From Botryllus schlosseri (lineage: Eukaryota), in assembly GCA_051294905.1 (NCBI GenBank), contig CM119376.1:26846001-26910000 (forward strand): a stretch of DNA of 64,000 nucleotides. Reading direction: 5' to 3'. Positions 1-64,000 of the stretch are shown one piece after another. A model generated the notes under the pieces. It was not told the origin of the DNA. It did no database searches and was given only the letters and a program-made list of their open reading frames with translations. Position 1 is the first letter of the stretch; each line of letters opens with the position of its first letter. The position numbers and the translations under genes are program-made.

Positions 1-150
1 CGAATAGTATAATATTCATGATGTCGAAATAAACCCGAACCAGTCAGGCGTAATCGTCAGCAACTAGTAGAGACAGATAGCTGCAGATTTAGATTTTACA
101 TCACAGTCAAAGGTACTGGCGTGGAGCACAGTTGCTTGTCACAAACTTAC

Positions 151-3100
151 CTGGTCTTTTGTTTCTTCAACGATGGTCTTGTACCACGTGGGATCGATGG
201 ACGAATTCGGACGGACTTCGTCCGCCTCGCAAGTCAGCGACACGGTGAGGGCGCACTTGCCGTGACAAACCATCATACATTCTGTTGAAAACAATACCAT
301 AAGAATCTACAATTTAAGACATCTCCATGTTGCAATAAACCTGAATATTTTCAGTTAACATTCATCAGAGGTAATGGTCAGCAACTAGTAGAGATTTCAA
401 AAGAACTTATGTCCATGGTTCAAATTTTGAGATCCATTGTTCAAACATATAAAAAGTATATTCATATTGAAATGGGCCCGACTGTTTCCGGCTGACACTT
501 GTCACGGGTAATTGTCAGCAACTAGTACAGAATTGGACAGAACATTGCATATCAACAATCGCATCACAACATGTTCCTTTCTAAACGCTGATGATTACCC
601 CTGACGAGTGTCATCCAAAGATATTCGGGTTTATTTCAATATGAATATCCTATCCAATTGGATATCGAAGTTCTGTACCTCCAAGAATTTTCATTTCTTT
701 TTGGGCATATCAGGGCCATGTTAATGTGTATCACATTGTTTCAAAGTTAACCATGGTCAAGATATGGCCGAAAGAAAATGAAAACGTTACATAAAGTTGA
801 TTTTCCTAAAATGTATAAAATGGACAACTGGTGATAAGCTACTTTGATTCCACAGCGACGATAAGGCGCCGCTAATAATCGAGGCAAACATACAGCTTCG
901 GCTCAACGTACTATATCTGTTGCAGTAGCACAGAACCAACAAAAACGATCAGACTTACTTTTACATTTTACGCACTTCCCGAACAAAGAGAGTATGATAC
1001 TGCCGCAAGCGTCGCACCAGTTGACCCAGTCCGTTAATTCATGATCGGCGAAATCATGTCCTTTCTTGGCGGGCTTCACAGTTTTCGAGACCGGCATCAC
1101 GTGGGCTCGAGATCGCTTCGGCGGTACTAAAATATCACGTACCGATCAACCGTGGATAAGAATTTGACAGACATAACAACGGAACAGGTTTAGATGCATC
1201 TCACATCAAGTTAACTACTTAACAATTCTGCATACTGAAACTACATTAGAACTTTTCTGCTTGGATAGCATGATTGACTACTCAGACCGCCGCTGCAACA
1301 TAACCTGCAAATTCAAAATAACTAATGACTATGTCCGCTTACTCAAAACAGCCTTGACCAGCCAAAACAACCTCGAGTCAAAATAATTACCACAGCATCA
1401 ACCGTCTACATCAGGGTTGTACAAAAATACCAATTTTTTTCTGGATCCCGGTGATTCACTGATTAAATTGTTAGATTACCTACAAAAATATTGTACACCA
1501 AATTTGCCATTATTCCAATCCGTAGAAGCGAAGTTATCTGAGTTTTTCATTAATAATTGTGGGATTTCCACGGTCGATGCTATTTTTTTCAAATCCCAAA
1601 CTTTCAACCGCAATATCTTCGCATCTACCAGTCGGAAGTGAGCAAAAATTGATATGCATTTCACCGAATCAGGAAAAAGAAGTCATTTTTGAACAACCCT
1701 AATGTACATCCACATCCATATTTACCAGCCGTGATATATGCAGCAGGAACGCGTCCCTAAAATCGCCACAAACCTAGTAAATTTTCATCCTTTGTTTTTT
1801 CCGACGCGACCTCTTTCTTGGCCTCGATCGTGGCATTCGTCTTTTGAATCTTCGGCAAAACTACCCCGGTGTCCTTCACCTTGTACGACACCGGAGTGCT
1901 GGCAGTCACTTTCGCTACGGGTTTCTCCGGCTTGGCGTCTTTAGCGGACGGCGACGAGGTAGATCGATTACGGGAGTTTGATGATCTGAGTGTCCAACGA
2001 CTAAGGTTAAGTTAAGCCCCGGATGAACATCTGTGTATTTACGCGAAAATTTTTGAAAGCAGTCCGCAGAGCAGAAAAGATTGCCGACTCCTGATTTAGA
2101 ATATATCATTCTATACCATTTCCATATGCGACCTCGATAATTGTCACGCTACATATTACAATCATAACCCGACATATGGTGAACACATTGTCCGACAACC
2201 CAATTTTGGAAATGAGCCTCATGCTCGCGTATGCTTACATTCTAGCGATAGGCTATGCCTCAAGAACGAATTCAATAGCAAAGACAACAAACCTACTGAA
2301 TCATACAAGGAAATTGCTTTCGATTGATCCTATAAATCTAAAAAAATATAGCCTACCCAATACAAATTCTCAAATTGGTAGGTGGACACAAAGGATATTC
2401 CATTATCGGAGGATTAAGTTATGGATTTAATCCAGAAGAAGAGTGACACAGTTGTAAAATGCAATGAAAAATTCAACTACTTACACTGTAGGCGATAACG
2501 CTTTACTATTTGATACTGATGAAACGGCTCTCTGCCGGCTCTTGAGTTGCGACGGTTTCACACCGGGTGCGTTGCTTACTGACGAATTCTCTTTCGCTGG
2601 ACCCCCAGCGGCCGGTTGGCCGCTGTTTGGTCGACGGGATGCGGCACTCTGGGGCCGTGAAGATGAAGTGTCATTCCTGTCAAATATCCACAATTTCGCA
2701 TTCTTGATTTAAAATCTAAGAGGACTAGCACCTATAAAATTTGAAAAGTATCAAAATTTCTCATTTTTTTGGTTGGAAATATTAACATAGTACCTCTGTT
2801 TTTACGTTATGGCTTTATCTGACCAAAGAAATGAGTAAAAATTGCAAAATTTCAATTTTACTGGTCCTACCGTCAGCACTTTCTTTGACCGAAAAATTTT
2901 TTCACTGCTGTAAAATTTTGTCATACAGCTTCATCATAAACCAAAAATTTATTCGAAATTTTTGTCATAAATGACTCCGTCAGAGATTTTTGAAAAGCCA
3001 ACATCCAGATCAATATTTTGTCAATTTCCTTTTGGCCTATTCCATGGTCTGAGTTAGAGAATTTCAAAAGATTTTGAAACAAAAAATGAATTTTGAAATT

Positions 3101-6100
3101 TCGAAGCGAAATTTTTCCAAGGCTAATTGCATGTAATCCTTCACACTTAAGTAACACGTAACACTGTCCGAATACTTCCCAAAACAGGCATCACAATTGT
3201 ATTTGGCGTGTTAGAACACTATTTCTCTTGTCAAATCCAAATTCAGTGGGCTAGCTAGAACTACAATTTGTGATATTTTGTCACACCATAGCAATAGGTC
3301 TACCTAGCAGTTATGAAAATCTGAAAAATGAAGATATAAGCTAGATAATGTGGTTGGTGCTAAAACAGTCAATGGCATTAATTTATAGGCAATAATTTCC
3401 ATTACTGGTGACTTTTATGTGCTGGTCTGCTGCCTATTTAGTCAATCGAGTTCATTCTCTTTCATAAAAATTAGTCTTAAGGCAGCAAAAACTAGGATAT
3501 CTTACTGCAAATAACTCTCAACAGTCATCAACTGGACCATGCACAAGTTTGATATGAATGAACCCATACATCATTGGCAGTCTCGCTGAGGAAAGCAGGC
3601 TACATATGACTAACAAGTGTGACATCATCTGCAGGCAGACAAAGATGCTATCCTGTAGCGACTAAACGGAGAAAATGCAAATTCCAAAATACAACCAAGC
3701 TACCCTTCTACAAATGACATGAAACTGTGCCCAAGAATACCTGAACAGTGATTGATTGGCGTTAAGTTTGTGAAACTTAACATTGGTCAATTTGCTATCG
3801 TATTTAGTGACACATATCGATATTTGGGCTGATTTATACAGAACTATCAGTCGACTAACACCTATACAACCTGAATGAAATATACAAAAAGAACTACATA
3901 TCTTCCAAACAGCCATACAGGCCTATGTTGCACAAAGCATCTTCCTCCACGGGTGCCAACAATTGCCAGATCAAATATATTTTATTATTTTCCTGTCTTA
4001 CTTCAATTATGTTGTAGCATCTACCACTTTACATGAGATCTGACGGTGCCAGTTATCAAACAAACGAAGGAAAACATCTTTACAAAGTGTTCTATTTGCT
4101 GACGATGCTTGTTTTTCTGGACACGCAAACTCCACAGAAGAACTGAAGTACCAAGTCTCCCACGAGTTGAAAAAAATTCACTCGTGGATGACGAGAAACC
4201 GCCTCACAACAAACCCTGATAAAACTCAAATCATCCTTTTCCTTCCTCCGCGAATCCGCACCCAGCCAACCTTTTCCATTCCTTTCGGAAACTGCACTAT
4301 CCTTCCTACTGAATCAGTCCGTTATCTTGGCATCCAAATAGACAACAAGTTGTCATGGAAACATCACATCTATCTCGTCACCTATAAATTATCTCGGGCC
4401 ACCGGTATTTTGCATAGGCTAAAAATTTTGTTATCGCGTAATGGTCTGCGGTCGATATATTTTTCAATCTTTCATTCACAATTACAATACTGTGTCAGTG
4501 TGTGGGGTCACACCCATTCTACATATCTTAAGCCCATTATCACTCTCCAAAATAGTGCTATACGGGCACTAAGTGGTGTAGGTTTTCGACGTAGATTGCT
4601 GCCAGAATACAAAAAACTTGGTATTCTGAGAGTGACAGACGTCATAAAATACGAAACGGCAAAAATGATGCACAATATCTTCCATCATAATAGATCCTTC
4701 TTCGACAAACATTTCACTACTTTTGCCTCAGAGTACACTCGCACTTCACTCGTTCTGCCTCATCAAATGGTTTGTTACTTCCGCGTGTAGATAAATCATC
4801 CTCCCAGAAAAGTTTCTATTATATTGGTGCCGCTACCTGGAACTCTCTACCAGAAGACCTCAGAGATTTGCCCGATCATCTATTTAAAAAACGTTATCGG
4901 AAATATACATTAGATAAGTATAATTGATAATATGCCGATTTTGCAACTACTGTCTTATTGTTGAAAAGTACCGTATAATCTACTCTATTGACCCTTTTCT
5001 GCACTGCTGTCTTTGTTGTCCTTGTTGAATTTTTTTCTCTGCTTTTCTTGTAGTTTTGTATATTTATTGTCATTTGTTTTGTGCCATTGAATATAATGTG
5101 TATACTCCTTCAGGTGGTGACTGTGTACTAAGGCCTTGCGTCCCCTCGTCGTCATCCTGGTCCGTACCGGATTTTCACTGGTGTGATAAATAAATGATTG
5201 ATTGATTGAAACAGTACATCTAAAAATAACCATCATTAGTTCTGACATCCATTCCACAATCTAGGAATAATGATTGGGTGTGGTTGTGGACGTCCTGTTA
5301 CACCACCAAGGAATTTCTAAACATGATTCATAGAGAAAACAGAATATCCAAATTGAAAATTTGCCAGATGTTGCAGTTACTGTAACCAACCCATAAATGA
5401 TACTTGAAAACTGATAAGGGACTAGATGAGGATTGCACTGATTCTAGTCGCGTATTTGTTGACATATGCGTACACATTTCTGACATTAATAACTTGTAAA
5501 TAGATTGCGGACATGAATATCATCAAGTTGGTCAGCTATTTGCTGTCCCTCTGATATTGTATCTTTGTGGCTACCGTACAATGTAAAACATGAGCTGGAA
5601 CTACTGACTAACGGGCGTTGAAATAATCCCACTATCTATTGAACAATGTTAGATATATGCCTTAAACATGACAGTTGGTTGTAGATTTTGCAACACCATG
5701 GTTATTCATGCCACACAGAACCAAATACCACCATATCGCATACCGTCATGGTAGAGCGTGCTCAGGCGCGTAGCCAGCTGAAAAATAAGGGGGGGGGGTT
5801 TGAAATAAAAGGGGGAGGGGTTCGGTTTTTTCCGAATTTAGTAACGTAGCATTGACTCATTAGCGTTAAGTAGGTTACATGCGATGCGTAAATAACGATT
5901 ATACAACATCCCCGTGTTGGCGATTATAGGCGTATGATAAGCTTGTTAACGAGTCCGGAATTGCTGTTAATTAGCGACTCCCTGATCTGTCGTGAACAAT
6001 GAAATACGCACGCGTCGAACATTTGAGTACGCGCGCTTATCAACGCGCTGAACAATTAAATTCGCGCGCTTGTCAAAGTGTCCAACAATTAAATACGCCC

Positions 6101-7188
6101 GCTCATCAATGCGTCTTGCGTCGTACGTAACCTCGGCGACGATTTAGGTAAGTAAAAATGTACGAGTTTTTATGGAATATGTGCTATAATGACGCCGATT
6201 TCAGGTGGTTCAAACCTTTACCTCTTATAACTCAAGCCTACTGGACTATAACTGAAGACTAGTGGAAATCAATTACGCATGTACGCACGCGTCGAACATG
6301 ATTGCGGACATTCGATGTCATTCAGTTACGAGATGTCACTCTTTAATCACAATCGCTAATCAGCATATACTTAATAGCATTTTATCTAAGCCATCGAGAA
6401 ATAGGAGCCAAAGCATGGTAGGCCCAAGACGCGGTAGTTAGGCTAGCGATATCTTTAGTACTAGGCCTATTCCAGATGCGATTGTGTAGGCCTACGAAGA
6501 TATCGTGCACACCAAGCAATGCAGATGTGATGTGAAGGCCAGTGACGATATCGTGCGCCGCGGGCCTATTGCAGATGTGATTATTCCCCCCCCCCCCCGG
6601 CTACGCGCCTGAGCGTGCTCCCTGTGGCCAGTAATTGTACACACAACAACTTAGCCTTTCCGAATTAGTTTTTACATATTTAGGCCAACTCTACTATGTG
6701 TGGGTGATTCCAAGTTCCAATTTCTTTTTGAGTTGCAGTAAGCTATACTGTAACACAGTTATTTCTGTTAAAATACACACTTGTTTCCATAAACTGCCGA
6801 CGCAGGTGTCACTTTTGGTCGTTGCCACGGTGGATTTGGTTTGGAGCTTGACAGTGGTCTCGATGATGGTGCTGGAGGTGTACTGTATCAAGTAAGAGGT
6901 CATTAATCCAAGAACATTTTGGATAAATCAAATGCAAATGGCGCATAATATCAAATAAAATCTGAACACGAGAGCTGATAAAATGATGACTTACGTTGAT
7001 TTTTTGATATCACCATTCCTGGCCCCGTATGGCGCTGGGCTTGAATTTTTTTCCACAGATCTCGGCAGAGGCACGGCACGGCCAACAGGTTTTTCTCGCA
7101 CTTTTTTGGTAGCGGCAGCAGTTTTTATTGATTCCTCGACCTTTCGCTGCATACTCTTTCGGTCGTTCGAAACCGGTTGCTTACTCAT
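151..7188 (-). CDS. C1 (phorbol-ester/DAG-type zinc finger) protein, RASSF1/RASSF5-like; 5' part only, continues beyond window start
   Basis: Phase-consistent GT-AG exons: 7188-6995, 6882-6781, 2676-2485, 2000-1774, 1126-959, 281-151. Spliced product: MSKQPVS... (Ser/Pro/Lys-rich) then GHDFADHELTDWVNWCDACGSIILSLFGKCVKCK|KCMMVCHGKCALTVSLTC, a complete C1 domain. The phase-1 intron inside C1 is where I recall the RASSF1A intron. RA/SARAH domains are not in the window, so the family call is tentative. Confidence 0.7.
4020..5208 (+). mobile_element. 5'-truncated non-LTR retrotransposon (CR1/L2-group LINE) in RASSF-like intron, antisense to host
   Basis: In-frame SVLFADD (RT catalytic motif) upstream of ORF 4167-4790 (NRLTTNPDKT, YLGIQIDNKLSW, LQYCVSVWG). 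A frameshift near 4745 continues to SFYYIGAATWNSLPEDL and a stop at ~4926. The 3' UTR ends in AATAAA followed by an (ATTG)n tail at ~5187-5208. The 5' boundary is approximate. Confidence 0.9.
5763..6611. mobile_element. Non-autonomous hAT-type element
   Basis: TIRs CAGGCGCGTAGCC...poly-G / poly-C...GGCTACGCGCCTG; perfect 8-bp TSD AGCGTGCT (5755-5762, 6612-6619). Confidence 0.9.
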
Positions 7189-8225
7189 GTTTCGGAATTC
7201 CCATGAAACAGCATCCAATGGTGATACTTACGATCTTTTAGTAACTACGAAAGGTAGGCCTATGCAAGTAGAAGAAAAACACATTGTGCAACAGCGGTAA
7301 AATATTTGCTGGATAAAATATAACTAACGTCTTCGGTAGTCTTGCAAGACGAAAACACACAATAGTTACTGGTGTGGTGATGCAAAGAAATATGAAATTC
7401 GGACTAAAATCAGAATACTTCGGTGACAATATGACAATTTCAATTAACAACCCAGTAAAACCGCCAGTGATTTATCCTAGAACGTTTTCGATCAAAATTC
7501 ACGGTCATCAACATAGAACACACTATTCCTACAAATCACAGCTACAACACTCACTAACTGATCAAAGTAGCGTCACGAATTTACATTGACCAACACGAAC
7601 ATTCAGAATTGGCGAAATTATAAATGCTATAATAAACAGCGACCATCTCTTGACCACATTGATAAAGTCAAACAACAGACATGACGGTAACCATGATAAT
7701 ACGCAGTTGGTCAACCACATTCAACGGTGTTTCAAACCATTGAGTGAAGCACATCAGTCAGGTTTGGTAATTTACCCACAAATTGACCAATGCCATCGCA
7801 ATGATGTAGTAGGCTACATGCCTGTAAGATGGTATATTATTTTGTTTCAACATCATGGCTACCTGACCATGGGCATTGGCATAAGGCAGCTGTGTGGATA
7901 ACATTCTGAATTTTATTGAAGCGACAAAGAATGTTCAAGACTTGGCAACATCAACGAAGTTTACAAAAAGATGCATGCCATTACAGTGAATTCGAGAAGC
8001 AACACTGGGCAGAAGAATAGGAGATGCTACTTTCGATTAGAGATACGGTACGTATATAAATATGCGACTCACAGATCCATTATTATGGCACTTGTCGAGA
8101 AATTAGGAGCAGTGTTCTTACCGCAGAAAACGGCATTGCCAATACACAGTAACATATTCAATGATCTATTAATTTGCTAACTCAAAATGTTATTGGCACA
8201 AAAGCCATTTATATGTCCATTGCAT

Positions 8226-8231
8226 TTTATT
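8226..8231 (-). terminator. Candidate polyadenylation signal of the Polyhomeotic-like gene
   Basis: AATAAA on the minus strand ~300 nt past the stop codon at 8532. Confidence 0.4.
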
Positions 8232-8531
8232 ACTGGGGCTGGACAAAATCGAGTACCCAGTGATTAGATCCTGAATCTAGGATTAGACTTCGAGTCAGGT
8301 ATTTGAGTATCACTCATTGTGACATCACAACATTATGAATGATTTGAAAAGTTCAAATATCGATCCTGACTCGAGTACTTGGATACAGTCAACAGTCACA
8401 AATTCTCCGGCTGCAAGTTTTCTGGCCACTATTAGGATGGCATGTTATGCCACATTTGTGTCACAGTTTGGCACGCACACTTTCAAGCTCAATGCACCCG
8501 TTCCGCTGATAAGGAGCATCAATCATCCAGT

Positions 8532-9251
8532 CTACTCTGTCAACTTTCTGATATGAGAACAAAGTTTAAGAGCCGGGCCTAACTTAATGTTCAGAGTGTG
8601 AATGAGATGATCCTCCTTCAGAAGCAAGAGGGCCGAACCGTCAATTTCATTCTCACGGAAATCTTTGACAAAGTATTTTGCATCGGGAATGGAGTTGATA
8701 AAATTGCAGACATCGTCTACGGACCATTTACTGGGGCTGATAGGGATGTTATTCCCATCTTTAGATTCCACAGACGAAATAGATGGTGATTCTGGTGGGG
8801 ACTCAAACAGTCGTGTTTTTGCGCTGTCCATATTTGGCTCCATATCATATTTTTTAGGTTTACCTTGTCCGGTTCTCCAACGAGACATCCTGGCGCGAGA
8901 AGCGTTGTACCTTCGCATGCAACCAATAGTGCAAAATTGCGGCGAGTAATGCTGGTTTCCTACCGTGCCGCACCCTTCACATCGTTGATTGGGTACAAAT
9001 GGTTCCAATTTCGGATTACTTTTCATTTTTTCCATCTCCTCGGCCATAAGCTCTTGTTGCTTCTTCCAAATATCACGCAGCTGTTGCTTTGTAAGTAACG
9101 AACCAGTATCCAAAGCGAATGGTGTGTCGGCTTCTTCAATTACATATCCGTCAATTAGATGATACAATACGCTGTAATTTCCTTGTTGCTTGGATATTCC
9201 ACATTTATCGTTTGATAAATCCACTGAGGATTCATCGGTATGCTCATTCAT
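8532..9251 (-). CDS. PHC: Polyhomeotic-like protein (PRC1 subunit), compact single-exon CDS (~239 aa from ATG 9251)
   Basis: HD1 motif VLYHLIDGYVIEEADTPF; FCS-type zinc finger RCEGCG...FCTIGCMRRYN; C-terminal Ph-type SAM PSKWSVDDVCNFINSIP...EIDGSALLLLKEDHL...NIKLGPALKL. An acceptor (ttttcaAG at 9288-9289) precedes an open frame from 9287, so an upstream coding exon is not excluded. Confidence 0.88.
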   Translation of the reverse strand: MNEHTDESSVDLSNDKCGISKQQGNYSVLYHLIDGYVIEEADTPFALDTGSLLTKQQLRDIWKKQQELMAEEMEKMKSNPKLEPFVPNQRCEGCGTVGNQHYSPQFCTIGCMRRYNASRARMSRWRTGQGKPKKYDMEPNMDSAKTRLFESPPESPSISSVESKDGNNIPISPSKWSVDDVCNFINSIPDAKYFVKDFRENEIDGSALLLLKEDHLIHTLNIKLGPALKLCSHIRKLTE

Positions 9252-9684
9252 GTTCAGTTTTATGGTAATTACTATGTTTAGCTGCACCTTGAAAACAAAG
9301 ATGGCAATATCATCATATTACATGCATCGTATCAAGTTCAAACCGAAATACAGTAGACACATACCATCGCCAATAACAATACACCAACAGTTGGACCACT
9401 AAAACACAGTTGTGCATCAAGGGGTTAGAATCATTGAATCAGGATCGCTATAACTAAACACGGTTACACAAAGAAATGCTTCGAATAAGTTCTGCTGTTC
9501 TATATAGGATTGAGCCAAGGACGCATTTCTTAACATCACAAAAAAGTGGGATTGGGGCACACTGGCAGAAAGGAATTCAAGTACAGTTGAATTGAAATCG
9601 TGATACTCCATATCGCAAAAATCAAAACAAGTTAACACATCCATATGAAATCAAACCAGTATTCAAGTCTCGGACACACTCCTT

Positions 9685-9690
9685 TTTATT
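9685..9690 (-). terminator. Candidate polyadenylation signal of SEM1
   Basis: AATAAA on the minus strand ~45 nt after the SEM1 stop. Confidence 0.5.
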
Positions 9691-9733
9691 GGTGGCAAAC
9701 AGTATAAGCAGCAGGTGAAATTTCTTCAGGTAG

Positions 9734-9949
9734 TCAATTTCTCATCACAGACTTTTCCAGAATATCTTTCAGTTGACTAGAAAAATCATCTTCTATATTA
9801 TCGTCGTCCCAGTTCTCTTCCCACAGAACCTGAGGCTCTTTATCTTTACCGCTCCACTCTTCGGCGGGGAATTCTTCGAATTCATCATCGTCTTCCAACG
9901 AACCCATTTCGGAGGTAGTTTTCACCTCTTTCTTTTCTTCGTCAGCCAT
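9734..9949 (-). CDS. SEM1: 26S proteasome lid subunit SEM1/DSS1, intronless, 71 aa
   Basis: [15 protein letters not shown]...[19 protein letters not shown] is the diagnostic DSS1/Sem1 signature; complete ATG-to-stop ORF. Confidence 0.97.
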
Positions 9950-9977
9950 TGGAATATTTGAGTTTTGAAGGTAAATT

Positions 9978-10008
9978 TATCGATATCGACGATGCACAGT
10001 TATCGATA
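9978..10008. promoter_or_regulatory. Two TATCGATA (DRE-like) palindromes just upstream of the SEM1 ATG
   Basis: TATCGATA at 9978-9985 and 10001-10008, within 60 nt of the start codon. Confidence 0.45.
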
Positions 10009-10249
10009 CCGGTATCAACACAGAACACAGAACAGGCGACTGGGATAAATACGGGCTGCTTGGAGACTAAGATGACGTCATATGTCAATTTCTGTAAGTC
10101 GAAAAAGCATCATTCATTTACAACACGAGCATCACTTGAGATGTGATTAATTCAAAACGACTTGGTGGCCCACCAAGGCGCCAGTAGTAACAGAATACAA
10201 GTTTACGACTTATTTTATAACTCCGATATCAACGTGGTCACCGGACAAC

Positions 10250-10500
10250 GACCTAACATCGACCTCGCCATCCGCCACAAGCCACCTCATTTTGTCGCTA
10301 GCCTTTTATATTCTCTGCATTGCTTTTCAATCAGTGTGCAATGTGCAATGTGCAATGTGCATGCCTCTTCTTTACTTCGCCTAGGCCAAGGTGGGTCTCT
10401 GACTTAAAGATTACTCCAAGTTGTTTCGACACCTTCCTATCTTTTCATTGTGTCGCAGTTTTGTGGCGTTTTGAAACGATTAAAATATTTAAAAAAAATA
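10250..10500. repeat. Dispersed repeat, second copy at ~14310-14520
   Basis: CGACCTAACATC...TTTTGTCGCT(A/T)GCCTTTTATATTCTCTGC...GTGCATGCC...TTCGCCTAGG...CCTTCCTATCTTTTCATTG matches in both places. Confidence 0.8.
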
Positions 10501-10768
10501 CTGATTGATTGAATTCTACTTTCGAAGTACTTCAAGTAAGTTTTCCCAAAGCAACGATGGCAACGATCCGGTTCAAGAGCCGGATTTCAGCAAGATTTTC
10601 CACTGACTGAAATAATGACAAGAATGTCCATTGTCCAACTTTAGCAGGATTATATCGGATTCTGAATTGCCATCCAGAGCCAGGTGGATTCGAGGTTTCA
10701 AACATTGGGGATTCGACTATAGAGTATGACTCTATACTGCAACTCAGTAACATAAAAAGACAGCGATT

Positions 10769-10797
10769 GAGAGAGCGAGAGAGAGAGAGAGAGAGAG
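10769..10797. repeat. (AG)n microsatellite
   Basis: GAGAGAGC(GA)n run; similar (CT)n runs at ~16283-16300 and ~63066-63084. Confidence 0.9.
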
Positions 10798-12533
10798 GGG
10801 GGGACTGATAGAGAGCGGGAGCGAATTGGCATTGTTATAGTTAATCTATTTCCATTATTGCCTCATTTTTTGCTTAATTATCTGCATAATGGAAAGAACT
10901 AGTAGAAAGGGCCGCGGCTTCAAAAAGATCAACATCGAACCAAATTTTCTGTGCAGCGTTTTTTTAGAGTAACCTGACAATTTAATCATTGAATGGCTGG
11001 AATCCGTAAAAAAAGTTATTTTTGAACAGCCCTGCACATTACGGATCTGATTTATTTCAATTCAATTTAAGTTCCGGAAAAATTAAAGCCGTAATAATCC
11101 AATGCGCAATTGCTCAATGATTGATCACGTCTGTCAATAAATATATAGCCGTTAAACATGAGGTGTAGGCCTATTGTTCTTTCGCCCGGACCTTTGTTGG
11201 AATGCCATAATGATCTACTATTTTCAACCGCGCTTAAGGCATATAAAATACACAATGCGGATTTGATGCTTGACGTTGGAACACAACCCAGAATACAACG
11301 TCATTTGTATTGCTGTCGAGGAACATTAAATTTGGGAATCGTATTTCAATTATGTAATTGTATTGAAGCGAATGTTGACTAACTGGTGAAGACGATCGCT
11401 CGCGGGCATGCAATGAAACATAGCGATACTGAGAACCCTCAGGGTGTATTAGTTTCACGGAAATGCTTTTTGATGATGTTCAATAGCGGAGTTACGTTAC
11501 CCGCAGTTGGTAGAGTTGGAATTATCAGTTTAGTTCAGCGCCGATAAAACATAAGAATATAATCAAGGCGGACACCGAAATTACTTTCTGACGCCGTCCT
11601 GTTTTTGTTGGTGCTAGATTGCGGTGTGTAGTGTATATGAGTGAGCAAGAGCAAGTGACAACTTCATTTGCAAAACGCGACATGATTATTGATTATGCCT
11701 GGGTAGAAATCTTCCATCGAAACCTACTGAAACCTGGTCAGGAGTTACATCACTAGATTATTTTTGAAATATTGATGAAAAAGGTGCGTGTAGGGCAAAA
11801 TACAGGGGTATTGTAGGTTCAACAGTTCCTTCTTCATCTTTTTTTCATCTTTCGGTATAGTTATACAAGGGCTGCCACAGCGGATTAATCTCCTTAGCAC
11901 CTTGTCAAGATCAGTTCCTATTTTTAACATCTTATGAGGTTACCGTTGATCACTAGGTATCACAAATCTCCTAGAATTGACGAATCTCGTTATATGTGAA
12001 TGTCTGCGACGATTTTACCAGACTATATTGCTTTTGAAACTACCCGGTATGTCACTCGTTGCCTTTCAATCACACGTGAAGGACATGTTGCAATGTTTAT
12101 GGTGTAATGATCTAGGAGTAAACTGGATAAGGGGTTGGTTTAGTCAAGGATAACTATGGCGGTTCTAGATATTCTTGGGTTTAGTCAGTGCAGAAACTAT
12201 AGGCCTGATAATGACGACCTTCGTTCGTTGGGTATCGCCATTTTACAAATAAAGTATTGAACAAGAAGAGTGGGTCATAGAGGATTGCCGTTTTGACGTT
12301 GTTATAGACCTCGACCAGAACGTTATGAGTATTTTTCTTCCTTTTTTCAAAGACTATCGCGTTACCATTGCTTGGCCATATCTATCATAGTGGACTGAAC
12401 ATAGCCCGAAGAACTCAATGATGTGTTCTGTCACACCTTGCTAACGCACGGAAAAGCAAGTCTCGATCGCATGTCAAGATTGCTTCATTATTGGTATCGT
12501 AACATGAAAGCATATAAGTAGAATCGTTACAAG

Positions 12534-15500
12534 ATGAATCTGGGTATCTACCTGACGATAGGGCTACTTGTCCTTCACGGAGCACGAAGTCAACGGAAAA
12601 AGAAGGGTAGGTCTATGTATGAATTTTACTGAAATTTTGAAACTTTATACTCGACCCTCCATGACTCTTTTCTTGACTTATCAGTTCTTATCAGTAGCAA
12701 TTATTGCGCTTGCAGCCCCCTGGCATCGACGAAGATTGCTAATAGGCATATTGACTGACAATATATTTTGCATTCATCAGTATATATATATAGGCCTACT
12801 GTAGATTATTCGACACTATAGCTAGAAGTCGACAGGTATATTTGTGTTCATACGTTTAATTATCAAATTTCAATTCCTTATTTAAATACGCAATGTGACG
12901 GATATTGGGAATAATATTCGATATGCATTGGCGTTGGTCATATCAAGTGCCTGTTTGCCTCAACCATTCATGTTACTCGACTAAAAATCGTTGCATATTT
13001 AGATACAAATAGTATTATCTTAACATTACATAAAATCAAAAAACATGATCTGAAACATATTTTTTCAAACTTCTTAGATCGAACTGTCTGTTATTGGTGA
13101 TGTATTATTTTCATTGTTCTTTCAAGACTACATTCATTGCAGTATAACTGGGAGACTTCTCGTGTGTCCCCTATCAAGAGTCGAAGGTACAAAAGCAAGC
13201 ATATAAACAGGAAATCAATCGAAAACATATTTAGCAAAGTACGACGTAACAATTAAATTGTACAAACTGCGCCAGAGAACCTCAGCTGTAGCGGTAACTA
13301 AGCGGAGTCATAACAAGAAAAACGATTGAGAATCAAAGTATACAATATTACAAAACGCGGAAAACACGTGGACGGTCACATAACAGTATAGGCCTATTAC
13401 ATATTAGATACTGTATATTAGGTGAAATAGTTTAAGATGGTACAGGAACTCGTTCGGTCGGAATGAAACTGGATTATTTAACTAATTATAATAATCAACC
13501 GCGGATCCCAATGCAGATAAATGAAAGGCAGATCTGCCTTTGAATATCATAATTTTACTTGTAATTTCGTAAATGCGTATTTACAGTTTCACACACACCC
13601 GGTGTGTACGACAAATTCGCGCGTAACGCGCGTATCGGAATGTCCATGTCCAATTCGCACATTTACGACTTGCGATTATATGTGATATCCGCACGGTAAT
13701 TTATTGTGACAGCCAAGCGGGTGTATGTTCAATTGTTCACCAGTTCCCCATAATGTTCAAGAACGATGTAGATGATTTATAATAAGTGACACAACGGTCC
13801 CTATACTCCACTCCAGCTTCCTATGTCATAATATCACCATATTACGAGATCATATACATATAAATAGCAGGGAAGTCCAGTAACAAAGTAAGCTACTTCT
13901 ACTTTTCGGAGTATAGTCAAGTTGGTTTTGCCTCCTTACTCAAGTTTTTAGACTTACTTCCACTTAACAGCTTTTCATTGCAAAATACTTACTTTTACAC
14001 AAAGTAGAAAGTAGTTTGGGGATATGCTTGCGTCATTATTAGGAATGAAATTGTTATGACCACTTGGTTAAAGAGCCCCTTCATCATAGGTACATGAATA
14101 TATTTTTACTGACCGCACTCAGTTCATTCTGTGTTGGTCGCGAAGATGAATCCTGCCATTTCAAAAGCGGCCAATTCTGACTGATTAACCACTAAGGGCG
14201 GATTTCATAAAGTTGGATTATCGATGAAGTCGATTATCGTGTTCATCAGGATTTAACGACACAGGTTTAAGGAAAACGGTCAGCTAGTCAGCCTTCAGGA
14301 TTACCGGACCACGACCTAACATCATTTTGTCGCTTGCCTTTTATATTCTCTGCTTTACTTTTCATTCAGTGTTCAATGTGCATGCCTTTTGTCTACTTCG
14401 CCTAGGGCAATGTGGGTGTCTGATCTCGAGGACTACTCCAAGTTATTTCGATACCTTCCTATCTTTTCATTGTATCGCAGTTTTCTGGCGTTTGGAAACG
14501 ATGAAAATGTTGATAACTGATACTGATTTTTGGTATACAAGGGCGGTTGATCGCAGCGCATAGAGTTAGTTTTAATCTCATGATTTGAGAAACCGTAAAC
14601 AACAATAGATAACAGTCATCTATAAGAACTGCGTACACTGCGTAACGTTTCTACGCGCAAATATTTCCGACAATGACCGTGACGATTGTCTCCTGGGGAA
14701 TGACTTCACAAAACAAGCAGACAATCAACGAACCATGTACCCACCATGGCAGAGCTAAATATCTTTCAACACTCTATAATCCGCTTCTTCGCGGTACTTA
14801 CTGATTACGCACGAGTTTCATTTCGCGATGGTGATAATTCTACCTATAATAGTCGCAGTATCTTTATCAGCAGCCTGACGTTTCATTCAACCAAATTGAC
14901 AACTGACAGCCAAGACCGCATTTTCGCATTATGATGCAATAGAAAACGCCACCTAATTGAAAACTCGGACACCTGGAGTAATCATCGCGAGTAACCTTAT
15001 CCAACTATATGCGTAGCGATTACCAGTTTTCCATTACCATTACCATTCTCCCGGATCAGAAAACTTTATGATCTCCGCCTAAATTGCGTCCCGATTAGCA
15101 GTTTTTAATAATATGATTAGTATTCTCCCGGATCACCTAACTTTATGATCTCCGCCGTAAAAGTTTGCAACCCATAGAACAGTGGTTCCCAACGTGGGCG
15201 ATATCGCCCCCCAGGGGGCGATTTGACGGCCTAGGGAGGCGAAAATGACGAAGGGGGCGACAGGGGGGCGAAAATGGACAAAGGGGGCGACAGGGGGCGA
15301 AAATAGCGAAAGGGGCGATAGGGGGGCGATGAAGCGTTAAAACGGCTATATTGGAGTCAATTCAGAGAAATGACCTTTTTTTTAGTCAACCCACGGAAAT
15401 TTGGTTGCAAAAGTGTAAATTCGAGAACCAGCCGAAAAGTTGACCTTTTTTTAGTCAACCCGACGATGATTACAGATTGTATACCGATTTTTCGGATCAC

Positions 15501-18500
15501 AAAATCTGGGGGGCGATGATCGGCGTTGAGCTTGAAAAGGGGGCGATGAGTCGAAAAAGGTTGGGGACCACTGCCATAGAACAAATCTACATTTTGAAAC
15601 TGCTTGAGTATTCTTCATATCATAATTTTCTATTTGAAGTTGTTTTGCTATGTCTATATGTCGAAATTGCTACTTGCACTTCGAAATGTAATACAGCGGG
15701 TATACGGTAATTGTGGCAGGGAACGTGTGAAGGTTGTTGTTGTTATTATTTATTTTATGCGTGCTGAATTTAATAATCCCAACCAACTGCAACCAAATAT
15801 ATAATTTATAAAGAATATCTGTAATTGTTGAATGCAGGGTGTGATCAGACCAGTTGACCCGACCCAGAGTCATATTGATCACACCCTGTCCTTCACTGTT
15901 AAAGGGGCACTGCGTTCTAAAATTGATGTTGTCTAAAATTGAGTCGCAGACCGAAAAAAGAATTGACCGCAGCCAATGTTCCCTCGAAGCTGCGCACGTG
16001 CGCAGTGCTGACACGGTATCTGCGCACAGAAAATCTACGTTGCGCACAAAAAAATCAGAAGAGATGGCCTTTATTTAGTTGTTACGCACTGTTGTCCAAG
16101 GGTCTGCACAGTGAGTTGGTGAGTGTGCGCAGACTCGTCAAAAATTCGAGGGAACATTGACCGCAGCCATTTTCTTCAGAAAGCCCCCGTAATGGAGCTG
16201 GAATTAAATGAATTTTGTTTCTTGTTATTATTTCCTGCGTCAAAGTTATTTACTTTACGGTTGGACGAATCAATAAATCTCTTTCTCTCTCTCTCTCTCT
16301 CATGCTAGCTGTAATATTTGCAGCAAATTTACGGAAATTAAACCATCAGTGTCTCGTCATCTATACGATTCGAGTATACTTTGAATAAACGTTTAGTCGC
16401 GACCCAAATTTATATACCCTTCGCGGCCCATATACTTTGGGAAGCACTGCTCTAAAATATTATCTTTTGACAGGCTCCGCAAATTCTAAAGGTGGTAAAT
16501 TCATCCCTGGAAAAACGAGACTGTCATCTTCTTCATCTTTTAGCAATCCAAGATCGAGAGGGTGGGTGTCATTTTGTTCTAACAGCAAATTTACAAATCA
16601 ATAATTCATCACGACCTTTAAGATTGGATCTTGCTTCAATTGATGTTATTATGTTGATACCTAAAATAAGGAAATATTCAAATAGCACAATTGCTCTATG
16701 TCATATAATTAAAATGCCACTAATCAATTTCGATGAATACACGTACAATACGTGCAACAATACAATACAGTACAATACAATACACGTACAACACGTACGT
16801 TATCATTTCGCGACTCTCCAATGGGCTCTCTTCATAGCACCGTAATTTGGTCGCATGTGGTCGACTATGTCATAAGCTAAGCACATACAGATTTTCGTCA
16901 ATCAATTTCTGTATTTTTGGAATTCATAGCCCCACTCTCGGCGACGTGTTGCGAAGGAATGGTCAGCAAAACAACCCGAGACGAAATCCCACGAACCAAA
17001 ACCAAGGAGACTACAACGATCCTGACCCGAGGAATCGGTTAAATCACCTCACCAATATGAGAAATAACAAACGACAGAACGCTCAAAACAACAAGCCAAG
17101 CGCAGGAAACAACGCGGTTGTGCAATACCCGACCATCGGGAAAGTTATACCACCGCTCAAAAGGACGAACGGTGAAAAGCCACCATTTGCCCCGTCGTGT
17201 AAGTGTATATAGACCTGCATGAGGACAGTGAAAAGTATCATCTGGCCTTACCGGGTTAACATTGCTGAAACACGTATGACAGGGACTCACTGCGTCATAT
17301 CGGTTCAAGTCAGCATCGCTTGGGTGATAGTCACAAGTCCAGGATACCCGCAGAAGTTTCAAGGCCAAGTTCAATGCAGTTGGATGTAAGTTTGCATTAT
17401 ATCATACACAAGACACAAAAGTGGAGTTTATCCCTGTTTTCAAGCCTTGTTCTTCTCGACATGAATTTGTAAATTGTTCAATGTTCAAAGTTCATATTGT
17501 TCATATTGGCTTCCGACTCAAGAATCAGGAAGATATTGTTGGTGGCGCAATATAACACAACGTGACTTGCGCCAAAATCATTCTATAAGCTACCCGAGTA
17601 CAGCTAATGACGAGCAAGTGTTGTTTCAGAGCCACAGCGCCAGAAGGATATGGAATCCGAGTTTCGTTCAAAAAGCTCGATCTTCTGCCACCCAATGGCA
17701 AAGGATGCGGAAGCCAATTTGTCGAGATTATCGACATGACCCTGGAGAAATCTCAAGCCAGGTTCTGTGGCACGTATACTCCAGGTGACTACGTGTCAGA
17801 AGGTAAAGTTCATTACAGCTGTACTGCTAGGGCAGTGTTGACTGTTGAGCTTTCATGGATTTTTCTCGTACTCCATTATAAGACATGTTCATTGTTCATT
17901 TGTTCAAATCCCATCATATCATGCTGCAAGCTCTTAATCGCAGGAAACAAGCTACGCTTGGATTTGCAAGCTGATGCCATTGGCACGCCGTATACAGGCT
18001 TCATGGCTGCATTCAGAGCGGATCAGGAAATTGCAGGCCGAAGAGGTAAGATTTCATCACGTTTCGTAGACGACATCTGTAGCAACGATATTTTGTCCTT
18101 TCTTGCCATTTTCTTTCTTGCCATTGCCACTCGAAAGTTCAGAATAACCGTGTTCACGAGCATTGTGATATCGCAGATAGTATTTACGTAATTCTCTTCT
18201 TGTATGCGGTGAAATAAAAAGAAAATACAACCACCTACTTGCACAGGCTGTAGAAATAAACCGATTTCCCTTTAATGATATACAATATTATCAATTACTG
18301 GTATATTTCGAGTGATAGTTTTAGCCTCCAGCAAAATAAACTTCGTGACGGAACCGGACTAACCAGCCGGTCAATGATATCGAAACGATATTTCAGAATT
18401 ATATGTGATTTGTACGAGGTCTGTATAAACGTACACAAAATAGCTTGATGATTGGAAGTCTACCTGCTGGTTTATACTATAATATATAATAATCTTATTG

Positions 18501-21500
18501 AACAAAACCTTTGCAGAAACTAGCTACTTCGCAGACGGACAGCCTCAAGGCTTGTACAACCCTCTCACCGAAGCGTAAGTACAGTATATGTGCATTGTGC
18601 ATGTATGGATGACATTTTTGTGTAGTGTGAATGAACCTTTAAACTTTAAAGCATTAGATCAGCTGGAGCAGTGGGCAACTTCTCCAGTCGACGGGCCAGA
18701 TATAGGAAAATTAAGTACTTGGTGGGCCGGATTACTGAATCGATACATTATTCGCCCATTTATCCACATATACAAGGAATAAATCGTAATAATGAATGTA
18801 TTTTAACGACAGCAATGTCATTTCAAAGCCATTTCTCGCCGATAATGACGAATACAATGTGGATTTGAGAACAGCATTGTCGTACAGGCGCCGCCATGTC
18901 TGCTTCTCTCTGATCAGTTAACACACGGTGCAATCCACAATTAAGATTTCCAGGCGTTCGATAAGCCTGGTACCCTAAATTCACCAATATATCAATTCAT
19001 TCGGGTTGAGTACATGGGGTAAATTCCGATAATGCAAGCCTTCTCGTTACGACGAACTTACTCGTAAGTTCCACTCTCGCACGCTGCGCACATACGTATA
19101 TAAAACATTACAGTCACTAAAATTTGACGTTAAGCAAGTAGTGGGGAATCTTGGCAGACTGGGGCGGGAAACTGTCCGCGGGCCGTATGTTGCCCGCCCC
19201 TGAACTATTGAGTGCTGCTATTTTCATTAATTAGTTTGCTAAACCGACTGTATATAAGGACAGTGGTTTTCAGCATTGGAAATCCAAATAAATTGGCGCT
19301 GTAACTAGCAACAACCTATATTTGAACCCGAGGTAGTCATCATCTGTTATCATCTACCGCCAATCAAAGGATCAAATGTTCTCAGGAACGCTGAGTGGGT
19401 CCCGTACACATGTCATCTTGAAAAACGTTCCGTGACCAATTTTGGGTAGGAGCAACTCAGGAAATCATCCAAATTTGTGATCAAAATTTTGGTTTATACT
19501 GCATTCGTCTTTTGATGTTTCACCATCATAAATTTGTTGTATATTCAACGAAAAGATTGGTACTTATCCCATATTGGCCTATTTCACCACGATCAATACC
19601 ATAGAGCACGACACAGTGGAACAAAAGAAAAATAAATCAAGAGGGGGTTGTTCAGGGGTCATTGAGCAGGCTGGAAATGATTTTTATAATTGATTACAGT
19701 TATCGATAAGGAAACGAAACGATGGGCGTCATATTCCGCGTATAAACATAGAAAGGAATTAAGACATCGGTATAGATAATAAGTGACTGATATTCAACCT
19801 CCCATTTTAAGACCGCCATCAAACCCCCAGAGGGGAGTGCAGCGAACTAACCGTAAACCAGCAACCGCAAAACCTAAAGTGAATGCTGGTGCTGGCATCA
19901 GTGGGCAAAGGATATACGGAGTAAAAGACCAACCAAGATATCAAGGTTCGGTCAAGCGTTATAACCGTCGCCACGGCTGTAGTTGAAGTCATCTACTATT
20001 TAGATGACGGGAAGAAAGAAAAAGAGGAGGAGCCGCTGACGTCATCAACGACCCATCTTTATATCATAATTGCTGTTATTCTGGTGATTCTAGTAGCGGC
20101 AGGATCAACTTATGTTTTCAAACGGTAAATTACATACGATCATGGAGATTCGTAACCATTTTTAGTTAGCGTTAATGAGCATGCATGCAGTCGCACTCAT
20201 CATCATTATTGTATTATATTATTTGTCGATTCACGACAGGAATTGCAAATACAATGAAAAGAAAGGAAATATAGTTGGAACTACTTGGTGAAATCAATCA
20301 ATCAAACCCCCACCTTGGTCAACAAATACATAATTACTAGGGCGATTTTTTTGACATGTCATAATTTGTCAAAATTTTGTCAAAATAGTAGCGTTAGGCC
20401 AAAATTTGTCAAAATCGTTTACAAAGTCAAAATGTTTTTGACCTCTGCATTTCGTTTGTATCGTAGATTTTGCACTGTCGGTGAACTTATCATTTGATAT
20501 TTACAGCTTGTAGCCTACTTTATAAGCAACCGTTGTAGTCGGTCCATGTGTCTGCCCATTGTGAATCATAAAAGGTCAAATGAAACAAATAGGTTGACAT
20601 GGTGTTATGGTCAACGTATACCGTAATATCCTAACTGAAGCAAGACTGCTTGGGCATTGCATGGTTCTTATATCAAGAAGCGCATGATGTAGTGCACGCA
20701 CAACTTCAGTGTTGTCAGTCAACAACTGCTGCTGTTGAACGTTCTCTATTATTGGGAAGCTACTTATTAAGGACAGACACTTTCTACCCGAGAATGAAGT
20801 AAAGTATCTTTCGTTGTACTACAACAAATTTTAATTATTTCTACCCAGAGGTGGTCAGTAACGAAGTACTTCTACTTTTTGAAGTACTTGAAGTAGATTT
20901 TGCCTACTCAAACTACTTTTTAAGTAGTTATGGTTTTGACTACTTCTACTTCTACTTGACAGTTTTCAGTTTTGTAGGCAAAAATAAGCCCAGAATATCT
21001 ACTTACTTACTTACTTGTGAACCACCACTCCTACTTCTACTTGAGTAGAAATCCCGGCGTTACTTCTACTTCTACTTGAGTAGCGAGGGTGACTACTTTG
21101 ACCACCTCTGTTTCTACCATATTACGTGATATAACTACTGGAATATTTCATAGGGCCAGATTTCGTTAAAATACTTGTTTTTTCATGAACAAATTTGTCA
21201 GCTCTTTAGCCAAAAACGTTTTTTCAGGCCAAACTACTTCGTAAGGACAAACAGTTCTAACTAGAAATGAAGATAAGTAGTACAATTTCAACATTATGTG
21301 CGAAAACACCTAATTTCCATACGTGACGTCAAAATTTGGTGAAAATTCAGTTTTTTAGGTAAAAATCTTCCGTTGTTTAGGTAAAAATAAATAAATACGT
21401 ATATATTAAAACATATGGAATAATATTATGAAATGAGGCATACAGGCTCTACGAGATATAGCCTATACACTACATAATTATCAACAAATAGACAGAAAAA

Positions 21501-24312
21501 AGCGGCATACCATACTATATACGTGGTAGAGGCGAAGTCGGTAGGTTAGTATATATAGGATGATTATTCTGTCGAACGACGAAGGTTCAAACAGTCAAGT
21601 TTCCAATTAAGGCATCCTAAGAATAATTAGTGGACCGTAACTGCCGCACCCCAAACCCCCCAATTGTGGTGGGGGCGAGCTCGAAGGGGGCCCCAGATTA
21701 TTTCGTGAATTAGCATTAATTATAGAGTATTATTTGGAAATTTATGCAAATTTTTCAAGTTGCCAAATATCTTGATTATTTGGTACTCTTCCCCCAAGAA
21801 AAAACACGCAAGATTTATAGAAGTGGACATATCGGCATTGGCCATTACCACGCCACTACGCACCAAGATATAAAACGATTTAAGACATATTACATGCGAC
21901 TCCAAGAAGTGTGCCAGAACGATCGGCAGCGCGAAAAGCTTGGCCGAAAAGGACTGCTCTTAATAGGTTTAATTGTCCATAGGCGCCTAAATGACTGGCG
22001 CCATATGTTCCTGTCTTGGCAATCAGAACCTCAGAAGACAAATACCATCCCGCAGGAAAAAAATATATGCCAGTGAAGAAATACCAATTTGAAATCGTGT
22101 GCGTCTTTAGTTAAGTACGTTTGAGCGATTCTATATTTTTGATATAGCGCCCGCCCAAAGATGTTTAATTATTATTTACGGGCCCTACAGTTTCCGGTAA
22201 ATCTGATAACGCGAGCAGAGAGGACAAGAAATTGATAGCAATATATATGCAATTCCCGATCTTATTGACCGATTGCATCATGAATTATCGAGAATTTTCG
22301 CGCTTCGCGCTGGCTCACTAAACAGTGCAGCTAATTTCGTGGCAAAAGCGAACACTGTGATGAGAGGGTCGGTTTATCGCCCCATGGAAGCCCAAGACTC
22401 AAGTTTCTTGGGGGGCCTGACGAAGCGCTGTTTCGTTCCTGCCAACGGGTGTACGCCCGAAGATGTTTAATTATTATTGGGTGGTCATACGTTTTCAAAC
22501 ACACCTCGCTCAGCTTTACCGGTAAATCTGATTACGTGAGCAGAGAGAGGATCAAAATTGATAGCAATATATATGTAATTCCCGATCATATGGACCGATT
22601 CAATCATGATTTACTGAATTTTTTCGCGCCTGGCGCGTCCAGGCGGGAAAAGCTGACTCACCAAACTAACACTCAATGCAGATGTCAAATAGCGGCAAAA
22701 GGCGGATAGCCAAAGGGGACCCCAGAAGTTCGGTGTATCACCCTATGGGGGGCCCAAAGCCAACGTTTTTTTTGGGGGGGGGCTGACGAAGCGCTGTTAC
22801 GGCCCTGCATGTCACTATAGCATACAATCATTGTATGGCCTGAGTGATTTAGATTTCTTATGGAGGTAAGATCATTAATCGGGTCACCAGCGCAATAAAG
22901 ATCTTTCCATATTATTTTACCTGTTAGCCTATACTTTTGTATTCATATCGCCCTGTATTGATCATTCCCAATTCGAGTTCTACGATTCAGGTACTTTTAC
23001 AAACAAGCTAAAATATGGTGGAAGAAACGGAAGAATCAGAACGGCAGTCAGTTACCGAAACCTGTCGAAGACAATTACTCCATGAAGAAAATGCAACTGC
23101 CCGGGACAATTCCCTTGCCTCCTACGCCGAATCGAGAACCTTCCATTCACAGCGGTTTGTCAAGTGTATATACTATGTGGCGCATATAGCGGGATGATAA
23201 TCCTGACTCTGACCAGGCAGATGCAAAAAAAACAATTTTAGACTAATACCCGACTGAAATACCCGTTATTAAGCGATGACTGAATGTTTAGATGACGACT
23301 ATCCTGATATGTTCGGTACATACCCATACCCGCACCCACCATCGTATGGTCGAGCGACACGCCATCAATTGTCTCGATCCAATAGTATGGATGATGTAAA
23401 CATGGGCTGGAATCGGTGAGTGTATCCAGTGATGCACCATTTGATAACAATAATGCTAATAAGAATAGTCGTATAGGCAATCGTACGATGCAAAGTTTGT
23501 AGATATTTTATCCTACACCACACCACTTAATACCGTACGATTAACAATTAACCGTATAGTTATCCTATCTTTCCAGCGACCCAATATACGAAGACGATCA
23601 GCTATCTCTACACTCCGTCGCATCATCTCTGCGCTCGGCGAACAGACATCCGGACCACGAAAGGCTCAAACATCAGAAGTTACTGGAGCGTCAAAACTCA
23701 CTGCACATGCTCAGAAGAAGCTTCGGTTCTGATTACGACCCGTATACCATGGACCAATCGATCTACCCTGTCTACAACCCATACAGAAGCAGCGGCTATT
23801 ACCAAATGTACGGATACAGACCGGATGATGTGTACGGATCGTTGCCTGCCACGTTTGGACCAGGCCGATCCAACGCTTATGATTTCCACGACGATCAATT
23901 CATCGGGCTGAAATCACCGCGTCAGTTATATACGTCTTCCACGACTGATATCCCGGGTAACATGGCGAATCACAACGATTTCATGATGCAGCAGTACCGC
24001 GGCCGCTCTGCATCAGTGTACGACTTGACTACAGCGAGCATTCCGCAGCAATACGGTAGCGTCGGTAGCGCGTCCAATCCACCTGCTTTAAATCAGCGTC
24101 ATCCGTCTGTGACGTCATCAACAAACAATTCTTCCACTTCGACCAATCCCATACTAAAGAAAACCACTCCGGTACACCAAAACGAGCTCGCTTTCAGCGC
24201 GCTAAGAGCCGCTAAAAGCATGAATGACTTGACTGCTATAAACACGAAGTTGAATGAGAGCGTTTCGTGGACTCTGCCGCCCCAAAGGCGGAAAAGTGTG
24301 GCTCAATTATGA
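12534..24312 (+). CDS. CUB-domain type I transmembrane protein, paralog A (Tyr-rich tail)
   Basis: Signal-peptide exon from ATG 12534 (MNLGIYLTIGLLVLHGARSQRKKKG); its link to the next exon is unresolved. Then phase-consistent exons 16930-17198, 17283-17385, 17630-17802, 17944-18045, 18517-18574, 19812-19945, 20004-20124 (TM: LYIIIAVILVILVAAGSTYVF), 22991-23154, 23292-23415, 23577-24312. CUB: WTHC..VTSPGYP..QCSWIATAPEGYGIRVSF..GCGSQFVEI..RFCG..GNKLRLDLQAD..TGFMAAF. Confidence 0.85.
15180..15573. mobile_element. hAT-type MITE with internal GGGGGCGA repeats; related copy 26551-26938
   Basis: TIRs CAGTGGTTCCCAAC / GTTGGGGACCACTG; perfect TSD CCATAGAA. Confidence 0.9.
15974..16159. mobile_element. 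hAT-type MITE
   Basis: TIRs CAATGTTCCCTCGAA / TTCGAGGGAACATTG; perfect TSD ACCGCAGC. Confidence 0.9.
20340..20840. repeat. Dispersed repeat; inverted homolog at ~37915-38440
   Basis: TTTGTCAAAATTTTGTCAAAA...GTCGGTGAACTTATCATTTG...TTTCGTTGTACTACAACAAATTT is the approximate reverse complement of 37915-38440. Boundaries are approximate. Confidence 0.75.
20846..21110. mobile_element. MITE of a CTACTT-rich family (TIR CAGAGGTGGTCA)
   Basis: TIRs CAGAGGTGGTCA / TGACCACCTCTG; perfect TSD TTTCTACC. Confidence 0.92.
22150..22800. repeat. Tandem duplication of a ~300-bp unit inside a repeat
   Basis: AAGATGTTTAATTATTATT...CCGGTAAATCTGAT...AAATTGATAGCAATATATATG..ATTCCCGATC occurs twice (~22160 and ~22460). 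Confidence 0.8.
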
Positions 24313-24352
24313 TGTGTTATATCGTGGTATATAAGCGTGCAAAAGTACTGTC

Positions 24353-24358
24353 AATAAA
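24353..24358 (+). terminator. Polyadenylation signal of CUB paralog A
   Basis: AATAAA ~40 nt after the stop codon at 24312. Confidence 0.6.
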
Positions 24359-24402
24359 CGTAACATTTGCGGATAAATTATTGATGTGTTGGATGTGATA
24401 AG

Positions 24403-24633
24403 CATAGGTGGTCACTGGTCAGTAACGGAGAACTTCTACTTTTTGAAGTACTTGAAGTAGATTTTTCCTAGTCACACTACTTTTCAAGTAATTATGATTT
24501 TAGACTACTTCTACTTGACAGTTTTTAGTTTTGTAGGCAAAAATATGCGTAGAATACCTACCTACTTATTACTTGTAAACCACCACTCCTACTTCTACTT
24601 GAGTAGCGACGGTGACTACTTTGACCACCTCAG
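24403..24633. mobile_element. MITE, CTACTT-rich family
   Basis: Degenerate TIRs CATAGGTGGTCA / TGACCACCTCAG; perfect TSD GTGATAAG. Confidence 0.85.
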
Positions 24634-24734
24634 GTGATAAGAGGCGTTCAGAACGAATTACTTGCACTTTTCAGAGTACTCAAGTACTAGTTACTCAAGT
24701 GTTATGCTTTTACATTGCTTCCACTTCTACTTAT

Positions 24735-25683
24735 CATGAACGTGAACGTGAGGCATACGATCGCGTTCTGTGTGTGAACCTCAGAAATATAGAGGTTCAC
24801 GTTCACAAACGAACCTTGGTAGGTTCTGCACTGTAAACCTTTATCATATATTACAATTTTCACTTCATTATAACATCATTGATTGAAATTTATTGCATTT
24901 CAACTGCGGGCCACTCTATGCACATCGCTGGCAGCATAAAAAAAATCAACACTAAACGAACATGGACTTTGACAATCTCGAAAATTTTACTTTCTTTGTC
25001 ACAAAATTTGCTCGAATTATTCAGCTTTCCGTTTGTGAATATTTATTGACTCTCTGCTGTGAGCTTGACCCACAATCACACAATATCAAGGTCGAAGTAC
25101 TCTACGTGTAGTCAACGAATGATGCTTATTGAAGCAATCAATGAAATTGATATAGTTGTCTGATGTAAAAAATCTAACAGGCGTACGGGGTCAATCTTGA
25201 CTTTATATGTTTACTGTATCATACAAATCAAATCCGTGAGATTGGGGTGTTGGCTACTGCTGTATAGAAACCCGTTTTACGCTCTGCTCAATATCAACGT
25301 AGCAATACTCAGACGCCGAATACACTGTCCGGTCTGACCGATACCTTTGAGGCGTAAGCTTATATTCCCTTGCAAGTCCTCGTGGAAATTGCTGGCAAAG
25401 CAAAGGAAGATATTGATTTGGTGGGATTATTATATCATTTTGATTGCCCCAGTTGATACATTTAGTGACGTTACAAACGTTTATATGTACTGCGGCATTG
25501 TGGCATTATGAGACCCGAGTCGTCGCTAGGTATCGTGTACATTCAGGCTATCACTGCACGGTTGGAATTAACAATATGACGTCACGTGACGTCATGAGGT
25601 TCACGTTCGCGTTCACACAGAACCCTTCAAAAAGGTTCGCGTTCGCACGAACCTGAACCTTTCAGAGGTTCACATCATCCCTA
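24735..25683. mobile_element. ~1-kb non-autonomous element, decayed copy of 33844-34856
   Basis: Colinear homology with 33844-34856 along its length; right end GAGGTTCACATCATCCCTA, left TIR degraded. Confidence 0.85.
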
Positions 25684-25693
25684 TTTTGGACGC

Positions 25694-26329
25694 ATAGGGG
25701 GGATGTGGTACCGATGGATCAAAAATTGCAAAACGATCTCTGACCCTCACATCTTCAGCCGAGAATAGCGGATCTTTTGCTGTCTCAGCACTTTGATACA
25801 AGATCTACATATATCCCGGACATTTGCATAGATATCCTCTTTTTCAGAAAATATTTATAAACGTTCAAAAGTTGTAGATCGAACGTATCATCGGTCCCCA
25901 CCCGGTGGGTCCAACGGCACACGACCATGGGACCTATGAGACATACGCTCAAAACTCAAATTTTTCAACTTATTTTGTTGTGTGCTATAATCTCGGGCAC
26001 AGCAGGCCAATGAAGAATGTTTCGTCGCCACCTTTAGGAATAAAATAGATTATATCAACTCAAATGTTGGGATAAAATCACGTTTTGATTTCCGCCGAAA
26101 CTTACAAAATTAATACCACATACATATTACCGTAAAATCGACATTTGGACTTTCAAATACCTCGTAATAGCGATGAAATACCACACGAGGGTCGAAGTTT
26201 TTTGTATGTGACGAAAGATTCTGTCAGCATGCCATTGTAGACAAAGTCGCGCACTGTAATCATAGGATTATCACATAGAATTTTCCAAGTATTTTCGGCC
26301 CCAGTGTCTCATCGGTACCCCATCTCCCC
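25694..26329. mobile_element. TIR element of unassigned superfamily
   Basis: Ends ATAGGGGGGATGTGGTACCGATG and CATCGGTACCCCATCTCCCCTAC are imperfect inverted repeats. Confidence 0.6.
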
Positions 26330-26550
26330 TACTTGGAAATCGTAACTTCTGATTGAGTATATATTTGCGACGTTGGTTTCACCTCTTCTTGAGTGTCAAC
26401 GATGACTACTTTGATCGTCTCTGAATATGATACGCCCAACTGGGCGTTATGACTGGTAAATACATTATACGGAGTACAAGGCAGCTCTACTATAAATAAG
26501 ATATAACGATTCAGGGTTCTTTAATATCATTTAACGGTATGCCTCTAGCT

Positions 26551-26938
26551 CAGTTGTTCACAACATGAGTGATATCACGCCCCCCTCCCCAGGGGGTGAT
26601 TTGATGGTATAGGGGAGCGAAAATAACGATGGAGGCGATAGTAGGGCGAAAACGGACGAATGGGGTGATAGGGGCGAAAATAACGAAGGGACGATAAGGG
26701 GCAATGGCGCGAGAAAACGGCTATATTGGAGTCAAGTCGACGAAATAACCTTTTTTTAGTCAACTCACGAAAATTTAGCTGTAAAAGTGTAATTTCGAGG
26801 TCGAAGTTGACGTTTTTTAGTCAACTCGCCGGTGATTACAGTTTGCATGCCCGTTTTTCGGTTCCCAATATTTGGGGGGCGACGACCAGTGTGGGGCTTG
26901 TAAAGGGGGCGATGAGTCAAAAAGGTTTGGAATCACTG
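26551..26938. mobile_element. hAT-type MITE (family of 15180-15573)
   Basis: Degenerate TIRs, perfect TSD CTCTAGCT, colinear with 15180-15573. Confidence 0.88.
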
Positions 26939-28626
26939 CTCTAGCTCTTTCTAGGGCCTATAGGCAGTGATACTGCAATGTTAACATACTTCTGATAGTA
27001 ATTATCCGTGGGAATCGATATACAATCAGTATATTTTTCTGGCACTTATATATTTCTCTATTAGACTTTTCTCGCAGGTATGGGAAATATGTTATTTTTG
27101 ACTCCTGCACAGACACACAAAAATACAGCGGTGTGTTGTTGCGGCGAGCTTTTAATTTATATACCAGAAAACAAAATATGATGAGCTATGATCATATCCC
27201 AACAAAGCACATATATACCTGGCGACCCACACGAATTCTAACGAAGCAGCGAAGCACAATTGTCATGATGCTAATGACATATTTTTTGCCTCGCGACATC
27301 GTAAAAGTGGGTTGGGGGTTTCGTTTTGAAATTTTGAAGTTTTGAAATCAAGACTCGAGACAGGTTCCGCAGACTTATTTTTGTATCCCGATTATGCAAA
27401 ATCCACTTTGAGAATAGATTCGAAATGTAATGAACCGACATCCGGTCATTGAGCACGCCACAAAAGTCATTTCCAACACAACGGATCGTAGAAGGTGTAT
27501 ATCAGTCGACCCCGCTTAATTCGTACGCTTTGGTTTCGCTCATTTTTGGGCGAATTAATTAAGCGGGAAATGGCTTTGTTCGAATTAAGCAGAAAATCAA
27601 GTGTTCGTATCTTGGCCGTGCGTGAAGACTGAAGATAGACAACGCATTAAAATAGTGCACTGCTGCGTAATAAATGAATTACAGCTGCGATATAGCCTAC
27701 TGCACTAAATTGACATTGATGACATAAACCGCACAAGAGTTATACCTTCAGGTTAGTTGTGTTGTACAGTATTTCTATACCAAACGATTAAAAAAATACT
27801 GTATACTGCATTACTGCGTGATATACACACATATAGGGTTTAATACGGCAGTAATTTTTTCAAATACTGCACTAAGCCATGTAGCAAGGGGAACGGATGC
27901 AACTGTACTGCAGTAACTGCGTCCAAGAAGATGACCTTATGTGAGCTCACTGTCCAGATTTCATTGTTGCTGCATGGATCGTCATTGTTTGGCCATTATC
28001 GCTCATTTCGTAATAATAAACAAAGTGCTGTATATTGTGTCACAGCCTAACGGCAGGAATTGCAAACCAGTGTCTGAAGAGAGTTTTACGTGCAATTCTT
28101 ACTACCGTTTTGTTCTCTGGCATTTGTGGTCGAATGAATCGGTTGCGCATGTTAATGCGAATTAAGCGGCTTTGACTGTCTATCATGCCAGGCGATAGCC
28201 GTGCGAGCGTCCAAGGCTGCAGCGTACTTTGTCGCATGGTTAATACCGTAATGGTGTATAGGTGAGACGACTATAATACACGACAGTGATACACAGTATA
28301 GACTACTATTTTTATCCCGAACAATTTAAGTCCGATTTGGGGATTACAGTTGCGTAAAATTAACATATGTTGGATTTGTTACAAAAGCCATCTGCATCCC
28401 CCATCTCACCAATAACGTCCGTACTCTAGAACAAGTATAGTATAGTGTGAAATATATGACTTACTCTATGGGATATAGTCTGTAGGGGATCAATAACACA
28501 TGCATTTTCTCTTACACGATCTCGTTGTACAATAAGAGAATTCGACCATTCAGAGCTAGTGAGCGGACGAGCGAAAGGCACACGGGGTATAATCTAGTGA
28601 ACAATTTTCCAAACTCCTTGGTGAGA

Positions 28627-31600
28627 TCAGTAGGAATATTTCCGTGATCGCTTTCTTTTTCGGTCCTTATCTTTCCTTTTACTACTCTTCTTACCACCTT
28701 TGGAGGACGCTGCTTTTCTACTGGTGCTGTAACCTTCATCAAAATCTCTGCCTTTTGCGTGGTACATCAGACGACCAGCTGTATTATAAGGTGGAGGCGG
28801 ACTTCTGCTACGTCTGCGTGACTTTCTAAGTCGTTTGTTAGAGGCAGATCTACGTCTACGGCGATCTCGACTCGAGTCGGACTCGGAATATGAATCGCTT
28901 TCCGAGCTTTCGAAATCACTGTCGTACGAAAAGCGCTTGGCGGGCGCCGACGGCTTGGAATCGTGATCGTCCACTCTCACCCAACCGTTCATGTTAGCCG
29001 GCAGATACGACAGACTTCTTGATCTGGAGAAGTTGGCTGCGCGGGGTGCTTCATCCGAGTACCGAGATCTTCTGGTAACCGAGCGACTTCTGCGTGGCCC
29101 ACGGGATTTCGAGCTTGCTATTCTCGATCTAAGAATACAAAAGAAATCCGTAATTAATCATATATATCCTTTATGGAGAAATGAGATAACCTATGTACTG
29201 CTCAGAGGTGGTCAGTAACGAAGTACTTCTACTTTTTCGAAGTACTCAAGTAGTTTTCCTCTACTTCTGGTACTTACTCAAGTAGATCATTTTTTCACTA
29301 CTTCTACTTCCAAGTCGTAATATTTTGTGAACTACTTACTTACTTTTCACTATTTTCAGTTTGTCAAGTAGAAGTAGTTTATTCCCCTAATAAGAAAGAT
29401 AGCCTAAGGAATTTCCGGGCTGTATTCACGTAGTACAGTGGTTCTCAACCTTTTTGGCTTCGCGGACCCCTGTTGACCGCCACGGACTCTCGCGGACCCC
29501 CTCAAGTTTTAGTTCAATTTTAGCTCTATTATGGTGCAACCTTCCTATCTGTCTTGTGCAAATATGAACTGTAGGCTTGTGATAAACAGCGAAATCCTGA
29601 CTTTTCTTGAAAATAACATCATAGAAATTGGTAGACTTTTATTATTTCAAAGCTAATTTTGCTGCTGTATTTCTTGAAGTAAGTGGTCGTGTCTTGGAAA
29701 TCCGCGTCTTCGATTTGATAGAAACGAGGAGTGCCGAAAACCATTTCCGCAAAGATAGATGGAGGCAAATGCAATATTAACGCATAACGCTTCCAACGAT
29801 ATTTTTGGTGTGATCGCAACATTTATGGCACCAAAATGAAGAAACATATATTTTATGAACATATCACGTCCGCATCTAGCGCAGGGACGGGCAACATACA
29901 GACCGCGGGCCGGACTCGGCCCGAGACGGTATTTTGATCGGCCCGGAGAGAGTTTCTACCGTCAAAGTAAAATCCTAATGTAAGTGTATAGACAAATTTT
30001 ATGCGCCAAAGAATGGATCCAAGTTTTCCAACCATGACAAATTTTCGACCATGAACAATTGAACATTAACAAGACAAGGCTGCATACCAATATAACTTGT
30101 GATATGAATTTCAGGGTTGAAGCGTAATGCTTTGACAGCAACGAAACACTCCTTGTTCATCAGCCTTGTAGATAGGGCATCCGGTTCAAGAGCAGGTATA
30201 TCATTGTCCGGTTTATGACGGGTTTCAGCCGAAAATATTCGGGTATACATTTCAATATGACTATAATATTCAATTGTATATTGCAGTTCCGTACCTTCAA
30301 GAAGCTGTTCAAATAGTGGTTATGTATATCACAGGATAAAATGGATTTTGTGGCGAGGTTTCAATCCCTGCATTGAGACAAATTAGGAATATAATTCGAA
30401 AATTTTCATTTCAAACGACTGTACACTAATTTGATGAGACTGACAACTTCAAATCGAGAAGGTTTCGCAAACATTACGAAGTCACCATGATTGACGTTAC
30501 TATCTCCATATTTTATTTTTTTCCACAAACCCCAACAAAACGTCTCTAAACAGCAATATGTTTGTATCAGCAGGTTAATGGAAAATTGGAAACGAAAATG
30601 AATTTCCACACTACGATAGCTCATGCCAGACGATTATTATGATGGTATGATTCATGAGGTTTTAGCAGTTGTGGTGCGAAACTGCCTCATGCTTTCTCAA
30701 ATTAAAAAATCAGAATATCGACCATACTAAAAATTTAGAGGTCTCGCGGACCCCCTGAAATAGCTTCGCGGACCCCCGGTTGAGAACCGCTGACGTAGTA
30801 CATACATTTAATTTTCATAAAAGTCATGTAATACCCAGAATATTCGTTATGCTTCGCGCACAGTAAATGTAGTGTGAGAAATAGGTTTAACGAAAGCATC
30901 GCTAGATATAACTTAGACACCGGGTTGCGTGTTCCGTTCACACTGCATCGTCGCCTATACCAAACATTTCATCACAGTAAGTATGCCCCTACCCCCCCCA
31001 CCCCATAACGCTTGAAACTATCGTTTCGTAATCTAGCAATTACCTATTAAACCTAGCAGCCATGACGTGTTCTAATCTGGAAAGTGGACTTTGACTTGTT
31101 TTTAACGTTAGACCTGTTTTAGCAGACCATCGTTGAAACTTTCTGGACAAAAGAAATGAAATATATATTCCGCTTTTTCGAAGTAGTATTTGTCTTTCTA
31201 ATCATAGTTTCAGTTCTTTTGTCTGGAAAACATACATGTTGAAGTATAAAAGCAAGTGTAGCCTTATATTTGTGTATGCCTTATATTTTCCGAAAATTAA
31301 GCTATACACTATATGGAATTTTTAGGATCTGACATATTTTTAATTAACGTATACTAATCGCGCAAAGTATGCGACACAACTTCTCGTATTGCTCCTCGAC
31401 TGAACTAGGGGCCTTATAATATGGGAGAGGGCGCTATGCCATGATATTCTCTGAAACGGGGTGTTCGAGTAAATAAGTAATTAGTATCGCATTCCATATC
31501 AATACTATCATTTACATCCAATGATGTGGACGACTGCTTATTCTGTCAAAAATTGACACCTCCTGGGATGCATCAATATGAGTCAAGCTCTCTACACCGT

Positions 31601-34600
31601 CCTCGCACCTTAATTTGCAGCTTTTGACAGTCCATGCGAACGAATTACGATCGTTTTCAAAACTACTTACTTACTTGAGTAGATTCAAAGTCGGTCAATT
31701 CTACTTCTATTTCAAGTAGTTTTAGGTTGCTATTCGTACGTGAGTAGATTTTTAGTCGCTACTTCTACTTCTACTTGAGTAGCTTTCTTGACTACTTTGA
31801 CCACCTCTGGCTCAGACTAGCACTGCCCGCAGACATAGATCAGATGCCCATACCTTTTATCGATCCAAGATGCGTGCTATATAGTTATGAGACTAATCAC
31901 CGCAGGCTGTGGTTCTAGTTGTTGTTTATTATACAAACATTATAGGTGCTTATCATCTGTTTTGTACCACGATAAAAATTACGCTCACAGAGATGCATCA
32001 GAGCTGGTGAAATATCATACAAAAATGAGATATCGATATGAGATTTCGGAACGACAAGCAAATGCAATCAACGCTGATAAATATCAATTGCAGGATGACA
32101 CAAATTCAGTTGTGTATGGCTTAAAATTTGCGTCGGTGATGGGGTCGCAAGGCAGAAATAAAAATTCAGTTCGGCACATTTCGCAACGGGAAAACTATGA
32201 TGAAACGCATATTTTTAGCATTGCATTTGCTGGATAAAAAATGTTCAGTGGTTTCGGGATACTAAAAAAGATTAAAAAGAGGAGATTCCAGGACACCGAT
32301 TCGAAATAAATGAAACATCATACAACATATACTTTAATGAAGGCGAAAGTGACTCCATTTGCAGGAAATGACATTAACCACGTCAGATTCAGGGAACTCG
32401 CGGAGATAATGCCTAGATATACGCAGCAATGGGAAAATCATCCGGAATGAGGTCTTTTAAATACACCCGTAAAATCACAAAGGCGAGGATGAAACACTGC
32501 GCAATGAGGGTAAAACATTAACGGATTGTATTACCTGGATGACGCAACACGCGCTGGCATAGATACAGCTGCCACAGAGCGTCTTGACCTGGGATCGTCG
32601 AACACCACTGGGTAATGCATATGCGACATCGTAGGGGGCAAAGCAGACCAAGACTGACGACGATTGTGTGATGCATTGCGCTAAAACAAGATTAGGAAAT
32701 TTAGCAACATCGTAGCGAGAGGAGCCTCACGTTAGTGGAGTTTAGTGATATAAGTCATCACTCCTCTGTTGCATAGTGCTTCCCAACCAGTGTGTGGCGA
32801 GGATTTTCTAAATGTTACAGTTTCCTATTCGATATGCCTAGCACCCTATCTTCTCGCGATTAAACGAGCAAATACACGTTTTCATCCTCTAAATTGAATT
32901 GTTTTGGGGTCCATAATCGCCGCAGGCCACGTTTCCGTACTCGCAATAGGTAATGAACCAGATTTTCGGGACATACATTCTGATTGGAGCACGAAATTGG
33001 ACAGTGTCTCATTATTGGGGTTGCATTTAAAACAAACGGTGTTTTAAAACACTTTGTTTAAAAAAACATAATTGTGGTTTTTCAAGTTGTAAAATTATGC
33101 CATAATTGCGTAAATATTTTCCGAAAAACATGTTGTATGAGCCTACGGACAATTGCCATCCGATAAAACCGACGCATATCGGTATGGGATGGTTGGAACC
33201 CGCAAAAATAGTCGGTTCAACAGTAATAGTACAGATATTTCGTCAAAGGAGCTGTATTTACCCTATATTTTCAATTGTTAATGTCAATTAACTATGGCGT
33301 CACAATTAAATATTCGTGACGTCATGGCTTAAAAAGACACCAAAAAAGAAACAATAAAAAACAAGTTTTAAACAAGGGCCTTGTTTTAAACATGCTTGTT
33401 GTAAAAGGATTTTTGCTTTAAATACAACCCTATACTTATTATGTATGCCTGAGAGTGGGAAATAATTCTTTCCGTCGAAGGCTTTGCGACCGTTAAACAA
33501 GAATGCAGCAGTCCAGTCCGATTTGGTGTTACAAGAAGCAAAGAATTGCCGCGACGCAAGCTATACTCAGAACCTCATTGTGTTCAACGCAAAATATACG
33601 CGCTTTCTCGTTTGTAATCATGCGTTACGTGTATTGGGTCTTGTCTGCATTATGCGTGGCGAGAAAGCGTGCAACACCAATAGATCACGGGTCCGAGTTC
33701 GACCGAGGTCGACTCAAGTGTTGGAGGTTTATCTATAGGCTCCTCCTCGTCACCTGAGCCGCGTAAATGGTGTATTAAATAGGTCTAGAAGTCTTTCGGC
33801 AGCTGCGGAATCAAGTCAAAGAATATCGGCTTGGTGTAACTGATAGGGATGGTGTGAACCAGAGGTTCACGTTCGCGTTCTGTGTGTGAACCTTGGGAAT
33901 TTAGAGGTTCGCGTTCACAACAGAACCTTGGTAGGTTCTGCACTGTGAACCTTTTTGATATATTACAATTTTCACTTCATTATGACATATTTGGTTCGAA
34001 TTTATTGCATTTCAACTGCAGGCCACTCTATGCATGGCGCTGGCAGCATAAGAAATCAACACAAAACGAGCATGCACCTTGACAATCTCGAAGACTTTAC
34101 TTGCGTTGTTACAAAAGTTTGCTCGAAATATCCATCTTTCCGATTGTGAATATTTAGTGACTCTCTGCTGTGAGGTTGCCCGCAATCACAAAACATCACG
34201 AGCAACATACACTGCATGTATTCAGCGAATGATGCTTATTCAACCAATCAATGAGATTCATATCGTTTTTTGATGTAACAAATCTAGCAGGCCTACGGGG
34301 TCAATGTTGACTTCATATGTTTAATGTATCATTAAAACCAAATCCGTGCGATTGAGGTGTTCGCTACAGCTGTATAACTTGTGGGGTAGCCTAATATCGG
34401 TAGCAAGTATAGAAACCTGTTTTACACTGTGTTCAATATCAATGTAGCAATACTCGGACGCCGAATACATTTTCCGGTCTGGCCGAGGCCGTTAAGGCGT
34501 AAGCTTATATTCCCTGACAAGTCCTCGTCGAAATTGTTGGCAAAGCGACGGATTTTATGGAATTATTATATCTTTTGATTGCCTCAGTTGATACATTTAG

Positions 34601-37600
34601 CGACGTCTAAAACGCCAATATGCTCTTTGGCATTGTGGCATTATGTGGTCCGAGTCGTCGCTAGATATCGTGTAGGCTACACTGCACAGTGCACATTAAT
34701 AGGCCTATAGGCTATCACTTCATTGAAAGATAGGGTTGGAATTAGCAATATGACGTCACGTGACGTCATGAGGTTCACGTTCGCGTTCACACAGAACCTT
34801 CAAAAAGGTTCGCGTTCACACTAACCTGAACCTTTTAGAGGTTCACACCATCCCTAGTAAATGACCACAGCAGTCGAAAAACACCATTGATACAACAAAA
34901 CAGCAACAGCGACGCACAGTGATTGAATTGCTTTTTCGTCAGTTGCGATATCTCATGGTGGTTCGCACAATGAGATTTGGATGAAAAGTGAGTCGCGATC
35001 TGAAAAAGGTTGGGAAGCACCGCGGGCAAAGCAACATACATTACCGCGTGGTAGAAAACGTAACTAAAACACGTACAGATTCAGACAAGCGCAGGGGGTA
35101 TAACTAAGAATTATATACCAACATAAATCTTGTAATAGATCACATGAACACGTATAGCTGTCATATACTTCAAACATTATTAAACTGAAAACTACGTAAC
35201 TCCACCATCCACCAACCTTCATAATATCTTCGCTTGCGTATTCTGCAGGTAATATCCCCGGAATAGGGACCATAGACATCCCAGGAACATTTCTGTTGGC
35301 ACTCTCGTCTCTCATAGCCTTTTTGGACTTTTTGCGTTTGGATTTGTCGCAGACACACCTAAATGTATCATAAGCGTAAACGATTACATAATGGTCCAAA
35401 TAAATATACGGCTGCCATGAGTAGTGCTCAATGCACAATTGCACATGCTAATTGCTAATCACTAAACATGTTCTTATGACAGGGTGTGCAATGTGCATTG
35501 TGCATGTGTATACGCAAACGTGGTATAGGCCTACTGTTGTAGAATGTCGACCGACTCTGCTCTAGGGTGTCTCAATTCGGCTGCTGATTTATGAATATGG
35601 AAGAGCGAGCACAGACTTTCCATACACACATTAGTAACAAGGTTGCCAATTCCTAATACTGAAAAGATGCAAGAATAGAATTTCATGCAAACATAACAAT
35701 ATACTATAGTTGCGAACGTCCAGAAAATACCAGGAACCTAAAATAGTCATGTCAAACACCTTTTATAAACGCCACAATCGTGAACTTTGTCATTCAAATA
35801 TGCCAGTTGGCAACCCTGAGTAACTAGGCTTGGGATTAGATCGATTATTTCATCTACTGTAATACTTACAATTTGATTACCACAATCAGGACTACAAGTA
35901 GAACAGCGCCTCCCGCTGCAATACCCGCGATGATAGTGTAGTCAAGAACAGGCTCACTGGTATCAGGGGCTTGCGTAATAACATCTGTAATGATAAGTAT
36001 GGGGATCAAACTTTTGAAACGCAACCAACAGCTTGAACGCAAACATAACTATAGTATACGAACGTTTTGGTGGAACCTCAAACATAGGCTTTAGTGAACT
36101 AGTGATACATGACTATCAATATAGATTAAGGGATTAGAAAACTCTATAGTCTAGAGCAGTGGTTCTCAACCTTTTTTTTCTTCACGGACCCCTTTTGGCC
36201 GTCCAGGGCCCCCGCGGACCCCCTTAAGTTTTTGGTCAAATTTTGCTCAATTACCATTCAACCGTCATACTACTTGTGCACAATTGACTCTATAGTAGAG
36301 TGATTACCAGCAACAAAATTACCTGTCTTAAAATTAATATCATACATTGTGTAGAAATTCCATCGAATTTCTTTACTCCAAAGCTAATTTTGCAGATGTA
36401 TTTATTTAAATAAGTCGTCGAGTATTGAAAATTAGCGCTTTCGATTTGATATGAACGAGTGCTGAAAATCCAATTCCATAAACATGGGTGGTGGCAAATG
36501 TAATATTAACTCATAACGCTTCCGACGACACCTTAAGGCACCAAAATTGAAAAACATATTTTTAATGAACGTCCAGCCAAACCATTTCTATCTAGCAGCT
36601 CATCTTGAAGTTATTATTGAATAGTGGTTATGTAGGCTATATTGTAGAAACAACAGATAAAAAATGTCAATTTCTAGCGACTATTACTCACTAATTTGCG
36701 GAGACTGACAACTTGTAAATATTTCGAAGTCACCCTGATTGGCCTTATCACTCTAACTTTATATTGCACAGTAGGATATTTAATCTCAGACGGCCATTTT
36801 TGTAATGTGAGTTGTGAAGTTTTAGCAGTTATGAAGCGAATCTGCCTCGTGATTTACCAAATTGAATAAATTACAAACTAGGCTATAAGTCATTTTGCAA
36901 ATTTGGCGGTCTTGCGAACCCCTTGAAATTGCTTCACGGATCCCCGGTTGAGAACCACTGGTCTAGACTCTAGAGAGTCTAGACAACTCAGTGAACTATA
37001 CTTACTCGATCGCCCGTAATCAACGGCCCGGATATTCGCGTTTGCACCATAAATCACTGGCCGGTTAGGTTGTCTCGCCACAGGCGCTCGAAATCCAATC
37101 CGATTTGCCGATGGCACTCTCGACGGCTTTGCTTGCTTTTGCTGTGTGGGTGCAACTACTTTGGGCGATGTTTCCGATGTCGATTCGCTAAAAAACGCGC
37201 GGAAATCATAGTTATAGTTACTTTTTATCTAATTGACCATACTGTGTACACAACTCAATTGTGTCCACTTATCTCATGAAAGTAACTTACGGAGCTTCCG
37301 CTTCATCTTGCTTGCGCACTGCAGGTCCTCCGAAAACCTTTGGCGGTGCAGCTGGTTTTCCAGGCTTCGGCTTCGGTGACTTCGGTTTTGATTTTGGTTT
37401 GCCCCTGCGTTTTTCCTTCACGGTCGGTTTGGAAGAGAACGCCCAGGATCCTGATAGTAAAGAGATCAAACTGGGAGAGTTGCAAAATCGGCATAAAGAA
37501 CGTTGGCAACCTTTTAGGTAATTTCTCCTAGTGGTTGGTATTGATCTGAAATCACACACACTGAGGAAGCATTCATAGTCGGTTCGCATAGTTGCGCAGA

Positions 37601-40600
37601 TAACGAGCGATATGTGGTATATCCTGAGGTGGATAGTAACCAAGTGCTTGCTGCTTTTTTTCGAAGTATTCAAGTAGGCTTTGCTTAGAGTTGCCCTCAC
37701 GTATGTAAATTAGGTGTTTTCACACATAATGTTAGAATCGTACTATTTATCTTCATTTCTGGTTGGAACTGTCTGTCCCTACGAAGTAGTTTGACCTGTA
37801 AAAACTTTTCTGACTTTAAAAACTTACAAATTTTCAATTTCATTTTAACGAAATCTGGACCTATGAAGAATTCCAGTATTTACATCACGGTCACGCATTA
37901 TGGTAGAAATAATTAAATTTGTTGTAGTACAACGAAAGGCACTTTTCTACATCGTCGGATAGAATTAAGTATGTTTGTCCTCACTAAGTAGCTTGCCAAG
38001 AATGGAGAAAGAAGGTTCAGCAGCAGAAATTGTTGGCTGGCAGGTGACACACCGTGTTGCTTTACATTGGCAATGTTGTCTTATCACAATTTTTCATCTT
38101 GCAATTCTTGGGATTCTTCTATAAGAACCAATGCCCACGCAATCTTGCTTCAGTTAAGATATTGGGGTACGTTGAGCATAACACCATCTCAATCTATTTG
38201 TTTCATTTGACCGTTTATGATTCAGAATCAGCAGACAATGGGCCGTCTACAACAGTAGGCCTATAAAGTAAGTTACAAGCAGTAAAATGGCAAATGATAA
38301 GTTCACCAACAGTGCAAACATCTACGATACAAATGGAATGCGGGTTGCAAAAAAACTTTGACTTTGTAAACTGTTTTGACAATTTTTGACTTAACGCTAC
38401 AATTTTGACAAAATTTGACAAAATGTCATAAGTAATTTTGGTTTGTCGCGAAGATGCATCTTGCAAGGCCGAAAGTAACCACGATCGATCAACTTTAAAA
38501 ACTACGCGAACCCTGCACCAAATGTACTTTTAAAGACGACTTACTAAAGTACCTCTGAGATTTCTACTTGAGCTTGCATACGTTTCGGAAATCGCCACTT
38601 CCACTTAATCAGCAACGCCATTTAGTGGTCACTACTGGGTATATTTTCCTGAATCAATGAGTGGGCCTACCACATTGCAAGGCTCCAGGTCATATGGGAA
38701 AACGGCCTTCATATCTGCATATTCAATTGCGTGGAATGCGAGTATTTGATCAGCAAATAACGATATAGCTGTGTAGTGTATGGTTACCAGTGGCGGTAAC
38801 GATGAAATCGAATATCTAGGTTCTCATGTAGGCCTAGTTCAAGGCAATGCATCATTCGGAGCAATTCGAGAAGAGGTTTGCGATGAGAGAAATGGACACG
38901 ATTCGATCAACAACTCAATTCGGCAGCAAAACCATGTTATGTCTATAAGTATCTATTGCCTGAACGTCGACGGAACACTCTGAGTGCATAGAACTGCAGT
39001 TACGTTCTAAAATACGTACGTTTGAAGCCTCCAATTTCCCTGGTCGCCTTGTAACGGAGGTCGAAACCTTTCGTTTTGGCACCAGAAGTGTCACCTTGGA
39101 GATCGAATCTGACTTTGTAACCTGCGAAAGATTCCGACTCTAATCATCGAATTAAGTGTATATTTGATGTGTTATAGGAGGCGAGTAGTCAGCCGGTTGG
39201 CATCAACCAGTAAAGTCTTCTCTGCTAGCTTGTCATAATAGGCATTTTATAAAAGTATTGTTGAGCTCACCAAATGAAACGTAGTCTCCGGGTCTTTTAT
39301 CTCCGCAAAATTTACCCTAAATGGAATAGATAGCATCGAGGTAAATGTGATATTAAGGTGTAGGAGGACTATGAAAATATCACTGCGCGACTAGGGTTGC
39401 ATTTAAAACAAACGGTGTTTTAAAACACTTTGTCTAAAACATGTTTTAAACAGTGTTTTAAACAAATGCCTTTGAAAATCGAAATTGTTTTTTTTTTAAC
39501 GTTGTCTAATCATGCCATAACTGTGTAAATACTTCCGGCCTACGGACGATTTTCACCCAATATAGTCGACGTATGCGATGTAGGGGGCAGGAATCGTCGA
39601 AATCATCGTCGGTTCAACAGCTATAGCATGTAGATATAGATCATTGGTGCGGATTGAGTGTTCTTATGATGAAGAACGCTAACGGTAAAAACGCTGCATA
39701 ACGATGTAGTCCTGATTAAAGATATTTTTGGTCTGTTTATGACAGCGGTCGCAAGTCTCTTTCGTCGAAAGAGCCATATTTACCCTACATATTTTCAATT
39801 GTCAATGCTAATCCACTGTGACGTCAAAATTAAATATCCGTGACGTCATGGCTGAAAAAAACACTTGTTTTAAACATGTTGGTTTTAAATTAATGTTTGT
39901 TTTAATTGCAACCACGCGACGATAAACCGCCCTCGAAGTGTTAAGACGTGTACTCACCATAGAATGTCCCACTTTGTAATCGAGTACCTCGACGAATTGG
40001 GTGTAGCAGTTACCTCTTGATCCAGTCATATTTAATGTGTGAAAGGCAAGCTTTACTTTGTACCCGGGATTTGATTGGATTCTGTAAGAAAAATTGGGAA
40101 TGGACATTTCTGTAAACTGTTATTTGCCACTTCAGGCATCAAAGAGACATGGAATGAACTACTCCACTACAGCTTTCTCTATCTACATGTCAAGGAAAAC
40201 ATTCATAATATCTTACACCCAGCTGCACTGTATTTGCGTATTTATCCCGTTTGGAAATCCAGGGCTCTTGAGGCTTCCCCATTTTCCTGGAAACGCATGT
40301 ATGCTGTGCATGCAATGTTTCCCTGCAAGAAAAAGCACGGGATATTATGGCATTAGAATTATTTATCGCACTCCTATAGTCAGTGCGCATAACAAGAAAA
40401 CGTAAATACGATACACTTACATGCAGGGTCTTTAATGGCCGCTATCGTGAATGACACGAGAGCTGTTAGAATAACAAAACCTTCGCCAAATATAGATATT
40501 TTCATTGTTGTCAAATCACAAATTTTGTTAGGCCTAATTCACACAACCTGAAATATAAATATTTCAGAGAATATTTTATGTGCATGGTGGTCAATTTCAA

Positions 40601-41488
40601 CCCCAACTAGATATCCAAACCTCGTCAGGAATCACATTATGTATTTTGAATAGTTTTGATGTTGACTGGTAATAGTATACTAAACTACTAATTGCAGCAC
40701 TATCAACACCGTCCTCAGTATCTTCCTGTAATTATATACTGTTTTGATTCATGCAGTTTCGCAAGGTACAAAACTAAATCGCAGAACTTCATTAATTTCA
40801 CTCTGAAACTAAACAGAACGATATAGCTGAAATATCTGTGATCGCAACCCCCACTTTATCCGTGACATTTGAAAATAATGAAAATCACATATCCTTGAAC
40901 TGTATTACATAAAGTATCGCTGTAGAGTCGAAGTCGACTTGAACTCTTTCCTTACTATATGAGAAATCGTTTGCGAGCAAGCTTTTTGGGAAGAAATATT
41001 CTGTGATACCGGTAATACATTCAATGGAATCGCTAACATGATTGAGCTGTCTTTCTGGTCACACTATGTACCAAAGCAATTTTAAAACTGTTAAATGTCT
41101 CATTATTCTAATGAAGTCGCACACTATTGGGAGGGCATGGGTCACTCTTTTACAACCGGCAGCTGGAAGGAGTCGTAAACCAGATCAAGCTTGTCCGATC
41201 ATTGCTAATTATGATAGAAAAGAGGAGTTTCTCCCGCCTAATTGTTGATATAGTCACAATTTATCGCGCTTTTACATTGTTAACTGAGTCGTCATAAGAA
41301 ACGAGTTTGCAATACTTACCTGCCATCGAAAGGTGAATAACCCTTACTTTGCCGTGAATCGCTGTGGGCTGAACAGTTTGAATTCCATTTTATAAAATAA
41401 TACTATTTACTGTGGCAAATTTATTCGGTTCGCCATTACCAAGAATCGTGCTCGAGGCATGGTTGAAGTAAGAATAATATTTTTTCAT
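28627..41488 (-). CDS. CUB-domain type I transmembrane protein, paralog B (RS/basic tail with PPxY)
   Basis: Exons 41488-41440 (tentative first exon), 40462-40421, 40322-40217, 40081-39958, 39316-39271, 39121-39020, 37450-37291, 37187-37006, 35984-35870 (TM: TIIAGIAAGGAVLLVVLIVVI), 35358-35217, 32680-32535, 29128-28627; all phases join. CUB: WKHC..LKSPGFP..QCSWVIQSNPGYKVKLAF..NCYTQFVEV..KFCG..GYKVRFDLQGD..KGFDLRY. Confidence 0.87.
29203..31809. mobile_element. Long CTACTT-family element interrupted by a nested hAT element
   Basis: TIRs CAGAGGTGGTCA / TGACCACCTCTG; reverse-complement homolog without the insertion at 60117-61193. Confidence 0.85.
29436..30792. mobile_element. Nested hAT-type non-autonomous element
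   Basis: TIRs CAGTGGTTCTCAACC / GGTTGAGAACCGCTG; perfect TSD ACGTAGTA; homologous to 36157-36960 and carrying fragments of other repeats. Confidence 0.92.
33844..34856. mobile_element. hAT-type non-autonomous element (TIR TAGGGATG)
   Basis: TAGGGATGGTGTGAAC / GTTCACACCATCCCTA; TSD GTAACTGA / GTAAATGA (7/8); GAGGTTCACGTTCGCGTTC subterminal repeats. Confidence 0.9.
36157..36960. mobile_element. hAT-type non-autonomous element
   Basis: TIRs CAGTGGTTCTCAACC / GGTTGAGAACCACTG; TSD GTCTAGAG / GTCTAGAC. Confidence 0.9.
39392..39913. mobile_element. MITE with long AT-rich TIRs (TAGGGTTGCATTTAAAAC); related copies ~33017-33420 and 62177-62593
   Basis: Shared TAGGGTTGCATTTAAAACAAACGGTGTTTTAAAACAC termini and internal GTGACGTCATG. 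Confidence 0.8.
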
Positions 41489-42865
41489 GCGGTGTCTCCA
41501 TTCAAACTCCATCACAGGCCGTTCTCAAGATTGAAAAAGCATCATTCTCCCTTTCGGGCATGCATCGAACACGATGTTTGGTCATGACAAAGTGACGAAA
41601 TGTGCCACTTTAAATACATTTTTTTTATAAAATGACTGAAATTTCAAATTGGAATTGGCCCGCTTATACTCGTTGTAATTGAGTCAATTTTGGTGTGTGT
41701 CATTTGATTACGCAACGTAACAATTTAATCGTTATGTGTTAGTGAAACTTGGAAACAAGTTCTAATACTCCTTATGTAGACGTAATATGTCTGAAACGTT
41801 ACGTGACAGCGATCGACTGCATGTGAATGATCATCAGTATTATAGGCCTAGGCCTAACTACTGTACCAAGATATTACGTGAGTTCATTTTCAACAGTTGG
41901 TGTTGCGGGAGGTTCTGTTTATGTGAAATTACTCTATATAATTGCTTTACCAGTGTAATATTATTCTACAATCAAAATTGCGATGGCGATTAATCGTGTG
42001 CTATGCGTGCGATATCACGCCGTTCCTAAAACCCGTATCGTAGTAAATCGTAGTAATAATGTAATAAAAAACTGTGTTTATTTGATGCAAAGATTGTGAT
42101 CCATGCAGAGGTGGAATCGGTCCGAAACAGGCCCTAAACCCAACGGTGATATTGGAGCTTGATTTAAGACAGAAAACTGATATTCGATGCGAGATGTTCG
42201 GAAATCACATGAACCTTCTTCCTCTATCGACAAAACCGAATTATTAATTAAAACCTAATGTATCACCGATGCTGTATACTCCTGTCATTGTTAAACTTTA
42301 GGCCAATAAACAAGAAACTCTAAATTACACCCTGATGATTACACAAATTGTATAGGAATAGTGAATCAGTTCAATAGCGTCAACAGTTAATGGAGATAGC
42401 CTGGTTAGTCTTGTGATAAAGTTGATTTGCAATCCTTTACCAACATGCTGCTTCAACTGTCCCCGTGCCATAGCCACCATTACTCGCACGCAGATTAAAG
42501 GCATGGCCTACTAAAGAAATCTCATAGGTTGGTTTAGTAGCCTATACGACATCCGACCGGATCAGTCAGTTCCACGTGTTATCCAGCCATTGTATGAAAC
42601 AATTGCATATCGAACGAATATAGCATTTACAACACTACAATAACGAATGACAATAAATAAATTCATATTACAAAATGTGCATTGGCCGTTCCGTCTGATT
42701 CATACCCGAAATGTTATCCTCTAACTTTCAGTCCAAACCCGACTAGGCACGACCCGACACCAGAACCCGTAAATTCCAACCCAATTTCCTGGCACGGTGT
42801 AACCAGATGTTGCCCAATGCCCATATAGGCTACTCATGGTATTGAACTGAACATCATTGCAATAA

Positions 42866-43010
42866 GTCAGAGGCGGGCAACATACGGCCCGCGGGCCGGA
42901 TCCGGCCCGCGGAGAGTTTTCCGTCTTACATGATAATGTGGCCGGCGGAGAGTTTTCCGTCTTACATGATAATGTGGCCCGCGGCCCCAGTCTGCCGAGC
43001 TTTCCCACTA
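42866..43010. repeat. MITE fragment with an internal ~33-bp tandem duplication
   Basis: CAGAGGCGGGCAACATACGGCCCGCGGGCCGG start; GCGGAGAGTTTTCCGTCTTACATGATAATGTGGCC twice in tandem. Confidence 0.75.
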
Positions 43011-43277
43011 CTTGCCTACTACCTCCAATTTTAGTGACTGTATGTTATGATATACTTGTATGCGCAGAGTGCGAGAGTGGAGGTTACGCGTAAGTTTGCC
43101 GAAGCCAGAAGACTTGCATTATCGGTATTTACGATGTACTCAACCATAATGTCGTTTGTGGTAATCATGGTGTTTGTCGACTACAATGGTAATTTACACC
43201 TGGCTGATATTTCTTATTTTTTTCATTCCGTAACCGCCGACTTGTAGCACGGCACACTTCTAGGATTTTGTAAGACG

Positions 43278-43690
43278 TAGGGTTACCATATTTTGGAAAT
43301 CTGAAAAGAGAACACTTTTTAAAAAATTTTCAGACTTACAAAACCGGAGGAAAATCCGGAAAAATGGTAAATTTTTCCCACTTCGTGGTCGGTTGACTAA
43401 AAAAAGAAAGGTCAACTTTCCCGCTCAGCGCCAAAAATACAGTTTTTCCTTTCACATTACCAGTTTTTTGACTAAAAAAAGGTCAACTTTCCGGCTCATC
43501 TCCCGAAATAACCGCTGGAACGTTACTTCAGTGCTAATTTACTGTATCTCAATCGATTTTGCCATGTATTTAACCAAAATTCTCAAAAAAAGAGGACAAA
43601 ATCTCCAAAAAGAGGACATTTGGGCGTCCTACGAGGACACTTTCAAAAAAGAGGACAAATCCTCTTAAAAGAGGACGTATGGTAACCCTA
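43278..43690. mobile_element. hAT-type MITE (TIR TAGGGTTACCATA); related copies 48613-49011 and 58584-58941
   Basis: TAGGGTTACCATA / TATGGTAACCCTA; AAAAGAGGAC subterminal repeats; TSD 6/8. Confidence 0.88.
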
Positions 43691-44237
43691 GTAAGAAACC
43701 GCTTATACCAGGGGTCGCCAACTCAAAACAGGTCGCAGGCCACTTTTCAAATTTCGTAGAGGACGCGGACCGCATGAATTCAATATCGAGATTAATCTGG
43801 CCACACAGTTGAACAACGACGTTATCTCGTCACCTACTCCACCCTAATGAATTGATATCTTGGTAAATTAGGGGTACCGGGGTTATCGAACGCCTTGAAA
43901 TCTTAATTAATAGGGATTGCACCGTGTGTTGATTGATCAGATAGAAGCAGACATGGCGGCGCCCGTATAACAATGCTATTCTCAAATTCACATTGTCTTC
44001 GTCATTATCGGCGAGTAATAATGGCTTTGACGTGACACTGCTGTCGTTAAAATACATTCATTTAATACGATTTATTCGTTGTTGTATATGTGGATAAATG
44101 GGCGAATAATGTGCAATTCGGCCCGCCAAGTACTTAATTTTCCTATATCCGACCCGCCGATTGGAGAAGTTGTCCGCCCCTGCAATAAGTAGATCTACTT
44201 ACTGGGCTTCATAACGCAAATCCATTGAATTCTAGAG

Positions 44238-45995
44238 CAGTGGTTCTCAACCGCCGGTCCGCGGACCGGCACCGGTCCGCGACGACTGTTCTGCCGGTCC
44301 GCCAGACATTTTGTAATTTAATACTTCAATTGCAAAATAAAATAAGTTGAAGGCTTTTTAATTGATGAAGCAAGCAACATATCACCTTTAATACTGAATG
44401 AAAACCTCCCCATTGTATTCATACTACTAATTTTGGGAGTGTAAAAACTTCAGGCAACTTAGTGTTAAATCAAACTCGATGGTGGCCGACATAATATCGT
44501 TAATCAACATGAAGTAGAATATTTTGGTGCTAAATTATTCAATTTCGAATTTTAGGCTCGCTTCGCGCGCTTTAGTGTCACTACGTATTTCTCGATTTAA
44601 TAGTGCGTATAACCGCCCCGGAACAAAATACGCATGAATTTACTGAATTGAAATCTGAAGAATCTTCCTGCATTCTCAATTATGAGAGCATCGCTTAAGG
44701 CCGTTGAAATACTTCAATCTAGGGACACGTAAATAGCGGCTGCATTATCAGCATTGCGGCGTTGGCCATTTCCGCGCCAGGACACACCAAGACATAGAGC
44801 GTTTTGGCCAATACGCGACTTCACGAGAAGTGCGCTGGCAAAAAGATCACATCACTGGCGGTATGTTGGCCGGAAACTTCGATATTGATGTGTTCAGGCA
44901 CCGGAATAGTCGTCACCGACTAGTCCTAATCCAAGCCGCACGCGGTACAAATGCACCCGCGGAGGAAAACAATACTTTCAGTGTTAAAATGCGAATTTAA
45001 AAATAATTTCCCTTCAGTTTAGTCGGGTACGTGTGAGCGACTCCAATAATATTTGAGTAGCCACACTCATTACCTGGGTACACGAAATAACAACATGCTT
45101 CATCAAATTAATTATTGTAATATTGACAAAATTTACTCCTAGTAAACTTCGCGATTCACGCGACAACAAAATAACTGTATACTGATTTTCATAACACTGG
45201 TTGGTGCTTACTAAGCCGATAGAAAAAAATTATTAAGTCTCGCGTATGCCGTTAGCTAATTCGGCTCGGTAAGCGGGATCGGAGGAATTCTTTCCCCAGA
45301 AATTAAGTTGATCGCCCTATGACGACCGTTTTTGGGTGTTCTGTGTTAATTTGGTAAGGGACCGTGAGTCATACAATAGATTGCCAAGGGACCGTTTCGT
45401 GATGTTTTCGAAAAAGTTTGAGAGCCACTGAGTTAACAGAACAAACAAACTCGCTGAGCGCGGCCGAGCAACTTATAGATTGTTGTCTGCTCTTCACGCG
45501 ACGCAGAATTTCACGCAGCATCACTCGACTACCGGCACTTCACTTCGATATCGCTAGAAATCGTTCGAAAACAACGATATATTGCTATAGTCTTCGACAG
45601 AGAAGGAGATTGACACGTCCATAATTGCATAATTACTTTTGCTGCAATATTACCTTTTTTGTAGTCTGTACGCCAAATTGAGAGCTGGGGTCACGGAACA
45701 TTTTCAAATCCGAATTAGGTGTCTTGAGGTCGCAACCATATAAAGGTTAAAAACCCCTGGCGTAGTCGGTTAATCCACGGCCTTCGACACACTACTGCAG
45801 ATTTCCATGAATGCCGTCATGAACACAAATAAAACCCTCAAAATGTCACTCTCTAGCAGCATTCTTGCAAAACATGGTTGCATGCTTTTATCGTAGTTGC
45901 ACTTCGGGTTTATTCAATTTTAAATGTCCACTGGTCCGCAGACTATTTTTTGAAATTTTACCGGTCCGCGAGCTCAAAAAGGTTGAGAACCACTG
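44238..45995. mobile_element. 1.76-kb hAT-type non-autonomous element
   Basis: TIRs CAGTGGTTCTCAACC / GGTTGAGAACCACTG; perfect TSD TTCTAGAG; no recognisable transposase ORF. Confidence 0.92.
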
Positions 45996-46887
45996 TTCTA
46001 GAGTATAGTTCGCCCTATTGACATTAAGGAAAAGGGTTTGTGATACTTGGTATGCCATGTTTTGGTTCATTATTATTGAAGAAATGAGAACTGAACAATA
46101 AACAATGAACATTCTAGGTTGCGTAAGTTAGGCTTCGAATTTTCAACGCACTTGTCCAAAAATTATAACTGCATGAGCCACGATACTAAATGAAATCCTT
46201 CTCCGTACCGATGCAAAACATTGTTCAAATACTGCTCTATTACTCTCTCCCGCGACATTGCTACCCTTAATTTGTCACTGATCTTGGAAGCGACAGGTTT
46301 ACCGACCGTAAATCTCGGATAAACCATGTTCTTTAATAATAAATCCTGTTTACAGCTGACCAGAACATAATATTCTGCCTGACAAAATATGACTCAATAC
46401 AGTGTTCTCCGTGATTTTTAAGTTTCATCATTATCATTGCTAACCTTCTCATCAAAATGACTAAGAATATTTATACATCATCGTATATTCAGAGATTTAC
46501 AGAATACACTCTATTCATAATCTGTAAAGTCATTGCACACGCAATATTAAACACCGGGCACATTTCATGTAGATATTTTCTATGTGAACACTGAATATGT
46601 TGCATTATCTCATCGGCATCTTCGCAGCCTAGGGCTATTTTGAACATAGCCTGTGATGAGTTTAGCGGTATGCGAACTAGAAACTCAAGTTTCCTTGTTG
46701 CGCTTCAAGCAGTGTCGACACATCCGTAATAAAGTCGCATCTCATCTTGATACATCTGAGATTACGTGACAAGTTGTATAACAGGTTGACGTTTTCGCCT
46801 CTCTTGCACGCGCGCGTCGTTTTATGAGAACGCTGCTTCAACGTATTTTTGTCGCAACGTTGCATCTTAATTGCGATGGCTTATAAT

Positions 46888-47283
46888 TAGGGCAAGTTTT
46901 TGCAACTTTTGCAACTTTTTTTACAGCTTCCGGCAGCTTCCTAAATACCCGTAAGATATGTAGAATGCTGTTTTAAGCTGTTTGAAGGAATCTTATAGTG
47001 CAACTTTTTTCAACTTTTGTCCATATTTTTCATGCAACTTTTTCGATTTTTCATGAATGTATTTTCGATTTTGGTGAAATACACGGCCAAATTCGGCTGA
47101 AACACCGCAAATCAGCACCGAAGTAACGCTTTTACGGGTATTTCGGGAGCTGAGCCGGAAAATTGACCTTTTTTTAGTCAACCAAGCAAAATGTGGTCAA
47201 AATGCAATATCTGCAACATTTTTTGAAAATAACTGAATAAATGCAACTTTCCACGAATTTAACTGCAACAAAAACTTGCCCTA
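46888..47283. mobile_element. hAT-type MITE (TIR TAGGGCAAGTTTT)
   Basis: TAGGGCAAGTTTTTG / CAAAAACTTGCCCTA; perfect TSD CTTATAAT. Confidence 0.9.
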
Positions 47284-47534
47284 CTTATAATAATTGATTT
47301 TACTGATTCGTCCACAAATAGCGGAAACAGACCATATCATCCCCTGGAGTAACTGATGACAAATGATTAACAGTGTAACACACCGTAGTAGTGGATTCAA
47401 CGATTTTGAACGGGATATTCGACAGAGCTAAATGTCCCCTGATACGAAGTCGCTTACTGTGAATCAACCGGTACGGTAAGAGTGATAGCTTGGAATAAAA
47501 TTTAGATTCATACCAAGCTGATAATATTTTTGCC

Positions 47535-47760
47535 GGTTAGACAGCGTAATATAGCGGAGCGTCTTGCTTTTTGATCGATAGGTCGTGACTCGTGAGGTCA
47601 ACCCCAGGCCGGGCCGGACCAAAGACCTGATCAGAAAAACTGGCGCCTGGGGCTCCCCCGCTTAGCGCTCAGCATATCCGGGATAGCGTGGATGGAGCGG
47701 CCCAAGACTTACAAAGCCGTACAAGGCGATATATGCTCCTTCCTTATGCAGCGGCATATA
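47535..47760 (+). mobile_element. Degenerate tRNA-derived SINE with a conserved-core-like domain
   Basis: A/B-box-like head (TAGACAGCGTAATATAGCGG...GAGGTCAACCCCAGGCCGG) followed by CCAAAGAC...CCCCCGCTTAGCGCTCAGCAT, resembling a widespread metazoan SINE core (from memory, not searched). Confidence 0.55.
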
Positions 47761-48612
47761 CGTTGATCATGCCGTACGCATGTATATATGCAGATTGTAG
47801 ATGCACATATCGTGTGTATGTCTAAGTGGTCTACATCATGAGTCGGTGTATATGCCGCAAAAACATCAAAAACATATAATGTCCTATTCCTATAGTGGGT
47901 ACGCTACAATAATTTGCCTCGCACACATTTTCTAGAGCACATCGCAGGGCACGCAACTGCACTGTGTACATTTCTACGATGCAGGCACAGATTCCGCAAC
48001 CTTCAAAAGTATAACAATATTTTATCGTCTTTCTTGATGCTCGTATGGAAACACTTATTTACACAGATGGGTCCGATAAGAAACACAGATAAGGTGTTAT
48101 GTAGAACTATTCTGAACATCAATATGTGATATAGAAAATTCTCAGCGCCCCTGTCGCAACCGGACAATCGGACACACATTTATACGAACTTCTTAGCTGC
48201 TCATGTGGAGCATAATGCCTGTTGCAATTATAGGGCTGTACACAATGATTCTAGTACTGGAATCTGATTCTAGTATGCTAATTCTCATGATTCTAGTCGA
48301 GTATATTGAGAGATACTCTCTAGAGAACTGAAATTGCACAATCCTTGCTACCAAGACTAAAGTTATCAACCAAAGTCGTTCAGAGTTATTGTCTCGATAA
48401 TATGTTCCACTCTAAAAGCCTTAAAACCACGATTGGTCGTATCGCAGCACGCGCGTTAGGAGAAATGACATATCTATGAAGTTGTGATCGACAAACAGTT
48501 ATGTCATAGAGTGCAATGAAATAAGCATAGTCGAAAAATAGCAAATTATCTTCATTGTGGTGAGGAAGTGGCGTCATAGTCTTTGTGGTAGCATAAGAGG
48601 TGCATAATATCT

Positions 48613-49011
48613 TAGGGTTACCATATTTTGCGATCCGGAAACCAGGACACTTTTTACAAACCACAAAAGTTAGATTGCCGGACTAGAAAACGGATGATTT
48701 GAAAATCTTCACGGGAAATACTACTGTGTTCACTACAAAAAGGCCATTCTTCCAACTCGACTTCCGAAGGACCCCCTTTATAATAAAAAAAAGGTCATTT
48801 TCTGGTCCGACTCCCGAAAGACCCGCCCGATTCCCGATTTCGCGTCATTTATTGCGTTCTTTAGTTGTGCCTGTCCAGCGGCCTGGCTGTCAAGGATATA
48901 ATGGAGGACGAATTGCCAGAAAAGCGGGCATTTGAGCGTGCTCGGGGGACATTGTCGATTTCCTGAAAAAGGAGAATTATTCCTCCTAAAGGCGGGCGTA
49001 TCGTAACCCTA
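48613..49011. mobile_element. MITE (TAGGGTTACCATA family)
   Basis: TAGGGTTACCATATTT / GTATCGTAACCCTA; TSD not preserved. Confidence 0.75.
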
Positions 49012-50271
49012 ACTTTCCATATCTTTCATACTGTTATGTGTGATTCTCGAATGAAATGGGTGGTACTTAAAATAGTCGACTCGACTTAAAGCCCAATACT
49101 CAATTCAGAGTAGAGTCACTCAGGTACTCGATTTTGCCCAGCCCAGACAGAATGCGGCATATCAAAGATATTTCTGAAAGATGTCGCTGACTTTAAGTTA
49201 CGTGATCAATCCTGATATTCCTTTGCGATAACCTACAAAGTAAAGTGACAGAATGGCGCAAGGTGTACGAAGTTAAACTACGTTGTACGCTCAGTCACGG
49301 TGGCGGCGAATGATTTTGTTTGCTCACCTTGCAATTATTTCTAATCGCTTACGTTTAGATCCGGATTTATCAAATGCGGAATTGATCTTGATTAAGTTCG
49401 AGGCTGCTCGGAATTAAAGTTCAAGGAAAGAGTGCGTCGACCTACCAGTTGACAGCCCGAAGTCGGAAGCACGAAAAGAAGAGGGACTTGGGAACGAGAT
49501 GGCATAGTATTGGATTTTGTCCACTAAAAGAAGACCACGAAATAACATAGAAGGTGAATGCTAACCTAGCAATGTCACTGATATTCTAGCCGTAACGAAA
49601 GTACCGGTAGGTCAAGGTGTATATTTGATAGATAGACTTAAGCAAGTATAGTATCGAATGTATTCGACACCTTCTCATGCATTGTACATTATGCAATGAT
49701 TGCACCGGACTGTATCCTGGGTAGAATTGTGCATTTGTGTAATAATAAACTGATTTGTTAAGTTTGAGGTATAATCTTAGCGCTAGTGACCACTGCGGTA
49801 AATTTGATGAAACCGGACTCAATTGAAAGCTACTTTCACATGGATTCCGAAAATATTTAATAAAATATCGGAGTGCCAGTGTGGTGCATCAGCACTCAAC
49901 TGCCACCATGTACATTGCGTCGGGGAGTTCCCTATTTTAGAAACTTCGCAAAGCCAGAGGGCATCGGGATTTAAAATATTTTTCAATGCCGTCGGAGATT
50001 ACAGGACATTTAGCTACAATGTCTCTAATTTCATTCCAAGGTGAAAGTGATGCTGTTTGGAAAACTATATCAATTTCAACATCTCACAAGGACACTACGA
50101 CACTCATTCCTGCAATATCGTTATGTCAGTTTTCACGCAGCCGCACTGCACTATCTCTCTTTTTGACGAGAGCGACTTCTCGATGTGTCTGTTACTTTCT
50201 CTATGTTCCGCGTTTTGTTTGTCTGTCCGTTTCGCAGTTTTACTCTTGCCACGATATCTTTGTGTAGGTTT

Positions 50272-53200
50272 TTATGCTGCCGGGAGATCTCTCTTTTTGC
50301 GCGATAGCGTCTGTTCGTCGGGTTTGCTGCTTTCTTTGTGTCGCGCGCGTTGTTTGTCCGCCTGTTTCGCAGTTTTAGTCTTGTCGTGCCCGGTTGGTTT
50401 GGCGCTTTTCCGCCGCGATGTGGATTTCAAGGTTTTGGATCCGTTGACCCGTTTTTCTCTCTTTCTGTGTCGTTTCGGATCACCGGTTTGCGAATCTCTG
50501 ACTTTCGCTGTCTTCTTCTTTCGCGCTGTCGAATCGTGTCTCGTTTTTTTGTCTGCTCTGGATGAAGGTGTTGCCACCTCATCGCTGATCGTCTTTTTTG
50601 AGTCTGACTCCTTTGCGACTCCGTCGACATCTTTATCTCGCTTGCGCGATTTTTCACGTTTTTTACCGCGACTGTGCGACGGGTCCTTTCTGCGTCGAGG
50701 CTTACGAATGGGCGGACGGTCGTCTATCGTGTTCCTGTTTTCGTCAATAGTTTCCCGCGTTCCGTCTGGATTTTTTTCAGTTTTGGAAGGTTTAGGTTTG
50801 CGTGTCTTCCTCGGCGCTCTTCCAGCTGGGGTGTCGTCTACGATTGTTTCGTTTGCACTTTTGTCCACCGCGATTGGTTTCTTTTCCCGCTTCCGACGAG
50901 ATGACTTTTTGGGTTTTACTTGTCCATTCGTGTGTCGCTTGTCGTCATGTCTTTTGCCCTCCTTTGGCGTCCTGGTCTCTCTGATGGGTTTTGATTTTAC
51001 TTGATGATAATCAGCTGCTCGTTCTGGTTTGGATGAGGATCTGGGTAGTTTTCCATCTGTGAAAACAAGTGTAGAGTGTTATTTTCGTGATCGATTAGGA
51101 AGAATTCGATTCTAGTTGCTGACGATTACCCCGGTCACCCTTGCCAGCCAAAAATATCCGGTTTCATTTCAATATCAATATTTTTTACAATTGTATTCCG
51201 AAGTTCTGTACCTCCAACACAGCCTTCAAATAGATGTATCAGCAACTATACAAGGTCAATGGGCACCTGTAGCGTATTGGGCGCCATTACGACGGACAAT
51301 GCTTACCGAGTAACATATTTATTTAAAATTACCTGGTAAATCTTTCTTTTGGGACATGCCGTTGTCGGAGTGATTCTTTCGATAAAGCGGTTTTTCGATA
51401 ACGAATCCTGGCAGCATGGGTGACTGTAATTGGACATCAGGGTCAGGGTTACTTCGAATTGAATAGGTATATCAATAAGTATTGATATATCAGTAAGGAT
51501 GTTGGGGTGTTTGCCCTGCACGTACATTAAATTTATTTTCTCCAAAATTCCATTCACTCTGTTCCAGATACTCCTGTTCTTTTTTATCATCGATGCACTT
51601 CCTAAAAGAGAAAGGCAAGGTCAAAATCGATATTCAATTAGGATTCGACCACTCGAATTGGTATCCCCAGCCCTAACTATGATATGCTGTTGTATGAGAG
51701 AAGCGGTGAATCCGCTATACCAGGGGTGTCAAACTCAAATTACGTCGCGGGCCGGATGCAGGACGGCTAAGACTTACATTTCATTGTAAATCCGAAGAAT
51801 AGTAAGTCAACACGTTATTGGTATTTCGTCTATCAGTTCTGATACTTGGAAAATAGGGTCAAAAAGTGTTGAAACTGAGGAAAATTAACGATATTATTAA
51901 TGCGAGCCACTCTATATCACTCGAGCAGAGTGGAAAAGTGGGTTGAACCGGGTTGAACCGGATTGAACTCAAAAATGAACGGTGAGCACAATGACTTGTA
52001 TTCGGACTCGAGTCACAACGATATGACTCGAACTCGACCCGCCACTCACTGACTTGAACTCGGACACGACTCGCTGGTGAATCAAGCATGTAAAGAAACA
52101 GACAACGTATCACGGACCATATAGGCGATAGGGGTTTTATTCGCGAATAATGGAATTGGTTAAAATACGATGATTGGCCAGTTGAATATATTTATGAACC
52201 GCTAAAACAAAGGCGGTAACGACGATATAAGTCGGCATATTTATATGCTGCCTTTGCTTTAGCCGCAAAATGGCGTTTGACATGTGTGTGCGACTGTGCG
52301 TTGCGAGGGATACAAGAGATTCAAATGTAAACGCGGACGTTGGAATTTGGTTCACTATATATTAAACGATATAGACGTCACTGTACGCAGTGATGGAGAA
52401 AAGGTTTTATCGCTTGATATAGGCGGGGCCATTATAATGCCATTTAGCTTTTATCACATAGAGAAAAATGTGTTACCTCTTGATGAACACTCCCACCATA
52501 CAGGCCACCAAGGCGGAAGCAACAAAGACTATGATCGCGATTTGCCACACTGTAAGTGAGCTACCACCTTCGTCATTTTGCTCTCCGTCAACATCTGGCG
52601 GGTCATCTGCATATAAACATTTGAAAATTGGTCATAAAACCACGTAATTGCTAATTACAGAAGTTACTCACTTGCCCCGGGTTGATTTCCTGCCCCGTAC
52701 AGAACTTTTTCTCTGTCAGACAGCGACACGTCGATCTTAGACCCCACCGTATTCTTTACTTTGTTCCTACAATACGTCAAATGGAGACTGTCAGGCCAGG
52801 TATATAATTAACATCGCCATATTGTATTGCATAGATCAGCTCATGCCAGTATCGAATATTTAAATTAAGGATTGGGAAAATAATGCGAATAAATGTTAGT
52901 AACTTTAAGAATTGTAGACATTATAGCATGCCGATACCGAAAAGATCTTACTTCAGGTCCGGGTTCTTTGTTACTGATCTTCTGAAATGATAGGACAAGA
53001 TCAAATTTGAATTAATAATCAAATTAATAAATTAATCATTAAAAGTATAAAAATGCCTAAAAAAAATTAAAACCATAATTCAAAGTAAAAATAAAAGTTG
53101 GATTGTTAAGACAAAAAGAATTGTATACTTCAATTAATGACATACACCGTAAACAAAAATCGACTATTTCTCCGATGTGGTTTTGCCGATGGATTAGATA

Positions 53201-56200
53201 CATCAATACGCATATGTACCAAGGATGGAGAGGGTTCTTGTTTTCGGTTACCACCCAGCGAGTGCCCAAAAAGTTGGTGCACATACAGAATCCACTACAG
53301 CCCTAAGTATTGGCGATATATCTATAGACTTCCTCATCGCCACGGGATCCGCGTAAGCGATGTCTTACGAAAGCCTAGAAGTGAGCCGTGCTACAAGTCG
53401 GTAAATTCGGAATCATAATAAAGAATATCAGCATGGTGTAAAATGGTCAATGTATAGTCGAAACACCATAAAAATCAAAACAACTACAACTCACTGAAGC
53501 CATGTGATAAGGATTGGTGTGTTTGGATCGTGTTCAACCATTGGAATGGGTGTAAAGGAAAAGCAAAATTTAGTACCTATTTGCAGTCTATACGCTATGG
53601 TGGAGATCTGGTGATTTTCGATGCATGAAATGGCCGACCAGCAGCGAAAGATAGCGTGGTAGTTGATCTATGGTTAGAATCCACACTACCAATCATCCCT
53701 CAATTTGGCAACGCATTCCCGACATATATACTTTTATCATGTCATGCGCTGACGAACAAAAATGTCCTGCCCTGCCTTGCCTATAGGCCCGGTACAACAA
53801 CAATTAAATCTTTCGATGGTCGTAGATCCAGTAATAGTCCGAGATTATCTTCATGTTTCCCACAACCTCATTGCAACTCTTGTTTATGATGTTACTAATA
53901 TTCGCGGTTGATTACCAATAAGTGCTATTCACGTTACGGCCTAGCGTAGTACCGGAAGCCCGGCGGTTCTTTAACGACTTTGTAACTGATAATAAATGGC
54001 CTCTCTTCTTCCCGCAATTTCGTCACCAACGGCTCCGAACCTTGGATGTCGATTCTGACTTTTTGTCCTGGCAAAAAAAGTTCAACTCTAGACCGATCAT
54101 ATTTAAAAACGACAATGGAAAGTGAATTGTAAATGATATGCATATATGCCTGCTTTACGTTTCGAATTAATAATGATGTGCATGAAGATGTTTCAGCATG
54201 AGACATGGAGTGGAAGCTTTATAACTTTTTTGGAGAAGTTTTTTTATAGGCATATTTCAGTTATCATTTCATATCCAAGACCACAAGTTATTAAAGTAAA
54301 TTTTCACTTTGGAACAGGGGTCGTCAGGTCACATCTGCAACAAAAGTTAAATCCATCCAATCTTGGAACCAACCTGCCGACACGTAATCCCCGTGCTTTT
54401 TATTCCCACACAGTCTGCCTTGGGACTTGCCTGCTCTTATGTCAATCAGCTGCAAAATGAAATCGCCAACTGTAGGAACACGTGCTTTGAGTGTAGGCAT
54501 TCGGATTTTGAAATTATATATTCAATATAATAGGCCACGTCACCTTACACTGTGGTCGGAAAAGATATGTAGTTTCGTTAAGTGAATGCAAAACCCGATG
54601 TCCGATATTATCTTTGCACAGGGTGCAAAGGACCATACGTTCTTCGGCTTACCTCAAGAAACTGCTGCGTACATCCACTCCCGGTTTGCACACCGAAGTC
54701 TAGTTTCTCGAAAGCGATTTTAATGTTTGAATTGGGTATATCTGACGAAATGCTGAAATGATACATATATATCCTTAGTTAAAATTAAATATCTAAATAA
54801 GCACAAGAAACGTATATTTAGTTTAGCAGACATCATCAATAATAATAATGAATCGCTATACAATGAATAGTAGAAAAGTTGCATCACCGCGGAATCCCTC
54901 AGTCAATGAGCGATAATGACCATTTTCAGTCGAATGAGAATGAGTAGTTAGTTTCCGGAGGCGCTCCGTAACGAAGTTCTACTTTTTCGGAGTATTCAAG
55001 TAGTTCTCGCCTACTTGCACTACTTAATCTACAACTACTACTTAAGTATTGGTGTTTTCAGACAGCAGCCACTTCTACTTGAACAGTTCTTCAGTAGAAA
55101 GTAGTTTGTATCAGTTTTACGGATGAAATTGAGAATAGAATTGCGTGACATAGCCCATGTAACACGGTAACAGAATGTATTTTCGAATCTTGCAGCTATT
55201 GGAAGCGTCCCCAGTCAATTTACTTTAATCGCGAAGATGAAAGTAAGTTTCGTCGCGACGATTCCTCTGTCAAATATACTTTTCAACTACGTATACTTTC
55301 CATAGAGCTATTTTCTTCTTCCACTTGAAGTAGTTGTGACATATGTTGAAAATTGCTATAGTTCGACTTTTAATCGGGTAGAAATTCGTGGTGTCACTTT
55401 TACTTCCACTTAGTGGCAATCGTGACTTTTGGCCACCTCTGTTAGTTTTATGGAAATACATGAATTGACAGGCCAGCTTTGCAGCGTGGAAACGGATAAT
55501 TAAATAAAGGAACTGTAATTGATGTCTAGGTTATTGACGAAGGACATTTTGGTAGCGGTTCTTCCGAAGGTTACCAAACCGCTCATGACGTACGTTTCTT
55601 GTCGTCTCGACATCTGGAACGTTCTAGGAACGGTAATTATTTCAATCTTATCCAAATGCATTCCCTTCATTCGTCAACTGAGCATCATTTACGGTGTCAC
55701 TAGTACGACATGTGTCTGCTTATACACTTTTTATGGCCATCAAGGTCTGTGGACTCGCATATAGGGTGAAAAGTATTGGAAAAATAAACACATAAAACGG
55801 TTACAAGCGCATACAACTCATGTATTGTTAAAGGAAAGTGTTTATTATATATATATTCCACTTACTACCACGAGCATTGGAACTGAGTTGCCTGAATTTT
55901 ATGGAGGTTAACGGCGCTCTTTATCGTTCGCCAGGACACAGAAGCAGTCAAATACTTGATACAGTGAGTCCCTGTAAAAGGCACAAATTAAACGGTGAAT
56001 ACGCAATAAAACCGTAGTTGGGACACGGCACTCCGCCGAAATCATTGATAACTTTGTATCTATCATCAACCGTAATAATATGAGCGGACTGAACATCGCC
56101 GTTGACCGCTGGTCTAAAATTCCTTTGCCAGACACAGTGCAAAAGTGGATAAATTTCGCGAATAGTAAAGAAGCCATGACACATGACCTCGATACCACAT

Positions 56201-59200
56201 AGATAAATAGGCTGCAAAGGTGCCACTCGTGTTGTCTTCAACTTTAATTTGAGACCACATCATATTTAGAGCGCAGTGCCGCTAGAAAAGGTGACGATTG
56301 TTGTCGAACACGGGAAGTTTTTTTTATTATGTCAGATGGGTTGACCAAGGTTATTTATAGCTGCGATGCCTTAACAATATGAGGGGCGAACGGATCAAGA
56401 TGTCAGTTTCAGTGTGATGGAGGGGGGCTTTTTTATGGTACAATTAGGTCGTGAAGTCTTACGATTTTATTATGCAATAACAATAATTGATATGATCAGC
56501 ACAGAAAGGTCTTCACGCATCGTCAATAATGTAATCTTTATAATGTAATATTTTTATTGTCACTTCGTCATCATGATCGAGCGGACTAACCTCATTTTAG
56601 ATTTCAAAACCACAACCCTCCCTATAACACAAGTCACCAGTGCAATTTGCTAAAACCTGCCTATTTTTCTAATGTTTCAACGATTCCCTACTAATAAACC
56701 AAATCTATAGGCAAGCGAGCTGCTGAACTTGTGGGTTGGCGGTTCACGACTAATGAGACGATTTTTTTTCTTCAGATCTTAATCTGCTGATATGACATTC
56801 TATTATTTGCACATAGGTGAAGTATATATGAACCAGGAATGTGAAACACGATGGTAATCTTAACACCAAACTCGTTTGACAAAATCCATCAGTAGGAATG
56901 TTTTTGTGCACTTGTATGGACTCCTGTGCTGGAAAAGCTATTATATTTTCGCATTATTTCCAGGTATTGAACACTGATGCATTGGAACTGACTGCATTAC
57001 TGGCGTAACGTATTAGGGCTACATATCAATCAACACTTCTGCCTCCAATTGCCCTACTCGTTGTTAAAATTGTTTCGCCAGGTCACTACGTGTCTACGTG
57101 CAATGCACATCGTGCAATGTGCATATCTTTATACGTCCCTACGTTCAATCATCATTTGGATTAAAACAGTGGTCCGCAAACTAGGGGGCTCGACCCCTTG
57201 GGGGTGTGAACGCAGCTGAAGGGAGGCGCGAAGCCGCCCGACAGAAATGATGTTTCTTGAACTCGGAATGAGTTTAATTTGGGGTGAAACTTCCAAGTTC
57301 CAGCAACGGCGATAATCCTAATTATATCACCATATAAATGTCTTAGTTGCGTTGTACATCGATGCTAGATTTTGACCGATATCGGACCTATGGTACCGAA
57401 GATGTCTCCGGATTATGAGTAACTGAATGAACGTAGCTGTTAGCTGATGCTATCATGGTTTGTATATTAAACATATGTGCAGATTGCGTTGAAATGCACA
57501 CATTCATGTCATGCCTTAAAATATGCTTTTTGAATCTAAGAAACAAGGATTTAAATCGAAGTGGCTCACAACGTCGAACTCCGAGTAGTTCCTTCATCAG
57601 GACACGCTTAAAAAGCGCATTTTATGGCGGCCCAAAAGTACTCAATTGAATTATTCTCATGCCGAACACCTGCGATCCGTTGAGAAAAGTATATAGTGAC
57701 AAGTGACAAGTTTAAATGACGTGCGGCCCGTCCTGTTGGTTTTGAAGTTAGCATTTTTAGCTTATGCTCATGTACCTTTGAGCCAAGCTCAAGTCGGGCA
57801 AAAGATGCTATTACACCCAAATTCGCTAAAATATGTATATTGTATATGCTACTTGCTACCATTGCGCATGATTATTTTTGACAAGTTATTAACCTGAATT
57901 TTTTTCTTTCAAGTTATAATTAGTGCCCTGGGATGAGTCCAAAATTCAGATTTGAAACATCTCTCAACAGTCATAACCTTCCGTGACATCACATGGATTA
58001 CAAACATTCTGATTGCTCTTTTTTAATATCCTTTTGATATCACTATCATCAAGAGGGGGGTGTGTTAAAAAAGTTTGAGAACCACTGGATTAAAATGTTG
58101 TGTTTGTTGAACACACACTTTTTCTCTAAGAGTGTTTTCTTAGTAATTTAAATGCGAGGCAACAGTACCAGTAGGGCGGTTATCCCACGTTTCCTGAAAC
58201 GAAGTGACTAATGTGGAGCAACCTGTACCACTTCCACGAAATAAACCAATATCATTGACTTTTAACCTGTTGCCCTTTTCGCCCACCTTGACTGGTCGTA
58301 GTTTGCTTGAAATTAATATAAAAATTCAGTAAATAATTAAATCAAGTGTGTCTCACGTGGATATACTTCTGACATCATACACTTCAATGGGGTAGCTGGC
58401 ATTTGAGGCTAATTTCCAGCGAACGAACAACAAAATGCTGCTTCTAATTGCCCATGAAAGTGCGCGCATGAATTTGAGCTCCCCTTGATTTAAATATGAA
58501 CCTGGACAAAGATCAAGAACAACGAGAAAAGCCAGAGGGCCATCTGTTACACTAGGCGCCGCAAAATACATTCCTCCGTATGATAGGCTTACCATATTTT
58601 GGAAATGTAAAAAGAGGACACTTTTTCAGAAATTTCAGACATGCAAAACTGAAGAAGAATTCTCAAAAACCGGTAAATTTTTCCCACTTCGTGATCGGTT
58701 GACTAAAAAAAAAAAAAAAAAGGTCTTCTCTTCGCTCAGAGCTAAAATCACCGCTTTTCCCTCCGAAATCCCCGCCGGAGCTTCACTTCTGCGCTAATTT
58801 GCGGCATATCACTCGCAATTTCCTCTAAATCTGACCTACATTTTCAAAAAAGAGGACACAATCTCAAAAAAGAGGACAAAAGGGCGTCCTCCGAGGATAC
58901 TTTCAAAAAAAGTCAATAAAAGAGGACGTATGGTAAGCCTACCGTATGATAACATAATTCCGATCAGTGCATATCGAAACAATCACGCAAATTGTCCCAG
59001 TATCTATCTACGAGTCTGATGCGGTGCGTGAATTTGAATAGAACCGTAGATTAACAATATATATTGAACAATTAAGGGGCCGCAGGCTCCAGAATGTGTA
59101 ATTGTACAGGTATGTCCCTTCCTGTTTTACATACTACCCCTAGAGGCAACAAATCATTAAGGGGTTCGATGTGAGTGTAATTTTTCAATGTTCGATATTC

Positions 59201-62200
59201 AATATGTCGTCTTGGAACTGGTTTTGTTCACAAGATGCCCCCAGGATCTAAAATATTGGTCGCCGCGAGCCTATCGGGTAATCGGAAGCGATCGGATAAT
59301 AATTACAAGTATTCAGTTTAAATGGCATAGTAGCCCGCGATCAAGGATCTATTTCCTTCCCTGTTTAACAATGTGAGTATAAATTGGAACGATACCGAAT
59401 TACTAATTTAATGAATTCAACCATCTGTGTTGTACAATCTACTCTTAAGTGACGTAAAGCGCATACTTGAATTGCCACCTGATATGAGAATAGCCTATAA
59501 TAAGGCCAATGCCCACCATCAATCCATCATACGTGTAGTGCGGACAGCGAGTCTATGGAAAGCGACAACCTGCGATGTGGGTCGCATCAACGCATGTTGG
59601 GGATTCAGCTTTCCGCCCAATTCGTAACGTTACTATTCGCATACGCATACGTCATATTTTGTGATACGATTGTTGATATACAATGTTCTTTACAATTCTC
59701 TACTAGTTGCTGACGATTACCCCTGACGAGGCTCAGCCGAAAATATTCGGGTTCATTTCAATATGAATATACTATTCAATTGTATATTGAGCTCTGTACC
59801 TCCAAGAAGCTCTTGTAATGTACAGTGTCCAATCGTATATTTCGAGCACTGGCATTCAAATTAAAAAACTCTATGAGCGTTTGCACGTTGACATTGTCCA
59901 TTTCCTATCCAACGATGCAATATACAGGCTTCCTTGCTAGATCTCTATACACTCACAGCCGGGATCGTGGTATTTCTGTTCTCCTTTCTTCACAGTAACG
60001 GGTGGAATGATTATTGGAAGGTCTCCAACTGAACAAAAACGAAAAGAGGAGTTAAAACGCACATGCTGCACAGCATTTTGAATTATGAGCACTGATTCAG
60101 AAATACGTCTCGGAACCAGAGGTGGTCAGAGTAGTCAAGAAAGCTCCTCAAGTAGAAGTAGAAGTACTTCTTTCATAAGCAACCTAAAACTACTTGTAGT
60201 AGAAGTAGAATTGACTGACTTTAGGTCTACTCAAGTAAGTAAGTATGAAAACGATCGCATTTCGTTCGTATGGAATGTCAAAAGCTGCAAATGGAGCTAT
60301 GCGGAAGGTGTAGAGAGCTTGATTCATATTGATGCATCCCAGGAGGTGCTAATTTTTGACAGAATAAGCAGTCGTCCACATCATGGCCCATGGAATGTAA
60401 ATGATGGTATTGATATGGAAATGCGATACTCTTCCTTTGTTTACTCGAACACCCGTTATAGAGAATATCATGGCATGGCGCCCTACCCCATACTATAACG
60501 TCCCTAGTTCAGTCGAAGAGCTATACGGAGAAGTTGTGTCGGATAAGGCTTTAACACTTCGCGTGATTAGTATACGTTAATTAAAAATATGACAGATCGT
60601 AAAAATGCTATACAGTGTATAGCTTTTTTTCGGAAAATGTAAGGCATTGCTGCACTTGCTTTTATACTTCCACATGTATGTTCTCCAGACAAAAGAAATG
60701 AAACTATAATAAGAACTCAAGGTATAATACTCGTAATTGAAAGAAAAATACCAGATTAGGACACGTCATGGACTGCTAGATATAATAGGTATGTGCTAGA
60801 TTGAAATATTTGATATAGGTGACAATGCGGTGTGAACGGAACCACGCAACCCGGTATCTAAATTATATTTAGCGCTACTTTCGTTAAACATATTTGTCAC
60901 TCCATATCTATTGTGCGCGATGCGCAACGAAAATTCTGGGTATTACATGAAAACTAAATGTTGGTACTACGTGAAAACAGCCCCGAAATTCCTTGGGCTA
61001 TCTTTCTTATTGCGGGATTAAACTACTTCTCCTTGACAAACTGAAAATAGCGAAAAGTAAGTTAGTAGTTCACAAAATATTACGAAGTAGAAGTAGCGTA
61101 AAAAACATATCTACTTGAGTAAGTACCAGAAGTTGAGTAAAACTACTTGAGTACTTCGAAAAAGTAGAAGTACTTCGTTGCTGACCACCTCTGGTCGGAA
61201 CAGACACGGGAATCGAATGCAATATGTCGCATTGAATGGTTACTATACTCAATCGAGTAGTAGATTAGCCGTTATCCGGATTGGCTTCTATATTTAGAGA
61301 CCGCGAATTAGTCAATGTTTGTGGTTTAACTGCGTTCCTGGTGATGCCACGTTAAAACAGCGACCTAGATCTACCATTGAAGTCGATTTGATATCAGACG
61401 ATCTAAAGATCAGGCGTCAGTATTGGATTGAATTGTATGGAGTATAGTCAACAACAATTTTTTCTTTAACTTGTTTCACAAAAGTTTTGTCGACACAATG
61501 TTATCGCATGACATGCGAGACACTTTTCGGCTCATTCTATGAAACCCAAAGTCTTGTTAATCAGTAGAAACGAAATATTCATCAATCGCGTTCGTCATCT
61601 GGATGTTGATATGAATTCAACCTGCAACATGCGACCGACCGACCACGACCACTGCCCACCGAGGTTAGTGTTAGACATACGATTCAGTGGTGAGATAGCG
61701 TAGCGATATGATCCACACCTGTAACACCAAAGGGCTGCGGGTTCGAGCACGACTGGGGTCTACTCCAGAATTCCTGCCCAAGCGTTTGAGGTTTACCTAG
61801 GCTCCTCTTCCACGTGATCCGCGTAAGCGGAATCTTATAAAAAGCCTGGAAGTGGGCCGTGCTAAAAGTCGGTAAATACGGAATGAAAAATAAAAAGAGT
61901 ATCGACCTATAGTGTAAAATGATCAATGTAGTCGAAACACCATGAATATCAAACAAACAAATAAACGATTCAAATTCCACTGTTGGCTGATAATTACTTT
62001 TACGCCGCTTCGAGTGCGAGGTTTTCTTTGCAATGTTTCTACAGACAACTATACGGTAGACTCCGCTTAATTGGAACACTTTGATCTCGCTGACTTTGGC
62101 CTAAATAAGCGGAAACGTGGCTTTGTCTTAATTAGCCGGAACTTCAATTGTTCGTTACATATGGTCTGGTCATACGCAGGGCTGCATTTAAAACAAGAAT

Positions 62201-63997
62201 CAATTTAAAACAAATATTTTTAAAACAAAGCCCTAATTTAAAACATGTTTTTTTTTTCTTTTTCTCAAGTCATGACGTCACAAATAATCAATTGTGACGT
62301 AATAGTGGATTGACATCGACAATTGAAAAGATAGGTTAAATATAGCTCCTTTGACGAAATACCACTATTAATGTTGAACCGACTATTTTGAGGGTTCCAA
62401 CCATCCCATATCGATATACTTCGGCTATATCGGTTGGTAATTGTCCATAGGCTCATACAACATGTTTTTTGGAAAGTATCTACACAATTATGGCATACAA
62501 CTTTTGAAAAAAACAATTTTTTAAATTGCTTTTGTTTAAAACACTGTTTAAAACAAGTGTTTTAAAACACCGTTTGTTGTAAATGTAACCCTAGTCCTAT
62601 GCAAAGGCAGACAGTGCATTGAAAATACCGTCGTGATGTGTACTTAATGAATTAATTGCAGCTGCTCTATAATGGAGTAACTGGCACTGACCGCGTAAAG
62701 CGAACCGTCAGGTTAATTGTATTGTACAGTACTATCTCGATAGGCCTATACCAAACGATTTAAGAATTAATATCTACTATATTGTCGTTACACTAACACT
62801 GTTGCCCTACCTCGCCCAGACATTGCTTCATTGATAATTTGCTACCATTGTTTAATTTTTTTCTACTTTCCTTTCCTAACTAAACATTTTTTTACAGCCA
62901 GACTGTTCTGAGTCAAGTGTACCTGTTTGATGCTGGTGTGATCAGACTAGATGACCTTCACGGTCTTATCGATCATTCCTATCTAATACCGAATACTGTG
63001 CACGCATATTTTCTGTACCACATTCACTGCCGTTTGTCATGTATTTTGGTTCGATGAAAATAAAGACTCTCTCTCTCTCTCTCTATTTACTATATTACTG
63101 TGTAAAACACTCGGAATTAAAATAGTACAGTTATTCTTCAACGGCGGAAGGACCATTTTCACCTGATAAAATTACTCCACGAAACAGTAGGAAATTATAA
63201 AAGCAAAAAGCTTTTATCTAAGGGGTAAACTTTTCTGTGCCATTCTGTTCCACAAGACGGACGTAATTATACCGAAGCAAAAGGGACTATATAAGGCTGG
63301 CACGGCCGCATTTTTAATAATAACTTTTTAATGATTAGGAGAACGTTAATGTTACCGGAGCACTTTCGCGGTGGAATCAAAGTATCTTATGTTCATTTTT
63401 CAAACTTTGAGATCCATTTTTCAAATTTATAGAAAATCAAGTTTTTCTGAAACTTTCATTTTTTCTGTGATATCTTGGCTATGTTTATGTTTTTCTCATT
63501 GTTTCGAAGATATGACCAAAAGAAAATGAAAACTTTGCTAAAGGTAATTTCATCAAAATATGTAAAATGGGCATAACTTAGTATGATTCCACAGCGACGA
63601 TATATACTATATATTTTTATGAACTCGACGTAACTCTTGCAACCATGAAAATTATCAACCTGTATATTTAACGTATCTCATCACAGCCGTTCAATAAAAG
63701 ACGAAAAGGCGAATAAGGCGATAAAAATAACATAGTATGAGTGTGCGGACAAAGTATAAGACACACATGCGAGTCGCAAAGTCGGCATTAGTTGTCGAAA
63801 GGTCGTCCTATATGTCCCAAAAATCTCCGTCGCAAAGCCGCAAGTCTCGAACATATCAATAGTTACTCACTTTTAACTGATTCTCGTCTGCTTCTTATGG
63901 TCATCGAGTCGCATAATGACGTGAGATAAACGAATAATGTTATCGAGAAGAAGTAAACTTTGCGGTGACATAACTTACGCATCCCAACCGTGCCCAT
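50272..63997 (-). CDS. CUB-domain type I transmembrane protein, paralog C (Lys/Arg-rich tail)
   Basis: Exons 63997(or 63982)-63871 (signal peptide MRKLCHRKVYFFSITLFVYLTSLCDS), 60028-59957, 55971-55866, 54752-54653, 54449-54374, 54067-53938, 52766-52672, 52606-52477 (TM: VWQIAIIVFVASALVACMVGVFI), 51601-51526, 51423-51333, 51056-50272; all phases join. CUB: WTHC..QCSWYISSDIPNSNIKIAFEKLDF..GCTQQFLELID..RLCG..GQKVRIDIQG..PFIISY. The frame is open at the window edge, so a further upstream start is possible. Confidence 0.87.
53250..53490 (+). mobile_element. 5'-eroded SINE copy (family of 61684-61965)
   Basis: GATCCGCGTAAGCG...GCCGTGCTACAAGTCGGTAAAT...GTGTAAAATGGTCAATGTA..GTCGAAACACCAT matches ~61810-61950. 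Confidence 0.75.
54956..55441. mobile_element. CTACTT-family element
   Basis: Decayed left TIR, right end TGGCCACCTCTG; TSD TTAGTTTC / TTAGTTTT. Confidence 0.75.
57167..58087. mobile_element. hAT-type non-autonomous element
   Basis: CAGTGGTCCGCAAAC / GTTTGAGAACCACTG; perfect TSD GATTAAAA. Confidence 0.85.
58584..58941. mobile_element. hAT-type MITE (TAGGCTTACCATA)
   Basis: TAGGCTTACCATA / TATGGTAAGCCTA; perfect TSD CCGTATGA. Confidence 0.92.
59650..59815. repeat. Dispersed repeat family (core CTACTAGTTGCTGACGATTACCCC); fragments also at 1-72, ~370-395, ~500-690, ~30200-30305, ~51110-51215
   Basis: Recurrent GCTGACGATTACCCC...ATATTCGGGTT(C/T)ATTTCAATATGAATAT...TTCTGTACCTCCAAGAA in both orientations. 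Confidence 0.8.
60117..61193. mobile_element. 1.08-kb CTACTT-family element (uninterrupted homolog of 29203-31809)
   Basis: TIRs CAGAGGTGGTCAG / CTGACCACCTCTG; TSD CTCGGAAC / GTCGGAAC. Confidence 0.9.
61684..61965 (+). mobile_element. tRNA-derived SINE with a (CAAA)n tail
   Basis: A-box-like GATAGCGTAGCG, B-box GGTTCGAGC, body shared with 53250-53490, tail CAAACAAACAAATAAAC. Confidence 0.7.
62177..62593. mobile_element. MITE (TAGGGTTGCATTTAAAAC family)
   Basis: CAGGGCTGCATTTAAAAC / GTAAATGTAACCCTA; body is the inverse of 33017-33420. Confidence 0.8.
63366..63599. mobile_element. Short TIR element; second, interrupted copy at ~400-860
   Basis: CGCGGTGGAATCAAAGTA / TATGATTCCACAGCG; internal TTTTGAGATCCATT and AAGAAAATGAAAAC shared with 410-860. 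Confidence 0.7.
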
Positions 63998-64000
63998 GAC

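Follow-up and report, generated by a model that had tools for sequence, protein, structure and literature searches.

The window, a 64,000-nucleotide stretch of Botryllus schlosseri DNA (contig CM119376.1, positions 26,846,001 to 26,910,000), holds three genes that a preliminary description had presented as spliced single-CUB type I membrane proteins, and all of the features reported there are present where they had been placed. As rebuilt here, gene A has 12 exons (12534-24312, + strand, 720 aa), gene B 11 (40505-28627, - strand, 569 aa) and gene C 11 (63997-50272, - strand, 590 aa); each gives a complete open reading frame, with GT..AG ends in every intron (Table 1). The proteins share one order of parts: signal peptide, linker, P-x-W-x-H-C (PSWTHC in A, PAWKHC in B, PGWTHC in C), one four-cysteine CUB domain with two disulfides, stalk, transmembrane (TM) helix and tail. 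All three carry QCSW and a DYVSx-G motif (DYVSEG, DYVSFG and DYVSAG, respectively). The stalk is basic or proline-rich, with (I/L)YG in the versions RIYGV (A), VIYGA (B) and VLYGA (C); some 20-30 residues ahead of the membrane it carries a motif resembling Y-G-x-x-x-Q-P. The single TM helix of each protein is strong (Kyte-Doolittle 2.7-3.0) and is followed by a basic stop-transfer stretch; the tail has an (L/M/V)PG motif roughly 25-60 residues in and is subtype-specific beyond it. In gene A the signal peptide is followed by a basic stretch, the same layout as in the Styela clava protein P0039.

Table 1. Predicted exons of genes A, B and C in the window (P0026, P0028, P0030 and P0039 are relatives from other species)
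Exon	Position	Strand	Content	Evidence
A1	12534..12606	+	start codon, signal peptide (MNLGIYLTIGLLVLHGARSQ...), phase 1 donor	read from sequence
A2	16474..16561	+	SANSKGGKFIPGKTR..., phase 1 to 2	tblastn P0039 65% identity over 16491-16559; splice sites
A3	16930..17198	+	N/Q-rich linker, P-S-W end, phase 1 intron in W codon	tblastn; donor by RNA joint
A4	17283..17385	+	(W)THC...QCSW, CUB start, phase 1 to 2	RNA joints both sides; partial Pfam CUB, profile 11-29
A5	17630..17802	+	CUB middle to DYVSE(G), phase 2 to 1	RNA joints; Pfam CUB profile 33-88
A6	17944..18045	+	CUB end (NKLRLDLQADA...GFMAAFRA), phase 1 to 1	RNA joints
A7	18517..18574	+	58-nt micro-exon (ETSYFADGQPQGLYNPLTE), phase 1 to 2	RNA joints; 65% identity to P0039
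A8	19812..19945	+	stalk, GQRIYGVKDQP, phase 2 to 1	RNA joints
A9	20004..20124	+	TM exon (IIIAVILVILVAAGSTYVF), phase 1 to 2, 58-nt intron upstream	RNA joints; 71% identity to P0039
A10	22991..23154	+	juxtamembrane tail, LPG motif	acceptor by RNA; donor inferred from sequence
A11	23274..23415	+	tail	tblastn P0039 50% identity; splice sites read from sequence
A12	23577..24312	+	tail, DPIYEDD and RHPDH, stop codon	tblastn P0039 56% identity, E 4e-72
B1	40421..40505	-	start codon, signal peptide, D-P-A-W end, phase 1 intron	read from sequence; weak tblastn match to P0028
B2	40217..40322	-	(W)KHC...QCSW, phase 1 to 2	tblastn P0028 and P0026; splice sites
B3	39958..40081	-	CUB middle to ...KVGHSM, phase 2 to 0	tblastn; partial Pfam CUB match
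B4	39271..39316	-	GKFCGDKRPGDYVSF(G), phase 0 to 1	tblastn 81% identity
B5	39020..39121	-	CUB end, phase 1 to 1	tblastn 78-84% identity
B6	37291..37450	-	K/P-rich stalk, phase 1 to 2	tblastn P0028 50% identity; candidate exon
B7	37006..37187	-	stalk, RPVIYGANAN, phase 2 to 1	tblastn P0028 53% identity
B8	35870..35984	-	TM exon, phase 1 to 2	tblastn P0028 75% identity
B9	35217..35358	-	juxtamembrane tail (CVCDKSKRKK...VPG...)	tblastn 48% identity; splice sites
B10	32535..32680	-	tail	tblastn P0028 40% identity; splice sites
B11	28627..29128	-	R/S-rich tail, PPPPY and DFDEGY, ...RKYSY and stop	tblastn 45% P0028 (E 5e-30), 39% P0026
C1	63871..63997	-	start codon, signal peptide, phase 1 donor	sequence only
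C2	59957..60028	-	H-D-P-G-W end, phase 1 intron	sequence only
C3	55866..55971	-	(W)THC...QCSW, phase 1 to 2	tblastn P0030 73% identity over its end; splice sites
C4	54653..54752	-	CUB middle to ...QQFLE, phase 2 to 0	tblastn P0030 56% identity
C5	54374..54449	-	LIDIRAGKSQGRLCG...DYVSA(G), phase 0 to 1	tblastn P0030 63% identity
C6	53953..54067	-	CUB end to ...EPPGFR, phase 1 to 2	tblastn P0030 66% identity; donor from sequence
C7	52672..52766	-	stalk, EKVLYGAGNQP, phase 2 to 1	tblastn P0030 43% identity
C8	52477..52606	-	TM exon, phase 1 to 2	tblastn P0030 45% identity
C9	51526..51601	-	juxtamembrane tail (KCIDDKKEQEYLEQ...), donor tentative	sequence; resemblance to MIFDKKKKEEYLNLE in P0030
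C10	51333..51423	-	SPMLPGFVIEK... (LPG motif), acceptor tentative	sequence; same motif in P0030
C11	50272..51056	-	long K/R-rich tail, stop codon	open frame and strong acceptor; low-complexity similarity only to P0030

The intron positions and phases claimed to be common to the three genes are seen on a MAFFT alignment: a phase 1 intron inside the W codon of P-x-W-x-H-C, a phase 2 intron directly after CSW, a phase 1 intron after DYVSx-G, and a TM exon with a phase 1 intron on its 5' side and a phase 2 intron on its 3' side. Within the CUB, B and C have a further phase-0 intron each, the two lying about ten codons apart. Since each gene is broken up into small exons, a track of open reading frames misses the family, as had been pointed out.

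Seven splice joints of gene A (17198>17283, 17385>17630, 17802>17944, 18045>18517, 18574>19812, 19945>20004 and 20124>22991) were confirmed in run contigs of three studies and in raw reads, and one 1911-nt RNA contig spans exon 3 through the first tail exon. The exon chain first given for A lacked the exon at 16474-16561 and the micro-exon at 18517-18574, and the TM exon begins at 20004. The splice chains of B and C are predicted, with orthologs from other species matching the same exons in order in tblastn, apart from exons 1, 2, 9 and 10 of C, which were placed by sequence alone; the word share of gene C in the RNA runs is weak (0.19-0.20). One might suppose from these four exons of C and from exon 1 of A and B, placed by sequence or by weak similarity, that chance open reading frame fragments or pseudogenes have been stitched together, but complete reading frames with canonical splice sites, the exon-by-exon alignment of orthologs, and full-length matches of 190 (A), 197 (B) and 135 bits (C) to a family HMM trained on other species' sequences only make such an artefact scarcely credible, and for gene A it is refuted by the spliced RNA contigs.

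With the CUB exons of A as query, an exhaustive HMMER search across 1.84 billion representative proteins gave only 34 matches at E<=1e-3. The close matches are single-CUB proteins of 450-740 aa, and those that are named all come from tunicates (S. clava, Ciona intestinalis, C. savignyi and Clavelina lepadiformis), annotated throughout as "uncharacterized" or "CUB domain-containing". At the tunicate level the family does look lineage-specific, as the preliminary description had it; the evidence for this restriction is a search in which the CUB query spanned 91 residues, plus an insensitive word-index search, and a distant vertebrate or amphioxus counterpart may exist. Against a cut-off of 21.4 bits, Pfam finds one CUB in each of nine relatives, at 41-60 bits in eight and at 24 bits in the truncated P0030; no further domain passes its own threshold. 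We found no literature on this single-CUB family.

A, B and C each have a single ortholog in S. clava (LOC120339409, LOC120339728 and LOC120339432, respectively), so that one-to-one orthology holds, although the orthologs are not well characterised. A (+) and B (-) are adjacent there too, in the same convergent layout, and the CUBs of the window genes are 66-89% identical to those of their orthologs. The three CUBs had been expected to group together in a tree; each pairs instead with its own ortholog, A with S. clava A (support 99), C with S. clava C (100) and B within a B clade (98). The family forms its own clade (99) against an outgroup of eleven CUBs from multi-CUB or multi-domain proteins, including tolloid-like proteins. 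At least five subtypes (A-E) fall in this clade: A, D and E have relatives in Ciona and/or Clavelina, B has relatives in two Ciona species, and D and E are absent from the window. In two D-type sequences Cys1 and Cys2 have been lost as a pair, in keeping with a C1-C2 disulfide. The duplications that gave A, B and C are old, the subtypes being already separate in Ciona, where A, B, D and E all occur. We consider it probable that A, B and C are real neighbouring genes belonging to an old and conserved family, detected to date in tunicates alone.

The locus had first been read as a locally expanded cluster of the recognition type, that is, a recent expansion under diversifying selection in which the CUBs serve allorecognition, immune or gamete recognition and are coupled to different outputs. 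Three side-by-side paralogs with unrelated tails, in a host from the tunicates, whose allorecognition and self-sterility systems are well known, would be in keeping with this, as would four nonsynonymous variants (beside four synonymous ones) across RNA runs in the stalk exon of A (19812..19945). In the CUB exon of A (17630..17802), however, all four variants across the RNA runs are synonymous, and the tails are kept between species, that of A being 56% identical to its S. clava ortholog (E 4e-72) and that of B 39-45% identical to its orthologs. The age of the duplications, the conserved tails of A and B and the synonymous CUB variants of A argue against an allorecognition- or gamete-recognition-type cluster, as do the separate orthologs, the A/B synteny and the CUB identities given above. 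The phrase "CUB domain" occurs zero times in the Botryllus and allorecognition literature examined, including the main fuhc and fester papers. Nothing in the window suggests a fast-evolving self/non-self recognition cluster, and we judge this reading very improbable.

An AF2 model of a B-type ectodomain (pLDDT 85) has the CUB fold, with a TM-score by target of about 0.8 to the CUBs of TSG-6, neuropilin and C1r. Among PDB sequences the family CUB matches cubilin (E 4e-37) and NETO2 (E 8e-6). Alignment to cubilin CUB5 places L opposite the E of "hlE" and Q opposite the D of "nDyle", and the same columns stand in the family alignment, where two of the three acidic residues of the Ca2+/acidic-triad site (which we take to be the Ca2+-binding residues of the CUB) are replaced, E by L, T or G and D by Q. 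Tunicates have a record of losing genes and domains, and the three proteins could be diverged orthologs instead of a separate family: domain-reduced tunicate descendants of a multi-domain CUB receptor known from vertebrates, for example DCBLD1/2 or LRP3/LRP12. The DCBLD1 cluster is the top feature-based neighbour (0.89, 165 shared features) and the first CUB of LRP12 the best Swiss-Prot fold match (33% identity over 113 residues), both below the reliability levels stated for the tools, but these are ordinary CUB-to-CUB similarities, and the CUBs of cubilin, PCPE, TSG-6 and neuropilin score equally well or better. Pfam detects no LCCL, discoidin or LDLa module, the A tail alone as query finds no relative at E<=1e-3, and the family stands apart from the eleven outgroup CUBs, a set without DCBLD and LRP12. 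Such a descent seems to us quite unlikely.

For the conserved tunicate family we tentatively propose, as one possible reading, that A, B and C act at the cell surface as receptors or co-receptors, that the lone CUB binds an extracellular protein partner, and that the tails recruit subtype-specific partners. Because two of the three acidic residues are replaced, the CUB would bind its partner without the classical Ca2+/acidic-triad site. The view that a common ectodomain plan is joined to divergent tails is borne out, the tails being unrelated between A, B and C, and each would use linear motifs to engage cytoplasmic partners of its own. A-subtype tails have (D/E)PIY(E/S) and RHP(D/E)H in all six sequences, and the tyrosine motif may be a docking site for phosphotyrosine-binding partners; B-subtype tails have PPxY and DFDEGY in all three, and PPxY may be a site for the WW domain of a Nedd4-type ligase, leading to ubiquitination and endocytosis. 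Both readings are drawn from motif patterns, and short motifs of this kind in disordered tails frequently have no function. The C tail is highly basic. The juxtamembrane LPG motif common to the subtypes suggests one shared partner or sorting step.

NETO, SOL-1 and LEV-10 are single-pass CUB auxiliary subunits that bind the ectodomain of an ion channel or receptor, and A, B and C might likewise tune the trafficking and gating of such a partner. The plan is the same, a CUB ectodomain with one TM helix and a regulatory tail; NETO2 turns up in the PDB both by sequence and by fold, and its cluster is among the nearest protein-language-model feature neighbours (score 0.88, a lead only). The family, however, has neither an LDLa module nor a second CUB by Pfam, the acidic Ca2+ site is not conserved, and the NETO2 sequence match is weak beside that of cubilin. 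We therefore think it unlikely that the three proteins are auxiliary subunits of the NETO, SOL-1 or LEV-10 kind.

The window has a GC content of about 40% and no assembly gaps, and its genes are intron-rich, with numerous small exons. We located the motifs of the preliminary description in stop-to-stop frames and then built the exon chains manually from splice sites and phases, obtaining for each of genes A, B and C (listed in the table below) a complete open reading frame with GT..AG borders at all introns. Each protein begins with a hydrophobic signal sequence and continues with a short motif ahead of the CUB domain (PSWTHC in A, PAWKHC in B, PGWTHC in C), four ectodomain cysteines at CUB positions (C has one extra near the end of its signal peptide), a stalk motif (RIYGV, VIYGA and VLYGA, respectively), a single strong transmembrane (TM) helix and a long tail. 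Across the PxW-to-CUB region the three proteins are 38-45% identical to one another, and their alignment places a phase 1 intron within the W codon preceding HC, a phase 2 intron immediately past CSW, a phase 1 intron past DYVSx-G, and a TM exon with a phase 1 intron before it and a phase 2 intron after it in all three genes. With complete reading frames, canonical splice sites and four coinciding introns, the three genes, their plan and their shared introns had been described accurately at the outset. An extra phase 0 intron lies within the CUB in B and in C, at sites about ten codons apart. When orthologous proteins were placed on the window by tblastn, the exons were hit in the correct order, and two exons came to light in this way, A 16474-16561 (+) and the B tail exon 32680-32535 (-). 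Gene B also has an alternative phase 2 donor at 39016 (vs 39020) that could splice straight to 37187; this would drop the K/P-rich stalk exon 37450-37291 with the frame kept, giving a possible alternative isoform.

For gene A, the possibility that such a chain is an artefact of stitched open reading frames is refuted by RNA. Contig sets from three studies (n=3) and the raw reads of one 2026 RNA-seq run, mapped on 17150-23149, gave GT..AG joints at 17198>17283, 17385>17630, 17802>17944, 18045>18517, 18574>19812, 19945>20004 and 20124>22991, and a single 1911-nt RNA contig spans all of the exons so joined. About 40% of the words sampled from 17200-18100 are present in RNA runs, in agreement with the exon fraction there. 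These joints back the A chain originally proposed, with three corrections: a micro-exon of 58 nt is added at 18517-18574, the stalk exon starts at 19812, and the TM exon starts at 20004, preceded by a 58-nt intron. Candidates overturned by the RNA joints and the Styela clava ortholog were a direct splice of A exon 1 to 16930 via a poor GTCTAT donor, a stalk acceptor at 19862, and a 37-nt intron ahead of the TM exon. For gene C, the share of words from 50000-56000 found in RNA runs is 0.19-0.20, against the approximately 0.26-0.30 expected from its exons, which is weakly compatible with transcription.

Within the introns of A, at 18550-19350 and 20350-22950, summed RNA-contig depth reaches thousands to tens of thousands, with many loose ends and odd joints; these stretches behave like abundant transcribed repeats or transposons rather than parts of A. 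Other features of the window are included in the table. The large SAM-domain exon upstream of the gene cluster has a CxxC...FCxxxC stretch preceding that domain, which we take to resemble the FCS-type zinc finger of polyhomeotic/SCM-like Polycomb proteins. The similar ORFs in the C and B introns, which have ...SCK...EGVESL.HIDASQEV.IFDRISSRPHH... in common and no Pfam match, look like copies of one repeat family.

Genes and other features of the window, and named relatives of genes A, B and C
Source	Feature or gene	Position (strand) or accession	Subtype	Description
Window	Gene A	12534-24312 (+)	A	12 exons, 720 aa
Window	Gene B	40505-28627 (-)	B	11 exons, 569 aa
Window	Gene C	63997-50272 (-)	C	11 exons, 590 aa
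Window	Open frame upstream of gene cluster	9737-9949 (-)		DSS1/SEM1 proteasome-subunit homolog, Pfam PF05160, E 3e-20
Window	Large exon upstream of gene cluster	8535-9287 (-)		SAM domain at end, Pfam SAM_1, E 4e-12
Window	ORF in C intron	60085-60495 (+)		Looks like a repeat copy
Window	ORF in B intron	31417-31670 (-)		Looks like a repeat copy
Window	ORF	4167-4787 (+)		Weak match to the end of RVT_1, E 0.006, below cut-off; probably a non-LTR retrotransposon remnant
Styela clava	LOC120339409	XP_077972435.1	A	738 aa
Styela clava	LOC120339728	XP_077972436.1	B	599 aa
Styela clava	LOC120339432	XP_039263491.1	C	Partial model, 317 aa
Styela clava	LOC120328460		E	
Ciona intestinalis	LOC100175759		A	
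Ciona intestinalis	LOC100178074		D	
Ciona intestinalis	LOC100180211		E	
Ciona intestinalis	F7B206		B	
Ciona savignyi	H2ZE97		B	
Clavelina lepadiformis	LOC143460388		A	
Clavelina lepadiformis	LOC143460283		D	

An exhaustive HMMER search with the two open CUB exons of A against 1.84 billion representative proteins returned only 34 matches at E<=1e-3. The close ones are 450-740 aa long and have the plan of the window proteins, and they include marine metatranscriptome contigs as well as the relatives in the table, some of which belong to subtypes D and E, absent from the window. The nearest database proteins of the window genes are all ascidian, and two distant matches (P0004 and P0021) are mollusc multi-CUB proteins with about 30-35% identity. 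Relatives of the A, D and E types combine a single CUB and a single TM helix with a long tail, are about 33-40% identical to a B-type reference across the PxW-to-CUB region, and carry the signature PxW, CSW, SQ(F/Y)V, (K/S)SQG, DYVS and RxDxxxD...GF. The P and W of the first motif, the W in CSW and the V-S in DYVS do not vary among 14 sequences from five subtypes. A, B and C themselves all have the P-x-W before a single CUB, CSW, DYVS, one TM helix and a proximal LPG.

All of the named close matches are called "uncharacterized protein" or "CUB domain-containing protein", and the names automatically given to two fragments, "TSG-6-like" and "tolloid-like protein 1", mislead. Literature in the library searched, on six of the relatives' LOC identifiers and on CUB domains with ascidians, yielded nothing on this family. 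A word-index search, a method that misses known members, found only the query itself among 8000 candidates for a full-length Clavelina A-type protein (swamped by low complexity), the query with two tolloid-like and two 397-aa CUB proteins for its CUB region, and nothing for the S. clava A tail. The family is real and, to the extent of these searches, undescribed, with members already public as predicted proteins. In the annotation of the Ciona intestinalis locus AP043571.1, the A-type gene is divided between two products, one of 192 aa named "TSG-6-like" and one of 273 aa; its 3' half seems to be tandemly duplicated there (1-2778 and 10001-13947, 87-100% identical to the relative P0050). The exon chains given here could mend annotations that split family members or label them "TSG-6-like" or "tolloid-like".

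Single window exons match the Pfam CUB model PF00431 partially and colinearly, with 13-18 bits where the cut-off is 21.4. Nine family members, among them orthologs with 66-89% CUB identity to the window genes, each have one Pfam CUB, scoring 41-60 bits in eight of the nine and 24 bits in the truncated S. clava C ortholog (P0030), and no other domain above cut-off. A family HMM made from other species only (alignment A1) matches the window proteins end to end with 190 bits for A, 197 for B and 135 for C. AlphaFold (AF2) modelled a B-type ectodomain that shares 89% identity with window B, at a pLDDT of 85 and a pTM of 0.80. The model superposes on the CUBs of TSG-6, neuropilin and C1r (TM by target 0.79-0.84) and on those of MASP, PCPE and cubilin (about 0.8), with the TSG-6 CUB as the best fold match in the PDB (0.81); in Swiss-Prot the fold search gives generic CUB matches, LRP12 CUB1 first at 33% identity. 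The modelled domain has the CUB beta-sandwich fold, and the four cysteines occupy the canonical positions of its two disulfides (C1-C2 and C3-C4). Two D-type sequences from marine metatranscriptomes (P0016 and P0022) lack both Cys1 and Cys2, with HC replaced by QV or SV and QCSW by QASW, and retain the second pair; this joint loss is as expected of a disulfide pair.

In Ca2+-binding CUBs (C1r/C1s, MASP, cubilin, NETO), an acidic triad holds the ion and captures a basic residue of the ligand. We take the triad ligands to be the Glu in ..LE.., the Asp in C.YDY.. and the Asp in ..SD.S... Alignment to cubilin CUB5 puts L at the Glu position and Q at that of the first Asp, and in the family alignment the Glu column holds L, T, A or G and the first Asp column Q, A, N or S, the third Asp (in RxDxxxD) alone being kept. 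With two of the three ligands replaced, these CUBs are unlikely to capture a basic residue of a ligand through Ca2+ in the classical way.

The preliminary description had proposed a local receptor expansion of the allorecognition or gamete-recognition kind, and on that account the three CUBs should group together in a tree. They do not; each pairs with its own ortholog or clade. We inferred a maximum-likelihood tree from the PxW-to-CUB region, using as outgroup eleven CUBs of multi-CUB or multi-domain proteins; in it the family forms a single clade (SH-aLRT 99), within which window A joins S. clava A (99), window B falls in a B clade (98) and window C joins S. clava C (100). In the CUB, A shares 82% identity with its S. 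clava ortholog and C 66%, and the B ortholog lies at a path distance of 0.31 in the same clade. The A-like sequences of Ciona and Clavelina form a group of their own (93), and their assignment to A rests mainly on shared tail motifs, as the tree leaves their placement by window A and S. clava A open. On the S. clava chromosome OZ123520.1 the orthologs of A and B are neighbours in convergent orientation, separated by about 5 kb, matching the A(+)/B(-) layout of the window; the C ortholog is absent within 10 kb upstream of B, and no B-type gene was found within 10 kb of the A-type gene at the Ciona locus. The pairing of each gene with its own ortholog, and the A/B layout in common with S. clava, imply that the duplications predate the split of these ascidians, and those giving A, B, D and E are probably older than the split between Ciona and Styela.

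One-to-one orthology and synteny with S. clava therefore count against a polymorphic recognition cluster, as do the variants by which RNA contigs or reads differ from the reference: in a small sample, from gene A only, the CUB exon has four, all synonymous, and of eight in the stalk exon four are synonymous and four non-synonymous, the opposite of the pattern of a hypervariable recognition domain. The recent expansion of such a cluster is not seen here, nor, in this small sample from A, are its allelic diversity and positive selection; nothing marks the window as a self/non-self or recognition locus, and the phrase "CUB domain" is absent from the Botryllus/allorecognition papers searched, the main fuhc/fester ones among them. 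We consider the recognition-cluster explanation disfavoured, and we advise against following up the locus as a candidate for allorecognition unless population data are available. This corrects a more exciting reading, that of hypervariable self/non-self recognition, in favour of another: A, B and C are three real genes, old paralogs in one conserved family so far found only in tunicates.

The tails had been described as highly divergent, and those of A, B and C are indeed unrelated to one another, but the A and B tails are conserved between orthologs. The last exon of A is 56% identical to its S. clava counterpart (E 4e-72), and all six A-type tails, including those from Ciona and Clavelina, keep (D/E)PIY(E/S) and RHP(D/E)H. 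The last exon of B is 39-45% identical to its orthologs, and all three B tails keep PPxY and DFDEGY, with an R/K-rich end ...RKYS(Y/Q). The C tail is K/R-rich and poorly conserved. Pfam finds no significant domain in the tails; a sub-threshold HEXIM match in the basic tail of B is weak and we regard it as compositional. On the extracellular side, subtypes A, C and D carry Y-G-x-x-x-Q-P about 20-30 residues ahead of the membrane and B carries a variant lacking the Q-P; (L/M/V)PG lies about 25-60 residues past the membrane commonly across subtypes.

Members of the family have a single CUB, a type I topology as judged from sequence, and conserved, subtype-specific tail motifs. Our leading reading of what they do, held at less than even odds, is that the window proteins are surface receptors or co-receptors whose CUBs bind without a Ca2+ site and whose tails recruit different partners. 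The CUB would then bind a protein partner outside the cell, the A tail might offer tyrosine-based docking to cytoplasmic partners, the PPxY of B could recruit WW-domain ligases leading to endocytosis, and LPG may serve a juxtamembrane step common to the subtypes. Slightly short of an even call, in our judgement, is the broader proposal that this is an undescribed, tunicate-restricted receptor family with five or more ancient subtypes, and that the vertebrates' sister group evolved in it a new signalling or co-receptor system. Its defining elements, put forward with the same near-balanced doubt, would be PxWxHC, a CUB with a DYVS loop and no Ca2+ site, YGxxxQP, LPG, PIYE/RHPDH and PPxY/DFDEGY. 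Tunicates are the closest living relatives of vertebrates, and if the family is absent or unrecognisable elsewhere it would be a component of their cell-communication toolkit that was added in that lineage alone. The Ciona A-type gene LOC100175759 and the short conserved motifs provide testable handles in a tractable model.

Among known systems, spermadhesins and TSG-6 CUB_C share with the window proteins one CUB of the same fold, but they are secreted, with neither TM helix nor tail. By language-model features and fold, the nearest neighbours of the family are DCBLD1/2 (ESDN) and LRP12/LRP3, which are likewise type I proteins with the CUB first and long, motif-rich tails; for DCBLD1/2 the likeness is one of language-model features only. 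These leads are what suggests that the family might be a domain-reduced descendant of DCBLD or LRP12, and we treat them only as leads: the known proteins have LCCL and discoidin domains, or LDLa repeats and a second CUB, while Pfam finds no LCCL or discoidin (FA58C) domain in any family member, and the likeness is limited to the CUB (31-33% identity), the tails being unrelated. Vertebrate NETO1/2 and C. elegans SOL-1 and LEV-10 resemble the window proteins in being type I and single-pass, with a CUB ectodomain and a regulatory tail, and by this analogy a role as a NETO-like auxiliary subunit, with a comparable mode of action, is possible. They carry two to five CUBs, however, and NETO and LEV-10 also LDLa; the window genes have one CUB alone, Pfam finds one CUB and no LDLa in family members, sequence similarity is weak, and the Ca2+-site residues are not conserved in the family. 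The closest counterparts are within the tunicates: the A-type proteins of Ciona and Clavelina, with their PIY(E/S) and RHP(D/E)H tails, are like window A, and the A, B and C proteins of S. clava are one-to-one orthologs with the same architecture and the same tail motifs.
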